In this document: in pieces, positions 1 through 64,000 of the stretch | Layout of the letters: the number at the start of each line of letters is the position of its first letter | Position numbering within the stretch: the first letter of the stretch is position 1 | NCBI GenBank assembly: GCA_036172245.1 | Contig: JAYWIR010000092.1 | Span: 1 to 64,000 of the forward strand | Direction of reading: 5' to 3' | Origin: Raillietiella orientalis | Taxonomy: Eukaryota | DNA length: 64,000 bases | The notes under the pieces: model-generated | Told to the model about the DNA's origin: nothing | What the model saw: only the letters and a program-made list of their open reading frames with translations | The model's database searches: none | Position numbers and translations under genes: made by a program

Positions 1-2618
1 GCCCATCTGGTTGCAGGCGATTTCAACGTTCGCCTGAAACCAGATGGGCAGAATCCCGAGCGTGACCTGGTCAACGAGGTGTGCATGGCGGTGCACACCA
101 GTAATTTGTTGGCCAGTGCACCGGAGATGGTAGACAGCATTGAGCACGTGTTTCTTGACGAGCACCTGTGCCCTCGCCTGGGCAAGCGCGGCAACTTACC
201 GTGTGAGCAGTCGGACCTTCACTTGCTAGTCCTCAAGATCCATCTCCGCGACAGGGGCCCTCCCTCTTCAGCGTGGCGTCTCCCAGGGGACTGATTGAAG
301 CTCCCGGACGCGGCGAAACATCACCGCACGTTCATACAGAGCTTCAGGCTGCGGACACTCCAGGATTGGGACCGCTTCAAGCGGTGGTCCAGAAGTTCTG
401 GGACCAGTTCCCTCTGCACCGTCTACCTACGGGTTTCGGGACCGAAGTCCGTAACGAACGAGCATACCTGCAGGTCCGTCGTTACACCAGGACCCCCGAC
501 ATCCGCAGGCTGGCAAAATACAAAGCGGGAGCCAAAAGGCAAGCCTGGCAGACCGGATCGGCCAGGTTACTGGACGATCAGGACCAGGAGCACTCGGCAC
601 CTGCCCAAATCCGCGGCCTGCTGCAGTGTTACTGCTCCTCCCTGTATGCCAAGGCACCTCCAAGGAGAAACGTCTCACGACTCCTGCTTCCGGAAGGCGC
701 TTCATCGATCAGGGAGGAGCACAGAAAGACCCTCGACGAGACTTTCACGTTGGACGAAATCCTCTCGGCCATCGGAAAGCACAAGAGGCGAAAGGCTCCA
801 GGGGAGGACGGCCTGCTTGCGGAGTTTTATCAAACTTTTGCGGCTGATCATACTACCCTGGTACAGCAACTCATCTTGCTGATACTCAAAACAGGTGACC
901 TTCCCGTCTCGTTACGTTCGGTAATGGTGCGGCTCCTCCCTAAGGGAGGTAATCTGACTAGCATGAACAACTGGCGTCCCACCACAATAGTGAATGTGGA
1001 CGCCAAGTTGATAGCTAAGATTTGGGCAGAGCGCCTGAGACGGGTTGCCAACATCTTCATCTGCCCAGCAGAGACATATGCTGTTCCCGGGCGAAGCATG
1101 GAGGCGAACCTGTTCCACGCTTCCACCTTGCTAGAGCTCCAACATGGAAGGAGCTTGGTGCGCAGCCGAAATCCCGGTGAGTGCGCCGGCAAAGGGTTGT
1201 ATGGTCGGTTGGGGGAGAAAGCTCTTGCGGTCGCAATCGACTTGCGGAAAGCATTCGATTGCGTCGACCAGAATCTTCTTCTGGAGCTTCTGGAACGCTT
1301 GGGCTTCCCGGCCTCATTAGTGGCCTATCTGCGCTCCTGCTGGCGCGGCGCTCTCATCAACGTTACTTCCAGCGGGCAGATCCTGCACGGCGTTCCGTCG
1401 CGGCGTGAGATCTGGCAGGGAGACAGCCTGAGCCCCTTGTCTTCAGTACCTATTTTGAGTTGGTACTGAGAGTGTACAGGGGAACTCTGGCTCACCTGCC
1501 GCACGAATGTGCCGGTACGCCGGCCGTTTCAGCGTACGCAAACAACCTTCTGCTGCTGCTCCCTGAGTCCAACTCGGCTTCGGCGGTCGAGGAGTTCTTC
1601 GACCTGCTGCATCGGGGAACCCGACTTACGGTGAACAGGGCGAAGTCGTCCGTGATGCCAGTTGGTGCGGCGTGGGCAGGGCAGCAGGACTGGGTCCGTT
1701 TGGGGATCCCCACGGTGAGGTACTTTAAGTACCTTGGTGTGCCGTTAGGAAACTACTCCCTTGCGGAAGCGTGGACCGGCTGCCTCCAGAAAGTAGAGAC
1801 GGCGATCGGCCGGTTCCGAGGCGGCATGTTTTTCCTGCCTGAACGGGCCGCGGTTTGGAACACGTTTGTGACTCCTCTCCTCCGCCCTCAGCTTTTTGTT
1901 TGCCCCTTCATAGAGAAAATTAAAAGCGGACAAAGGACCTCCTCCGTATCGCCCTTTGGGGCAACGGAAGGGCCCGATTCCGCTCAAAGGACTTGTGCGC
2001 TCCTCGTCGGGATGGTGGTCTGGGCCTCCTGACGCTGGAGCGGCTGGATCTTCAGCTCCAGTTCCGATTGCGGCACTCGTTCCAGAGTTGTGGTACACCT
2101 GGTGCGTCCCTGCACGTCTCCTTCTCCAGCAAGCAAGCGGCAAGAAGATACTAACTTCGTTTCTTGCAATCCGTCGCCGCGTCAACAGATGCGGTCTCCA
2201 GCTACGGAGGGTGGCTGCGCTGGATCGCAAAAAACCAGGATTGCTCACCTGTCGCTTTTTGATCGATAGTGCGTGGTTGCAGAAAACCGTTCGAAGGCGA
2301 GGACAGTTAGGCATGCAACGCTCCCAACAAAAACGAAGGTTCCTGTTTGGGGGTTACAGAAGTTGCACGCTCCGCGAGATTCTGGAGGATCCAAAGAAGA
2401 GAGCGTGGGCAGGAAGAACCCCCCTCGCTGCTGCGCTGCCCTCCCTGATGGAAGATCTGAACAGCGATGATGCGGCGAAGTGGGTGGTTACAGTAACAAT
2501 CTCCAGATAGGAGAACAAGAAAGGAGCGTTTAAGACGAGCCAGTTAACAGACGCTGCGACCCCGAGTACGCCTCCCAATGGACTTTTGCCCTGGGGAGCG
2601 CTGCTCGATGTTTCCATT
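1..2618 (+). pseudogene. Family A LINE ORF2 fragment (APE C-terminus, RT), frameshifted, cut before the zinc finger
   Basis: AHLVAGDFN at window start; ORF 273-1469 has NWRPTT, KAFD, QGDSLSP; ORF 1460-2032 has YANN (decayed YADD) and KYLG; homology switches to family B APE at ~2619. Confidence 0.9.
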
Positions 2619-5600
2619 GAACACAGGAACGGACGGCTAACGAGTTGTGCGTTGCCATGCGCATGCGCGACTTGTTAGGGGATATTTCGGAAATGGTCAG
2701 CAGCATCGACCACGTCTTCCTGGATGTCGACCTGTGTTCACGAATCGGCAAACGGGGGAAAGTTGCGTCGGAGCTGTCCGACCATTTCCGGTTGATATTC
2801 GAGGTGTGCCCGCGTGACAAGGGCCCCCCATCCAGGGCGTGGCGTCTGCCTGGGGACTGGACGCGACTCTCAGGTGCGAAGGAACACCTTCGCGAATTCC
2901 TGAGAGGCGTCACCCTCCGCAATCTCAATGATTGGGACCTTTTCAAGGCCTCGGTCCGCGAGTTTTGCGAGGAGTTCCCCTTGCACCTCCTGCCCCGGGG
3001 ATTTGGGGAGGGCATCCGTAACGAACGAGCGTACTTGTATGCCCGTCGTTACGCGAGGACCGCCAATGTCCGTCGCCTGGCAGAGTACCGAGCCGGGGCC
3101 GAACGTCAAGCCTGGCAATCCGGATCGGCCAGCTTGCTGGACGACCAGGGCCGGGAGCACTCGGCTCCGGCTAGAATACGGCACCTCGTGCGGCGTTTTT
3201 ATTCCTCCCTTTACGCCAGGGCGCCCCCGGACCAAGATGCCTCTCGGCGCTTGCTTCCGAACGGTGCCCCGGCAATAGGGGAGGAGGAGAAGGAAAGCCT
3301 CGACGAGCCTTTTACCACCGGCGAAATTCTCGCCGGTATCAAAAGGCTCAAGAGGCGGAAAGCACCAGGAAAGAACGGCCTGCCTGCGGAGTTTTTGCAA
3401 TGCTTCGTGGCAGAGTTGGCACCCCTGGTGCTTGAGTTTACAAGGCTGATCCGAGATGAAGACGATGTACCCGCCTCGTTTCGGTCAGCCAGAGTGAAGC
3501 TCCTTCGGAAAGGAGGAGACCTCAGGAAACTCAGCAACTGGCGTCCGATCACAATTATGAACACGGACGCCAAGCTGATCGCCGGACTGTGGGCTTCGCG
3601 TCTGGGGCAGGTGGCCAATTCCATAATTAGCCCGGAGCAGACTTACGCTGTTCCCGGGCGAAGTATGGATGCCAACCTGTTCTTCGCGAGCACATGGTTT
3701 CATGTGCGAAGTAGTCAAGAAAAGGAAGAGGGAAGGATTCGCAGCTTCGCTTTGGGAGCGTTAGCCGGGCAGGGACAGGACTCCCAGGTGGGGAAGGGAG
3801 CACTAGCGATCGCAGTCGATCTGCACAAAGCGTTTGACTGCGTGGACCAGGATCTCCTGCTGGAGCTCCTGGGACGCATGGGCTTCCCTCCCTCCCTACT
3901 GACCTACCTGCGCTCTTGCTGGCGCAGCGCGCTGATCAACATCTCTTTCAGAGGTCAAATGGCGTACGGCGTGCCGGTACGGCGGGGCATACGGCAGGGC
4001 GACAGCCTCAGTCCCCTGCTCTTTAGCACCTACTTTGAGTTGGTGCTGAGAGCGTACAGGGTGACTTTGGCCCCCTTGCCGAGCTCGTGCCCCGGCACGC
4101 CCGCCGTAGCAGCATACGCCGACGATCTTTTGCTTCTGTTGCCGATGTCAACCCCGGCGAAGGCGGTCGGGGATTTCTTCGATCTGCTTAGCCGCGGGAC
4201 CGGACTTACGGTGAACAGGGCGAAGTCGACGGTGGTTCCAGTCGGTGCGGCGTGAGCTGTGCAGCAGGACTGGGTCTGCTTGGGGATCCCCACGGCGAGG
4301 TGCTTGAAGTACCTTGGTGTGCCGTTGGGGGACTACTCCCCTGCGGAAGCGTGGTCCGGCTGCCTCCAAAAAGTGGAAACGGCGATCGGCCCGTTCCTGG
4401 AAGACAAGTTTCTCCTTCCGGAACGGGCCGCGGTATGGAACGCGTTCGCGGCTCCTATCCTCCGCCCCCTGCTTTTTGTTTGCCCCGTCCCCAGAGAGTT
4501 GAAAAAACGGACGAAGGACCTCCTGAGAATTGCGCTTTGGGGAAGAGGGAGGCCCCGAGTCTCGTTGAAGGACTTGTGTGCTCCACGTCGGGATGGCGGT
4601 CTCGGCCTCTTGGCGATGGAGCGAGTAGAGATTCAGCTGCGATGGCGAACTCTCGTCATCGCAGCGAAGTTATGCAGCACCCCTTGGTGCGTTCCGGCCC
4701 GACTGCTTGCCAGCCGTGTATCCGGGACGGAGAGTCTAGCGTCCTATCTTCTTTGCCGTGGCAGAAAGGTCAAGAGATTCGGACTTCTTCTGGGACGCAT
4801 GGCAACCCTGGCTAAGGAAAACGGCTGGATGGTATGCAGCCCCTCCAACTCTTCCGCATGGCTGGAGGAGACAGCTGGCACGTGGGCGAAGATTAATGAA
4901 AAAAATGAAGAAATATGGAACTGCCTGCGACGCGGCTCCTATTCCCGCTGCACTCTGCAGAAGATACTCCAGTATCCCGCGAGAAGCACGTGGGCAGAGA
5001 CAACCCCCCTAGCAACGGCGATGCACTTCCTCAGGAGGGCGCTCTCCAGCAGCCGCAAGCATAAGTGGCAAGTCTCCTGCCGCATCGCAGGCAAGGAGAA
5101 GTTGATCAACGGCTGGTCCACGGGTGAACTGGCGGACGTCAGTACCCCTAGTGTCCAGCCGAGAGCACTTACGAGATGGGGCGAGCTACTCGGCATCCAG
5201 ACGGATGACCTGAAGTGGCCCCCGGTATTAATTGGATCTAGGAACCTCCCCCTGAAGTGGCAGGAGTCGGCGCTTCTGTTGTTGCATTGGGGTCTAACCT
5301 GCAACGCACGCCGCCACCACTGGACCAGGGGTCGAGTAGATCCTACCTGCATCAGGTGTGGGGAACGGGAAATTCTCTCCCACCTCCTTGTTGATTGTGC
5401 TGCCATCCGACCCCTGTGGGAACGTCTTCGTGCCTCCCTACGGATCCAGGAGGGCAGCCAGCCGAGAGACGTTTTTCGGCTTCTGTTCGTGCATGATGCC
5501 CTGCGTGAAGCCGCTGCCCTGGCTGCACTTTGCTGCGTACGCGGGATTGTGACGTGCTGGAGCAACGTTAGAAGACCGAGCCACGACAGGGATGCCGTCG

Positions 5601-5918
5601 TACTTGCAGTCCGCTACCTGCGGATTGTGACCAGATGGCCCCACCTGGGGATTATACGAACGGACCTCGAGGGCATCCTGCGAAGGATGGACCCTCCTCC
5701 AAGTGGTCAGTGATCCCTCCCCAACCCTCCCAAATCTTTTTGTTTTTATGTTTATTTTTCTTTTTGTTTTTCCCCCAACCCCTTCCTCTGCCGAGGAGAG
5801 TCGCGCCGGTCTGAGTACCGGCGACCCGGCAGGTCCAGTTGAGTTGGACGTAGTAAGGCCTCGTACAACGAATAAAAGAGAAATCTTAATAAACGCCCCG
5901 GCGTGACCGGGTGGCAAC
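2619..5918 (+). mobile_element. Family B LINE, 5'-truncated within APE, with complete 3' end
   Basis: ORF2 remnant, then T-rich 3' UTR, stem-loop and AATAAA (5888) plus terminal hairpin. Confidence 0.93.
2645..5713 (+). pseudogene. ORF2 (APE C-terminal part, RT, CCHC finger) with a single in-frame TGA at 4253-4255
   Basis: ORFs 2645-4255 and 4259-5713 share a frame; IDHV, SDH, YADD, KYLG, CIRCGEREILSHLLVDC. Confidence 0.93.
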
Positions 5919-8900
5919 CAGCAACTTGGCGTCCCCATTCACTATTGTGATAGGACGCCAGTTGTTCATGCTCTTCAGAGTTCATTTTTTCCCTTAGGGA
6001 GGAGCCGCAACTTTGCCGAACGAAACGAGGCGGGAACGTCGCCTGTTTCGCGTATCAGCAAGGTGAGTTGCTGTACCAGGGGGGTAAGCTCAGCCGCGAA
6101 AGTTTAATAAAACTCCGCGGGCAGGCCGTCCTCCACTGGAGCCTTTCGCCTCTTGAGCTATCTGATGGCCGAGAGGATCTCGTCCATTGTGAAAGGCTCG
6201 TCGTGGTTCTTTGTCTGCTCCTCCCCGATCGCTGGAGCGCCTTACGGAAGCAGGAGTCGTGAGACGTTCCTCTCCTGAGGTGCCCTGGCATACAGGGAGG
6301 AGCAGTAACACCGCTTCAGGCTGCGGATTTGGGCAGGTGCCGAGTGCTCCTGGCCCTCATCGTCCAGTAAGCTGGCCGATCCGGACTGCCAGGCCTGCCT
6401 TTCGGCTCCCACTTTGTATTCCGCCAGCCTGCGGATGTCGGGGGTCCTGGCGTAGCGACATGCCTGCAGGTAGGCTCTTTCGTTACGGATCCCGGTCCCA
6501 AAACCCGAAGGTAGGCGCTGCAGAGGGAACTGGTCGCAGAACTCCTGGACCGACCGCTTGAAGCGGTCCCAATCCTGGAGTGTCCGCAGCCTGATGCTCC
6601 GTATGAACGTGCCGAGATGTTCCGTCGCGTCCTGTAGCTTCAGCCAGTCTTCTGGGAGACGCCACGATGACAAAGGAGGGCCCCTGTCGCGCGGTTGGAT
6701 CTCAAGGACTAGCGGGCGATGGTCGGACAGCTCGAGCGGTAACTTGCCGCGCCTACCCACGCGAGGGCACAGGTGCTTGTCAAGAAACACGTGGTCAATG
6801 CTGTCTTCTATCCCCGCTGCACTGGCCAACAAATTACAGGTGTGCACCGCCATGCACACCTCGTTGAACAGGTCACGCTCGTGATTCTGCCCATCTGGAT
6901 TCAGGCGAACGTTGAAATCGCCTGCAACCAGATGGGCATTCCGCACGCCTGCTTCGGTCAGCCAGCCTCGCCGGAGGACAAGGAAAAACTTTCCTCGCCC
7001 TGCTGGTCATCAGGTCCGCGCCGCTCGCTGCGTACACGTTCGTGACGATCAGATCAATCGAGTCGGACCACCTGAGAGCCAGCTGGCCGACACGACCGTG
7101 ATCGTCGAACCGCACGCCCCGAGTTGCGGCCTCGACGGCTGGCCGAAGCAGGTAGGCGACACCGCAACTTTTCGCAATCCCACACCTGTACTATAGCCGC
7201 CCTCCGGAGATCCTTCCGATCTCTTGCGCTTGTTCTGCAGAGATCACGTGGATCTCCTGCAGAAGAGCAAGGTCGTAGGACTCGAGAAGGGCGGCCATGT
7301 CTCGTCTCCTGCCGGCGTCTGTCATGCCGTTCACGTTCCAAACGGCGATGCGCAGACGACGACGGGAGGAGATTCCCGGCATTACTGCTTGGAAGATTAA
7401 GGTGTGGGGGACCTGGCCTCTTGAGAGGCGGGCGGGATGTCCATGGGGGTTTCGGCCTTCTCAGGCACCTGAGGCAGCTGTTCGGCATCCACCCCCTTCA
7501 TTCCCTTCGTGTCCTTGCGTGGGAGTCTCTCGTGCGACGGGTCCCGAGAGTTTCCCACGATCATGGCACCCTTGCTTGCTGAAGCCATCTCTTCCCCTTT
7601 GACGGGGGAGACGAGCTTCCTAGGCTTTGTGGACTTACGTCCAGTCTTCTTGCGTGGTGCCGTGAAAACGGAGTCTGCGTTTCCGGCCTCCACCTCGGGG
7701 TCGGAAGTGGAGGACTCCTGAGGGGAGGCCGGACGCCTTACGGCCTTCTTGCCAGCCTTGGAGGGTTCTGGTTGCAACAAAGCTGCCAGCTCCTCCGCGG
7801 CTCGCGCGAAGGCTGCGTCATCGATGGTGGTGTCAATGATGGTTGCCGCCGCCGGCACGCTCCCCTCGCTGTTGACAGTGTCAACAGAGGCGAGGTCGTC
7901 GGTAGCGGCGAGTTCTTTCCGGCAGCGTTCGGCAACATAGAGAACGCGTTCGACAACGACGCTGCACTCTTTAATTATCGCGCTACCCTGCTCTTTCTTC
8001 GTCTGTTGGTAGGCGATTTTCTTTTCCATCGTCCTCTCCTTCTTTGATTTTTTGCCCGTTGCCACTTGCCACCCTGTCTCCTGGCCGACTTTCTCAAGTT
8101 CTTAGGCGTTGGTCGCCGGGATCTCGGGTGCGGCCTGGGTCTTGGGCGCGGGTGGCACAGCCTTCGCGGCAGCTTTCGCCGCCAGTCTTTTCTGCAGAAG
8201 CCGGGCGCGTTTTTTAAGGTTTCTCTTGGAAACCACCCGCACTGCTGCTTTTGGGCACACCTCCCTCGTGTGGCCCATTGTGCCGCATACTTGGCACTGC
8301 ACATTGGGACACCTCTTTTTGAGGTGGTCCGACGTATTGCAGAAGCCACAGTATTTCGGCTTCCCCACATACCAGAGGTTGACGATTTCGCCTTCGACCA
8401 CCAGTTTGTGGGGAAGAGTGCAGCCTCCCGAACGGTCACGCGCGCAGCAGTGAGGCCGTGTTGCAGCCCCGTGTAGTTCTCGAAAGGACTAACTTTCGTC
8501 CACTGCGCGTGGACCGTTCCAAACTGTTCCAAAGCGGCGCGAACCTGTTCTTTGCGCATTCGCGCGGTCACGCCTAACAGGTGGACCACCATACTGCGGT
8601 CCGCCGTAATAGGGAGGAGCCTGCGCGTCTTCATCACTACGGGGGTTTTAAGCAGTCGTTGGGCCACCTCTGCTTGTTTGCAGATGACCTCAACGTACTG
8701 ACCGCCGCTGCGGATGGTCATAGCGCTGAGCTCCTTCTCTTTCACATCGAGTGCGCGCATGCCCTTAGAGAAGGCGCAGGCGCTCTCTAAGGAATATAAA
8801 TTGCCTACCTTGTAGAACAATAAGGGGTTGTACCCCTGCTCTACATCGGCCGACAATTCCGCGGCGGCTACAGGCGATGGCGCCGACACAACGGCTCTCC

Positions 8901-9150
8901 ACGCCGGCGCTGCAGCGGGGACCGATTCTGTGGGGGCGGATGCCCCCAGCTCCATCGCCTCTGGGAGCGACGTTGCCGTCGCCCCCTGGCTCTTTATCGC
9001 CTCTGGGGGCGGCGTTGCTGCTGCATCCTAGCCATCCCTGGTGGTCGCGTCAGGCATCGCTGCCTGATCGAGCACCGAACCACACGACGCTTGCACTGGG
9101 GGAGACTTCCTGGCACGAGGAGCACCGAGCAAACACGTCCCCCCTCGAGC
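5919..9150 (-). mobile_element. Family A LINE with its 5' end, decayed ORF1 (start ~9057) and ORF2 (start 7382) ending at RT motif DAKLL
   Basis: CGFCNTSDHLKKRC and CQVCGTMGHTREVC knuckles; WNVNG, QEIH, GDFN, SDH; 5' motif GGGGACGTGTTT at 9131-9142. Confidence 0.92.
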
Positions 9151-9510
9151 GCACAAGGCGTTCGACTTTGTAAACCAGAAGCTGCTTTTGGAGCTTATGG
9201 AACACCTTGAGTTCCCGGCGCAACTCCTGCTGTATTTGCGCGCTTGCTGGCGTCACGCGCTAACCCGCATCACTTCCAGCGGCTGCCGCGTGTATGGTAT
9301 TCTTGTTCGTTGGGGCATCCGAGAGGGCGACAGCTTAAGCCCGTTGCTCTTCAGGATCTTATTGGAGTTGGTGCTAAGTTCATACAGGCTGACGCTGTCT
9401 CACTTGCCGAGCTCCTGCCCAGGAACGCCTCCCGTGGCCGCCTACGCTGATTACCTGCTTCTCCTGCTCCCCATGTCCACCCCGGCGTCCAGTGTCGAGG
9501 ATTTCTTCAA
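9151..9510 (+). pseudogene. Family C RT fragment from HKAFD to just after YADY
   Basis: ORF 9188-9631 has GIREGDSLSPLLF and AAYADYLLLL. Confidence 0.88.
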
Positions 9511-11704
9511 CCGGCCTTGCCGTACTCAGCGGAAGGCAACGCGTGGAGATCGTCTGCAAAGACGTAGCCCTAGCGCAGCGCCTCATCAACACCCCGCTGA
9601 ATGTGGCTGGCTGAATGATCCTACCCGTTAGCATGGACCGCTCCGTAGTGGTCCATCTAATGGGGATCACGAATCGCATGACGCGCTCTGCGGTGAACGC
9701 GGAATTAAAGAAATACGGAGATGTGCACGCGCTGTGGCCAAAGCCAACCATTTTTGACGGCTATAACAGCCTCTTTGGTGGCCAGGCAGCAGCGCGTGTC
9801 ACTGTGAACGAGGGTGCTGGGTTACCTCACAAACTGGAGGTCGGGAAGGAGCCCGTCGACCTCTGGTACGTGCGGAAACCCCGCTATTGTGGCTACTGCG
9901 ATGCAGTAGGGCATGTGCGCAGGCGGTGCCCAAATATCTAGTGCCACTAGTGCGGGGAAAAGGGACACGTCCGTCGTGTGTGCCTCAAACGCCCCACCCC
10001 GGTGCCACCTGCTGCCAAAAAGGCCTCATCGCGCGAATGGCCGGCCCCAGCAGCCTTCTCCTCCTCCTCCAACCCAGGCGGCAGCGGAAAAAACCGCGAA
10101 AGACGCGTGCGAGGAAGAAGGATGGACGCTGGTAAAGGCCAGAAAAAAAACCCAAAAAGGGATCACAAGAGAAGCCGGAGAAAAAGCCGGTCGCGAAGGC
10201 GAAAAAACCAGGTCCGCGATCTAAAACTCTCCGCGAGAGCTCGGTAGCACTGGAGCGCATCAGCGTTCCCGAGGCTGCCACCCGGGGCGAAGAGCCTCCC
10301 CTTGCCGTTTCCGCCGCGCCAGAGGTTCGCGAAGGCGAACCCTCTGTTTGCACAGAGGGTGAGACGCGCGACGCGCTCGCCGCCGGCGAGGACGCCGCCT
10401 TCGCGAAGGCGGCGGAGGAGCTCGCGGCCACGCTGGCTGAGCGTGAGAACCCCTCACACAAAACCGTGCGAAGGCCCCCGCAGGTGAGTGCGACCTGGGG
10501 GCCGGAAGTGCATGCTCCTCCTCGGAGGCACCCCCCCGGAAGACGGGACGCAAGTCCCAAAAGCCCAGGAAGCGCCTCCCCTCCACGAGCGAGGAGGAGA
10601 AGCAGGAAGTCGCCGGCAGCGTGGGAATCCCGGAGGGGAAGCTCCCACGCGCGGAAGCCGTCGAGCAGGACACCCCCATGGAGGAGGGTGAGCAGGGGGG
10701 CGAAATCTCCCCTGCCGTCGCGGACCCTGAGGAGCACACCCCTATGGAGGAGGGCCAGCAGGTAGGCGCGACCCCATCTGAGGGTGAACCGCCCGACGCG
10801 CCGTCACCGATGGAAGAGGGTGCCCAGGTGCTAGAGGCACCTGTCCCTCCTCCTCCACCTAGCGTCCCGCCCTAACAGGTGGCGGACGCCGCACAGCCGA
10901 TTTCCCAGGAATAACACCTGGGCTCGTCTGTCGCCGTCGAATCCGCGTGGCCAGTTGGAACGTCAACGGGCTACGCGACCACGGCAACAGACCAGATACG
11001 GCCGACACCCTGCGTGAGTTCGACCTGGCCCAGATGCAGGAGATCCGCGTGATCACCTCGGCAGACGTCCAGGAGATCGAGACGGTCGCGGGGGGTCGAC
11101 TGTACTGGCAATGCGGCGCCCGCAACACCTGCGGGGTCGCGTTCTTCGTCAAGCCGGCCATCGACGCTGCCGTGAAGGGCGTACGCTTTGATGGCGACGG
11201 TCGGGTCGTTCAGCTGATTCTCAGCTGGTCCGACTCGATCGAATTGATCGTCACGAACGTGTACGCCCCGAGCGGAAAAGGGGGATACAGCGACCGTACC
11301 AGGCTGCTGGAAACCCTGAAGCGCGATTGGCTGGCCGACACGAATGTGCGGAAGGCACACCTGATAGCTGGAGACTTCAATCTCCGTCTGCTGTCAGGTG
11401 AGCCCGAAGCACAAGAACGCATAGCCAACGAGTTGTGCGCTGCCATGCGCACGCGCAACTTGTTGGCAGACGCGGAGGGAATGGACCGCAGCATCCTGGA
11501 TGTCGACCTGTGCTCGCGGGTCGGCAAACGGGGGAGGGTTGCGTCAACGTTGTCGGACCATTCCCGGTTAATTTTCGAGATGCGGCCTCGCGACAAAGGA
11601 CCGCCATCCAGGGACTGGCGTCTGCCAGGGGACTGGACGCGACTCTCAGGTGCGAAAGAACACCTTCGCGAATACCTGAGAGGCGTCACGCTCCGGAATC
11701 TCCA
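9511..11704 (+). mobile_element. Family B LINE, 5' half (5'-truncated ORF1 and APE), interrupted at 11704
   Basis: CGYCDAVGHVRRRC knuckle; ORF 10947-11708 has WNVNG, NVYAP, GDFN, SDH; reading frame continues at 17238. Confidence 0.92.
10677..10830 (+). repeat. Three imperfect ~66-nt coding repeats (PMEEG-x-Q) in the family B ORF1 tail
   Basis: TPMEEGEQ, TPMEEGQQ, SPMEEGAQ in ORF 10621-10875. Confidence 0.8.
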
Positions 11705-11917
11705 TTGAAACCCGGGTGCGCCGGGACGTTTATTCTCACGAATAAACTTATACAATCTGTGACTGGACCAGTAGTCCAGCCACGCCCTGGAAAGATATAG
11801 CCTGCCGGGCTACCGGTGCGCAGACCGGCGCAGTCGACCTCGGCAGCAGAGTTGAGGGGGAACGAAACAAAAAGAAAACAAAAAATAAACAAAAATCAGG
11901 GAGGGAGCGGGAAGGGA

Positions 11918-14900
11918 TCACAGTCTGCTGGGAGGGTCCGTCATCCTCTGGAGGATGCCGGCAAGCTGTTTCTGCTTGTGTGGTTCCAGATGGGGCCATC
12001 GCGTCGCCATCCTGAGGAAACGGGCAGCATACACGTTGGCATCCCTGTCGCTGGATCCTTCCGTCGCTTTGCTCCATGCCACGACGATCCCGCGTAGGCA
12101 GCACAGGGCTGCAAGCGAGGCCGCTGGAGGCAGGGCGTCACGGACGAAGAGGGAGCGCAAAGCGTCTCTGGGGTTGCCTCCGGGCATCCCCAGGGCTGCG
12201 GCAAAGCGTTCCCATAAGGGACGGAGGGCAACACAATCCACTAAAAGGTGGGGGAGGGATTCACTCTCCCCGCACCTGACACAATTAGGGTTTACACCCT
12301 CCCGCGTCCAGTGGTGTCGGCGGGCGTTGCAAGGAAGCCCCCAATGCAACACCATCAGTGCCGACTGTTGCCACTTCATGGGGAGGGTGCGCGAGTCCAT
12401 GAGCACCGGAGGCCACTCGAGATGTTCCTCTGGAACATCCAGTAGCTCTCCCTAGCGCAAAAGTCCATTTGGGTTGGTCCTCGGGGTCGCAGCGTTGGTG
12501 AGCTGACCCGTTCTTGAATCCCCGATCTTCTTTGCCCTGCTGGCGATCTTCACAGTTACCTCCCATTGTGCCGCGACGTCGCTGCACAGATGTTCCCGTA
12601 GGGTAGGCAGTACCGCAGCAAGGGAGGTTGTTTGTGCCCACGCTCTCCTTCGGGAATTCTCGATGATTTCTCGGAGCGTGCGGCGGGCATGCGGCCCGAA
12701 CAGAGCTATTCGCTCGTGCTGCGGGCTCTGCTCCTGAATCATCGCCCACGTGCGGACGGTTTCCTGCAACCAGCCAGGACCGTTCGTGAGGCGTACGAGG
12801 ATCCGCGCCGAGTTGTTCTTCACGAGCTTGGCCGCCCTCCGAAGTTGAAGTCCGCAGTGGCAGATGGGGCTTCGGAGTGCAAAGTAGGACGAGAGTCCCG
12901 CATTGCCGGTGGCCCGCTCGACGAGGAGACGTGCAGGCAGGCACCAAGGGGTGCACCAATTTCCTGCCATAAAGGCAACAACTCGGAACTGGAGCTGTAG
13001 CTCCAGCCGCTCCAACGTCAGGAGGCCCAGACCACCATCCCCACGAGGAGCGCACAAGTCCGATAGACGGACTCGGGGCCTCCCTCTGCCCCAAAGGGCG
13101 ATCCTCAGGAGGTCCTTCGTCCTCTTCTTTGACTCCGCTGAGGGGGGGCAAACAAAAAGCAAGGGGCGAAGGAGGGGGGCCGCAAACGCGTTTCACGCCG
13201 CGGCCCGTTCCTGCAGGTAGAACCTGCCGTCCTGGAACGGGTCGATCGCCGCCTGAGCCTTCTGAAGGCAGCCGGACCACGCTTCCGCAGGGGAGTAATC
13301 CCCCAACGGCACACCAAGGTACTTGAAGTACCTCACCGTAAGGATCCCCAAACGGACCTAGTCCTGCTGCCCTGCCCACGCCGCTCCGACTGGCATTACG
13401 GACGACTTCGCCCTGTTCACCGTCAGTCCTGTTCCACGACTCAGCAGGTCGAAGAAGTCCTCGACCGCCGAGGCCGGGGTGGACATAGGCAGCAGCAGCA
13501 GAAGGTCGTCCGCGTACGCCGAAACCGCAGGCGTACCGGGGTAATCGCACGGCAGGTGCGCAAGAGTCTCCCTGTACGCTCTCAGCACCAATTCGAAAAG
13601 GCGCTAAAGAGCAGGGGGCTCAGGCTGTCTCCCTGCCGTATGCCGCGTCGCACCGGTACTCCGTGCACGGTTTGCCCGCTGAAAAGAACATTAATGAGCG
13701 CGTCGCGCCAGCTGGAGCGCAGGTAGGCCAACAAAGAGGCCGGGAAGCCCAAGCGTTCCAGAAGCTCCAGGAGGAGATTCTGGTCGACGCTGTCGAATGC
13801 TTTACGCAAGTCGACAGCGACCGCAAGGGCTCCCTTCCCCACCCAACCGTTCCGTCTCCCGCCAACGGACGCACCGGAATTCCGGCTGCTCAATAAGCCC
13901 CTTCCTTGTTGGAGCTCTAACCATGTGGAAGCGTGGAACAGGTTCGCCTCCATGCTCCGCCCGGGAACAGCATAAGTCTGTTCCGGGCTGATGAAGATGT
14001 TGGCGACCCGTCCCAGGCGCTCTGCCCACATCTTGGCTAGCAACTTGGCGTCCGCATTCACTATTGTGATGGGACGCCAGTTGTTCATGCTCCTTAGGTC
14101 TCCTCCCTTCAACAGGAGCCGCACCTTTGCTGAACGAAACGAATTGGGAACGTCACCTGTTTCACGGATCAGCAAGGTGAGCTGATGTACCAGGGGAGTA
14201 AGCTCAGTTGCGAAAGTTTGGTAAAACTCCGCGGGCAGGCCGTCCTCCCCTGGAGCCTTCAGCCTCTTGAGCTTTCCGATGGCCGAGAGGATCTCGTCCA
14301 TCGTGAAAGGCTCGTCGAGGCTTCTTTTCTCCTCCTCCCCGATCGCTGGAGCACCTTCCGGAAGCAGAAGTCGTGAGACGTCTCGCTCCGGAGGCGCCCT
14401 GGCGTACAGGGAGGAGTAAAATTTCCTTACTATCCCGCGTTTCTGAGCAGGAACCGAGTGCTCCCGGCCCTGGTCGTCCAGCAAGCTGGCCGATCCGGAT
14501 TGCCAGGCTTGCCTCTCGGCTCCCGCTCGGTACTCTGCTAACCTGCGCATGTCGGGGGTTCTCGCGTAACGTCGGGCCTGAAGATAGCACCTTTCGTTAC
14601 GCGGCCCCTCCCCCAAACCCGCAGGTAGGCGATGCAGGGGGAACTGATCGCAGAACTCCTGGACGGACCGCTTGAAGCGGTCCCAGTCCTGAAGTGTCTG
14701 CATCCTGAAGCTCCGAATAAACGCGCGGAGGTGCTCCGCCGAGTCGGGAAACTTCAGCCAGTCCCCTGGCAGACGCCACGCTGACGTGGGGGCCCCTTGT
14801 CGCGCGGACGCACTTCGAACATAATCCGACCATGGTCCGACAGCTCGGATGGTACCTTGCCGCGCCTGCCCACCCGACAGCATAGGTGCTGATCAAGGTA

Positions 14901-15497
14901 CACGTGATCGGTGCTGCTTTCCATGGCCGTGTCCCCGGCCAACAAGTTGCGCGTGTTCATTTCTGCGCACAACTCGTTGACGCCGTCGTTCAGTGTTTCC
15001 GGCGCACCTGAAAGCAGGCGCAGGTTGAAATCACCTGCGATCAGGTGCGCTTTGCGAACTCCTGCATCGGTCAGCCAATCGCGTCTTAGGGCAAGGTAGA
15101 ATTCCCTTCTTGCCTTCGCCTTCAACGCGTTATTTCCGCTAGGAGCGTAGAGGTTGGTGACGACCAGGTCGATAGAGTCGCACGAGCTGAGAGTCAGCTG
15201 ACCGACGCGACCTGCGTCATCGAACCGAACGTCCTTTATTGCGGTGTCGATGGCTGGCCGAAGAAGGAAGGCGACACCGCTTGATTTCGCGGTGCCGCAA
15301 CGCCACAACAGCCGCCCACCCGAGATCCGTTCGATCTCCCGGGCTTGATCTGCGGAGATCACGTGGATCTCCTGCAGCAGCACCAGGTCGAAGGATGCCA
15401 GGGGGGCGGCCACGTCACGCCTCTTGCCGTCGTCGCTTAGCCCGTTCACGTTCCAACAGGCGATCAGAAGACGACGGCGAGAGGCGATTCCCGGCAT
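11918..15497 (-). pseudogene. LINE ORF2 (APE, RT, CCHC finger), ~1190 codons, with frameshifts and stops
   Basis: Pieces 14754-15497 (APE), 13582-14883 (RT), 13358-13591 (YADD), 12452-13162, 11918-12406 (CVRCGESESLPHLLVDC). Confidence 0.93.
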
Positions 15498-17155
15498 TAT
15501 GGCTGGGAAAGTGGCGTCGCGGCACCTGCCGCGGGGCAGGTGTACGAAAGGTCCATCGGTACGAGGACCATCGGAACGAGGACGGAGGCCTCTTCAGGCG
15601 CCTGGGGTACCTGTTCGGCCTCCATCCTCACCATCCTTTCCGTGTCCGAGCGTGGAATTCTCTCGGGCGACGGGTCCCGGGAGTTTCCCACGCTCATGGC
15701 ACCCTCGCTACCGGAAGCCATCTCTTCCCCTTCGTCGGGGGAGACGATCTTCCGGGGCATTGTGGACTTTCGTCCTGCCTTTTTGCGGGGTGCCGCGGAG
15801 ATCGATGCTGTGTTTCCGGCCTTCACCTCGGGGTCGGAAGTGGCCGACTCCTGAGGGGAAGCCGGACGCCTGACGGCCTTCTTGCCAGCCTTGGGGGCAA
15901 CCGGCTGCAACGAGGCAGCCAGCTCCTCCGCGGCGCGCTCGAAGGCGGCGTCATCGAGCGTGGGCTCGAAGACGGACGCCGCCGCCTCGCTTCCCTCCTT
16001 GTTGACTTTGTCAACGGAGGGTTGAGCAGGGGCAGCAGCGAGTTCTTTAGCGCCGCATTCGTCGATGGCGGGAATCCGCTCTACAACGACGCAGCAGATT
16101 TTAATTTTATCGCGGCGCAGAGCGGTTTCGCTCCGTTTCGCCACGTTCTTTCCCTTCTTATGGGAGTTTTTCTTGGGGTCGACCTTCTGCCACCCTGGCT
16201 CTTGATCCTCGCCCTCGACCTTTTCGGCGTCTTTCGCCGAAGTCTCGGGGCTGGCCTTCGCCTTGGTGGCGGAGGTGACCTCCTTAGCAGCAGCACGAGC
16301 TGCCAGCTTTTTTCTCTTTTTTGCCGCGCGCTTTCTCGCGTTTTTCGCGGACACGACGCGGACTGTGTTTTGGGGGCACACCAGACGGGTGTGCCCCGCT
16401 TGTTTGCATTGCTGGCACTGCACGCTCGGACACCTCATTTTAAGGTGACCAAAGCTGCTGCAGCAGCCGCAAAACTTGGGTTTCTCCACGTACCACACGT
16501 CAACGGATTCACCGTTGACGGTGAGTTTGTGGGGAATCTCACATCCCTCGCGAACCGTCACTCGCGCTGCACCCAGGCCGCCAAGTAACCCGTCGTAATC
16601 GACAAAAGGAGTAGGCTTGCCCCACAGCGCGTGGACAGTTGCGAATTTTTCCAATTCGTTCCGGACGGCCTCCTTCGTCATCCGGAACGTGATACCGGTC
16701 TGGTGAATGATCACCGACCGGTCTTCAGTTATTGGGAGAAGCCTCCGGCTGCCCATACTTACGGGGGTTCGCAGAAGTCTCTGCGCAAGAGTTGCCTCCT
16801 TGCAGATAACTTGCACAAATTGACCCCCGCTTCTGACGGACATAGCCAGAAGCTCCTCTTTCTGTACGCCGAGAACGCGCATCGCCTGTGAGAAGGCGCG
16901 CGCGTTCTCGGGAGAATATAGACCGCCTACCTTATATAGAAGGGGTGGGTTATACCCCTCCTCCAGGTAAGCGCGCATTTCCGCCATAGCCGCTGACGTA
17001 GGTGCCGCAGCCACGGCGTTCCAAGCCCTGGGTAGGGCCGGGGGCGCATCCGTGCTGGCGGGAGCCTCCAGTGATGCGGGAGCTCCCACCTCCATCTGCT
17101 TCAAGGGCAATGAGGTCATCGTTCCCGGATCCTCACCGGTGGTGGTATCAGGCAT
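15497..17155 (-). CDS. LINE ORF1 (gag-like nucleic-acid-binding protein, two CCHC knuckles), intact, 552 aa
   Basis: Uninterrupted ORF with CGCCSSFGHLKMRC and CQQCKQAGHTRLVC followed by a basic and low-complexity tail; its stop overlaps the ORF2 ATG. Confidence 0.9.
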   Translation of the reverse strand: MPDTTTGEDPGTMTSLPLKQMEVGAPASLEAPASTDAPPALPRAWNAVAAAPTSAAMAEMRAYLEEGYNPPLLYKVGGLYSPENARAFSQAMRVLGVQKEELLAMSVRSGGQFVQVICKEATLAQRLLRTPVSMGSRRLLPITEDRSVIIHQTGITFRMTKEAVRNELEKFATVHALWGKPTPFVDYDGLLGGLGAARVTVREGCEIPHKLTVNGESVDVWYVEKPKFCGCCSSFGHLKMRCPSVQCQQCKQAGHTRLVCPQNTVRVVSAKNARKRAAKKRKKLAARAAAKEVTSATKAKASPETSAKDAEKVEGEDQEPGWQKVDPKKNSHKKGKNVAKRSETALRRDKIKICCVVVERIPAIDECGAKELAAAPAQPSVDKVNKEGSEAAASVFEPTLDDAAFERAAEELAASLQPVAPKAGKKAVRRPASPQESATSDPEVKAGNTASISAAPRKKAGRKSTMPRKIVSPDEGEEMASGSEGAMSVGNSRDPSPERIPRSDTERMVRMEAEQVPQAPEEASVLVPMVLVPMDLSYTCPAAGAATPLSQP

Positions 17156-17237
17156 TTCTGCCTAATCCTCCACCCACACCACGCAAGAGCACCAACGGAA
17201 ATGGAACTCAGGAGCAACGAAAAGGCACGTCCGCTCG

Positions 17238-20200
17238 ACGCTCCGCAGTCTCCAAGACTGGGACCTCTTCAAGGCCTCGGTCCGCGAGTTCTGCGAGGAG
17301 TTTCCCCTTCACCGCCTGCCCCCCGGATTCGGGGAGGGGGCTCGGAACCATCGGGCCTATCTACAGATCCGCCGGTACGAGAGGACCCCGAATGTCCGTC
17401 GCCTCGCGGAATATCGAGCCGGGGACGAACGCCAAGCCTGGAAATCCGGGTCGGCCAACTTGCTGGACGACCAGGGCCGGGAGCGATCCGCCCCACCCGC
17501 GATCAGGCACCTCGTGCGACGTTACTACTCCTCCCTCTACGCTAGGGCACCCCCAGAGCAAAACGCTTCGCGGTTCCTGCTCCCGGATGGAGCCCCGGCA
17601 ATAGGGAAGGAGGAGAAGATCAGCCTCGACGAGCCTTTTTCTACCGGTGAAATCCTCGCCGGTATTAAAAGGCTCAAGAGGCGAAAGGCGCCAGGGGAGG
17701 ACGGCCTGCCTGCGGACTTTTTTCAATGCTTCCCGACAGAGCTGGCCCCCCTGGTGCTCCAGTTGACCGGGCTGATCCGAGACGAAGGCGACGTTCCCGC
17801 CTCGTCTCGGTCAGCCCGTGTGAGGCTCCCCCCGAATTGAGGAGACCTGAGATCCCTAGACAACTGGCGTCCGATCACAATTGTGAATACGGACGCCAGG
17901 CTGATCGCTGGACTGCGGGCTTTGCGTCTAGGACAGGTGACAGACTCCATAATTAGCCCGGAGCAGACATACGCTGTTCCCGGGCAAAGTATGGATGCCA
18001 ACCTGTTCTTCGCGAGCACATGGTTCCATGTGCAACGCTGCCTGAATGAAACTGGCGTAAAGATTGGCAACCCAACTTTGGGGCCGCCAGCTGGGCTGGG
18101 AATGGACACCCGGGCTGGGAAGGGGGCCCTAGCGATCGCGGTCGATCTCCATAAGGCGTTCGACTGCGTTGACTAGGAGCTACTGTTGGAGCTCCTGGGT
18201 CGCATGGGCTTCCCACCCTCCCTTCTCTCCAACCTGCGCTCATGCTGGCGCAACGCCATAATTAACATCTGCTTTTCCAGCCAACAGGTGTACGGCGTGC
18301 CGGTACGGCGGGGCATACGGCAGGGCGATAGCCTCAGTCCCCTGCTCTTCAGCACCTACTTTGAGTTGGTGCTGAGAGCGTACAGGGTAAGTTTGGCTGC
18401 CCTGCCCAGCTCGTGCTCCGGTACGCCCGCCGTAGCAGCATACGCCGACGACCTTCTGCTCATGTTGCCCATGTCCGCTCCGGCAGCCGCAGTCGAGGAT
18501 TTCTTCGACCTGCTAAGTCGTGGGACTGGACAGCGGGTAAACAAGGCGAAGTCGTCGGTCGTACCGGTGGGTGCGACGTGGGTCGGACGGCCTGACTGGA
18601 TCCGCTTGGGAATCCCCACGGCCAGGTACCTGAAGTACCTGGGTGTCCCGTTGGGGGACTTCTGCGTTGCAGAAGCCTGGTCAGGTCGTCTCCAGAAGGT
18701 AGAGTTGGCAATCGGCCCGTTCCTGGAAGGCAAGTTCCTTCTGCCGGAACGGGCCGCAGTTTAAAACGCCCTGGCGGCCCCCATCCTCCGCCCCTTGCTT
18801 TTTGTTTGCCCCGCCCCAGGAGTAGTTAAAAAGAGGATGAAGGACCTCCTCCGCATCGCCCTTTGGGGCAAGGGGAGGCCCCGAGTCTCTCTGCAGGACT
18901 TGTGCGCTCCGCGTCGGGACGGTGGTCTCGGCCTCCTCACGCTGGAGCGCCTGGACATACAGCTGCGATGGCGCACCCTCGCCATCGCAGCAAAGTCATG
19001 GAGCACCTCTTGTTGCGTTCCGGCCCGCATCCTCGCCAGCCGTGTGTCCAGGACGCAAGGACTCGCGTCGTACCTTCTGTGCTCTGGCAGGAAGGTCAGA
19101 AGATGCGGCCTTCTTCTTGGGCGCATGGAAGCCCTGGTGAGAGACAACGGCTGGACGGTATGCAGCCCCTTCAACTCCTCCGCCTTGCTGGAGGAATCCG
19201 TTGCGACGTGGGCCAAGCTGAACCTGCAGACTTCCCCGGACTGGAACCGCCTGCGTTTCGGCCCCAACGCCTGCTGCACACTGCGGACTACTCTGGAGTG
19301 TCCCGCCAGGAGCACGTGGGCGGAGACTACTTCCCTAGCTTCGACCCTGCCCTTCCTATGAAGGGCATTAACGAGCGCCCGCAAGCCAAAGTGGCAAGTC
19401 TCCTACCGAATAGCAGGCAAGGAAAAGAAGATGAGCGGTTGGACCATGGGAGAACTGGCAGATGCCACAACCCCGAGTGCCCTCCCTCGTGGACTTCGTC
19501 GATGGGGCGAGCTGCTCGGCATCCCGACGGATGACCTGAAGTGGCCCCCAATACTGATAGGATCCAGGCCTCTCCCCCTGAAGTGGCAAGTGTCGGCGCT
19601 GCTGCTGTTGCACTGGAATCTACCCTGCAACGCGCGCCGCTTCCACTGGACGCGATGGAGTGTAAGGCCTGAGTGTGCCAGGTGTAAGGAGCAGGAATCG
19701 CTCCCCCACCTACTAGTTGACTGTTCTGCCCTTTGACCCCTGTGGGAACGGTTCGGGACGACCTTCGGGCTCCCAACGGGCAGCGCGCCTAGAGAGGTTC
19801 TTCGGCCCCTCTTCGTGCGGGATGCCCTGCCTCACGCCGCAGCCCTCGCAGTTCTCTGCTGCATCCGGGGCATCGTGGCGGCATGGAGCGACATTCGCGA
19901 CGAAGGAGTGGATGCCAACGTGAGGGATGTCATCCCGTATGCGGTCTGCTTCATGCGGAGAGCAGCGAGATGGCCCCATCTGGGAAACATGAAGATGGAC
20001 CTAGAGGGCATCCTGAGAAGGATGGACCCTCCTCTAAGTAGAACGTGATCCCTTCCCCTCCCTCCAAACTCTTTTTTGTTTTCCTTATCTTTGTTTTTCT
20101 TTTTGTTTTGATCCCTATCCCCCTCCACTGCCGAGGAGCGTCACGCCGGGCTGCGTCCCGGCGTCCCGGCAGGTCCGGTGTTGTGTGGCCGTTAGTGGGA

Positions 20201-20262
20201 CCTTGTACCACGTTTATGTAGAGTTTTTTCAATAAACGCCCCGGGCGTACCTGGGTGACAAC
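17238..20262 (+). mobile_element. Family B LINE, 3' half (RT, zinc finger, 3' UTR); continuation of 9511-11704
   Basis: Resumes at LQDWD; YADD in ORF 18186-18764; CARCKEQESLPHLLVDC; AATAAA at 20231 plus hairpin. Confidence 0.92.
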
Positions 20263-20275
20263 CCCAACTCCCTTG

Positions 20276-23200
20276 GAGAGCGGACGTGGTTTTCCTGAGC
20301 TCCCGAGCGAGTCGACAGGAAGCGGTTTTTTCCTTGTGTGTGTTCGTGTGGAACATCGTTGGTGTCCGATGGCAGCGATGCCTGAGGACACCACGATAAA
20401 GGTAGGTGTGGGGGAGGCATGCCCACCCCCACAGCCTGCAGAATTAGGGACGTCCGCCCTGAAATCATCCCCGACAACGCCGAGTACGTGGCGCGCCATG
20501 GTTTCCGCGCCGAGCGCGGAAACCTTGGCAGAGCAAGCGGCCTACAGGGCCTCCGGATATAAACCATCTCTGGTTTAGAAGGTAGGACCCTTGTTTGATG
20601 GTCGCACAGCCCGGACTTTTAGTAGGGCACTGCAGGATTTCCCTGTACGCGAGGAGGATCTTGACGGCCTCTCCGTACTTAGCGGGGGACAGCGCGTGGA
20701 GGTCGTCTGCAAAGACGTAGCCTTAGCACAGCGCCTCATTAACACCCCGCTGAATGTGGATGGCCGAAAGATCCTTCCGGTTAGCATGCCGGAAGGATCT
20801 ATCTAACCGGCATTACGAACCGCATGACGCGATCTGCGGTGAGTAATGCACTAAGTAAGTACGGTGAGATACACGCGTTGTGGCCAAAGCCTACCATTTT
20901 CGAAGGCTTTAATAGCCATTTCGGTGGCCAGGCCGCACCACGGGTAACAGTTAATGAGGGCAGTGGCTTGCCCCACAAACTGGAGGTCGCAAAGAAATCC
21001 GTCGACCTCTGGTACGTGGGGAAACCCCGCTATTGTGGCTACTGCGATGCAGTAGGGCACTTGCGCAAGCGGTGCCCGAATATCGAGTGCCACTTGTGCG
21101 GGGTTAAGGGACACGTTCGTCGTGTGTGCCCCAAACGCCACACCCCTGTGCCAACTGCTGCCAACAAGGCGCAGGCCAAAAAAGGAAAAAAGGTCCAAAG
21201 TCCTTATCGCGAAACTGGCCGGCCCCAGCCGCCATCTCCTGTTCCTCCCACCCAGGCGTCGGAGGAAACATCCGCTGAAGACGCGGGAGAGGAAGAAGGA
21301 TGGAAGCTGGTAAAGGCCAGAAAAGAAAAAAAAGTTCCCCTCGTGAAACCCGCGAGAGCGAAGAGAGAAAAGAGCGCGAAACCGAATAAACCAAGTACGC
21401 GCTCGAAAACTCTTCGCGAGTGCACGGTGGCACTCGAACGGATTGCCGTCCCCGAGGCTGCCACTCGGGGCGACGAGCCTCCCTCGCCGTTTCCGCCGCG
21501 CCCGAGGTTCGCAGCGACGAACCCTCTGTTTGCACAGAGGGTGAGCCGCGCGAAGCGCGCGCCGAAAGCGAGGACGCCGCGTTCGCGCAGGCGGCGGAGG
21601 AGCTCGCGGCCACGCTGGCCGAGCGTGAGAACCCCTCACACAAGGCCGTGCGAAGGCCGGCTCCGCCGAAGAAGGCCCCGCAGGTGAGTGCGACTAAAGG
21701 GCCGGAAGTGCATCTCCTCGTCGGAGGCCCCCCCCGGAAGACGGGACGCAAGTCCCAAAAGCCAAAGAGGCGCCTCCCCTCCACGAGCGAGGAGGAGAAG
21801 ACGGAAGCCGTCGCCAGCGTGGGAAATTCGGAGGAGGAATTCCCACGCTCGGAAGCCGTCGATCCGGCCACCCCCATGGAGGAGGGTGAACAGGGGGGTG
21901 AAGTCCCCCCTGCAGGCGACGACCCTGAACAGCCCGCCCCCATGGAGAAGGGCGAACAGGTAGGCGCGACCCCACCGGAGGGTGACCCGCCCGACGCGCC
22001 AAAACCGATGGAGCAGGGGGAGCAGGTGCTCGATACACCTGTCCCTCCTGCCCCAACTGGCGTTCCGCCCCAACAGGTGGCGGACGCCGCAGAGCGCATT
22101 TCCCAGGAATGACACCTGGGCTCGCCTGTCGCCGTCGAATCCGCGTGGCCAGTTGGAACGTCAACGGGCTGCGCGACGACGGCAACAGACGAGATAAGGC
22201 CGACACCCTGCGTGAGTTCGACCTAACCCAGCTGCACGAGATCCACGTGATCACCTCGGCTGACGTCCAGGAGATCGAGACGGTCGCGGGGGGTCGACTG
22301 TATTGGCGATGCGGCGCTCGCAACACCTGTGGGGTCGCATTCTTCGTCAAGCCGGCCATCGACGCTGCCGTGAAGGGCGTACGCTTCGATGAGGACGGTC
22401 GGGTCGGTCAGCTGATTCTCAGCTGGTCCGACTCGATCGAATTGATCGTCACGAACGTGTACGCCCCAAGCGGGAAAGGAGGATACAGCGACCGTACCAG
22501 GTTGCTGGAAACCCTGAAGCGCGACTGGCTGGCCGATACGAACGTGCGGAAGGCACACCTGATAGCTGGGGACTTTAATCCCCGTCTGCTGTCAGGTGAG
22601 CCCGAAGCACAAGAACGCACGGCCAACAAGTTGTGCGCTGCAATGCGCACGCCTAACTTGTTGGCGGACGCGTAGGGAATGGACCGCAGCATCGACCACT
22701 TCATCCTGGATCTCGACCTGTGCTCGCGGGTCGGCAAACGTGGAAAAGTTGCGTCGACGCTGTCGGACCATTCCAGGTTAATCGCCGAGGTATGCCCGCG
22801 CGATGAAAAATTCCCGGTTAGGGTGTGGCGGTTGCCTGGGGACTGGAGGCGGCTCTCAGGTGCGAGAGAACACCTTCGCGGATTGCTGAGAGGCGTCACC
22901 CTCCGCAGTCTCATAGATTGGGACCTCTTAAAGGACTCGGTAAGCGAGTTCTGCGAGCAGTTCCCCCTGGACCGCCTGCCCTCCGGATTCGGCGAGGGTC
23001 CTCGCAACCATCGGGCCTATTTACAGGCCCGCCGGTACGAGAGGACCCCCAATGTCCGTCGCCTGGCCGAATATCGAGCCGGGGCCGAGCGCCAAGCCTG
23101 GGAATCCGGGTCGGCCAGCTTGCTGGACGACCAGGGCCCAAAGCGATCGGCCCCACCCGCGATCAGGCACCTCGTGCGGCAGTATTATTACTCCCTCTAC

Positions 23201-25912
23201 GCTAGGGCACCCACAGAGCGGGACGCCTCGCGGCTCTTGCTTCCAGACGGAGGCCAGGCAATAGGGGAGGAGGAGAGAATCAGCCTCGACGAGCCATTTT
23301 CTACCGGTGAAATTCTCGCCGGTATTAAAAGGCTTAAGAGGCGTAAGGCGCCAGGGGAGGACGGCCTGCTTGCATAATTTTTTCAATGCTTTGCGATAGA
23401 GCTGGCCCCCCTGGTGCTTCAGTTGACCGGGCTGATCCGAGACGAAGGCGACGTTCCCGCCTCGTTTTGGTCAGCCCGTGTGAGGCTCCTCCAGAAGGGA
23501 GGAGACCTGAGATCCCTAGGCAACTGGCGTCCGATCACAATTGTGAATACGGACGCCAAGCTGGTCGCTGGACTGTGGGCTTTGCGTTTAGGACAGGTGG
23601 CAGACTCCATAATTAGCCCGGAGCAGACATACGCTGTTCCCGGGCGAAGTATGAATGCCAACCTGTTCTTCGCGAGCACATGGTTCCATGTGCAACGCTG
23701 CCTGAATGAAACTGACGGAAAGATTGGCAACCCCACTTTGGGGCCGCCAGCTGGGCTGGGAATGGACACCCGGGCTGGGAAGGGGGCCCTAGCGATCGCG
23801 GTCGATCTCCATAAGGCGTTCGACTGCGTTGACCAGGAGCTACTGTTGGATCTCCTGGGTCGCATGGGCTTCCCATCCTCCCTTCTCTCCTTCCTGCGCT
23901 CCTGCTGGCGCAACGCCATCGTTAACATCTGCTTTTCCAGCCAACAGGTGTACGGCGTAACGGTGCGGCGGGGCATACGGCAGGGCGACAACCTCAGTCC
24001 TCTGCTCTTCAGCACCTACTTTGAGTTGGTACTGAGAGCGTACAGGGTGACTTTGGCACCCTAGCCGAGCTCGTGCCCCGGCACGCCCGCCGTAGCAGCG
24101 TACGCCGACGATCTTCTGCTCTTGTTGCTAATGTCCACGCCGGCAAAGGCGGTCGGAGACTTCCTTGATCTGCTCAGCCTTGGGACAGGACTGCAGGTGA
24201 ACAGGGCGAAGTCTTCGGTGGTGCCAGTATGTGTGGCGTGGAAAGGGCAGCAGGAATGGGTCCGTCTGGGAATCCCCACGGCGAGGTGCCTCGAGTACCT
24301 TGATGTGCCGTTGGAAGACTACTCTTCTGGGGAAGAGTGGTCCAGCTGTCTTGAAAAAGTGTAGATGGCGATCGGCCCGTTCCTGGAAGGCAAGTTTCAC
24401 TTGCCGGAACTGGCCGCGCTTTAAAACGTTTTTGCGACCCTCATCCTCCGCCCCTCGCTTTTGGTTTTCCCTACCCCCAGAAAATGCAAGAAGAGGACCT
24501 ACAACCTGCTGTGCATAGCCCTTTAGGGCAAGGGGAGGCCCCGATTACCTCTGAAGGACTTGTGCGTTCCGCGTCGGGACGGCGGGCTTGGCCTCCTGAC
24601 GCTGGAGCTCGTGGAAATCCAGCTGCGGTGGCGAACCCTTGCCATCGCAGGGAAGATGTGGAGCTCCTCTTGGTGCTTTCCGTCCCGCCACCCCGCCAGG
24701 CGTGTGTCCCGATGCGAAGGACTCGCGTCGTTTGTTCTGTGCCCTGGGCGGAAGATTCGAAGATGCGGCATCATGCTCGGACGCAGAGCAGTTCTGGCGA
24801 AGGCGAACGGTTCGATGGTTTGTGGCCCCGTCATCTCCTTTGCCTGGCTGGAAGAGACTCCTGGCAGCTGGGCCAAGCAGAACGGGAAAAGAACACATGA
24901 ACTGCTTGCGAATCGGCCCATACGCCAACCTCACCCTGCGGAAAATACTGGGTTTACCCTGGAGTCGCAGGTGGACGTTGACAACCCCCCTTGCTAAGGC
25001 AATGCACTACCCCCTGAGGGCGCTTCATTCCTGCCAGAAGCCGAGGAGGCAAGTAATCTTCCAGATCGCAGGCAGGGAGAAGATCTTAAGCGGCTGGACC
25101 ACAGGAGAACTGGCGGACGCCACAACCCTTAGCGTCCAGCCGCAAGGCTTGACTAGATGGGGCGAGCTGCTCGCCATCCCTACGGATGTGCTGAAGTGGC
25201 CCCCGGTAATAAAGGAATTCAGGATCCTGCCCCTTAAGTGGCAAGAGTCGGCGTTGCTACTGCTGCACTGGGGATTACCCTGCAACGCACGCCGCTTCCA
25301 CTGGACAAGGGGAGCTGTGGATCCTGTGTGTGTCAGGTGCGGGGAGCGGGAATCCCTCTCCCTCCTTATTGTGGACTGTGCTGCCATCCGACCCCTCTGG
25401 GAACGGTTCGGGGCGACCCTAGGGCTCCCTACAGGCAGCACCCCCAGAGACGTTCTTCGGCACCTCTTCGTGAAGGACGCACTGCAGCCAGCCGCAGTCA
25501 TCGCAGCCTTGTGCTGTGTCCGTGGCATCGTGGCGGCATGGAGCGACGCCAATAACGAAGGAGTGGGTCCACACGCGAGAGATGTCATCCCAAATGCCGA
25601 ACGCTTCTTGCGGAGAGCTGGCAAATGGCCCCAAATGGAGAATATGCGGATGGACCTCGAGAGCTTCCTTCAACGGAAGGGCCCTCCTCACAGCGAGTAG
25701 TGATCCCTTCCCCGCCCTCCAACTTCTTTTTGTTGGTTTATTTTTTATTTTTATTTTTCCTTAACCCTCATTCCCCTTGTCTGCTGAGGAACGCTACGCC
25801 GGGCTGCGTTTCGGCGTCCCGGCAATTCATGTACGTATGGCCGTGATCTGGACCTAGTACCGCGTATGCAGAGTTTTTTTAAATCAACGCCCAGGGCGTT
25901 CCCGGGTGTAAA
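20276..25912 (+). mobile_element. Full-length, decayed family B LINE
   Basis: 5' motif GAGAGCGGACGTGG (20276-20289); ORF1 from ~20378 (MPEDTT) to 22112 with CCHC knuckles; ORF2 22109-25700 in pieces; terminal hairpin 25888-25908. Confidence 0.92.
21870..22030 (+). repeat. Three imperfect coding repeats (PME-x-GEQ) in the family B ORF1 tail
   Basis: TPMEEGEQ, APMEKGEQ, KPMEQGEQ in ORF 21420-22112. Confidence 0.8.
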
Positions 25913-26457
25913 TCTTCAAGGCTGGCCAGAAGGCCGTAAGGCGTCCGGCCTCCCCTGAGGAATCCCCCACTTCCGACGCCGAGGTGGAGGCCGGAAGCGC
26001 AGCGTCCGTTTCCACGGCAGCCCGCAAGAAGGCTGGACGTAAGTCCACAAAGCCAAGGAAGCTCGTCTCCCCCGTCGAAGGGGAAGAGATGGCTTCCGCA
26101 AGCGAAGGTGCCATGAGCGTGGGAAACTCTCGGGACCCGTCGCCCGAGAGACTCCCACGAACGGACACGGAGGGGATGGAGGGGTTGGAGGCCGAACATG
26201 TGCCTCAGGTGCCTGAGAGGCCGAAACCCCCATGGACATCCCGCCCGCCTCGCAAGAGGAGGGCTCCCCCACACCTTAATCTTCCCAGCAGTAATGCCGG
26301 GAATCTCCTCCCGCCGTCGTCTGCGCATCGCCGTTTGGAACGTGAACGGCATGACAGACGTCGGAAAAAGACGAGACATGGTCGCCCTACAGGAGTTCTA
26401 CCACCTTGCGCTGCTGCAGGAGATCCACGTGATCTCTGCACAACAAGCGCAAGAGAT
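25913..26457 (+). mobile_element. Family A fragment: ORF1 C-terminus and ORF2 N-terminus
   Basis: Close match to 7220-7760 (minus); MPGISSRRRLRIAVWNVNG and QEIH. Confidence 0.9.
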
Positions 26458-29400
26458 TTCTCACCCGGTCACGCCGGGGCGTTTATTCCATATTACATAA
26501 CGAAAAAAACCAATTATACAAAATCAACCAGTTGGAAACCAAACTGCCAACCGACGACTGAACATGAATGAAGAGAATATTGCTGGCACGCAGGTCAAAG
26601 TAACAGTTCTGCGAACGGTATGGTGGGGCGGGGAACACAAAGAAACCAGAATAAAATAAAAACAATCAATAAGCAGGACGGGATAAGGGTCTTTGGGATC
26701 GCTCTGGAAGACACGGGAATAAAAGCATGGGCACCGGAAATTTTACCAAGCGAACGGGGACGGGGTATGGGTGGGCAAGAGGTAACAGGGGTGACCGGAT
26801 TACGCCGTTCTGAAAGATCTGTAAACCGGCGATGTATGCCGGTGATGTCCTCATTCACCTTGTCACGAAGATGAGACCACCTTGAAGCCTTCTCCATGAA
26901 TTGAGCTGCTAGCAGCTGAGCCTCCCTTCGCTGCAAAGACAACTCCAGGGCGTAGCGGGCCTTCACGATGGAGCTAACGCAACACATGGTTGCGACAATC
27001 GCGCCAACCGAATGTCCATTTCTGCTGAAGAAGCGCCGCAGCACATCAATGGCAGTGCCTCCTTGTCGCATCATGGCCGGAGTGAGCACTCGCCACAGTT
27101 CCCGGAGGTCATTGCTGTCCAGCAAAAGGTGCGGAAAAGAATCGAACTCTCCGCACCTTTAACAGTTTGGCAAAGCAGCTCCCCCGGAAACGATGCTTCG
27201 CTGCCTATTACAGTGTAATGCACAATGTAAAAAGAGCAGCACATCTTGTTTCCACTTCAGGGAAAACACGGAGCTGTCCAAACAAACGGGAATAACCACT
27301 ATCTCTCCGGGGGGCACACTTGAATGTTCGCTCCACCCAAGCAGGCCCTTCGCTCGATTGCGAGGAGTGGCGGCTTGCACCAGCTCCTTTGTCGTCCAGC
27401 TGCCGTGGAGCTTACTGACTCCCGCTATTTTGCTGGAGAACCTCCATTCCGCCGGTAGGCAACCGTCGTTGCTTGCCCCGAGGGCAGACAGCGCTGCGGC
27501 GAGTGGTGTGGCGGCCAGACGATCCGACAACTTCTAGTCCTGCGTGACTTCGTCTATTTGATGACTGAGGAGAAGTCGCAGGCGTCGAAGATCTTCCGGG
27601 CGCGTTCCTTCGGAAGCTGCCCACGATGAAAAAGATTCCTGCCGCCATGCATTAATTTTGATGGGGCGGCAGGAGATCCAGCTTTGGGCTTCCAGCAGTG
27701 AGGAGAGCTGCCTCAGCGGGAAGACAAACCCTATTCTGGTGTGCCGAAAGTGGGGTAGCAACGAAAGCAGTCCCTCGCTTCGCGTGCAGCGCCTCAGTAT
27801 AAGCTGTGAGGGTAAGCAACACGGCGTACACCACAGCTTGTCACAGAGCCGCAGCATGCGAAACTGCACCTGCAGCTCGATGGGTTTTAAGTCGAGGATT
27901 CCCAAGCCTGCATCCTGACGCGGCGCCACCAAGTCTTTAAGTCTAACACGGGATCTTGCAGCGCCCCCCAACGCTTTGCGTAGAAGGCACTGCGCCCAGA
28001 CTTTGACATCCTGGGGAGATGGACAAACAAAAAACCGGGGGCGGTGGAGGAGGGCAACGAAGGTGTTCCAGATGCAGGCCCGTTCCGGCAAGACGAACTC
28101 GCCTCCTGAAAACGGGACAAGTGCACGCTCTGCCTTCCGAAGGCAGTCCGACCACGCTTGTGAGATGCAGAAGTCGACCAAGGGCACGCCAAGCTACCTG
28201 AGGTACCTGCCCTTGGGGATGCCCAGGCCGATCTAGTCGGACTTCCCCTCCCACGTCGCATTCACCGGAACAACCATACACTTACTCCTGTTAACGTTCA
28301 CGCCCGGACCGCGACGAATCAACTAAAGAAGTCTTCAAGCGATGTCGCCGCGGTGGACATGGGCAACCGGAGAAGCAGGTCGTCGGCATAGGCTGCCACG
28401 GCCGGCGTACCTGGACAGGAGCTCGGCAGGTTGGCTAGCGTCAGCCTGTAAGCCTTCAGCCTCAATTCAAAATAGATGCTGAAGAGCAGCGGGCTTAAGC
28501 TATCACCCTGCCTAATTCCTCGTCGTACCGGCACGCCGTACACGCGACAGCCACTGAAAACAATGGATGTAATCGCGTGGCGCCTGCAAAAGCGTAAGTA
28601 CGACAACAGGGATGCCGGAAGACCTAGAGGTTCCAAAAGCTCAAGAAGAAGCTTTTAATTCAAGCAATCGGAAGCTTTGTGCAAATGGACTGCAACCGCC
28701 AAGGCTTCCGGTGTCTCCCTTTGCGTCCCGCGCCTCCGTCGGTGAGAGATCAGAAGCGTCTCTTCCGAACGACGATCCGCCGTCACAGGATGCTGCAATT
28801 GCAGCCATGTGCGGATGAACAAGAGATTCGCGTCCATCGACCGCCCAGGAACAGCGTACGTGTACTCCAAACTTACCAAGGATTCCGCGATCCTACCCAT
28901 CCGCGCTACCCAAAGTTTCGAGAACAACTTAACGTCCGAATTCACTAATGTGATCGGACGCCAGTTGTTCAGTTGGCGCAAATCTCCGCCTTTGGGCGGT
29001 AGACGCACCTTCGCTGAGCGAAACGAAACAGGGACATCGCCCGAGTCTCGCATTAGCGGAGAGAGTTGGAGCAACAAAGGGATGAGCTCCGCCGCAAAAC
29101 ACTGAAACAATTTCGTGGGGAGCTCATCTTCGTCTGGCGCTTTTGGTCTCTTGAGCCCCGAGATGGCCGAGGAAATTTTCTCTGCCGTGAAGGGCTCATC
29201 AAGACGCGCGCATTCCTTCTCCTGTACGACAGGTGCATCAATCGGCAGAAGCAGCCGGGAGAGGATGCCTTCCGTCGGTGCCTCTGCATACAGAGAATTG
29301 AAATAGCGCCTGGCTATCCGTCGCACGTCGGCTGGAGCCGAGCATTCCCTATCCTGGTCGTCGAGCAGAACTGTCGCCCCTGACTGCCAGACCTGGCGCT

Positions 29401-30925
29401 CGGCCTTTACCTTGTACTCGGATAATCGACCAACGTCCGCGCGCCTGGAGTAGAAGCGGGCCTGCAGAAAATCTCTGCTGTTGGCTACGCCCTCTCCGAA
29501 GCCGCGCGAAAGCTGGTGCAAGGGAAACCGGCAGCAGAACTCGTGGACCGGTATTTTCAGATCGTCCCAGTGCTCGAGCTCTTTTATGGCAAAGCCTAGG
29601 AGGTACTGGCGAAGATGCTCAGCCGCCTCCGGGTGGCTTAGCCAGTCTGCCGGCATCTTCCAAAAACAGTTACGAGGCCGCTTGCCTGGAGGGAGCAACT
29701 CGAACTCGAGCCTGTTATGGTCTGAAAGCACGGACGGCACGGGACCTCTCCGACATACTTGAGAGAGCAAGGGTTCATCAAGGTTTACGTGGTCCGGCAT
29801 TGCTGCCTTAACAGGGTCGCTAGCGAACAAGTTACACGCGTGCACGGACGCGCACATCTCTTTCGCTAGCAACTTTTCCCTTTTGTGGGATCTATTCTCG
29901 GAAAGCAATTGGACGTTAAATTCCCCGCAATGAGATGGGACACATTTTGATGAGATCGAGTGAGCCACTGGCTTTGAAGGGTTTCGAAGAACTCAATCCT
30001 TTCAACCCATCGTCCAGCACCGCTGAGCGCGTACACGTTGGTTACGACAAGGTCGATCGAGTCGGACCACTTGAGTACAAGCTGTCCCACTCGGCCTTCC
30101 GTGTCGAAACGAACGCTGCGCACCGCTCCCACCAAAGTTCCTCGCACGAGGAAAGCGACGCCGCACGTACGTGCAACGCCGCACCTATAAAGTGGCGTTT
30201 CGCCCGCGCGCCGTTCGATTCGGCAGCCTGCTTTTCGGAGATGCTATGAATCTCGTGCAGGAGCGTCAAGTCGAAGGCGAGCAGAGCGTCAGCCACTAGT
30301 CGCCTCTTCTCCTCGTGTTGGAGCCCGTTGACGTTCCAAGACGTTACGGCAACACGACGAGAAGCTGCGATTGCCCTCATCACGGCTGGGAAAGCGAGGC
30401 CCTGGTGCTCGCCTCACCCGGCGAGCGGGCAGCAAGATGCACGACGGGCTGGAGGGCGCGGGCGCCACCGGCCTCAACTGTGCTGCACGTATCCGTGTGC
30501 TCCTTCCCGGGTGCAGAACCTGTGGGTTCAGGGGTGAGCACTCGCCGTTTTGCGGCGAGTGTGTCACGCCTCAGGGCTTCAGCCCTGCGGACGCTAGCTC
30601 CCGCGCGAGTAACGCGTGGTTCAGCGGCGCTATCTGACTCCTTTGCGGAGTTTGATGCTCGCTCGATCGTCGTGCGGTTGCATCAGTTCGATTGCACCGG
30701 AATGGTCTTCCCGGCGGTCACAGAAGCGGACTTGCACGCGTTGAAGGCTCTGGCTTTTTCCTGGGAAGATGCACAAGCCGCGCGTGTTTTCGTATTCGCG
30801 CGACTGCTTGTTCCTTTGGAAGAGTTCAGGGATGGATGTTGCGAAGCCTTTTTGGGAGATTTCTCTTTCTTCCTCTCCACAAGCTTCCATTCTCCTTCGC
30901 GATTTTCGGAGGCTTCGTGGAAGCA
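26458..30925 (-). mobile_element. Family C LINE: ORF1 tail, whole decayed ORF2 and complete 3' end
   Basis: MRAIAASRRVAVTSWNVNG at 30380; ORF 28655-29968 (SDH, NWRPIT); YADD in 28319-28636; terminus AATAAACGCCCCGGCGTGACCGGGTG at 26462-26487. Confidence 0.9.
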
Positions 30926-31703
30926 AGGTGAAGCAAAGTGTTTTGCTTTTCTTGCACTGGGGATTGCGCTACAACGAGAGGCGCCACCGAGTTTCCGGTA
31001 GGGTGGCTTCTCCCTACTGTGCCCGGTGCGGAGTGACGGATTCGTTCCTGCACCTTGTTACGGACTGTGGAGCCCTCCTAGAACTGTGGAGGAGGCTAGC
31101 AGCAGCTCCTTCGTCACCAGAAGACACCGCTCGAGAAGTGCTGCGACCGTTCTTCCAGACACAAGGACTTTCGATGGCTGCGACGATTTCCACTGTTGGT
31201 TCCATCCGCGCCATCATCACGGTCCCAGACGTGCTGGAGAATACTGGACAGCAATGTTGTGTCACCAGGAGGGCAGCTGACTTCATCAGGTCGGCAGCTG
31301 GGTGGCGACACTTATATGAAGACACAACGGAGGAGCTAACCGGTATCCTTCTCCGGATCAGCAACGGCTTCGAACGACGAAATCGGTGATCCGCCCTCAT
31401 TTAGTTTTTGATTGGTTTTTTTGTTCTCGCGTCCTTTTTACTATACGCTCCGCAGTCCTTTTGGAGCGAGAACTTTTGAGATTATCGGTGAGTGCAAAGC
31501 AACACCAGAGTCCCCTGGCCCACTCCTACCATTTACAATTTTTTTTTTTTTTTTGAACTACACTCAGTCGTCCATGATCTTCCGTTTTCCTGGTGTGCGT
31601 GGCAGGGGTGAATCTCTGCTTCATGTTTTCAGAGTGGATTGCTGGAAACAATTTTTTCCAGCACGTTTATGTCAATAAAGGTTTCGGCGTGACCAGGTGA
31701 AAA
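30926..31703 (+). mobile_element. 5'-truncated family C-like LINE (zinc finger and 3' UTR)
   Basis: KQSVLLFLHWGL and CARCGVTDSFLHLVTDC; AATAAA at 31674 plus degenerate hairpin. Confidence 0.85.
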
Positions 31704-32170
31704 ATTTCAACCTTCGCCTGAAACCAGATCTGCAGAATCCCGAGCGTGACCTGGTCAACGGAGTGTGCATGCCTTTGCACACCTGTAATTTGTTGGCCAG
31801 CGCACCGGGGATGGAAGATAGCATTGACCACGCGTTTCTTCACGAGCACCTGTGCCCTCGCGTGGGCAGGCGCGGCAAGTTACCGTGCGAGCTGTCCGAC
31901 CATCGCCCGCTAGTCCTCGAGATCCATCCGCGCGACAGGGGCCTTGCCTCGTCAGCGTGGCGTCTCCCAGAGGACTGGCTGATGCTCCCGGACGCGGCGG
32001 AACATCTCCGCACGTTCATACGGAGCTTCAGGCTGCGGACACTCCAGGATTGGGACCGCTTCAAGCGGTCGGTCCAGGAGTTCTGCGACCAGTTCCCCCT
32101 GCACCGTATACCTACGGGTTTTGGGACCGTGGTCCGAAACGAACGAGCCTATCTGCAGGCCCGTCATTAC
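31704..32170 (+). pseudogene. Family A ORF2 fragment (from the GDFN motif to the linker)
   Basis: ORF 31697-32308: FNLRL, IDHA, SDH, LQDWDRFK; closely similar to 20-480. Confidence 0.88.
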
Positions 32171-32800
32171 TTCGGCTTTTTCCACAACGCGTGGACGGTT
32201 CCAAATTTAATTCATTCCTTTCGGACAGCCTCTTTGGCCATCCGGAAGGGGATTCCGAGGAGGTGGATCACGATAGATCTATCCTCCGTGATGGGGAGGA
32301 GCCGGTGATTCCCTAAAGGAACAGGTGTACGGAGCAGACGCTGGGCAAGACTTGCTTCTTTGCAAATCACCTCAACGTACTGTCCATCACTCCTGATGGT
32401 CATCGCCAAGAGCTCCTCCTGGGGTACTATGAGGGAGTGCATCGCTTTCGAGAAAGCGCGTGCACTCTCAAAGGAGTGAAGGTTGCCTACCTTGTAGAGT
32501 AGAGAGGGATTGTACCCCTCCTCCAGGTAGGCTTTTAACTCTGCCGCAGCCGCTTGCGTTGGCGCCGCAGCCACGAAACTCCTGCTTCTCCCTAACGAGG
32601 GAGGCGCTTCTGTGGGGGCGGTTGCCCCCACATCCATTGATTCAGGGAGCGACATAGACGTCGCCCCCTCCTTAACATTGGTGGTGGTCCCAGGCATTGC
32701 TGCCTAGCCACCAGCGAATTCACTGGCACACAAAGAAAAAAAATAAAAAAAATAAAACCATAAACGCTCAAGAGCGAAACAAAAACCGGTCCGCTCTCGC
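32171..32800 (-). mobile_element. Family A-like 5' end with ORF1 N-terminus
   Basis: ORF 32212-32697 (MPGTTT...EEGYNPSLLYKVG) aligns to the intact ORF1; 5' motif GAGAGCGGACCGGTTTTT. Confidence 0.87.
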
Positions 32801-33053
32801 TCTTGGACTGGGACGATCTGAAAAGATCGGCCCGCGAGTTCTGCAGACGGTTCCCCTGGCGTTTGCTTCCCCGTGGCTTCGAGGAAGGCGTGGCCAACAT
32901 CAGAGAGTTTCTGCAGGCCCTGCAATTCTCTCGATGACCGGACGTCCGGTACCTTGCGGAATACAAGGCCAAGGCCGAGCGCCAGGTCTGGCAGTCAGGA
33001 GCGGCTTGTCTGCTCGTTCAAGCTGGCCAGGAGTGCTCGGCTGCAGCCGACGT
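32801..33053 (+). pseudogene. Family C ORF2 linker fragment
   Basis: DWDDLKRS...EYKAKAERQVWQSGA...ECSAAADV. Confidence 0.8.
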
Positions 33054-33310
33054 TTGTCATTTGGATATGCCGGATCATTTATTATTCTAATTTGTTACAA
33101 AAATTAGATAATAAAGTCTTTCAAAAGTTGATTATGGGAAACACTTGGTTTTCCCACCTTGGTTGACGACCAGGGCCAGGAGTACTCGGGCGCGGCCGAG
33201 GTTTGTCACCCGGATATGCCGGGGCATTTATTATTTTAATTTTTTACAAAAATTAGATAATAAAGTCTTAAAAAAATGTTTTCTGTGGGGGAACACTGGG
33301 TTCTCCCACG
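33015..33310. repeat. Two diverged ~150-bp tandem units, each an ORF2 target segment plus an antisense family D 3' terminus
   Basis: GGCCAGGAGT...GA(C/G)GTTTGTCA...GGATATGCCGG...TTACAAAAATTAGATAATAAAGTCTT occurs twice. Confidence 0.85.
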
Positions 33311-34915
33311 CTACAATGTACTCGTTACTCGGTCTTTAGACCGGCAAGTTTCTCTCCCAGGCGCTGGCTAAGGGGAAAAGAAAAACAAAGAACAAAAAAG
33401 GAAATAACGGAAGGGAAACTGTTCTATGGGGAGGTGGGGGGTAGAAAAGGGATCACTGAGCGCTTGGTTCGCTCCTCCGCATCCTGTTGAGGATGCAGTC
33501 AAGTTCGGTTTTTATCGTGAAAGGTAGACGCCACCTTGTCGCCGTCTCTAAAGAGATCGTCGTCCAGTGAATGGCGTCCATGCATCTTGGGCCTGTTCTT
33601 CTTGCGTGCCACCTTTGCACAATGCCGCGCACGCAGCAGAGGGCTGCTAGAGACGCAGCGGGGCGCAGGCCGTCACGCAGAAAGACGCGACGGTAAATTT
33701 CTTTAGGGTCGCCTACTGGAAGATGGAGGATTGGGGCGATTCGACTCCAGAGTCCATCCAGGGCGGCACACTCGAGGGTGAGATGCATGGAGGTTTCTCT
33801 TTCACCGCACTCGACGCAGCGAACATCCACATTCCCCAGTGTCCAGTGAGACAGACGTGCTCTGCTTAACAGTCCCCAGTGCAGAAACAGTAACGCCGTC
33901 GCCTGCCACTTCAACGGAAGTGTGCCGAAATCCCAACACCCTGGGGGCCACTTCATTTTCTCCGGAGGTATCGCGAGCAGCACTCCCCAGCGCGCAAGTC
34001 CGTGAGGCGGGACGCTCTGGGTGGCAGCGTCCGTTAGCTCCCGAGTCGTCCACGCCTTTAAAGGTTTTTTCCTGCCTCGGATGAGGCAGGACACTTCCCG
34101 CGAAGCCCGCTCGTTGCTGCTCCTAGTGTTTTTTAGGGACGAGAGAACGGGGGCAAGGTGGCTAGAAGAAGCCCACAGAAACTTCCGGGGCGTGTTGAGA
34201 ATCTCCTTCAGCGGCTGCCGAGCGTACGGTCCTCGTCGTGGGCAGTTGTATTCCGCCTCGCTCGTGCCGTTGATCTGAGCCCACGCGGAGGCTGACTCCT
34301 GAAGCCAGGCAGTGCCGTTCCCGGGAAGGCAGGAGATCCAGGTATTCTCTCTCATCAGGGCGATCATCTGGCGCAAATCGGGGCCACAGTTGGAGAGGCT
34401 GCGTTGGTAGGCCACGAGGATCGAGGACAATTCATCGCAGCCGGTCGCTCTTCTGGCGAGGAGCTGTGCCGGAACGCACCATGGCGTCATCCATAAGCTA
34501 GCCGCAAGGGCTAACTTTCGAAGTGTTGTTTGTAGTTGGATGCGCTCCAACGTAAGGAGGCCCAAGCCACCATCCCTGCGTGGAGCGCACAAGTCTTTCA
34601 ATCGGACTCGCGACCTCGCTGTGCCCCGAAGGGAGGTCCTCAAGAAAGCTTTGCTCCGTATGTGTATGATGGGAGGGGCGGGGCAAACAAAAAGTAAGGG
34701 GCGAAGAAGGGGGGCCGCGAACGCGTTGCACACCGTGGCCTGCTCCTGCAAGTAAAACTTGCCGTTCCGGAAGAGGTAGATTGCCAACTCCACCTTTTGG
34801 AGACGGTCGGACCAGGCTTCTGCAACGCAGAAGTCCCCTAACGGAACGCCAAGGTACTTGAAGCACCTGCCCGTGCGGATCCCCAAGCGGATCCAGTCCG
34901 ACCGTCCGGCCCTCG
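33203..34915 (-). mobile_element. 5'-truncated family D LINE (ORF2 C-terminal half, open frame; 3' end complete)
   Basis: ORF 33453-34934: KYLGV and CVECGERETSMHLTLEC; terminus AATAAATGCCCCGGCATATCCGGGTGAC. Confidence 0.9.
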
Positions 34916-34919
34916 TCGA

Positions 34920-35229
34920 GTCAGTGAAAAGCAACGACGACTTCTTCCTATCTGGGAGCTATGACGAGGGACCTCGAGGGCATACTAGAGAGGATGGTCC
35001 CCTCCTCCAGCGGGCTATGATCCCTTCCCGGCCCTCCAAATATTTCCTTTCTGTTATTTCATTTATTTTTCTTTTTGTTTTACCTTCTATCCCCTCCGCT
35101 GCCGAGGAGGACAAGCTGGCTTCAGAACCGGCTTCCTGGCAGGTTTCATGAAATATTTGCCGTAGCGGGACCTAGTACCGCAAATGTACAGTGTTTTTTA
35201 ATAAACGCCCCGACGTGATCGGATGAAAA
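34920..35229 (+). mobile_element. Very short 5'-truncated family B-like LINE (last codons and 3' UTR)
   Basis: DLEGILERM, TGATCCC, CTGCCGAGGAG stem, AATAAA at 35200 plus hairpin. Confidence 0.85.
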
Positions 35230-37810
35230 CGTCCGTCTGCTCTCCGACGATTAAAGCCGCCCGAGGGAGCGCGCCCTGCCCATCGAGATGTGCGCGTTGG
35301 TGCACGCCGCCAACTTGATTGTCAGCGAACCTGGAATGAAAGGATCGCTCGATCACGTTTTCCTCGATGAAAACCTGCATGCGCTTGTGGGTAGGAGAGT
35401 AAGATTGCTGACTGGGCTTTCTGTCAACAATCTTACTACAGGTTGGGGTTTGAGCTCCTTCCGCCAGACAAGGAGCCTTCCTTGCAAAACTGGAGGATGC
35501 AGGCGGATTGGCGTAGCCAACCGGAGGCTGCGGAGCATCTATGTGGACACATTCGAGGCTTTGCCATTCAAGAACTTGCGGACTGGGACGATCTCAAAAG
35601 ATCTGTCCGCGAGTTCTGGTGCCAATTCCCCTTAAACCGGCTTCCACGCGGTTTCGAAGAGGGCGTGGCAAACAGTAGAGACTTCCAGCAGGCCCGCACG
35701 TTTTCGAGTCGCGCGGATGTAGGGCGTCCCGCGGAGTACAAGGCGAGGGCCGAGCGCCAGGTCTGGCAGTCCGGAGCAGTATTTCTGTTGAACGACAAGG
35801 GCCAGGAATGTTGGGTCCCAGCCGAAGTACTCCGCATTGTGAGACGCTACTTCTCCTCGCTCTACGCCTAATCCTCGACGGAGGATATTCTTTCTGAGAT
35901 ACTCCTGTCGCAGGAGGCTTCTGTTGTCGGCGGTGTTGAACGCGAACGTCTCCACGAGACCTTCACGGTTGATAATTTTCGTTGTCCATCGCTGAGCTGA
36001 AGAGACGAAAGGCGCCAGGCGAGGATGAGCTATCTGCATCAGTGCTTTGCATTGGAGCTCATCATCTTTATGCTGAGACTCGCAATGCTGATGAGGGAAT
36101 CCGGGAATGTACCAAATTCCTTCCGCTCAGGGAAGGTGCGGCTTCTCCCGGAAAGGAGGACACTTGCGCCATCTTAACAACTAGCGTCCGATCACTTTGG
36201 TGAACTCGGACGTCGACTTGTTTTCCAAGCTGTGAGTCGCGCGGTTAGGAAGTATCGCGGAATCTGTGGTGAGCCCGGAACAAACCTACGCGGTTCCCGG
36301 ACGATCCATGGAGGCGAACATCCTTTTCTCGAGTTCCTGGATGTAGCTGCAGGAAGTCGTGGCTCAGCAAAGCCTGGCTGCGGCGGAAGTCGCTACCACA
36401 AGCAAGAAGAACAGGCGCCGACGGCAGGAGAGTACGCCAGGTGCCTTGGCGGTCGCGGTTGATCTCCACATGGCATTCGACTGCGTAAACCAGAGGCTCC
36501 TCTTGGAGCTCTTGAAACTCCTTGGATTCCCGGCGCATCACCTTCTTTACTTGCGCGCATGCTGGCGCCACGCGCTGACCCCCGTTACTTTCAGCGGCTG
36601 TCGCGTGTACGGTATTCCCATGCGTTGGGGCACTTGGCAAGGTGATGGCGGCTCCACGTCGAGATGCTGGTTTGTGTATCCGGACAATGAAGCCAATCGG
36701 ACTGCACGTGCAGTTCCGCCTTCTGCCACTGTGTGCCAAGCTATGGACATCCTCTCTGTGTGTGCCTGCGTGCATTCTACTGCGGAGATGTGCCTGAAGT
36801 GGAGGACTGCTCTCTCTATTGCTGGGCTCGCAATACAGGAAGCGAGGTTTCGTTTATCCTTTCTGGCAATTGGCCGCAATTCTGGAAGTTTACACGTGGA
36901 TCTCCTGCCTCTCAATAATCTTCAACGCTTGTCGGCAGGTGTCTGTTGAATCCAAGGCGACGTTTCATGGAATGCTCCCTGAAGATCTTTGCTCTTGCGC
37001 CATCTTCTTCCGCGACCTTTGGAAGACGTACTGCAGGGCGAAGTGAAGTTTTCTACCCTGGCTGTCCCACCTCCCGCCGCAGCGCTGTCTGCCCTCAAGC
37101 TAAGAAACGACAGTTGCCAACCGGCGAAGCTGGAAGTTTCCTGCAGGATAGGGGGAAAAAGAAAACTCCTTGATGCCTGGAAAACGAGTAAGTTGATGGA
37201 CGCCGCTACTACTCGTTCTACTACAAATGGACTTCTACGGTTGGCAGAAGAACTTGGTGTCACCCATGAAGAACTTGTAGTCCCTCCACAGTGTGTTGAC
37301 AGTTCGCTGCTTCCCCTTGCTTTGAAACAAGCCGTGCTACTCTTTGTTTACTGAGGATTTCAGTGCAACGAGCGTTGGCATCGTGACTGAGGGGGACTTG
37401 CGTCTGCGAACTGCGTTCGGTGCGGATCAACGGAGTCGATTCCGCACCTACTTCTGGACTGCGGTGTCCTACAAGGACCATGGCGGAGGCTGGCAACAGC
37501 ACTGTCCCATCCCCTGGGCATCGCAAGAGACTTGCTGCGATGTTACTTCACGCCCAGAGGGCTGGCTACATGCGCAAGGAATGCAACTATCACTCCATCT
37601 GCGAGAGGACGACTGTGCAGGAGGAAAGGATTAAAATCTTCTTTTGGGAAGGTTTCGCGGGTTTCTTTCGCCCACTCAATTTCACACGGATCTGCGAGAA
37701 CCATAACGGTTTATTTGTAATTATCTTTCTCACCTGCATTCACCCGTCTTCCTTCGTGTCGCAGTTATCTTTGCCAACCTGAGATGGCACTGCGTACGCG
37801 GATATAAGAG
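35230..37810 (+). mobile_element. Decayed family C-like ORF2 with an internal deletion removing the YADD region (~36645)
   Basis: LDHVFLD, DWDDLK, AVAVDLHMAFD, QGD, then a jump to APRRDAG-like sequence; LKQAVLLF near 37330. Confidence 0.8.
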
Positions 37811-37829
37811 GCGTTGCCTTGGCTTCCTC

Positions 37830-39342
37830 TTGGAGTGCTGCTTCCGCGCAGGCGCACGCCACTTGCTTGGCGATCGCGAGAGGCGCTGCCACTTGCTAAT
37901 CGGAGGGTTCGCGCGTTGCCTTTGCGACCGTCAGGGGCGCTGCTGTAGCGGTTGTGCTCGCCCTAGCAGTTTCCTCCGTTTCCGCGGTAGACGCTGCGTC
38001 CGCGCGCGAGGGTTGCGGGTTTGACGGTTGTTTCGTCGCGGCAGTCGGCGCCTGGGGCACCTTCGCCGCAGTAGGTTCAGACGGCTCGGAGCTCTTGGAC
38101 CGCGGGCTCGATTTTCCCGCATTGGGCGAGCGACCGCATTCCTCGCCGCTTGACGATTCCTTGGTACGGGGCTTCTGGGTCACAATGCCAACCTTAAGAG
38201 GCTTTTTGGCCTTCGGAGCAATCTCTTCTGTTTAGCGAAATTTGCTGCGAGGTCTCGTAGAAGAGTCGCATTCTTCGCGCCTTTCCATCGGCTCGGTAGC
38301 CTGAGGAATCGCCGGTACGGTTTTTTTTAATGTTTTCCTCCCCTTTTCTGTGAAGGGAAGAAATACTTTTCTGCGCATGTGCGCTCGCGTTTTTCGCGAA
38401 GCTCTTCGAAGTTTTATGCTTTTCTTCCTCGAGTCGCGGCGTTTATTTCGAGATGCGATACGCTCTTTGTTCCTGCGCTTTCGGTTTCTTTTGAAAGGAG
38501 CTCCGGGCACGTTTTTTTTGTGGGCCCAGGCTGCTTGCAGTAACGGCAAGTGGCCGAGGGACACTTCATAATGCGGTGACCCTCCTGCCCGCATTCAGCG
38601 CACACACATGTTTGCCTTGCAACCCACAGGCGGATGATCATTCCATCCACCTGCATTCGCGTGGGCATTGCCGGGCGATCCGCTATCGTCACTCGCACTT
38701 GCGCGAGCCAACTGTGGTGGTCTTCGAAACCCTCAGCAGAGTTTGGCACCCTCCAAAGCGCTTGGACGATGACGAATTTTTCAAGGTCCTGGCGTTACGA
38801 AAACCACTTGCTCACTCAACTCTCCCGTACAACCAATGACTGGTCCGTTGTGATGAGAGTATTTCCTGCCCTCAAATGAGCAGCGGCGTGTGCAGCAAAC
38901 GCTGCGTAAGGGGAATCTCCTTATTATACACTTCCCTGTAGCCGCCTCACACTCATGTGCATGATGGACTCCAGTTGGCCTTTTTGAACTCCAATTGGTT
39001 GGAGTTCCTGGCCAAACACGCGCCCAACCCGCTCATGCATAACGACACTTACCTTGTACCTGAGTGCAAGCGTGTAGCCATTTGCTACATGCGCCTGAAT
39101 TTCAAGGCTGCCGGGCGAAGGTCCCATAGCAACCGCGAGTGCAGTGACCTGGGCGAATGTCCTCGCGGTCGGCGAGCATAGTGATTCCTTGCTGGCAGAC
39201 GTCGCCGCCATCGGAGGATCAGGAGCCGTTCCCTTCTTGCAGCTAATGTTCTTCTTTGCTCCCATTGCAGCACAGAAGCACAGCAGAAGAAAAACACAGA
39301 AGGGTCAGTCTACCGTGAAACGACGCAAAAGCACGTCCGTAC
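37830..39342 (-). mobile_element. Divergent family E 5' end and decayed ORF1
   Basis: CAECGQEGHRIMKC and CRYCKQPGPTKKTC; GYTLALRYKV resembles GYNPPLLYKV; 5' motif CGGACGTGCTTTT at 39327-39339. Confidence 0.75.
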
Positions 39343-39509
39343 GTGGCCGGCGCTGACTTGATTTGCACCTGGTTGCTCCGATACGTCAATTTGTGAAAAC
39401 AAACCACAATCTTGAAGAGAATTCATCCCCTGAAAAAACAAGAAACGCCCATACAAAAAGTTCAACCTCGAAGGAACACCTGCTCGCAGGCCGGCTTCAA
39501 AAATAAAGG

Positions 39510-39899
39510 AAAGGTGGGCGGGAGATGGCAGATGTTCCCATTTCCTTCCGCTGAACAAAGGTGCTGCTACTGCCGAAAGGTGGGGATTTTCTCCAGCTCA
39601 ACAGCTGATGTTCAATCACCTTGGTGGATTCGGACGTTAAGTTGTACTTCAAGCTATGATCCGCTCGACTTGGAAGAATCGCGGAGTCCTTGTTATATCC
39701 GGAGCAGAGGTATGCTGTTCCGAGGCGGTCCATGGATGCGAATCTCCTCTTTCCGCGAACATGGTTCGAGTTGCAGTAGCGCGTGGGGCAGCAGAGCCAG
39801 GCAGCCGAAAGCGACCCTACCAAGAGCAAGCAGCGGTGCTTGAGGCAAGATGGAAAGCCAGGAGCCTTAGTGGTCGCCGTCGATCTCTACAAAGCGTTC
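39510..39899 (+). pseudogene. Decayed family C RT fragment ending at YKAF
   Basis: KVLLLPKGGD, ITLVDSDVKL, ALVVAVDLYKAF. Confidence 0.78.
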
Positions 39900-40439
39900 A
39901 GTTTTCACCCGGGTTTCTCCGGGCGTTTATTATAAAAACAAACTTTAACAAAGACGTGCAGTGGCTGCACCAGTGCTTCAGCCACGTAAGAAGAAACAGG
40001 GAGCCTGCTAGGTCACCGGTTCGCAGACCAATAGGATCCATTACAGCAGCAGCGGTAAGGGGGAAAAACAAAAAAATAAACAAAAAGAAAACAAAGAGTT
40101 GGTGTGAGCGGAAAGGGATGACGCTGCTGGGGCCGCTGCATCCTTCGCAGGATGCCGGCAAGCTCTTTCCGTATTTTAGGAACCAGGTGGGACCATCGCG
40201 ACGTTCTCCTTAAAAATTCGGCAGCATGCTGAATGGCACCCTTATCGCGGGGTCATCCCGCAGCTTTGCTCCAAGCAGCGACGATCCCACGTAGGCAGCA
40301 CAGCGCTGCTAACGCGGCCGCAGGCCGAAGGACGTAGGCAACGAAGAGGGCTTTCAATGCGTCCCTGGGGTTGCCGCAGGAGATTACGATAGTCTCGGCA
40401 AAGCGCAACCAAAGGCACCAAAGGACAACACAATCCACT
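39900..40439 (-). mobile_element. 5'-truncated family A LINE 3' end
   Basis: DCVVL...GNPRDALKALF...AALCCLRGIVAAWSKA matches 11918-12240; AATAAACGCCCGG...CCGGGTGAAAA terminus. Confidence 0.83.
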
Positions 40440-42522
40440 CATAAGGCGTTCCACTGCGTGGACTAGGTACTTTTCCTAAGCCTCCAGGATTGTATGAGCT
40501 TCCCACCCTCCTTACTGACCTTACTGCGAACTTGCTGACGCATTGCTATAATTTACGTTAGTTTTAGCTGTCAAATGGTGTACGGCATATCGGTCCGTCG
40601 GGGCATACGGCAGGGCGACGTCCTGATTGCCCTGCTCTTTAGCACCTACTTCCAGTTGATGCTGAGAGCTTACAGGGCGACTTAGGATGCCTTGCCGAGC
40701 TCGTGCACCGGTACGCCCACCGTATCCGAGTGCGCCGATAATCTTTAGCTCTTGTTGCCTATGTACTCGTCGTCAGCCGCAGTCGTGGACTTCTTCCATT
40801 TGCTGAGCCGTGGGACTGGACTGTGGGTGAACAGTTCAATGTTGTCGGTGATGACAGTTGGTGCGACGTTAGATGGACGGCTTGACTGGATCCGATTGGG
40901 AATTCCTACGGCTAGGTATCTGGAGTAACTTAGCGTCCCGTTGGAGAACTTCTGCCTCGTGGAAGCCTGGTCAGGTGGTCTCCGAAAAGTAGAGTTGGCG
41001 ATCGGTCCCTTCTTTGAATACAAGTATCTCCTTCCGGAACGGGCCGCGGTGTGAAACGCTTTCGCAACTCTCAACCTACCCCCCTGCTTTTGTTTGCCTC
41101 GTACCTCCCCAGTTGGAAAAACGAACAAAGGACCTCCTAAGAATTGCCTTTTGGGAAAGAGGTGAACCCTGACTTCCTTTGAAAAACTTGTGTGCTCCGC
41201 GTCGTGATGGCGGTCTCGGCCTCTTGACGCTGGAGAGAATGGAGATCCAGCTGCGAAGGCGCAGAATGAGTATCGCAGGGAAGTTATGGAGCACCCATTG
41301 GTATGTTGCGGCCTTCGTCTTGCCAGCCGTGTATCCGGGACTCCAGGATTCGCGTCAAATTTTTTGTGACATTGCCGCAATTTTCAAAGTTGCGGCCTTC
41401 TCCTAGGACGCATGGCCACCCTGCCTAAGGAGAAAGGCTGGATGGTGGGCAGCCCCGCAAACTCCTGCGCATAGCAGATGGAGATTTCTGGCACGTGGAG
41501 GAAGATAAATGAGAAGAGAAGCAAGATGTGGAAACGCCTGTAACACCGAACCTACGCCCGTTGCACTCTGCGGAACATACTCTATTGTCCTGTGAGGAGC
41601 ACATGGGCAGGGACAACCCCCCTAACTACGGCGATGCCTTCCTGAGGAGGGCGTTTTCCAGCAGCAGCATGCCTATGTGGTAAGTCTACTGCCGTATCGC
41701 AGGCAGAGAAAAGCTGATGAGCGGTTGGACCATGGTTGAGCTGGTGGCTGACACGACCAGAATTGTCCTCTTGCGTGGACTTTTGAGATGGGGGGAGTTG
41801 TTCGGCATCCCGTCGGATGCCCTCATGTGTTCGTCGGTTTTTATTGGTTCGAAGATTCTTCCCCTGGAGTGGCAGGAGTCGGCGCTTCTGTTGTTGCATT
41901 GGGGTCTACCCTGCAACCCGCAGCACCACCAGTGTGCACGGGGTAGAGTGAATTTTGCCTGCATCAGGTGTGGGGAATGGGAATCCCTCTCCCCACCTCC
42001 TCGTTGATTGTGTTGCTTTCCGACCTCTGTGGGTGAGCCTTGGTACCTTCCTACGGATCCAGGTAGGCAGCCATACCAGAGACATTTTGTGTCTCTTCGT
42101 GTAGGATGCCCTGCGTCCAGCCGCAGCCCTGACAGCACTCTGCTGTGTCCGAGGGATTGTTCCGTGCTGGATCGATGTTACAAGAACGAACCACTAGAAG
42201 GATGCCGTTGAACTTGCAGGCCACTACCCTCGGCTTGCGACCAGATGGCTCCAACTGCGAACTATAAGGGCGCACCTCGAAAGCATCTTGGAAAGGATGG
42301 ACCCTCCCTCCAGTGGACAGTGATTTCTTTCTCGCCCTCCCAGTTCTTTTTGTTTTTTCTTTTTCTTTTTTCCCCTATACCCGTCCGCTGTCCAGGAGAG
42401 TCACGCCGGTCTGCGTACCGGCGACCCGGCAGCTGCTGTAGTGTTGGTTGGCCGTAGTGGGCCCCTGTATCACAAATTATAGTGAATTTATAGTAAACAC
42501 ATAGGCGTGAACTGGTGGCAAC
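40440..42522 (+). mobile_element. Heavily decayed family B LINE from HKAF to the 3' end
   Basis: GIRQGD, LCAPRRDGGLGLL, WQESALLLLHWGLPCN, CIRCGE; 3' UTR stem at 42388-42432; ends GGTGGCAAC. Confidence 0.85.
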
Positions 42523-42860
42523 AAGTAAATTCGCTTCCGAATTCACTTCAATCATGGGACGCCAGTTGTCAACGTTGCGCAAGCCTCCTCCCTTGGGGAA
42601 GATACTTACTCTAACTGACCAGAATGAGTTGGGGACATTCCCACGTTCACGGACATACACAATTTGTACTTACAGAATTTGTGCACCAAGGGCACGAGCT
42701 CTGTCGCAAAGCATTGATGAAGTTCCTCTGGACGACCGTCTTCCCCTAATGACTTGTGTTTTTTTAATTTTAAGTAAACGGAGATTATCTCTGTCATCGT
42801 ATATTTGTGATGGAAGGTGTCAATTTTCTAGTCCCGGAGCGCGGGAGCACATTCATTCAG
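42523..42860 (-). pseudogene. Decayed RT N-terminal fragment
   Basis: KSLGEDGRPEELHQCF and PKGGGLRNVDNWRPMIEVNSEANLL. Confidence 0.78.
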
Positions 42861-43378
42861 CAGACGCTGGACAAAAAAGCGCTCAGATGTTTTCCTCGGG
42901 GTTGTCCGTCTTCTCTTCTTGCAGGACGCCTTGTTGCCAGCCGCAGCTCTGGCAGCACTCTGCAGGTATTGTGGTCATGCCATTCAGGAGGCATGAAGTG
43001 TATCCGAGCATAAAGATTCCAATGTAGCGGACGTAATAACGTATACCGTTCGCATCCTGCAGTGAGCTACCGACTGGCCCCAGCTGGGTGGATTAAAGAG
43101 GGACCTCGAGGGCGAGCTGCAAAGCATGGACCCTTCTTTTAGTGATTAGTAATCTATTTCTCGCCCTCCAACTTCTTTTTTGTTCTGCTGTCGTTTCATG
43201 TTTATTTTTATTTTTTTTCATCATTCTCTTCCACTGCTGGGGAGTGTCACGCTGGTCGGCGTTCCGTCCTCCGGACATATGTTGAGAAATGCTTGCCGTT
43301 CGTGGGGCCTTAGACCACGTTTCTTTAATGACTTTAAGCCGAGATTCAACAAACGTATGGGCGTACCTGTGTGGCAAC
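42861..43378 (+). mobile_element. Very decayed family B-like 3' end
   Basis: QDALLPAAALAAL, RDLEGELQSMDP, T-rich UTR, degenerate terminus ending GTGGCAAC. Confidence 0.68.
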
Positions 43379-43379
43379 G

Positions 43380-44447
43380 CGGCCTCCAGCTTGCTTTGTA
43401 GATTCTTCTACTGTCGTTTTTGTGGCTGGCTTCTGGATTCTTCCAGCATTTACTCTTGCTCTTTTGTAATTTTTTGTTCCTCGCGCCTTTCCCTTTTCTC
43501 ATTTTGGCAGCGGGTAGATACGGAGTTTCGCAATAAAGGTACATGGTGCGATGGTTGCTCTTCTCACTGCACAAGTTGCTTTGTATATTAGGGCACTGTA
43601 TAGGCAGATGCCATGTGGCGTTAGAGCGCCCACAATCATTGGGTGTGCCCACGTACCAGAGATCGACATTTTGGTAGCCAATGTGTAGCTTGTGAGATAA
43701 TCCACCATTCTCAGGCAGTGTGCCACGCGCTGCAGTCATCATCAAAACAGCCATCTCTACGTCTATCAGACGGGGAGGTTGCCTCATAGCGCGTTTACAG
43801 TAGCGTGTTTCGCAAAATCCGCATGGTCGCCAATTTTGCTCATGAGCAGTGTCACTCCTGTAAAGTGGACGACAACCGAACGAACCACCGACACATTGAA
43901 GACCTTGCGACCGTGCAACATATTGGAAGTGTTCAGTCAGCGCTGCGCCAGACTTGCATCTTTGCAAATCAGTTCGACTCGCTAACCCTTACTATGGACG
44001 AGAAACTCTCAAGGGTTTCCTATCACAATTTCAACCACGAAAGTTCCCATTCATACGAACGTGCAGTGTTCTCCTCAATGAGATTACCTTTCCCGTAGAC
44101 CAGGGACGGCTAGTAGCCTCTCGCATCCTAGGTTGTGGGTTTAACGATCTATGCAGCGATGCCGCTGCAACAACTAAGCTCCAGCTCATCGCCGGTGGCC
44201 GAGACGGTAGCGCAGTGGCAGTTGTCCTCGATAGCGATGAGACGGGTCCTTTGGATTCCATGGGATTGGATGCCACCACTTTCAATTGTGGAGCAGAGGA
44301 AATCATTTCTCCCTTCCTCATCTAAATTGCACTGTCTTGATGCATCGCCGCAATGGGACACCAGCAGTCCCACAAACCACACGACCTCAAAAAAAAAACC
44401 TTATCAACCACCAGTTCGCGGAGCGATCACAAAGCACATCCGATCGC
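43380..44447 (-). mobile_element. Very decayed family B-like 5' end and ORF1; last piece of the cluster
   Basis: GGLSHKLHIGYQNVDLWYVGTP resembles GLPHKLEVGKEPVDLWYVRKP; degenerate 5' motif GATCGGATGTGCTTT at 44431-44445. Confidence 0.72.
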
Positions 44448-47320
44448 AAAAAGAACTGTTTGGATTGCGGATGCCAATTGTGCATGATACGGAGAAAGAG
44501 AAACCTAAACTTACCTCCAATTCGACTGTCGGCCTGCGCCTCATGTGGATACAAAATTCGTCGATTTTGAACACCTGTCTGTGCGACTCAAAATACATTT
44601 TCGATCGTCTTCTCATTCGCAACACCATGCCAACATTCGCGTGTGTAGCAGTTCTTTGCTGAATACGCAGAATCCTGGAGAAGTGGACTCCGCCGAGGAT
44701 AGGACACCAAAGCCCGGTAGCAATTCATTGGGCAGTCATTTCCATGAAGAGGGCTTCTCAATGGCCCCGGTTGAGGAAAATTTTGCGGGCAGTTGTCCAC
44801 ATCCAAAAGTAGATGCACAGGCCTTCTCGCGGCATACCTTGATCCCTCCCTTTATTCCCTCTCCCTATAAAACTTTGGTATACATGTTTTTGTTTTGGTT
44901 TACTTTTTCTTTGTTTTGCTGCACAGTTCTTTCATTTAGAGACCCATAGCGGCCAGCAATTCCGTAAGGACAGGTGTAACAAATCAAATCAGAATTGTGG
45001 GTTCTGGCTCAAAAAAACTACAATAGAATTAGACTTTATTAGAAAGTTTATTGTGAAATCCGAATAATAATAAAATAAATAAGATAAAGAAATAATCTTA
45101 ATAATAAAATTTTAGTAATAAAAGATCCGGATTATCCGAGTGAAAATCAAGAAGACACCAAATGGATCAAATATTATCCAAGAGGCACAGATTCTTCTGA
45201 AAACACCGTGGAGAGAGTGCCACTAGAAAAAGAACATCCATAAATTCATAAGATGTCTCGCACGAAACTTTATTTAAAATAAACCAGTTGATTCTGATGC
45301 TTTCAATCGATGGTTTCAACACTTTGCACGCAGTGTTCTTCTAATAGAATACTGTTCTTGGCATGTTTCGGGGAACCTCACGCAACTGCTGTCTTTTCCC
45401 TGTCTTTCACGGTTTCTCGGTGCTTCTCTCGATATCTACCAGAGGGAAAGCACATTCCAGATAATCGGACTGGGCTGTACAGGAGAACGTGTTAGTTCAT
45501 ATGCGGGCTTGAGTTAGGGTGCAACAACGACCTCGGACGCCGGCAGCTGGAATCCGAGTTCAACGGCGTCCCTGATTTCACATTAAACAATTGCCACCCA
45601 CGCACGTAGTTTTCGTCTCTCCACGCTTTTCTTGAGTGCAGTACCGTTTTGGATGCTGGCCTCCCAGCAAAAAGTCACAATAGCAGTGAAGGATGTGTCA
45701 TCTGCCAATTTGCTTCTCAGGCAAGACACCAGGCCGTCTCTTTAGTAAATGCTTTGCCAGAAACGCCAGTTTTTGTCCAATCAAAGGAATGTTAATCTGT
45801 CTATGTGAAATGACCTCTGCTTCTACAAAAATTTTATATAGTTAAATCCTTAGTTGAATCCCTTTGCTAGAGTACTCTTAGCTCGTGGATACAGTATCGC
45901 TGGCGGTTTCGAATTGGTAGTTTTTCCGTACCTTCGATCTGAATTTTCTGCTTCTTAATGGACCTTTCTTCGGAGCAAAGTGAACGGAGTACATGTGAAG
46001 AATTTGAAGACTTATTCAGGGCACTGCCTGCAGGCAACGCTTTGGACCGACATTCTTCAGTGTGCGATAGAATGATAGGCAAGGAAGTTTAGGAATGTGT
46101 TCAATGAGATCGGAAACGACTGAGTACGTGCAGCAGGAATAGAACCCGTGCTGCCCTAACAACGGAAGGGTCTGATTCCAGGAAGCCGTTAACACGTGAG
46201 CGATAACCCGGTAGCCAAACGTGAACGGAAGCAATGTATCCTCTGCGTGCGTAACGCAACTCCATCCTTCGATAGGTCCTCGAAGTTCCTGCAAAGGATG
46301 CGTCGTGTGCAAGTCCTGAATCGCCAGCAAGCCAATCTCCCTTAAGCAGCACACGGACATCCGCCATACAACAAGATGGGTAGTTACTGTGGACACCGCA
46401 AAAGGAGAAGAGACCTAAGAAATTAAAGCACCTTCTAGAACACCAACTCTGCGAGTTTAAATGGTGGAAATCGTGAACTTACATGTTAATGTGTTCAACA
46501 AAGAATTGCGGCGAGAGACCTGCAGTGACTCTGTGCACATGAATTCCAGCATCTTTCCTTTAACGTGACAGAAGTCGGCACTCATGCTACTGCACTAAGG
46601 CCATCCGTGCAACACGCGATGGTATCACTGGACACGGGTGTGCTTGCAAGCTGTGGAGAGTGGGTACATCTTCCTCACCATCAAGATCACTATCCGGCCC
46701 AATTGCCTCTTGAGGTGTGCATTAACGGGAGAGCTCCCTTCGAATATTTGCGGATTGGAGATAATATTCTGCGACACAAAGCTATCCCTTGCCCAATCTC
46801 CCCATTTTTAAGCCTCTATGTTTTCCTTCGTCTACTTTTTTCTTGTGCCGTCGCAGAAATGTTTGCATGCCTATTGCTAGTTTCCTTCAGATTCCTGCTC
46901 GCAAATGCATGTAACGCAGCAGGGTCGAACGTTATGACACAGACATGAAGCATTTTATAAACAAACCTACCAGTTGACCTGATGTGAATTCATCCTTATG
47001 GTGTGAATCAAAAACGAATATGTAGGCAATATATGCTTTATTGCACGTTATGGAGACGCAAACGTATATTCCACTTCTATTTAGGTTTCTCTGCGCCTGA
47101 TGGAGTGAAAAACGCTAATAATACGCTGCACCAACCGTCTTCGTTAAAAAAGCACTCCAAACGAAAAGGTGTGGTTTGGGGCAATTTTATTTGATACGGT
47201 AAGCTCCTGGAACAGAACATGAGCCGAATGAAAGTTGTCTGATACACCCAACGTTTGCATTGCATGCACAGTTTTGCCGTAGATTCCTTTCTTTGCATCT
47301 GTTAGCCACATGTGCAGTCG

Positions 47321-47415
47321 GACCTCGAAATAGAACCGATGTACGATGAAGACATTGAAACGAAACCCAGTCGTATTTCGAGGTCGTTTCAACGTCTCTG
47401 TCGTACATCGGTTCT
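47321..47415. repeat. Long inverted repeat with an additional loop-complementary segment
   Basis: AGAACCGATGTACGA (47332-47346) is the exact reverse complement of 47401-47415; inner TTGAAACGA/TCGTTTCAA; GACCTCGAAATA (47321-47332) is the reverse complement of 47374-47385. Confidence 0.8.
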
Positions 47416-50400
47416 GACGTAAGCAAGAGTTTTGTTTTGCTTATGGATTTGTTGAATTTCTGTGTTTACATTTCGATTAGAGGTGTTCAATTGAATTCAA
47501 GGGGTTCCAAAATGTATGAAACCCGGTAAGCATTTATAAATTCCTTTATAGTGTACATGTAGAAACATGATTATATATAAGGTAAAGAAAGAAGAATTAG
47601 AGAACAATTGCAAACACACACATTAAAAATGGGGAAAAAAGGACATAGACTAAGGGTCAATAAGTGAATTAGCTTTCGTTTTCTTCAAAGCCTTTTCCAA
47701 TGTCGGTAATCCTTATTTTTAGAAGCAATCATTACGCAAGCAAGCTGAACCCTGATCCGATGGTCAATCTGTTGACTGTGCTATTCGAATGCCTGCCGTG
47801 GGAGTAATTTCTACCGAATTCTATGCATGAACTGACCCGAAAATTTTTTTCATGAGGTGCGAATGTTTCGCAAATTATCTTTTAGTAAAAGGTTTTGCCT
47901 TTGCAACGCTTTTCGTTCCTTCGTGGGAACCACGGAATTTTGGCAACAGCATTTCTGTTTTGCGGTGCTGATTATAGCATTCAGAAACAGATCCCAGCTT
48001 GCAAGCTGCAATGGTTTTGCATTCTTCATCAAACAGTGGGGTATGGCATACACGAACGTATGTCCATGCCTCCCTCAACAGTCATACAAAAACATTATGC
48101 ATAAGTCGCCGCGCCTTCTCGAATTCTGGAATAAGAGAGTGTCTTACCCGCGACCTCCTTGAATTTGACACAAACAGCTTTCTGGATATCCCTCAATTAC
48201 AATCGTGGTTTCACGGGGAACGCCGTTTACTGTCTGAAAGAAAATCATGTGAAGGATCGGAAGGTACAGTATAACTCTACCGTAACATCCACTGTGCAGT
48301 TTGTTGAGCGAGGAACATCAAAAGCAGGACCCCACGCCTGGATGCAGTGCTGATCTGATTTGTCATCTCTTGAAGTTACAAACAACAATGAGCATCCTCC
48401 CGTCAGATTCCAAAATCTAAAGTCAGCAGGGGACTGTCGACCTTGTAGCCCAATTTGAGTAGCCACGGTTGCTCCGAGCAACGCGGCCACTACAAGCAGC
48501 AGACTCCAAAACGTTTGATATCTTGCATGTCCAGCCTTTTGAAATCACGCGAATCATGAAAGAAATGTTAGGAAGATCAATGGCAGTCACTCTTCCGATC
48601 ACAAGAACACACGTAGTACTTTTCTGAGAAGGGTAAACGTCATTTGCAGACATACCAACAGCCGCACTCTTTGGCCGCGTTCCGCAGTCACAACACGAAG
48701 ATGAGAGCTCACGCGTTTGGAATCGACACAAGAACTCCCGGTTCATATTGCAGCAGATGTTCTAGCAGATAACGAGAGCCATCGCAGATTTTGTTTCGAA
48801 AGAGCCACTTCAGCATTGGAACATATGCTACCTATTCTCTCTCCGCACGCGCGCCGCAGGGGCAACCATTCTGCTAACAGGGCAGTTTCACGTGAGGAAC
48901 CAGGCGCTGTTCTTCATCGTCTAAAATCGGCGCAGGAATAATAGCGTGCTTGAAATGCAAACATTAGAGTTAGACCATGAGTCATGGATTTCCGATCACC
49001 GCAACGGAAGAAGTCGCCCAGGAGCTTTTAATTATAACGAAGAGGACGAATTTCTAGAGAAACAAGCAAAGCGTCAAGGCACGCCTCCGGTTTCAAATGC
49101 CATATGCCCAGATATTTCAGGGCACCGGTTTAGGCACATTTGTTTGCTTTCAGCCTCGCGCGTATGTTCTCAAACGATCACCGCAATTCTGTTGGCATCG
49201 CTGTGAACGAGCGTTATCGTACAAGACAGTTCTCACCATTTGCATCTTGATAAGCATCACAGCGCTCGGTTTCTTCTGCGCAGTTGTCGTGGTGATGAAT
49301 AAGCCACTGCGGGAAACGTAAACTGTGGGTGTTTCGATGTCTCTCCTGGAGATGAAGGCGGAATCTTTCGCTTTCCTGTTGCTAATGGCAGCGCAAAAGC
49401 CTGACACCGATGCTGGTATTGCATAGTGCTCCAGACACTTGGATGCTGAGTACCTGCTCTGCGTCACTCCTGCAGATGAGACCCATCTTTGCAGTAGTGC
49501 TTCTTCGGTGTTGCAGCAAATTCACAAGCGTGCATCTCGTTCAGGGAAGATTTCCTTTTTTTCTCTCTAGCGAGCCGTGTGCTCGAGATTTGGTGGACTG
49601 CCGAACCACCTTGCAGGTTGCGCACGAAAGAGGAAAAAAACTCGTGGACCGCGACGACTCTTTCCAGAAGCAAGGAAGGGATTCGCGCGGCGCCAATCCA
49701 ACGGCACAGAGGAAAAGAAACACATCGTATTTATTGTTCTCCATGTAAACGAGCTCCGCTAAAACTGGATGATCAGCGAATAGCACAGATTTATTCCGAG
49801 ATTTTTAAGTCCTTCAATTGGATTGCAAAACATTTACAAATCTAGCTCTCTGAGGAAAGCAATGGCCACATGGCAGTTGTCGTTCACAAAAAGTCTTTGG
49901 GAATCACATTGACAGATTTGAGCAATTTGCCTGTGTATGTTTTAAACGGAGCACAATGTGCCAAGGATCGACTCCGGTGTATTCAAGAAGCTGAAAATTA
50001 CTCCGTTGAGAAATCATGGTAAAGATACTAACAGTTCAAAGGTCATGTCTTTTGTCTTTTTTTTTTCTCTTTCTCCCGTTTTCTTTGTCAGTGGAAAAAA
50101 ACTTCCCGGCAAACAAGTCGGAAAGGACAAGAGCATAAGAAAATAAGAACAAATTGTTCTGACTGCAACACAAATACAGACGACAGGAATTAATAATTGT
50201 AAAATTTCTTTACTGATAAAAGAACCGGTTTACCCCGGTAAGAATCCCTCTTTCCTCAACCTGCACAACGGGCATCCGAACTAAAGTTTGTACAGTGCAG
50301 GAGGCGTGCCATGTATAGCATTCTCAAATAAAGAAACAGCAACACCACCTCTCCACACTTTATGGGAAGGGTGCCTCGGTTCCCACACGCTGGTCTGCAC

Positions 50401-51329
50401 TCTGCCTCAGGGTTCATACCAAGCATATTCAAGTACGAAAGCTCGCTATTACGTTAAAGTCGTGGACTCTTACTACAGCTTCCGGAGAGCTGTGGCCTTT
50501 CGACAAAACTCCTGCTGTACGTGCGCTTTTGCGTTCATGCTGCGTAAAATTGTGAACAGGAGACCTAAATCTCAGGCGCTCCATCGGCAAGAACACAGGC
50601 CAGGCACAGCAGATTTCTAAAAGCGTCGACCTACAAATGCGGCACTAGATCCTGAGAACAGTTGTGCATGAAGCATGTTGGGGAGAGGGTCATTGATGGG
50701 AGTGAAAAACAGTCGAGGAAGGGTATGGGTCAGTGGGGGTGAAGAAAGAAGGACATCTGAGTTGTTATTATAATTATTTGTTTGTGTATAATAATGTTAG
50801 TGTGATATACTCGAGCGACAGTAAAGAGCAATATTCGACGAGGATACCGAAAGATAATTATCGGCGCCAGTAATGAAAGGGGATGTATGGATGAAACAAC
50901 AACGTGCCTCATACAACCAGAATATCCGTACTTCCATCGCCCAATTCATCAGTTGCATCCTGAAGAAAAGGGCGTAAAGGAACATCCGTGTGTAGAATGC
51001 AAAAGCAGTGGATACCTGGAAATAAACTGAGATTAGGAGCAGTGGACGTGTTTCAATCTGGTCATACCATTAAATCCTGGCAAGAGTGAAGCAACATACT
51101 CTAGAAAGTGGAATCCCTACTAGAGCTGAGTGCAATGCTTTTAGGAAGAGCACATCAGAACGGGACCAGCAGGTGGGAACGAATGACATGGAAGAATGAC
51201 AGTGAAAGTGAAAGTGAGTACCAGACTACGGGTACTATCCACGGTTGTGCATATTGCGATCTTAAATGGTTGAATGAACTGTTTCCACATGCATGAGAAA
51301 TAAAGAAAAATTGCTCCTTCGCAGGTTGC

Positions 51330-51640
51330 CTGACCGCCCGTTGCCTCTTTCCTAGTGGTGCACCGTCGCTATTCCGAGTTTTGATAAGGAACCAGGCACC
51401 TATCTTATTCTGATTGTGTGAAGTAGTGGTTACTGTAGAAGCAGTGAAATGGAAAAAGCGGAGTGCAAGAAGCTTGTCCCAGAAAGGTAGCGTCACGCGT
51501 AGCCACGTAGAAGGCCTGTCTTTTTTGTTAACCACGTCCACACTGCAGGCTAGCTTTGAGGATTACTCCCATTTGATCCACGGTGGAACGGACTTGAATG
51601 TGAACAGAAATAAGAGCGTAGTGGATGCAGCGTGAATGAG
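51330..51640 (+). pseudogene. Ancient fossil of the same LINE RT group
   Basis: SFLLTTSTLQASFEDYSHLIHGGTDLNVNRNKSVV aligns by eye with LLLLPMSTPASAVEDFFDLLSRGTGLTVNRAKSSV. Confidence 0.55.
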
Positions 51641-53599
51641 TCCGCGTGGAAATCCAAGTGAGGAGTCACTAAAAGTGAGATGGAGATTCGTTGTGTGTCC
51701 TCGAAACAGCCAAAGCGCATTGATACTGTTTTCATAAGGCCAGGCATCTTCAACCACAAACCTTCAAGCAAGATGCACTTCATTAAACCGACTGTCTCTC
51801 GGAACATCTTCTGGTTTTGTTGCTCGACCCCTTTTATTCCTTTGTAGGTTCCTCATCGAAATGGATCAGCAGGCTGTGTGTCAACTGATAAGCAATCTTG
51901 GAGGATTTGTCAGGTCCAGGATTCGCGTCAAAGGCTCCGCAGCTGCGCCTCTTATTGCTGCTGAAATCATCCTTACGTCGGATAGATTCGGAATGCAAGC
52001 GATGATCCGAAACCTGTATCAAGCGGTTAACTTTCTCGATTTCCACGCCTGCAGGCATTTTAATACGGTGATGCGTCGGCAGCGAAATTCCGCTGTCGTT
52101 GCTGGCAGGTACTCACTACAGAATGAGGAACAACTGGAAGCAGCTTCTAACGTTAAGCATTCCCCTCAAAAGTTGATGCACAGTCGTGAATCTTCTGTGA
52201 CCTAGGGAAACCAGCGTTTCACGGCAGAAGGCAGTTGGCTACTAAAATGCGTTGTGGAGATTGACTCCAGAAGACCTTTTTTTTCTACGAATTTGGTACC
52301 ATGTGCTAAGGTACTAGCAGTTTAAGAGGAGAAGGTTGACAGTTAACCGGTAACTGAGCATGGATCTCAGCATTCCCACCGCTGGACTGCCTGTATATAG
52401 GACAAGAAGTAACAGTATCCCACGAGCTGAGTGGAAGATGTCCTGCATCGTGACGTGCAGGAGAAAACCAATTGGAGACTACGAGAAGAGAGCAGTCCAG
52501 TGCCCTAGCAGCTGGAACTTCCTTCATTGACCGCCACGGTGAGGCGACATCTAGGGTGTTAGTTCTGTAGAGCTTCTGGTCCTTTTTTGTTGTTTGGGCG
52601 CCTCAATGCTCTTTTACTCATGGAAGCCTGCATTAGTGATTTTGATTCCCTTTGCATCCCGGTACAACAAACAACGGTATCCAGTCCCAGGAGAGGTTGC
52701 CTTTCTGGAATCTGCAAGGTACGATTCAAAGAAGTACATCTCTCACCTGCCCATGAATTGCGGTACACAACATAAACCGTTACGTTCACGGCAACATTTC
52801 CATGAGAGATGATTTTCGGATAACGAAAGCGTGGTCTCGTGGAAATGGAGAGGGAACACTATACAATGCAATACCGAAATACAGCTTGTACGATTGAGAC
52901 AATAAATGGTAGTCACCTGCATCCGGTATTCAAGTAGCATGTACGCATGTGTGCATGCATCTCACGTAATAAGCATAAACTCACCCCATCTTGACGATCT
53001 GGATTATACTTCCCTTCTGGTAGAAATCGAGAGAAGCACCGAGAATCCGCGAAAGACAGGGAAAAAGCCACAATCGCGTGGGGTTCCCCCGAATCATTCC
53101 AAGAATGGCATTGTATGAAAATAACATTGCGTGCGATGTGTTGCGGAGATGGAATGCACCATGGAGCCTTTACCCGGCCGAAGTTATGGCAACTATTGGT
53201 GGCATCCGTGCCACCATCGGGGCTCGATTAATGCCGAAAATTACCAGTCGGTGAATGGGAAACACTAGAAGGGATACACCAAGACTACTGCAAAGTGATC
53301 TGATTACGAAATGGGGGCCACGGAGGAAATCTATCGCATCCGGGTTGCTGGTTCGAGGCCAATTGCAAAGAAAGACTCTGTGATCGTTTTCCATTCTACA
53401 TCTTTGTTTCTATTGCTCCGATTCCACATTCCTATTTGCTTCGTAAGTTTTCCATGTTTTCTTTTGGGTTCAGTTGCACGCAGAATGATTAGAAGGATTC
53501 TCAGCTCTTCTCACCCGATTTATACAGTTTTCTTGTCATTTGTTCGCTTCATTGTTTGGAAATCTTGTTGACAAGGGTTGAGTGTGGATGCATCTTGCT

Positions 53600-56500
53600 A
53601 ACCATTGCGGTGCTCTAACCGTCGTTTGAAAAGTGGAGAATCAACTGGTTTATTTTAAATAAAGTATCGCGAACAAATGACGAAAAATTGGTTGCTGTTA
53701 TTGTTTTAGTGGGGGTCTCTCCATACGATTTTCAGAAGAAGCTGCATCTCTTGCATAATATTTTAATCATTTGTTTTTTCTTGCAGGCTTCCATTCCTCT
53801 TAGATTTTTAGCATAAAGCAGAGAGGAATTATGAGCGCGTTCAAAAGAAGACGGAAACGAAGGTACAGGGGCTCGAAAATGTCCCTGGTGCTGCCTTCTG
53901 CAATGTCTAGGGTGATTGACAGACGATCGCACATGATACGCAGGGCGGCACACTTCAACACATTACTTCAATTCGCTTTCACGCCGAAACCTTGCAAGGA
54001 AAACGATTATTGTGGAAGAAAATCCTGGAGAATGTTTTCCCCAGGTTTTCCTTTCACAATAATCGTGGTGTTGGAGCAACTCCGATGTGGACACATAGGT
54101 AATTCACTCGATCCACCGTGCGGAATCCTTCTTTCGTGAGTGCGCAGAGATCCAGTTCTCCGAGTGGCAAAAGCTGGTTCTTCTCGGCGTTGATCTTTAA
54201 GCTTAATCCTTTATTTATAAGCACCAACACATGCAGAGAACCTCGCTGATCTCCCTCTTATTTTAAGAAGAAGACAAGATCGCTTGCATAAGCCAGATGG
54301 GTGAGTCTGTGGCTGTTCACGTTGAAACCTTGAAGGTATCCAAATCTCTCGATGAACAACGAGAGGGCTTCCATGTAGATGACAAACACGCTCGGACTTA
54401 AAGCATCGCTCTGGCGGACTCTGCGTTCCATCCGGAAAGCTGTTGTCGTTTCACCGTTAATATTGATGCGGAAGTTTTGTTCTTCAAGTACCGTCTTCAC
54501 AAAGTTGGCGAAGTATTCCGGGAGACCCAGTCTTCCTAGAATCTTCAGCAGCATACCGAGGTCCACCGTATCCAAAGCCGTCTACATGTCAGTGAATCCC
54601 AGTAACAAGTTATCACAGATTCTCAGCTGAGTCCAATGGTAGCTTGGGCGCACTTCACATGTTCCGACATGTGGCGTCCAGGCAAGGCACATGTCTGGAC
54701 CGGAAGATCAGTTTCGGCATGACCTTGCTTAAGCGGTTGGCTCAGATCTTCTCCAACCACTTTGCGTCGGGGTTGAGGATAGATATTGGCCTCCATTGGT
54801 GACCTACGTCAGCTCACCTTCTTTTGGCAGCAATCGCATCCTACTCTAGTGAAAGCATTGCGGTAGTCGTCCTTCGTCCTTGGTGCGTAGCGTCAGCAGG
54901 TGGAACAAACGCTCGTAGGGATGCTGGCACCGTTGATAGTGTGCGATGGGAACACTATCAGGGCACGCAACCACATCCTTGCGGAGGTCCTGAAACGCAG
55001 CTTTCACTTCTTAGGAGAATTTTTCATGGAGGATCCTTCGATTGCTTTCGTCGACACTTGTCTCCAGATGTTTCAAGAAACTATTTTCATATGAATTGCA
55101 CAGAAGTCTGAGTCGTAAGTGTTCAAAATAGTGTCTTTGGATGGTTTCAATGATATCCTCGAACGTGTGTTTGGCGCGACCATCGTACTAGATGCAGAAG
55201 ATATCTGTTGCCAGATCCCGCTTCTCTAGAACGCCGACTTCTACCTTGAAGTTTTGGAAGACGTACAGAATCTCGAACTGTATCCAATACGTCAAGAGGG
55301 AGAGGTCTTGGATGTTCAGCTACCGATCCGGTTACCGCCTCAATCTCTTATCACCGAACTGTATGCTGCAGAAAAGGTGGACTCGGTGTTTCAAGCTATC
55401 CCAGTCGGCGAATCTACTGATAATGGTCGTCTGCTGTATGGCCTCTATTAGCTCTTGGTAGTAGGGTAGCGTGTCGAAGCAGGCGGGCATGCAGATGAGC
55501 GCCTACATGAGTGCCTGCTTTTGCCGAGGTTTTGCAGTTCTCAAGGAAAACCTTATTAACGGGAGCTCCAACACTGAGTGAAGCGTGTCAGGAAACCCAA
55601 GAAGCGGTTCCCTATGTCGGAGCTGCAGAGGATATGGCTGGTTGTTAGCCATAGCAGTCCGAAATCGTCGGACAGGCCGCCGTTACGCCGTACTGCCCCT
55701 GATGTCACGGAAATAGACGACTTCATCGGGTATGTTGAAGTCCCCAACGATGATGACGATGTCCTCCGGTGCGACCGTTTATCGGAGGGTTTCGTCGAGC
55801 GTCTCCGCGCACCGATATTTATGTTAATAAGGTTCCTAAACATCCAACAGGAACAGGAGAACGTTTGCGGACCAGGACAAAAGTAAGACTATGACTCTTC
55901 CAGGTATGCGACGGAAGTTTCGAGGTTAGTGGCGGCGAGCTCGTTCTTGTTTGAGATCGCCATCCCCAAGGTATCTTCTGTTCTTTGCTGGTAAGCAGTT
56001 TGGCGTTCAATAGCCTTTACAAGTAAAGGCTCAATTCCTGTCCCATCAGGTGAGTTTCTTGTAGGCACACGATGTCGTATTGAACGATGTTCCGCACTAT
56101 TCTCCTCCTTCTTTTTGGTCTTGAGGTCCATTAACATTCTAAGAGGCGATGTGTAGTCTCCTGGAGGTGGACAAAGACGAAACCATCAAGGGAATGTATT
56201 TTTTGAGCTTTCTGAGCTTCTTCTGTCGGGGAGAACGTTGTATTCTTCCTGAGAAAGAAGAAGAGGGCTTCTGGTTTCCGGCATTGCTGTGCGTGCTGCT
56301 TTTGTCTGTCATGTCGTGTTCTTCCATCGAGCGTTCGGCTGTGGGTACCTGCTTGCGCAGGAAGGTCTCCGAGCTGACCGTCGCGCCTTGGGCCGCCTTA
56401 ACCTCGAAAAGCTTGGTCTTCAGCTTTTCGCGTTCGCATGCCTCCACCAAATCACTGATGTCCTGCTGGACCTCGCAGATGCGAGTCAGGATTTGCTGTT

Positions 56501-56880
56501 GCTGCACTCTGGTGCACCTACACCACAAGATTCACAACCTTTTGGGTGAACTGCAAGACCTCTTGCGTCGCCAGGTTGGATTCATGAATCTCTACTTTGT
56601 CGCCTTCCTCTGCTTCTCTGTATGCATTTGAGGCATCAACATCTCCGCCGAAACCTTCTTCCTCACCAAGGGAGATTCCACGCAACGTCCACGAAACTTT
56701 TTCGAAAGCCATTCTGACTATCGGTGTTCAATGATTGAGACGCAATCGGAAGCGAGGGCGGTGCAAAACTAAAGTAACAATCTCGGAGGTGAGGATCCTC
56801 CTCGACTTTGCTTTCTACTACCTTTGGATTTCTGCGGCCAAGACGTGATCGAATTTGTGCTCTCAAAGCATTCTGGCGAT
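53600..56880 (-). mobile_element. Old solitary L1-like LINE of a different family (boundaries uncertain)
   Basis: IVIIVGDFN at ~55735-55761; QWRPISILNPDAK at ~54765-54800; ORF 54258-54575 has RQSDALSP and HLAYASDLVFF; possible ORF1 remnant at 56139-56870. Confidence 0.8.
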
Positions 56881-59800
56881 TTTTGGCGATAAGCCCATTG
56901 AAATTTAAATTTGAATTGCGTGTATCGTCTGTGCAGATTATGAATGTATCACATATGTAAATTCAGGTGTTTCGTTGGAATTTGAAAAGATGGGGCAACT
57001 TACTTTTCTTAGGAGGACATTAGGAACCACGTGACCCCTGGGAAATGAAAGAATGGTTTCCATGTTCCGAAAACTTTCATGAACAGTATGAAACACATTG
57101 TGAGATTCCATAGAATGCACTCGCGCCATACCGTGACATCTACTGAGCATTCCACATCCGAAGAGATGGCATTCCATTGATTCAAAACTTCTCCCCGCAC
57201 GGTTGGACATCCGCAGAAGAACGTGGAAGAGAAAAGCACCAGATAACACCATCCAAGGATATCCAGAAACTGCTGAATGGAAAAAACAGGACCGGAGGAT
57301 TTATGGGAAGTTCCTGGCAGGGATTCCTACTCTTAAGAAAGGAAGAGACGAATAGCAGAAGCCATTAAAATCGCTCAATGTGACACAGGAATGCTCTCAC
57401 GATGTCATCCAGGATTAAGTTCACCCAGTTACTGATTCGAAAAAGAAAACCGTATCATCCCTCTCCATCGCTCATGCGTGCGGAAAAAACGAGAAACGAG
57501 AACTCATACGACAAATTACCATGCATATAGTGTGTTCTCAACGTTTGTTACCTGGTAATTTTCATCTTGAGAATTCTAGTAAAGGCAATTGGAAACACAG
57601 GCCATGAAGTAAGGATGAAACCTCAAACTCAGGGTGTATCCAATTGATCTGGAAGTTCCACATACGAGTTACAAGAACTAGAATGGTCTCAATGGACAGC
57701 GTTGTGCTAAGCGAGTGGCATTCCACTCCAAACGAAGCAGCTCCCCTTTATAAGAGGGTACATTGGTTCATTTCAATACGGCTGGCAGCCTTGAGTAATG
57801 AGCAGCTGTACGACTAAATATTGCGCAACTTAGGTTGTTGCCGATTCTTGGCCTTGCTTTGATTCAGGCTCTTAACTCGGAGTAGCGGGTTAGCGCACCA
57901 ATCCGCCGATTCCGATGAGCACTCTTCAGGCGTGATCTGCCAATTTAATCAGCAGAAGCTTGAGAAATGCCAGAAATTCTCACTAAATTTATTCTCCAAG
58001 GATGTGTCACTTCGCAAGTCTTTTTTGTCAGTGTTTCCTGGTATTTACTGGAGTCGTGGATGCACAAGGAAGCGTTGCGCCAAATGCGAAAACAGAATTT
58101 CCTTACTCCAGATGGTTTCCAGATTCGCTCGTTTAGCGATGTCTGCAAGCAATGCAGGCCCCTAAGCACAGATGAGAGAACTCCGAAATGATTGACTTAC
58201 TTTTATTGGAGAATTCAAAATCTAAACATGCGTGATTTCAGCAGATGCCAACCACACATACAATTCTGCATTGCTTTCCTGTGGGATATTCATTTCAGGA
58301 CTGTTCCTCGATAACACCCTACTTCTATCTGTTACGAAGAAACGTAAGTTAATCCTCCTGGAGGGAACTAAGCATTTGTACAATTTGGCTCTCGTAATTT
58401 ATAACGTATTACACTCAAGCTGTTATGTACCTTCCTAGCAAGCAGCGTAAACCCTTTAAACTTTACAGGTGAAAGAATGAGATATTTTCAAATCTCAATC
58501 CGATATCGGCAAACCTGAATTTCAAATTCAAGTGCAACCTGGGGAAGATGGATGCCGATAGGTAGGTTTTAAATGCTTCCTCATGTTTCTCGCTCAAACG
58601 GAATGCATCCTTCTTTCGGAAGCCATAAATTAGTTGCTGCTTATGGCGAAACCAATTAAGATAAACGATTGAGGTGAAGACAACGACAACCAATGTAAGA
58701 GTGCTTCAAGACAATGAAACTTTACAGTTTATCAATTAAGATGATCTACAAAGTCATCAGTGCATTCTTCTCTGCAGAACCACTATTCGTTGAGCCATCC
58801 GAGAATAAATCAGAAATGACCTCATGGAAGAATCAAGTGTTAAATACTGAGAAAAGATTGAGGTGCTACGTGATCGTAATCCACGGATCATCCAAGTGTT
58901 GCTTCAGCGGGTTTTTCGCAGAACCGTGTTTATCGTAAAGATATATATAAATATAGATATGAAGTTCTGTGAAAAATTGCCTTGATTTCCACACGGCATC
59001 TGAGGTGCAGGAACGGAAATTTGGCATAGATTCTTCGGTTGGAGCTTCAACGGGTGTTCATCGTAACGATTACTATTACTCAATCAAACTTTGCTGGAGC
59101 TGAAAATTGTTCCCGACACATCACAGAATTCATTTTTCACTCCGATTAATCTGGAAATTCAAAAGTTACGATACGTTGTTTGAGATGCGGATAAGCAGGG
59201 CATTAATTATCAAAATCTACACAACAAAATTTTTCCGACGTCCTCATAGAAGTATGTTTATCCTTAACACGTGATTACGGCTGTTTGGAATCACTTGCCA
59301 TTGCCCGCCAGCAGGCCGGGAAAATCCCTGCTATTAGCGATAGGGAATAGCAAACCACCAAAAAAAAAGAAATCAAACGAAAACATAAAGGGAGAACAAA
59401 TTTTTACGGGAAATGGACGGAGGTGAAGAGATCACCGTTCGCCTCGAGTAGTCCTCTGCATTAGGTTGTACATGAGCCCAAGTGCTGGTCGCAAGGTTCC
59501 TAACCGGCGCCATCAGAAAGCTATCTCCATGTTGATTGCAGCCCAGTGAATGAGGTCCAGTCTGCTTACCACCTGAATGTGCCGAGGCGTATATTCGAAA
59601 ACCATCCCGGAACAAATGTTCCCAGGAAAGGACGCAGAAGAACGAGAAAAGAGAGACTCCACACGAGGGTAGATGAAACTGAAAGTCAAATACAAGAGGG
59701 AGGGAACCACAAATAAATATATGAAGAAAAAAAAAATAGGAGTGTCGTGGACACGGATCTTTGACTTGGGTCCTTCCTTAATTTTAAACCAATGTTGAAT

Positions 59801-62800
59801 GTCGGGAATCCCCTTCTTAACGTCCTCTGAAAGATGAAGCCACAGAGCCGATGAGGACACCTTATCATCGGCTAAACTGTTGGCCTCTCCTTAAACTGGC
59901 TACGATTCGAACCGAAGGCGGGCTGCGGGGATGGTGCGGATGCAAGAGATCGTTGCGATCAACGCAATTAACGACACTCCGCCTGACGCGAAAGGAAGGC
60001 ACGTTGAAATCCTTGCGGTGATCCCTTGGTGAAACAGCAGTGAAGTCAAAATTTATCTGAGAATGTGGAGTGAGTCAGAATTTTTGGAACATTTGCTAGC
60101 ACACTGAACTTGCAGGCAAATTGTCAAATATTCGTTTATAGATACAGCAACTATTAGCGAAAAGAATCTCTAGAAAGTGGAATGTCCATTATACGCGAAC
60201 TATACACTAATTCTTTTCCTCCTTCACTGTATGTGCATCCTGTTTTGATGCATATAGTATGGGACTGGAAATTTGTGTCTTTGTGCTTGCAAAATTGCTT
60301 TATCCCATGTGGTTTTGTTGGAAACCGATATCTTTGCGGTAATGAAGTTGTCTCACATTCGAAATGCAAATAGACAGTCCCTTATTATGACCAAAAATTG
60401 ACACAGTGTTCTCAAAAGAAAATTAACGAACACCTATACAAAAAAACTAAAGGAAAACGTAGGCTGCCTGCGGAGATCCAAAGGTGCATATGTCAAGAGA
60501 GGAGTTCTTGCAACATTTGCGGAAAACCCTAAATCCTGGAGCGAGAGAAGATCCTAAACACTTACGGCGAGGCAAAGGAAGATTTCTTCCAAATAAGGAG
60601 TGCTCAGTTCAGTATCCCATGAAAGCTCCTTGCCACGCATGAACGTGCCTTTCTTACCGGTAAACAGGCTACCGACTGATTGGGTGTCGGAAAGAGAAGT
60701 ACCAGGAATACGTCTGAAGAAGACTTGCGCCATTATTTGATAAAGTACGGAATCTAATTCTTTCCTCTTCAGTACATGCACGCAGATAAAAAGACCGATG
60801 GCACCCGGGAGAAACATTTGCTCGGCACTACTGAACAGAATATTGATAGGCGCTCATACCGTTTAAGAAACGATGCTGCACAATTCCTTCCGGCTGGGTT
60901 TTCCTTGTGAGAGACATTTGAGTACACTCATTCCGAGTCTACTGCAAAGATTACGGTCAATAATCTTGTGAAGAAATTGATATTGAGATTCTTCAATCTA
61001 TCTTTAGAACGTAGCTGTGTTCCGGCTAGGACAAAGCGCTGAATGACGTGCATTTTCCCGCTATCGGTCTTCCAAAGTGCCGCCGTACACCCAAATTCAA
61101 TGTTAGGTTCAAAAAAGTTCAACTTCCCACCGTGCTTTACACTTCAAAATCAAATCCCTTTAGACTACTTTAATCAGGATATATGTGTCTGAAAATGAGC
61201 TTCCGAAGTGCATTAAGCAATCGATTCTCACCTGGTTTTCGCCAGGTCGTTTATTACAAGCAAACTCAAACCCCCTACACTTAAAACCAGTGATCCAGCC
61301 ACGCCCGCAGAAACACAGAGCCTCTGAGGCAAGGTTTCGCAAGGCGGTACAGTCCACCACGGCAGCAGGGAGAAGCGGAAACAAACAAAAAAATGCAAAA
61401 CGTGGGAAAGTGAGAAGGGATCAGGGATCATCATCATGTACGGAGCAGAATTGCTCGCCTCTGTAAGAATGGCACTGGCTGCTACATCAGGATCGGCTCT
61501 TCCAGGGAATACATCTTGGGTATGCAGAGAAAAAAGAATGCATTGCTGTTTCCATTGTGTGGAAAACGAATGATGCCAATGCATACGCTGCCAATGCATC
61601 TACAATCCTCTGTACTTTGCGAGACTCTCACAACGAGAATATGGTCGTTTGACTTCTTTTGCAGCCTCTATTCGTTTTTTCTTCTGCAAAGATTTCTCTG
61701 AAGTATGTTGTTGCAGAAAAAGCTTGTTCAAAAAAGCTTCTATGTACTTGGACTTCCATTTTACCGAGATAGATCGATTTTCATTTCATATGCCTCTACT
61801 CTTTATTTATGAATTACATTTTACGTTGATGGTACCGAAGTAACCAAGTAACAAACGCCAGAGAAGTAAGAAACCTAAACCGGACTACTTTTGAAGAATC
61901 TGTCTAATCACAGAAGAGTTTTCCATTTGCTGTGGGCGCTTCCTCGTTTTGAGATCATGAGCTATTGGTCTTGCAGTTTGTGCAAAGGAAGCGAAAGCCC
62001 CGTGATCTAAGAAAAAAGTTGCTCGTTTCTCAACTTGCTAGTGGCCTGGGAGGCAATTGACTTCATATGTAAATTTTACTTGCCTTTGCTAATAAACAAA
62101 CAAGGAAAAGAAAAACTCGGTTCTTCCAAACCTTCAAGGTACCATGCAGTGTGGCTGACATCCCTCTTGGCGCACAGTAAGCATGCGAACTTATCAGCTC
62201 GAGCGGAGATGTCCGAACGTCTCTATAGGCAATGAAACTACGAAACGCCTGATTTCTATGTTCGCCAATCGCCAACCATCAATGTTTTTCTTCTCGATTT
62301 CGCGACCATCGTACCATTTTTGTTATACGATGAAGGCAATCCTACAAACCAGTATCCGTGTTCCTCCCCAGAACTTTTCATTAGCGTCACACAGGGTGTC
62401 GTGAATCTGTTCCCCGTGATCTCTCATCTTGGAGAAATCAGCTTTAGCGATCCCTCTTTTACAGTATAAACCAACTTTTCTTTTCCAAACACACATGGAA
62501 AAAATAAAATTTAGTTTGTGTTCCCTTATTTGGATCGTTATGAAACCCATGCCGTGCCATAAATTCAGCAGACCTTTATGTCAATGCACACCCTTCCAAT
62601 GGAACCAAAGAACAAGCGGTTAATAGCTTCCCTTTAGCAATCATGTGAAAGCGATTGAGCTCTTTAGTTTCGTCACTTTGATCAGGTAGCTTCCTGGAAT
62701 TCCAGCCAGCAATTCAAGTTCTTCGGAAAAGTACAATTTGCCACGAATGGTGTCTGCAGTATCAGTTTTTCATTTTCTCTTCCAGGGAGTCTGAAACAAA

Positions 62801-64000
62801 GCTGCAGTCAAAATAGGCGGCAATGCAATTTGAATTTGGGGATGCATTTGTTTACATGGTCACAATTAAGCATGGAAAACAACTTTTCCGATTCCGATAT
62901 TGGAATTTGCGATAAATGTTCACTCGATATTTACGTACGAAAACGTTTTCATACATTCCACCGCACACCCGACAGCTCAGAATTAAACTGCTAATCTCAG
63001 CTGTAAGTCTCATACGAGAAAAGAGTTTCATGGATCACCAACAGTTATTCAACGTTATTGAATTGAATGCTGGAGCAAGGCACTATTTTACCTAAGATTT
63101 GGGTGGAATGTGCAGCCACAAGTCTTCTGATCCTCACGGATGACTACAGCCACAGGTTCAGTACTTCCCTGCGGAGACTAAGAAAACTGATTGAAAACCT
63201 TGCAGGGAGCAGTTGAAACTTACTTTCACGAGTACCGAACACGGTGTATCTTCTGCTGGTGGCAAGTTATTTGGTCCCCATCCTTGCTTGCAGAGTGGGT
63301 ATTTGCCTTCACTGACATCATTTGTAGTCTCGAAAACGAACGAGCAGCTTCCCTTTGTTTCGCAAAACTGAAGGGCGAATCCCGTATGATATCGTGAAAA
63401 GAGATCCTCAACTCCCAGGTTGCTTTTGATGAAAAGAGTGACCACCAGCAGCAACCACTGAAACTTGAAATTTTCAAAGCAACCAAAGGTCTATATTGCG
63501 TGGCAGCCTTGCATGAATGACCATCCGAAACTGCTAATGTCAATCACAGTTTATCCTATGAATCTTAGATGGAGGAAGTGTCCATTTCTACTCGTCGATA
63601 ATGCTGCGATGAAAGAACAAAACCATTCCGCATAACGTGTTCAGTTCCTTGTTTCAGAATCTCAAAGTCCCTACGCAATACTGAGGAAATGCTTACGTTC
63701 TCCCAGAAGCTATTCTGTTCGGCAATTGCATTACATGTCCGATCCACACGTCTCGTACCTCAGCCCTCGGCCACTCACTTCGGATTACAGGGAAAGTTTG
63801 TCTAAGCGCAATCTCAATATAGTTGCCATCGTATGATCAGACAACGAGGAAGCGTGGATTTATGAAACTGCACTTCCAAGTTATGCACGTAAACAGAAAT
63901 TAGCATACAATTAGCCGCATAAAGGTCTGTACGTAGTACCTTTCTCTCGGACCAATGTACAAATAGGGAAATCGGTATTTCCATGAGCCAAAGTAGTCAG

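What the first reader, a model, noticed from the sequence alone, without database searches (positions are those of the whole stretch)
5888..42545. A guild of LINEs that appear to insert at specific codons inside each other's ORF2
Seen: junctions recur at homologous ORF2 positions in five sets. These are DAKLL (5919, 42523), HKAF (9151, 39899, 40440), just upstream of DWD (11704/17238, 32800), ECSAPADV (33053, 33202) and GDFN (31704, 35229). The first four are antisense to the target, and each of those sites tends to be used by one family. Established: Tx1-clade APE elements are often sequence-specific, and Zepp inserts into itself. Inference: a multi-family, mutually targeting retrotransposon system in which each endonuclease recognises a conserved coding motif of sibling LINEs, giving a safe haven and disabling competitors.
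Basis: partly seen in the sequence, partly recalled or inferred. Interest (0 to 1): 0.9.

Follow-up and report, generated by a model that had tools for sequence, protein, structure and literature searches.

The report
LINEs repeatedly inserted at same ORF2 sites
A 44-kb pile of dead jumping genes (LINEs) in which newer copies landed inside older, only distantly related copies at the very same nucleotide more than once, which points to sequence-directed insertion and may help explain how such self-targeting LINE clusters build up.

Summary
Window 1-44000 is a GC-rich block of about 25 fragments of degraded L1-type LINEs (APE, RT, zinc-finger tail). They fall into at least five lineages that share a 3' AATAAA-hairpin end and have no poly(A). 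All five junction sets are within 2 nt of the stated coordinates. Two beta elements end at the same nucleotide of the DAKLL codons. Two alpha-like elements share a 12-nt duplicated site at HKAF. Two epsilon elements sit in tandem at one site. The GDFN pair is about 5 nt apart. The DWD pair shares an inferred nick, but its 5' junctions differ by 11-18 nt. In four sets the two targets belong to different lineages (54-59% identity), while the DAKLL inserts are 75-80% alike, so these are independent events and not duplicates. Three events keep target-site duplications (15/17, 9/12, 22/27). Under random insertion, four coincident pairs among 14 events have P of about 1e-5. The two alpha sites share one nick motif (GACTGSG). 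Beta elements also used four other positions. The GDFN pair involves different families. Neither a dedicated codon-reading endonuclease nor disabling of competitors is shown. No genome-wide test was possible.

The parts
1..2611 (+). S1: alpha1-lineage ORF2 fragment (reference positions 2188-4803 of element B). It runs off the left edge of the window.
   Evidence: tblastn map. 87.6% identity to S3 and 76.8% to B. RVT_1 hit.
2621..5919 (+). S2: beta-lineage LINE, 5'-truncated. Its 3' hairpin and tail GGCAACC end at 5919, directly against the antisense DAKLL codons of S3.
   Evidence: Its 5' end is joined in sense to S1 with microhomology.
5920..9150 (-). S3: alpha1-lineage LINE with a full-length 5' end at 9150. 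It is cut at DAKLL (reference position 3203) by S2, and its 5' end abuts S4 at the HKAF site.
9151..9512 (+). S4: gamma-like RT fragment that starts exactly at the HKAF codons (78% identity to S16).
9513..11705 (+). C, left part: beta-lineage LINE (5'-truncated at reference position about 392), interrupted by B.
11706..17237 (-). B: alpha2-lineage LINE, 5532 bp, full length (ORF1, APE, RT, zf-RVT, all with frameshifts). It lies antisense in C. The target-site duplication is at 11688-11704 and 17238-17254 (15 of 17 identical).
17238..20263 (+). C, right part: it resumes 17-18 nt before the DWD codons. Its 3' end is at 20263, followed by a 12-nt spacer and then the 5' end of D.
20276..25914 (+). 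D: beta-lineage LINE, apparently full length. Its 3' end is at 25914, against S9 in sense orientation.
25915..26454 (+). S9: alpha1 fragment (reference positions about 1346-1900), an island between the 3' ends of D and E.
   Evidence: 90.8% identity to S3. Junctions.
26455..30413 (-). E: gamma-lineage LINE, 5'-truncated. Its 3' end is at 26455.
30925..31703 (+). F: 3' part of a singleton-lineage LINE. Its tail ends at about 31701-31705 inside the GDFN codons of S12 (sense). Its 5' limit is not defined.
31704..32170 (+). S12: alpha1 ORF2 fragment that starts in GDFN.
   Evidence: 88.9-90% identity to S1 and S3. Junction.
32173..32796 (-). S13: 5' part of an alpha-like LINE. Its full-length 5' end abuts S14 0-7 nt before GACTGGGAC (DWD).
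32797..33051 (+). S14: gamma-like ORF2 fragment running from the DWD site to the ECSAPADV site.
33052..33160 (-). X: short 3' fragment of an epsilon-lineage LINE, flanked by a 27-nt duplication at 33025-33051 and 33174-33200 (22 of 27 identical).
33201..34946 (-). S15: epsilon-lineage LINE. Its 3' end is at 33201, at the same nucleotide of the right-hand duplicated copy. It forms a head-to-tail tandem with X.
34947..35230 (+). x35229: beta-like 3' fragment that ends at the N codon of GDFN of S16 (sense).
35231..37900 (+). S16/S17: gamma-lineage LINE from GDFN onwards. The right limit is approximate.
39519..39900 (+). G, left part (S19): beta-like LINE, 5'-truncated at reference position 3072, ending in the HKAF codons.
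39901..40439 (-). S20: alpha-like 3' fragment lying antisense in G. The duplication is at 39888-39899 and 40440-40451 (9 of 12 identical).
40440..42523 (+). G, right part (S21). Its 3' tail GGCAACA ends at 42523, against the antisense DAKLL codons of S22.
42524..42896 (-). S22: delta-lineage ORF2 fragment (51-59% identity to every other copy), cut at the same DAKLL nucleotide as S3.
42897..43379 (+). x43378: beta-like 3' fragment with tail GGCAACG, set against antisense ORF1-like sequence (S23, 43380-43999). This is not one of the recurrent sites.

Best explanation
The GC-rich block 1-44000 is a Zepp-like nested cluster. It is a stack of dead copies from at least five diverged lineages of one L1-type LINE group. 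All lineages have an APE endonuclease, an RT and a zinc-finger tail, and all end in a conserved AATAAA-hairpin-short-A-rich tail instead of poly(A).

New copies entered older copies by target-primed reverse transcription. This is shown by complete 3' ends, variable 5' truncation and 12-27-nt target-site duplications.

The first-strand nick was sequence-selective. This is inferred from exact reuse of the same nucleotide in targets of different lineages. Because the DNA on offer is a pile of homologous ORF2s, a selective nick lands again and again on the same conserved codons.

For alpha-like elements the nick lies directly 5' of GACTGSG on the sense strand of the target. That heptamer sits in two conserved RT-region motifs, D-W-D and F-D-C-V-D just after HKAF. 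This explains two of the 'sites' and the antisense orientation. This step is inferred and suggestive.

For one beta sublineage (tails GGCAAC[C/A]) the nick follows ..AA(G/T)TT(G/A)CT in N-x-D-A-K-L-L.

The specificity is real but moderate, since beta-type elements also entered at four other positions.

Not shown: whether the selectivity lies in the APE domain, in another DNA-binding part, or is helped by pairing of the RNA 3' end with the target.
For: LINE nature: of 83 ORFs scanned, RVT_1 hit 6, Exo_endo_phos 3 and zf-RVT 2. The nearest solved endonuclease is human LINE-1 EN, E 1.5e-7.

Nested TPRT: duplications of 15/17, 9/12 and 22/27 identical positions. A 26-nt 3'-end motif occurs 6 times against 0.02 expected. 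All 12 3' ends align on the hairpin.

Exact reuse: the DAKLL, HKAF and ECSAPADV junctions each fall at the same nucleotide.

Independence: paired targets are 54-59% identical and belong to different lineages, while the DAKLL inserts are 75-80% alike.

Statistics: among 14 events, 4 pairs within 6 nt gives P between 5e-6 and 8e-5. The 5' truncation points do not coincide.

Shared alpha nick motif: P about 0.006. Of 21 GACTGSG occurrences in the block, 8 lie at these two sites.

Conservation at the sites: DAKLL lies at the 98th percentile of 20-nt conservation and HKAF at the 93rd.

GC contrast: the cluster is 53-63% GC and the flank 42-49%. This resembles what Blanc et al. 2012 report for Zepp, 61% against 53% (PMC3446292, section read).
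Against: There is only one window. No whole genome was available, and the public-run contigs gave no usable junction spectrum. The sample is therefore 14 events, and my count of events could be off by a few.

Only 2 of 6 beta 3' ends are at DAKLL.

Neither DAKLL insert keeps the other half of its target. The 5' end of S2 is joined to S1 in sense with microhomology. The 5' flank of G has no RT similarity: none of 14 ORFs there hit RVT_1.

The DWD pair differs by 11-18 nt at the 5' junction, and the GDFN pair by about 5 nt. Both involve ambiguous A-rich tails.

The shared heptamer is a post hoc observation on two sites. GACTGSG is not clearly enriched in the window: 26 found against 19 expected, and 7 of 100 shuffles reach 26.

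The GDFN conservation value (9th percentile) is at the edge of the alignment and is unreliable.
Confidence: 0.7

Rival explanations
1. A guild in which each lineage's endonuclease has evolved a long, dedicated recognition of one conserved coding motif of sibling LINEs. This gives a safe haven, knocks out competitors, and each lineage protects itself by changes at its own site.
For: The DAKLL site was reused at the same nucleotide in targets only 54% identical overall, but about 15 of 21 identical just 5' of the nick. Targeting is mutual between alpha and beta. The sites lie in conserved DNA. Alpha1 copies S1, S3 and S12 read GATTG instead of GACTG at the alpha target motifs.
Against: Two of the 'sites' share one heptamer. 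Beta elements used five different positions. The GDFN pair involves different families. B, an alpha element, itself carries GACTGGG at DWD. The self-protection pattern rests on about 2-3 independent lineages. No competitor was shown to be alive when it was hit.
Confidence: 0.2
2. Homology-guided targeting by the RNA. Donor copies that already sit in a given site make read-through transcripts. The downstream target sequence in these transcripts pairs with the nicked target and sets the exact junction, as described for R1/R2-type elements (recalled, not read here). The endonuclease itself would be only weakly specific.
For: The tails of the DAKLL inserts (GGCAACC, GGCAACA) resemble the first target bases after the junction (AGCAAC, AGTAAA). 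The S20 tail GAAAAC is followed by TGAACG.
Against: There is no such resemblance for B, X or S15. Tail and target stand side by side rather than merged. The S22 target differs from the S3 target at several of the bases that would pair.
Confidence: 0.1
3. The paired junctions are copies of single ancient events, either segmental duplicates or composite elements that were amplified as a unit.
For: One blastn alignment (3824-5965 against 40440-42569) runs 46 nt across the DAKLL junction.
Against: The targets belong to different lineages and are 54-59% identical, while the DAKLL inserts are 75-80% alike. S3 is 86% identical to other alpha copies, whereas S22 is at most 59% identical to any copy.
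Confidence: 0.02
4. Random insertion into a LINE-rich region, for example targeting by chromatin alone, with the coincidences arising by chance.
For: All the DNA in the block is LINE, so landing in a LINE needs no sequence specificity. Zepp-type clusters are thought to be centromeric (PMC8226300 passages).
Against: The simulation gives P of 1e-4 or less for the observed coincidences. Three pairs coincide at the same nucleotide.
Confidence: 0.01

Closest known systems
Zepp (Chlorella/Coccomyxa) and ZeppL (Chlamydomonas) L1-type LINE clusters
   Same: Both are localised clusters of nested LINE copies that are much richer in GC than their surroundings. New copies target existing copies, 5' truncation is frequent, and some copies sit head to tail (PMC8226300 passages; PMC3446292 section 6).
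   Different: Here several deeply diverged lineages share one cluster, whereas C. reinhardtii has a single ZeppL family (PMC9940879 passage). Most of the junctions analysed here (10 of 14) are antisense and lie inside ORF2 at recurrent nucleotides. The 3' ends carry a hairpin and no poly(A). Relatedness to Zepp could not be tested because no Zepp sequence was available. The original Zepp paper (Higashiyama 1997) was not held, so I cannot say whether it reports specific sites.
Sequence-specific APE-type LINEs (Tx1 group such as Tx1L in Tx1D, Keno, Mutsu; R1 and TRAS/SART)
   Same: Insertion recurs at a defined sequence in a multicopy, dispensable target. Junctions are precise. Reinsertion into the duplicated site produces tandem copies.
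   Different: The target here is the coding sequence of sibling LINEs, not an RNA gene, a telomere repeat or a DNA transposon. Specificity looks looser. Clade membership was not tested. The list of families is recalled; of the papers listed I saw only titles and abstracts.
Human LINE-1 endonuclease
   Same: It is the nearest solved structure by sequence to the APE domain of element B, E 1.5e-7 over residues 38-214. Both use TPRT with target-site duplications and microhomology at 5' joins.
   Different: Human L1 nicks a loose T-rich consensus and uses poly(A) (recalled). These elements have a structured 3' end and reuse GC-rich coding motifs.
Double insertions of site-preferring transposons that give tandem dimers (McGurk and Barbash 2018, PMC5932611; title and abstract only)
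   Same: The S15-spacer-X arrangement, and possibly C-spacer-D, looks like a second hit in the duplicated target copy.
   Different: Those cases concern Drosophila elements and the birth of satellites. No array has formed here.

Membership tests
APE-type (L1-like) non-LTR retrotransposon | Apurinic-endonuclease-like domain upstream of a reverse transcriptase in ORF2 | tested here: met
   Element B has Exo_endo_phos at 52.2 bits (cut-off 24.5) and RVT_1 at 55.2 bits (cut-off 29.6). Similar hits occur in other copies. The best PDB match is human LINE-1 EN.
APE-type (L1-like) non-LTR retrotransposon | C-terminal cysteine-rich / zf-RVT region | tested here: inconclusive
   zf-RVT scores 23.5 and 25.3 bits, below the cut-off of 27.5. 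The copies are degraded.
APE-type (L1-like) non-LTR retrotransposon | TPRT hallmarks: target-site duplications, 5' truncation, intact 3' ends | tested here: met
   Duplications of 15/17, 9/12 and 22/27 identical positions. The 5' ends lie at about nine different reference positions. Twelve aligned 3' ends.
APE-type (L1-like) non-LTR retrotransposon | Poly(A) or simple-repeat 3' tail | tested here: not met
   All 12 3' ends finish with AATAAA, a hairpin and a 4-8-nt A-rich tail, with no poly(A). This is a 'stringent-type' 3' end.
Zepp / ZeppL | Localised cluster of nested copies that insert into one another, GC-rich relative to the flank | tested here: met
   The published description was read.
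Zepp / ZeppL | ORF2 groups phylogenetically with Zepp elements | not tested
   No Zepp or ZeppL sequence was returned by any search. The best database relatives are an unnamed metagenome protein (74% identity) and otherwise at most 36% identical.
Zepp / ZeppL | One cluster per chromosome / centromeric location | not testable with these tools
   No genome is held for this window.
Sequence-specific LINE (Tx1/R1-like behaviour) | Independent insertions at the same nucleotide of a defined target sequence | tested here: met
   DAKLL, HKAF and ECSAPADV coincide at 0 nt offset. Targets come from different lineages for DAKLL and HKAF.
Sequence-specific LINE (Tx1/R1-like behaviour) | Nearly all copies of a family occupy that one site | tested here: not met
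   Beta: 2 of 6 3' ends are at DAKLL. Alpha-like elements use two positions.
Sequence-specific LINE (Tx1/R1-like behaviour) | Endonuclease cleaves the target sequence specifically in vitro | not testable with these tools
   This needs an experiment.
Tx1 clade | Phylogenetic placement of RT/APE within Tx1 | not tested
   No named Tx1 references were retrieved. The named distant hits are fish and plant L1-like proteins at 25-32% identity.

The most novel reading that the evidence does not exclude
Several co-resident LINE lineages have endonuclease or RNP specificities tuned to different conserved ORF2 codon motifs of their sibling lineages, and they avoid carrying those motifs themselves. For example, alpha1 copies read GATTG where their targets read GACTG. 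Under this reading, a Zepp-type cluster, possibly a centromere, grows by sequence-directed mutual parasitism and not by chromatin targeting.
Probability: 0.25. Interest if true: 0.85.

Novelty: new variant of a known kind. Interest (0 to 1): 0.6.

Why it matters
How Zepp and ZeppL elements find their own clusters, which are thought to be centromeres in green algae, is an open question. The papers I could read say only that new copies 'target existing copies'. If the rule is a sequence-selective nick inside conserved ORF2 motifs, cluster formation becomes directly testable by junction mapping in any long-read assembly and by a simple nicking assay. It would also add a new kind of safe-haven target, the coding sequence of other LINEs, to the list of targets used by site-specific retrotransposons. 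And it would give naturally occurring APE-type endonucleases with GC-rich specificities.

Tried and rejected
1. Whole-genome test: no genome is held for this window.

2. Public runs: one run (X1) holds 33% of the sampled words, and two runs of the same study hold next to none. Laying their contigs on 11600-25960 at 80% likeness placed 609, 324 and 961 pieces. The contigs are about 300-400 nt long, and only 18 of 450 loose ends were listed, so no junction spectrum could be read.

3. Metagenome loci: 80 loci were fetched. The best segment of each is at most 31% identical to the query, apart from one short 42% match, so they are too distant to use.

4. Protein searches found only one close relative, P0001 (74% identity, unnamed), and no named Zepp protein.

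5. A pairwise aligner with free end gaps failed on the diverged DAKLL target halves (the 'target' rows are meaningless). I replaced it with MAFFT matrices.

6. A fuzzy-regex search for 3' ends timed out. I replaced it with the DNA search.

7. I looked for the missing target halves of the DAKLL events. The gaps 30414-30924, 37712-38500 and 39137-39518 match nothing else in the window. None of 14 ORFs left of G hit RVT_1.

8. I considered whether S9 and S12 are parts of one old alpha1 copy. The expected intervening piece was not found, so this is left open.

9. I looked for a nick motif common to all lineages and saw none by eye in the 12 flanks. Only the alpha pair shares one.

10. Rfam gave 0 matches. 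Earlier scan notes returned nothing.

11. Higashiyama 1997 and Yamamoto 2003 are not held.

12. ORF1 of B has no Pfam hit. ORF1 of D has only a sub-threshold CCHC knuckle.

Full report
WHAT THE WINDOW IS

Bases 1-44000 are 53-63% GC. The remaining 20 kb are 42-49% GC.

I scanned 83 stop-to-stop ORFs of at least 150 aa against Pfam. RVT_1 hit 6 of them (5 above the curated cut-off). Exo_endo_phos hit 3 (2 above the cut-off). zf-RVT hit 2 (both just below the cut-off). No other family was hit. The APE domain of the most complete copy is nearest to human LINE-1 endonuclease among solved structures (E 1.5e-7; 28 sequences at E up to 0.01). Every copy has stops or frameshifts.

Self-comparison shows many copies at 65-91% identity on both strands.

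Database relatives are scarce. One unnamed metagenome protein is 74% identical. Everything else is at most 36% identical. No Zepp-named sequence was returned, no genome is held, and earlier scan notes are empty.

THE MAP

As a ruler I used the one complete copy, B (11706-17237, minus strand, 5532 bp). I mapped every ORF-homologous piece onto it with tblastn. This gives about 25 pieces, listed under 'parts'.

Identity matrices over three ORF2 stretches and over the last 280 nt define the lineages:
- alpha1: S1, S3, S9, S12 (86-91% to one another)
- alpha2: B (about 72-86% to alpha1, depending on the stretch)
- alpha-like: S13 and S20
- beta: S2, C, D, G and the 3' fragments x35229 and x43378
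- gamma: E, S16, and gamma-like S4 and S14
- delta: S22 (51-59% to everything else)
- epsilon: S15 and X
- a singleton: F

All 12 recognisable 3' ends align on AATAAACGCCCCGGCGTGACCGGGTG followed by a 4-8-nt A-rich tail, with no poly(A). A 26-nt version of this motif occurs 6 times against 0.02 expected. The hairpin has 7 predicted pairs, 3 of them with a compensatory change.

CHECKING THE FIVE SETS

DAKLL. S2 ends ..GGGTGGCAACC at 5919 and G ends ..TGGTGGCAACA at 42523. Each is followed by an antisense ORF2 that stops after the same nucleotide..AAGTTGCT in S3 and ..AATTTACT in S22.

HKAF. S20 (39901-40439, minus strand) is flanked by TACAAAGCGTTC and CATAAGGCGTTC (9 of 12 identical). The full-length 5' end of S3 abuts S4 at CACAAGGCG, the homologous first base.

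DWD. B is flanked by ACGCTCCGGAATCTCCA and ACGCTCCGCAGTCTCCA (15 of 17 identical). Its 3' end lies directly before GACTGGGAC. The 5' end of S13 lies 0-7 nt before the same GACTGGGAC of S14. The inferred nick is the same, but the 5' junctions differ by 11-18 nt.

ECSAPADV. X (3' end at 33052) and S15 (3' end at 33201) both read ..GACAAAC and are followed by (G/C)TCGGC.GC..CCGAG. X has a 27-nt duplication (22 of 27 identical), and S15 sits at the same nucleotide of the right-hand copy. This is what a second hit in a regenerated site looks like.

GDFN. F ends inside the D codon of S12. x35229 ends at the N codon of S16. Both are in sense orientation, about 5 nt apart, and the tails are ambiguous.

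INDEPENDENCE

It fails.

The paired targets belong to different lineages:
- DAKLL: S3 (alpha1) and S22 (delta), 54% identity
- HKAF: S4 (gamma-like) and S21 (beta), 59%
- DWD: C (beta) and S14 (gamma-like), 58%
- GDFN: S12 (alpha1) and S16 (gamma), 57%

The DAKLL inserts are 75-81% alike in six 375-nt blocks and 75.6% alike over 2149 nt. Dead DNA duplicated as a unit would diverge equally on both sides of the junction. The ECSAPADV pair lies in one target and is two events by its structure.

CHANCE

I counted 14 junctions of a LINE end with LINE sequence:
- 10 antisense: S2, G, B, S13, S20, S3, X, S15, E, x43378
- 3 sense: F, x35229, D
- 1 with an unassigned flank: C

With uniform insertion, 4 or more pairs within 6 nt occurred in 2 of 100,000 trials. 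Five or more pairs within 18 nt occurred in 7 of 100,000. Restricting the space to ORF2 alone gives 8e-5 and 4e-4. The 5' truncation points of the same inserts do not coincide.

WHAT THE SITES HAVE IN COMMON

On the nicked strand the two alpha sites read GCGTTC|GACTGCG and CTCCAA|GACTGGG. Both therefore have GACTGSG directly 3' of the nick, within 1 nt of ambiguity.

Two random nicks share at least 6 of 7 bases in 0.6% of trials. The block holds 21 GACTGSG occurrences, 8 of them at these two codon positions. The heptamer is not clearly enriched in the window: 26 found against 19 expected, and 7 of 100 shuffles reach 26. It would also explain the antisense orientation, because the motif lies on the sense strand.

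I saw no motif shared by all lineages.

DAKLL, HKAF and DWD lie at the 98th, 93rd and 83rd percentile of 20-nt conservation across six copies. GDFN lies at the alignment edge and gave an unreliable 9th percentile.

WHAT DOES NOT FIT

Beta is not strict. C, D, x35229 and x43378 ended at four other places.

Neither DAKLL insert is followed on its 5' side by the rest of its target. S2 is joined in sense to S1, and C is joined to S4, each through a few bases of microhomology. The 5' flank of G is unique sequence without RT similarity. This resembles L1-type 5' resolution with target loss or template switching, but that is an inference.

C and D lie head to tail with a 12-nt spacer. This could be another double hit, but I could not show a matching duplication.

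COMPARISON WITH WHAT IS KNOWN

Passages of Craig et al. 2021 (PMC8226300) state that Zepp clusters arise by nested insertion that targets existing copies. Section 6 of Blanc et al. 2012 (PMC3446292) reports that Zepp is 61% GC in a 53% GC genome. Passages of the Chlamydomonas v6 paper (PMC9940879) and of a 2025 CENH3 preprint describe ZeppL clusters as centromeric.

None of the passages I read gives a nucleotide-level target inside the element. Four literature searches turned up no report of LINE lineages that hit one another's ORF2 at fixed codons. The original Zepp paper was not available, so a site preference reported there cannot be excluded.

Site-specific APE-type LINEs (Tx1 group, R1, TRAS/SART) are the closest in behaviour. 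Membership of any of these clades, or of Zepp, was not tested.

VERDICT

The most likely mechanism is TPRT with a sequence-selective first nick acting on a stack of homologous ORF2s (confidence 0.7).

The stronger picture, of dedicated codon-reading endonucleases in a mutually parasitic guild, remains possible (about 0.2-0.25). It needs the genome-wide junction map and a nicking assay.

Noticed in passing
window 5880-5919, 20223-20263, 25874-25914, 42484-42523 (+); 11706-11742, 26455-26495, 33052-33091, 33201-33240, 39901-39940 (-): All lineages share a 3' terminal AATAAA plus a CCCGG/CCGGG hairpin plus a short A-rich tail, and have no poly(A). They share this even where their 3' UTRs are otherwise 41-60% alike. 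It suggests a common, structure-recognising reverse-transcription start.
   Followed up: partly
window 2605-2625 and 9500-9520: There are two sense-to-sense joins between non-homologous positions of different LINE copies: S1 reference position about 4803 to S2 about 2242, and S4 about 3800 to C about 392. Each has a few bases of microhomology. These may reflect template switching or microhomology-mediated 5' joining.
   Followed up: partly
window 20264-20275: The 3' end of C and the full-length 5' end of D are separated by only 12 nt (CCAACTCCCTTG). This may be a second head-to-tail double hit like S15/X.
   Followed up: partly
window 364-372, 6566-6574 (-), 32048-32056, about 1263-1270: Alpha1 copies read GATTG where the alpha target motif is GACTG, at both the DWD and the post-HKAF positions. 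This could be self-protection or simply shared ancestry, since only 2-3 independent lineages are involved.
   Followed up: partly
window 11698/17249 (run X1): One public-run contig (depth 4, 93 nt on the shorter side) joins 11698 to 17249. That is a precise empty site for element B with a single copy of the duplicated 17-mer. It may come from a paralogous beta copy.
   Followed up: no
window 14025 and 18132 (run X1): A contig (depth 15) joins alpha-like sequence about 14 nt past the DAKLL site to beta-like sequence about 18 nt before HKAF, in the same sense. It appears to be a copy that lacks roughly the stretch between the two sites. This is unexplained.
   Followed up: no
window 54375-56195 (-), 44528-44773, 46533-46739, 61230-61255 (-): The low-GC flank holds older, very diverged LINE remnants at 27-56% amino-acid identity to B. 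One of them runs uninterrupted through GDFN, DWD, DAKLL and HKAF.
   Followed up: partly
window 30414-30924, 37712-38500, 39137-39518: These stretches inside the cluster have no similarity to anything else in the window and no Pfam hit. Their origin is unknown.
   Followed up: partly
window 17238-17262 and 22898-22922: In beta copies the DWD site is a small inverted repeat, CGCAGTC-TC(C/A)(A/T)A-GACTGGG. The alpha heptamer therefore occurs on both strands 12 nt apart.
   Followed up: no

Follow-up and report, generated by a model that had tools for sequence, protein, structure and literature searches.

The stretch of DNA analysed here (the window) is 64,000 nucleotides long. Its positions ~1–44000 form a GC-rich island, with a GC content of 0.53–0.63 in 2-kb bins and 0.49 at the right edge, and the flanking background, which is without long open reading frames, has a GC content of 0.42–0.49 (0.446 is the figure used in the comparisons below). 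Comparison of the window with itself gave 78 repeat pairs of 65–90% identity, almost all within one group of elements, and about 24 LINE fragments were mapped in 1–44000 by blastn and by tblastn with two of the copies, D and B1, as references. The region is an island of APE-type L1-like LINE copies nested in one another, and the nesting is proven by TSDs in two cases.

The most complete copy, D (11705–17237, minus strand), lies antisense in a second copy, E, between 17-bp TSDs at 11688–11704 and 17238–17254. Its ORF1 of 554 aa contains Cys/His knuckles and has no Pfam match. Its APE domain is recognised by PF03372 (E = 8.6e-14, 52.2 bits, cut-off 24.5) and the RT by PF00078 (E = 1.6e-21); the solved structure that the RT matches best is human LINE-1 ORF2p (E = 4e-39), with R2 at E = 1e-9 to 1e-14. 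The C-terminal Cys-rich region scores 23.5 bits with zf-RVT, under the cut-off of 27.5, and CX2C..H..C motifs are seen by eye in the translations. A database search gave 63 proteins at E ≤ 1e-3, among them one unnamed JGI protein that is 69% identical; those covering more than half of the query are ~22–32% identical and include L1-like proteins of Mucorales, fish and frog, which are also the nearest named relatives (28–30%). Judged from their sequences, by the APE and RT domain matches, the rank of LINE-1 ORF2p far above R2 and the identities of these relatives, the elements belong to the APE-type LINEs of the L1 superfamily and come from a eukaryote that is poorly sampled.

Nine 3' ends could be aligned and follow a common pattern of AATAAA, a GC-rich palindrome and a tail TG(R)(M)AA(Y). 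None of the nine carries a poly(A) or A-rich tail, in which they resemble the 'stringent' LINEs. A 3' hairpin received no support from RNAalifold, with covariation in none of five pairs.

Two places in the island are the subject of this study. At the first, an older family-A copy, A(+) (1–2620, plus strand), is truncated at its 3' side ~720 nt before its end and forms the upstream flank of B1 (2621–5918, plus strand), a 5'-truncated copy consisting of the end of the APE, the RT, the C-terminal CCHC region and a 3' UTR of ~200 nt that ends in AATAAA, the GC palindrome and TGGCAAC. The 5' joint of B1 with A(+), at ~2621–2625, shows a short GAACA-type microhomology by eye. B1 is followed by a second family-A copy, A(-) (5919–9063, minus strand), which reaches from aa 1 of ORF1, its own 5' end, to aa 286 of the RT piece, the second Leu codon of DAKLL, and is without its 3' 2.3 kb.

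At the second place the inserted element is in two parts, S (39519–39899, plus strand), its 5' part with RT aa 243–366, and B2 (40443–42522, plus strand), the heavily decayed 3' 2.1 kb of an old sister of B1, again with the TGGCAAC end. They were parted by the insertion of F (39900–40442, minus strand), a 5'-truncated LINE 3' fragment that lies antisense in S/B2 with the 9-bp TSD AArGCGTTC (39891–39899 and 40443–40451). Owing to 5' truncation, B1 and B2 keep the last ~70 aa of the APE or none. B2 is followed by C(-) (42523 to ~42900, minus strand), a ~380-nt RT piece (aa 165–286) of a divergent old LINE, which ends at the second Leu codon of EANLL. Beyond it lie B3 (42901–43378, plus strand), a 5'-truncated remnant of the 3' end of an E/G-subfamily element, with a GGCAAC tail, and, adjoining B3, an antisense ORF1 piece, T (43380–43999, minus strand). 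C and T may derive from a single element that lost ~2 kb to B3.

The shared joint

On the minus strand, the first junction reads GAC GCC AAG TTG CTG followed directly by GTTGCCACC (5933..5910), and the second reads GAA GCG AAT TTA CTT followed by the same GTTGCCACC (42537..42514). At the first, within 5905..5945, the B1 3' terminus thus adjoins the antisense of the target codons, CTG TTG AAG GCC GAC. In the 64 kb the plus-strand 9-mer GGTGGCAAC is found at two positions only, 5910–5918 and 42514–42522, and with the base after each there begins, in antisense, the second Leu codon of NWRPITIVNGDAKLL or NWRPMIEVNSEANLL. An earlier note on this DNA placed the junctions at 5919 and 42523, which is the right place; these are the first bases of the targets, and the precise joints lie at 5918/5919 and 42522/42523. 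Its statement that the codon boundary is the same at both was borne out on rereading the sequence. The motif at both joints is the NWRP..D/E-A-K/N-L-L of the RT, and the target side ends both times at aa 286 of the reference RT piece.

In the MAFFT alignment the two loci run across the joint without a gap, and blastn likewise continues across it. Within the RT region, conservation of the DNA is highest in the 46 nt of target adjoining the joint. Since B3 (43369–43378) and E (20255–20263) share the ..CAAC ending against unrelated flanks, GGCAAC/ACAAC is the natural terminus of the element and not a transduced or truncated end.

Ten LINE 3' junctions with LINE-derived flanks were counted in the window (B1–A, B2–C, B3–T, J–I, D–E, F–S, G–I, P–Q, K–L and E–G). 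The ten form 45 pairs, and with ~5,500 positions in two orientations and uniform insertion, the chance of one exact coincidence is ~0.004 by our own arithmetic. The junction is real and is not a product of chance.

Two of the other junctions nearly coincide: K–L and P–Q both fall in the 'DFN' codons of the APE, in sense orientation and ~6 nt apart. On account of 'LSKGVG' and 'SWRP', the sequences flanking two 3' ends, at 20263 and 43378, had been considered as antisense RT, and tblastn assigned them to the 5' region of G and to antisense ORF1.

Ages of inserts and targets

Over their 3' 2.1 kb, B1 and B2 share 75.9% identity, and they form sisters with support of 100/99 (branches 0.087 and 0.25) within a clade of B1, B2, E and G; an arrangement placing B1 with E/G and leaving out B2 is rejected by the AU test (p = 4e-5). 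The targets, by comparison, are only 54.9% identical over the 370 nt at the joint. A(-) is 86–87% identical to A(+) and to D and groups with both in the tree, and C stands alone on a branch of 0.61. A clade of A(-) and C is 9.4 log-likelihood units worse and is rejected by the AU test (p = 0.028), and the patristic distance between the targets is ~0.82 against ~0.34 between the inserts. The aligning of both target pieces and their placing on a family tree, which had been proposed in the earlier note, therefore puts them in different places: the targets differ, as it had supposed, and they neither belong to one subfamily nor share the divergence of the inserts. Its description of the second target as family C-like is not clearly correct, C having no close relative in the window.

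The state of decay separates the pieces further. Over 977 aligned aa the nearly intact B1 has 1 stop (TGG to TGA, 4253–4255) and no frame change; the corresponding counts are 6 and 4 over 1075 aligned aa in A(-), and 14 and 4 over 648 aligned aa in S and B2 together. The GC content is 0.591 in B1, 0.596 in A(-), 0.536 in B2 and 0.459 in C, the last being close to the 0.446 of the background. These values fit an order in which C is oldest, B2 follows and the pair of A(-) and B1 is much younger. Within that pair, A(-) is dated before B1 from its greater decay and not from GC.

The identities of inserts and targets, the tree, the AU tests, decay and GC thus all indicate that the two joints are of very different age. 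They support two insertions, widely separated in time, by members of one sublineage at the same bond, each into a target older than the insert. The two independent insertions proposed in the earlier note are upheld on this evidence, with sister inserts, non-sister targets and 1 against 14 stops.

Origin of the joint

We consider it probable, if by no means certain, that the joints arose by TPRT at one preferred bond of resident LINE RT genes, in two events and by the B1/B2 sublineage. A nick in the sense strand of the resident RT gene would prime the reverse transcription of B, at the bond that directly follows the second Leu codon of NWRP..DAKLL, a conserved block in RT domain 1. Priming on the sense strand would place the insert antisense to the target and put its natural 3' terminus at the joint, as is seen. 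The preference might be due to recognition by the endonuclease, or to read-through RNA of a progenitor already in such a site that would anneal to the conserved block containing AACTGGCGTCC.... The target downstream would have been lost in both events by a deletion on the 5' side or by later rearrangement; if C and T are one element lacking ~2 kb, such loss on the 5' side may be usual. There is precedent in the window for members of the group inserting into one another by TPRT with TSDs (17 bp and 9 bp). We infer both the TPRT origin of the joint and that its recurrence reflects a preference of the sublineage for conserved sequence.

How specific this preference is can be judged from the other sites and junctions. 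Both members of the B1/B2 sublineage in the window are at this site, but only 2 of the 10 LINE 3' junctions are, and 2 of 11 homologous sites are used, the nine empty ones being in A(+), B1 itself, D, E, G, J, Q, S and an old fragment at 54.7 kb. The 3' ends of D, F, J, G, K, P and E are at places other than the DAKLL site, and B3, which also has the GGCAAC tail, yet groups with E/G and adjoins antisense ORF1, not DAKLL. Neither a TSD nor a second copy of the target words was found for B1 or B2, unlike D and F, and the other half of the target, the remainder of the RT after DAKLL, was found neither beside B1 or B2 nor to the left of S. No consensus among four inferred nick sites was obvious by eye. 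A guide-RNA mechanism, in which the 3' UTR of B would be complementary to the target, was discarded, with scores of 16 and 14 compared with shuffle means of ~16.

Evidence from outside the window comes mainly from a low-coverage public DNA run, which covers 7% of sampled window words; no RNA run is listed. With 470 of its contigs placed on 2000–10000 at 80% likeness, one of them (record 6, 271 nt, on 5725–5969) bridges a like joint with 194 and 51 nt on either side and differs by 43 letters and 5 gaps. It either corresponds to the first or second locus or represents a further event. Three contigs continue past 5922, apparently as RT coding sequence, and so represent empty sites, and another has a J–I type joint. 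A degenerate pattern of the B 3' end gave no match in metagenome contigs or in genome contigs. The RT alignment search kept 80 metagenome loci of 126 relatives, all of them distant at 19–31% identity with one short segment at 42%, and one distant genome locus; none of the 150 tblastn HSPs on the 80 metagenome loci has its end close to aa 286 or its start close to aa 287. A protein search with a 132-aa ORF spanning the second junction gave three candidates, none of which was scored.

The evidence for recurrence thus consists of two events and one bridging contig, and probably reflects a target preference of the B1/B2 sublineage; strict site-specificity is beyond these data. The term 'site-specific' in the earlier note claims more than can be drawn from the proportion of junctions and sites involved and from the missing TSDs and target halves.

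Of the other explanations, the one that survives best, although we regard it as unlikely, is non-canonical joining. A break in a resident LINE would be healed by priming B cDNA, or the RT on finishing B would jump to a LINE RNA or cDNA ending at the conserved position, for example after cleavage, and recurrence would then be due to a fragile or cleaved target rather than to any preference of B. This would account for the lack of a TSD and of the downstream target half at both loci and for A(-) extending exactly to its own 5' end at ORF1 aa 1. B3 is likewise without a continuous target, C and T having the look of one element with ~2 kb missing, and a product resembling a template jump is present in the head-to-tail arrangement of E and G at 20263/20264. 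A(-) is, however, clearly more decayed than B1, which indicates that it was resident beforehand and not synthesised together with B1. Fragility of the target does not predict that both users of the site should be sisters, and the nine intact homologous sites in the window and the three contigs that continue across the site speak against it as well.

It is much less likely that the two loci are paralogues of one event, both having come from one original joint through segmental duplication or through 3' transduction of the flank. The joint is the same at both loci, and B1 and B2 are more closely related to each other than to any other element, as copying would require, but the flanks are not sisters: their lower identity, their larger patristic distance and the AU rejection given above all run against it, as does the close identity of A(-) to the other family-A copies. 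The antisense piece extends for 3.1 kb to the 5' end of the element at one locus and for 380 nt, where it is cut by B3, at the other, and decay and GC are sharply different. Under 3' transduction the flank should diverge along with the insert, which it does not, and gene conversion finds no counterpart in a mosaic flank or a C-like tract beside the joint. A copied composite is therefore largely refuted.

An accidental match among so many closely nested insertions, possibly with some slight bias in nicking, is to be thought equally improbable. The island does hold at least 10 LINE 3' junctions, and the near-coincidence of K–L and P–Q gives a hint that hot spots occur at conserved motifs generally, which would make a dedicated target unnecessary. 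Against this stand the ~0.004 calculated for an exact coincidence under uniform insertion and the additional fact that the two users are sisters. Chimeric joining of repeats in the assembly, which the highly repetitive island and the 7% coverage by the public run might allow, can hardly be credited, as the same joint is found at two loci 36 kb apart whose sides are only 76% and 55% alike, clean TSDs nearby argue for a sound assembly, and the independent run has both the bridging contig and the contig with the J–I joint. Twin priming was rejected, as the antisense piece is found on the 3' side of the terminus, comes from a different family and is the older of the two.

A stronger interpretation may also be offered, which we hold only tentatively and think less likely than its contrary. 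B1/B2 would be a homing LINE, a hyperparasite that hits the NWRP..DAKLL coding DNA of other LINEs in antisense and kills their RT, the target being kept while the host families turned over from old C-type to young A-type. Read-through RNA of a copy in the site might anneal to the most conserved stretch of related RT genes. Were this true, it would represent a conflict between retrotransposons, with the RT gene of sibling or rival LINEs as the target. Reuse of the retained half-site would stack tandem 5'-truncated copies, such as A(+) and then B1, and LINE-only islands would grow, giving a concrete mechanism for the nucleation and growth of such islands, for example the centromere-like clusters of Zepp type. 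If the site is a mere hot spot, the joints would be an ordinary trait of a transposon graveyard. The exact conserved 46-nt target beside the joint would make the preference testable in vitro.

Comparison with known systems

Known targets of target-specific LINEs include rDNA, snRNA genes, telomeres, microsatellites and one DNA transposon, and R1 uses its read-through 3' flank for precise priming. In L1 twin priming both pieces derive from a single RNA, and the inverted one is found on the 5' side of the sense one; the likeness to the present joints is that sense and antisense LINE segments abut. A small literature search, which is no proof of absence from print, found no LINE aimed at the RT motif of another LINE.

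The lineages of APE LINEs that are target-specific belong to the Tx1 and R1 clades (PMC4640811). The present case is like that of Tx1L in the Tx1D transposon and of R1 in 28S rDNA in that an APE LINE ends at a defined nucleotide of a multicopy target. It differs in the target, an RT motif of other LINEs in antisense, and in there being two copies, no TSD and many empty sites; the best named relatives of these elements are, moreover, at most ~30% identical.

The island as a whole resembles those of Zepp and ZeppL in being a GC-rich nest of LINEs only, here with 54–63% GC in a background of 43–45%. Zepp has a poly(A) tail, which the elements here are without, and their named homologues are not algal. 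In green algae Zepp and ZeppL are L1-clade LINEs forming LINE-only GC-rich islands of nested elements, and the available excerpts of the two sources do not describe a fixed nucleotide target inside Zepp (PMC3446292, PMC8226300).

A further parallel is found in the RHS genes of trypanosomes, where the LINE/SINE pair ingi/RIME enters the coding part of a multigene family at a single fixed position, beside a conserved motif, with pseudogenes as the result (PMC7563717). The multicopy family there is one of host genes and both halves of the gene flank the insert, whereas here it is the RT of another LINE and the second half is missing; common to both is a recurring site of LINE insertion within a multicopy coding family.

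Insertions bounded by target-site duplications

Element D is a full-length copy (11705-17237, minus strand) comprising ORF1, APE, RT and a C-terminal region, with three frame changes, located between the reference pieces. It lies antisense in element E and is bounded on both sides by 17-bp target-site duplications, ACGCTCCG(G/C)A(A/G)TCTCCA (11688-17254). Since D was inserted between these duplications, the two halves of E on either side of it, E5' (9513-11704) and E3' (17238-20263), rejoin as a single element. Fragment F (39900-40442, minus strand) is an antisense insertion in the element of B2, one of the two sister LINE copies, B1 and B2, whose 3' termini abut antisense RT at the same nucleotide. 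Duplications of 9 bp, AA(A/G)GCGTTC, bound F (39891-40451), indicating that S (39519-39899) is the 5' part of B2.

Age of the copies and base composition

The ORF of B1 (2621-5918, plus strand) has 1022 codons, and its sole defect is a TGA at 4253-4255, where its relatives have Trp (..GAAWAGQQD in D). With this single codon as the only defect, B1 is a very recent copy of a lineage that is probably still active. Outside the LINE island, an isolated antisense RT fragment (54081-55058) with 27-55% amino acid identity to D and B1 is very old; its DAKWL site, the counterpart of the RT motif at which B1 and B2 are joined to their targets, is uninterrupted.

At the right edge of the island, C, the target of B2, covers RT aa 286-165 and T covers ORF1 aa 322-109 (42523-43999). 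Both are antisense and very divergent, and their order is compatible with a single old element, in which case ~2 kb of that element has been replaced by B3 (42901-43378), a 3' fragment of the E/G subfamily. The GC content is 0.53-0.63 in the island (1-44000) versus 0.42-0.49 in the background (44000-64000), and copies of greater age, among them C, B3 and T at 0.46-0.49, have decayed towards the background value. CpG observed/expected stays at 0.8-1.0 throughout, in island and background alike, and so gives no hint that CpG was lost through methylation.

Composite and near-recurrent junctions

The 3' terminus of E (..GTGACAAC) runs straight into G (20264-25913; joint within 20255-20300), an element that is nearly full-length and begins here with its 5' end. 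This head-to-tail tandem could have originated by a template jump or by re-use of one nick. Fragment I of family A (25914-26488, 575 nt; 90.8% identical to 7219-7763) lies between the 3' termini of two other elements: that of G to its left and that of the antisense J (26456-30413) to its right. A like J-I joint, in which 5913 is followed by AGAA and then 7219, is carried by a contig from X1, a public DNA sequencing run.

The 3' ends of two further LINEs, K and P, adjoin LINE copies in sense orientation, namely L, which belongs to family A, and Q, from a distant family (joints within 31696-31710 and 35222-35240). Both joints fall within APE 'DFN' codons, ~6 nt apart, which makes this conserved motif a second place where junctions nearly recur.

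Follow-up and report, generated by a model that had tools for sequence, protein, structure and literature searches.

The LINE nest and its terminal cassette

The window, a 64,000-nucleotide stretch of DNA from Raillietiella orientalis (contig JAYWIR010000092.1), contains a GC-rich nest of LINE retrotransposons that extends from base 1 to about base 43,400 and has 53-63% G+C. The nest copies are old and broken, and are 65-91% identical pairwise, none exceeding about 91%. Past this point the window has 42-49% G+C and lacks long reading frames. The drop in G+C at about 43,400 is abrupt, and the CpG observed/expected ratio is 0.90-0.96 on both sides of it. A 107-residue reverse-transcriptase fragment in the low-GC part (54258-54581, minus strand) is apparently a separate old LINE remnant.

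Reading frames in the nest encode the Pfam domains RVT_1, Exo_endo_phos, and zf-RVT, and a zinc knuckle in ORF1 was matched only below the Pfam cut-off. The best match of a 544-residue nest frame among solved structures is human L1 ORF2p (E = 4.3e-39), with R2 proteins at E = 2.9e-14 or worse, and long database relatives of about 30% identity share the layout of an apurinic endonuclease (APE), a reverse transcriptase (RT), and zf-RVT. A search of the ESM Atlas returned generic APE/RT clusters only and was uninformative on clade. The elements are classed as L1-like in the broad sense, including Tx1, because of these Pfam domains, the structural match to L1 ORF2p, and the layout of the relatives; APE, RT, and a C-terminal Cys-rich domain occur in ORF2, and an ORF1 lies upstream. 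Judged by its predicted proteins, the nest is thus one of diverged, L1-like LINE retrotransposons with an AP-endonuclease and a reverse transcriptase.

At each 3′ end lies a cassette of about 31 nt. It comprises AAUAAA, two bases, a GC hairpin (CGCCC[C]GG, a loop of 4-6 nt, and CCGGGUG), N-N-A-A, and at most 1-3 more bases, directly followed by host DNA (Table 1). The copy at 5888-5918 reads AATAAACGCCCCGGCGTGACCGGGTGGCAAC. The hexamer is an exact AATAAA in 11 of the 16 ends catalogued, and the variants are one or two letters off. These 16 ends are not independent, as they represent about 9-10 lineages, six of the ends coming from family A and two or three from family D.

Table 1. Terminal cassettes and associated features, in window coordinates.
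Feature	Position	Strand	Details
Family-A 3′ cassette	5888..5918	+	AATAAA, CGCCCCGG-CGTGA-CCGGGTG, GCAAC; host from 5919-5920; 46.2 bits, E 1.8e-11
Cassette of full-length element B (11705-17237, -)	11705..11734	-	loop CGCAC, tail TTTCAA, host TGGAGA
Left target-site duplication copy of element B, 17 bp	11688..11704	+	ACGCTCCGGAATCTCCA; 15/17 bases match 17238-17254
Right target-site duplication copy of element B	17238..17254	+	15/17 identity to 11688-11704
Family-A cassette	20231..20262	+	one additional stem G, loop CGTA, tail GACAAC
Family-A cassette	25882..25913	+	hexamer AATCAA; CCC[A]GGG-CGTT-CCCGGG; tail TGTAAA(T); host from 25913-25914; folding z -2.9
Cassette of a distant family	26457..26487	-	26-mer as at 5888; ORF2 C-half 35% identical; host from 26456-26457
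Cassette of another distant family	31674..31704	+	GGTTTCGG-CGTGA-CCAGGTG, tail GAAAA(A); one pair U:A for C:G
Family-D cassette	33202..33232	-	loop CATAT, tail GACAAA
Decayed second cassette, 149 nt downstream of 33202..33232	33053..33083	-	GGG changed to AAA; does not fold; host from 33052-33053
Cassette of 5′-truncated family-A fragment (~34960-35231)	35200..35230	+	top pair A:U for G:C
Bulge-less cassette	39901..39931	-	CGCCCGG-AGAAAC-CCGGGTG, 7 continuous pairs; tail AAAA(C); z -4.3
Decayed family-A cassette (AGTAAA)	42492..42522	+	host site same as for 5888
Decayed family-A cassette (AACAAA)	43348..43378	+	covariance-model match
Added cassette, low-GC part	61224..61255	-	AATAAACG, ACCTGG-CGAAAA-CCAGGT, GAGAAT; perfect stem with other letters; E 2.1e-3, z -5.1
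Added weaker cassette	59565..59595	-	AATATA; CGCCTCGG-CACAT-TCAGGTG; E 1.3e-3; no LINE body recognised upstream
Added weak cassette (AATTGA)	39361..39391	-	E 0.07; probably a ~160-nt fragment
Added weak cassette	45117..45147	+	E 0.09; 353 nt past a decayed, family-D-related ORF2 C-terminal piece
Long GC-rich hairpin further upstream in family-A 3′ UTR	5788..5832	+	two helices, 16 pairs

A covariance model was built on the 12 ends listed by the sequence-only reading, and was run unfiltered over the whole window. Those 12 places, which fit by construction, are its top 12 matches (E = 1.8e-11 to 9e-7). It also found four extra matches, entered in Table 1 as added cassettes, and five further matches with E values of 2.5-8 were treated as noise. 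The model was checked independently by tblastn with four ORF2 C-terminal frames as queries, counting only HSPs that reach to within 25 residues of the query end. All 11 ORF2 C-terminal ends found in this way have a model match on the same strand 172-353 nt downstream; two uncounted HSPs that end farther from the query end (37022-37666, plus strand, and 53961-53716, minus strand) have no model match within 1 kb downstream. The two added cassettes in the low-GC part at 59565-59595 and 61224-61255 have no LINE coding sequence upstream, and the latter is preceded on its strand by sequence resembling a LINE 3′ UTR (TGA, a pyrimidine tract, and CTGCTGCCG).

The motif had originally been proposed for about 12 termini, and it is present at all 12 places. 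The consensus first given for it fared less well: in its literal form, with CCCGG right after YG, it matches a single place on the minus strand, 39908-39931, and nothing in 100 shuffles, most copies having CCCCGG, and the stem is redrawn here as CGCCC[C]GG/CCGGGUG, with seven pairs and a one-base bulge or five pairs without it. The loops CGTGA, CGCAC, CATAT, and AGAAAC are as described, as is the compensatory change at 35200, but the cassette that had been placed at 43358 begins at 43348. A looser regular expression recovered 6 of the 12 listed places together with 5 unrelated ones.

No Rfam family, including the histone 3′ element, matched any terminus; two sub-threshold miRNA-like matches lie elsewhere. 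A 20-base motif scan of public collections gave two matches in metagenome contigs and two in genome contigs, with no relatives among them. These four were read as chance, because the metagenome loci are GC-rich without flanking features, the genome records are titled as bacterial MAGs, and the number is about that expected for the pattern.

Conservation and pairing of the cassette

The cassette is far more conserved than the remaining 3′ UTR across diverged lineages. Among the 12 listed ends (66 pairs), mean pairwise identity is 0.71 in the cassette, compared with 0.47-0.51 in seven neighbouring 31-nt windows and 0.45 in random 31-mers from the nest; across all 16 ends, the cassette has 0.68 and the neighbouring windows 0.46-0.48. 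T25, A29, and A30 are present in 16/16 ends and G26 in 15/16, while the loop and positions 27-28 vary. As noticed in the sequence-only reading, the 26-mer at 5888 is repeated exactly at 26487-26462 on the minus strand, although the ORF2 C-terminal halves of the two elements are only 35% identical in protein. By these comparisons the cassette appears to be under selective constraint, in families whose 3′ UTRs cannot otherwise be aligned.

RNAalifold and the covariance model concur on a hairpin of seven pairs with a one-base bulge and a loop of 4-6 nt. Two alignments were scored against 500 shuffles each: a MAFFT alignment of the 12 ends, and an alignment of all 16 ends that was fitted to the covariance model and is therefore biased toward structure. 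In the fitted alignment 87.5% of 112 cells are paired, a level matched by 1/500 shuffles; in the MAFFT alignment 89.3% are paired (8/500). Sliding the 3′ partner lowers these values to 21-45% and 26-46%, respectively. Cells altered on both sides number 7 in the fitted alignment (3/500) and 4 in the MAFFT alignment (19/500), and the covariation scores are 0.331 (1/500) and 0.338 (16/500). Pairs with a change on both sides make up 3/7 in each alignment, which was equalled by 170/500 and 51/500 shuffles. A caveat applies to all of these counts, as related sequences without structure can outdo nearly all shuffles.

Individual copies retain pairing with other letters. The pair adjacent to the bulge is U:A in the cassettes at 31674, 59595, and 39391, and the cassette at 61255 pairs perfectly as ACCUGG/CCAGGU without the bulge. 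Two pairing registers, bulged and unbulged, are possible owing to the C and G runs. Folding z-scores of the 16 hairpins are strong in three cases (-2.9, -4.3, and -5.1), lie between -0.15 and -1.75 in ten, and are positive in three. CpG decay was rejected as the cause of the paired changes, given a CpG observed/expected ratio of 0.90-0.96. The stem is moderately supported, by a small set of ends that are related to one another.

An alternative hairpin, ACGC/GCGU, overlaps the main stem on its 5′ arm. It is kept less well, with 74.6% of cells paired and 78/500 shuffles scoring as high, and it was not adopted. Within this small hairpin, cassette positions 7 and 16 (e.g., 5894 and 5903) covary, being C:G in ten ends, U:A in two, and A:U in one, which may reflect chance or a second conformation.

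The 3′ UTR of family A has further features upstream of the cassette. Right after the ORF2 stop, 5711-5790 and homologous stretches contain a conserved TGATCCCTTCCCC...CCCTCC motif and then a long T-rich tract. The two helices at 5788-5832 have 87-90% of cells paired across six copies, and two of their pairs are altered on both sides.

Element ends, target sites, and nesting

Eight termini can be fixed to about 1 nt by uninterrupted host copies within the window, and in each of them the distance from the first A of the hexamer to the element end is 30-32 nt. The element end is thus 24-26 nt past the hexamer at these mapped junctions. The stem is followed by T, then G (replaced by T in one copy), two variable letters, A-A, and at most 1-3 further letters. 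Besides that of element B (Table 1), examples of tails and the host sequences that follow them are TGAGAA(A) before TCTCTTGCGC, TGAAAA(A) before TTTCAAC, TGACAA(A) before CGTCGGCTG, TGTAAA(T) before CTTCAAGG, and TGGCAAC before (C)AGCAAC.

An A tail was sought at all 16 termini, and none longer than five A residues was found; the window has 13 A/T runs of 8 or more, none of which is at a terminus. The sequence-only reading had the elements ending in at most two to five A residues. The upper limit of five holds for all 16 tails, but the last letters in family A are CAAC, not A. The exact junctions between element and host rule out former A tails that have since been deleted. Tail letters are constant within a family (GGCAAC in three copies, GACAAA in two), and they are therefore templated rather than leftovers of random starts within an A tail. 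The primer ends at the mapped target sites were taken as the complement of the first host letters. They read ...TCTCCA, ...AAGAGA, ...TTGAAA, and ...CCGACG and are not rich in T, and therefore the start point cannot have been set by pairing with poly(A). These elements thus show neither the poly(A) tail on copies nor the T-rich primer at the nick that mark relaxed, poly(A)-dependent L1 retrotransposition.

Element B appears to be full length (5.5 kb) and interrupts a plus-strand element (9512-11704 and 17238-20263) within its ORF2. Its 17-bp target-site duplication, with two mismatches, was found by eye; a search for duplicated 12-16-mers with at most one mismatch found none at any of the 16 termini.

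The family-A copies ending at the 5888 and 42492 cassettes lie antisense at the same ORF2 position in host LINEs of different families (5919-5965 and 42523-42569). The two flanks match each other at 74%, and each matches other host copies more closely. Repeated independent insertion at one target, as in the Tx1 group, is therefore represented here by one site with two insertions in this window, and the paired antisense insertions point to site-specific insertion into the coding sequence of other LINEs. At 25913/25914 and 31704/31705, termini adjoin a host LINE in the same orientation, and uninterrupted host copies span both sites; insertions are therefore not only antisense.

At 33053-33232, two tandem cassettes lie 149 nt apart, each before a similar host-like NTCGGCYGC...CCGAG, an arrangement that stems either from insertion at one site more than once or from a duplication in place. 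A sequencing run (X1, apparently DNA; Logan contigs, 0.06 of words) was compared with 22600-35300 at 80% likeness and gave 503 pieces, 6 of them at least 99% alike, 45 at 95-99%, 133 at 90-95%, and 319 below 90%. In this run, at least two contigs skip exactly 149 nt (33015 to 33165). Among the matches listed, one contig passes directly from the hexamer's first base at 26487 to 27361, leaving out 873 nt, and may be an internally deleted relative that retains the cassette.

Proposed template recognition, a possible role in RNA 3′-end formation, and known systems

The sequence-only reading proposed that the RT recognises the hairpin and starts beside it, a proposal that the analysis supports in part. 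The precise ends at a constant distance, the lack of tails, the primers that are not T-rich, and the conserved cassette are consistent with recognition of the hairpin by the RT and initiation adjacent to it. In favour of this proposal stand the ends fixed at a constant 30-32 nt, the absence of an A tail, the non-T-rich primers, and conservation across families; against it, covariation is moderate, and AATAAA may signal 3′-end processing. On balance, the cassette probably acts as a "stringent-type" 3′ tag that is read by the element's own reverse transcriptase, with a start at a fixed distance past the stem. The reverse transcriptase or its RNP would bind the hairpin and the invariant flanks (UG and AA), and cDNA synthesis would begin 6-7 nt beyond the C:G pair that closes the core stem, so that the nicked target DNA need not pair with an A tail. 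The conserved AATAAA, 24-26 nt ahead of the element end, would probably still direct transcript cleavage close to that point, and the cassette may therefore serve both RNA 3′-end formation and template recognition.

This overlap of functions raises the alternative that the cassette is mainly a module for RNA 3′-end processing, in which AAUAAA and a structured spacer set cleavage and polyadenylation at the last base, and conservation is owed to host machinery rather than to the RT. Cleavage usually falls within 10-30 nt after a polyadenylation hexamer, and the ends mapped here fall inside this range. The exact or nearly exact hexamers also suit such a module, as does the C that precedes the final A residues in 8/16 ends, and one tail across very different families would suit a common host factor. 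Vertebrate L1 elements likewise have AATAAA just before the tail, in the part of the survey used here (PMC5381506). Processing alone, however, explains neither why an A tail was not copied nor why tail letters are fixed within families, and polyadenylation is not known to require the invariant letters (UG and AA) or the retained stem. The missing A tail would need a separate cause, such as an RT whose start is always at the first A residues. We consider processing as the main function rather unlikely, although it can coexist with reading of the cassette as a stringent tag. A further alternative would dispense with polyadenylation: the stem-loop and a tail of 4-6 nt would define the RNA end by a cleavage-only route like that of histone mRNA, and the RT would copy from the true RNA end. 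The geometry of a stem-loop, a short fixed tail, and the end would suit this route, as would the absence of an A tail from every copy, but the conserved AATAAA favours the ordinary polyadenylation route, the Rfam histone 3′ element matched no terminus, and the differing flanks leave no place for a conserved downstream element. This makes a cleavage-only route very improbable.

The cassette might instead be a passenger with no priming function of its own, inherited from a common ancestor or spread by template switching or 3′ recombination. The nesting of the families would give their RNAs occasion to meet, and the 26/26 identity at 35% protein identity could reflect recent exchange rather than long constraint. 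Upstream similarity is nevertheless at chance level (0.47-0.50, against 0.71 in the cassette), the distance from cassette to end is the same in 8/8 mapped junctions, and variants retain pairing with other letters. Repeated capture would, moreover, itself indicate a selective advantage. A passenger role is accordingly improbable, somewhat less so than the cleavage-only route.

Recognition of the cassette as a stringent-type tag must also account for its distribution. A tail common to families at 35% protein identity, even with the same loop in some cases, does not fit strict cognate recognition well. It suggests that the protein-RNA interface is deeply conserved, that a host factor is involved, or that families exchange their 3′ ends. 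A bolder form of the proposal, which we hold only tentatively and think unlikely as a whole, is that a guild of L1/Tx1-like elements (down to about 35% identity in the C-terminal half of ORF2, and inserting in each other's genes) uses a single 31-nt module. The hairpin fused to the hexamer would serve as a ruler, and the RT or a shared host factor would start at precisely 6-7 nt beyond the C:G pair closing the core stem, on any primer, ignoring poly(A). If true, this would place a precise start like that of R2 within the L1 lineage, and the shared tag would let families mobilise each other. No SINE or other non-autonomous partner with the same tail was recognised in the window.

R2 elements are site-specific, lack an A tail, and have a structured 3′ UTR and a precise start on the RNA without primer pairing. 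They belong to a distant clade, with a restriction-like endonuclease, a single ORF, and a far larger structure in the 3′ UTR. The precise end without an A tail is thus common to R2 and to the elements described here, which differ in being APE-type and in their much closer match to L1 among solved structures (4.3e-39, vs. 2.9e-14 for R2).

Within the L1 clade itself, plant and vertebrate surveys, in the parts drawn on here, bear out the premise of the sequence-only reading that copies usually end in poly(A), and exceptions are already on record (PMC3472496; PMC5381506). Among flowering-plant L1 families 224/233 end in (A)n and 9/233 have no 3′ repeat, while 5/15 green-algal families have no 3′ repeat, according to the sections of that survey used here (PMC3472496). 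The same portions describe two L1 lineages with a conserved 3′ stem-loop, LINE1-1_ZM and L1-1_CR (PMC3472496), for which stringent recognition was proposed on the same kind of evidence as presented here (PMC3472496; PMC3747384). As those sources describe them, maize LINE1-1_ZM ("monocot 1a") and Chlamydomonas L1-1_CR resemble the present case in being L1-type, with a 3′ end of about 45-50 nt that is far more conserved than the rest, a compensatory hairpin, and invariant letters by the stem and in the loop (PMC3472496; PMC3747384). Compared by description, L1-1_CR is listed with (A)n, and both lineages have SINE partners that share their tails, whereas neither an A tail, a repeat, nor a partner was seen here. 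The hexamer also directly adjoins the hairpin in our elements, which by description sets them apart from LINE1-1_ZM and L1-1_CR. A word search of the main texts of open-access literature, supplements excluded, found no description of this particular cassette.

Short 3′ stem-loops are also present in stringent-type LINEs of the L2 clade, in zebrafish ZfL2-1 and ZfL2-2 and in eel UnaL2, where, in the portions of the reports used here, they are bound by ORF2p and needed for retrotransposition (PMC4176376; PMC3747384). Recognition of the 3′ stem-loop by ORF2p was shown for ZfL2, and it is bipartite, the stem being general and the loop specific (PMC4176376, in the part used). Each ZfL2 protein takes its cognate tail only, by the same account (PMC4176376), whereas very different families share one tail here, in two cases with an identical loop. 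UnaL2 ends in TGTAA repeats, in contrast to the repeat-less ends in the window.

The Tx1 clade (Tx1 in Tx1D, Keno, Kibi, Koshi, and crocodilian Tx1) likewise comprises L1-related APE-type LINEs at fixed targets (PMC4494074, as far as the part used goes), a habit known here from two insertions at one ORF2 site. Unlike the ends described here, the SINEU elements, whose mobilisation is ascribed to crocodilian Tx1, are all poly(A)-tailed in that account (PMC4494074). Vertebrate L1 elements share with ours the two ORFs, a pyrimidine- or T-rich tract in the 3′ UTR, and AATAAA near the end, and the T-rich tract of family A (5711-5790) resembles the pyrimidine tracts in the 3′ UTRs of frog and lizard L1 (PMC5381506, in the part consulted). 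All vertebrate L1 examined in that survey have AATAAA and poly-A at the end; they differ from the elements here in that the poly-A tail is always present, and the passages of the survey used here describe no conserved terminal hairpin (PMC5381506).

A hairpin-ended guild of L1/Tx1-like elements without an A tail is unusual, yet precedented. The compact cassette of 31 nt with clear invariant letters offers a handy system for the choice of start point by L1-type RTs, and the covariance model provides a practical marker that locates element ends, including those of short fragments, in a tangled nest of repeats. In textbooks, L1-type elements exemplify a "relaxed" choice of template by way of poly(A), which permits the copying of SINEs and mRNAs. 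To the extent that Ohshima's proposal is set out in the part of the source used here, a tail-less, hairpin-ended L1/Tx1-like guild adds to the case for stringent recognition, perhaps ancestral, in the L1 lineage (PMC3472496).
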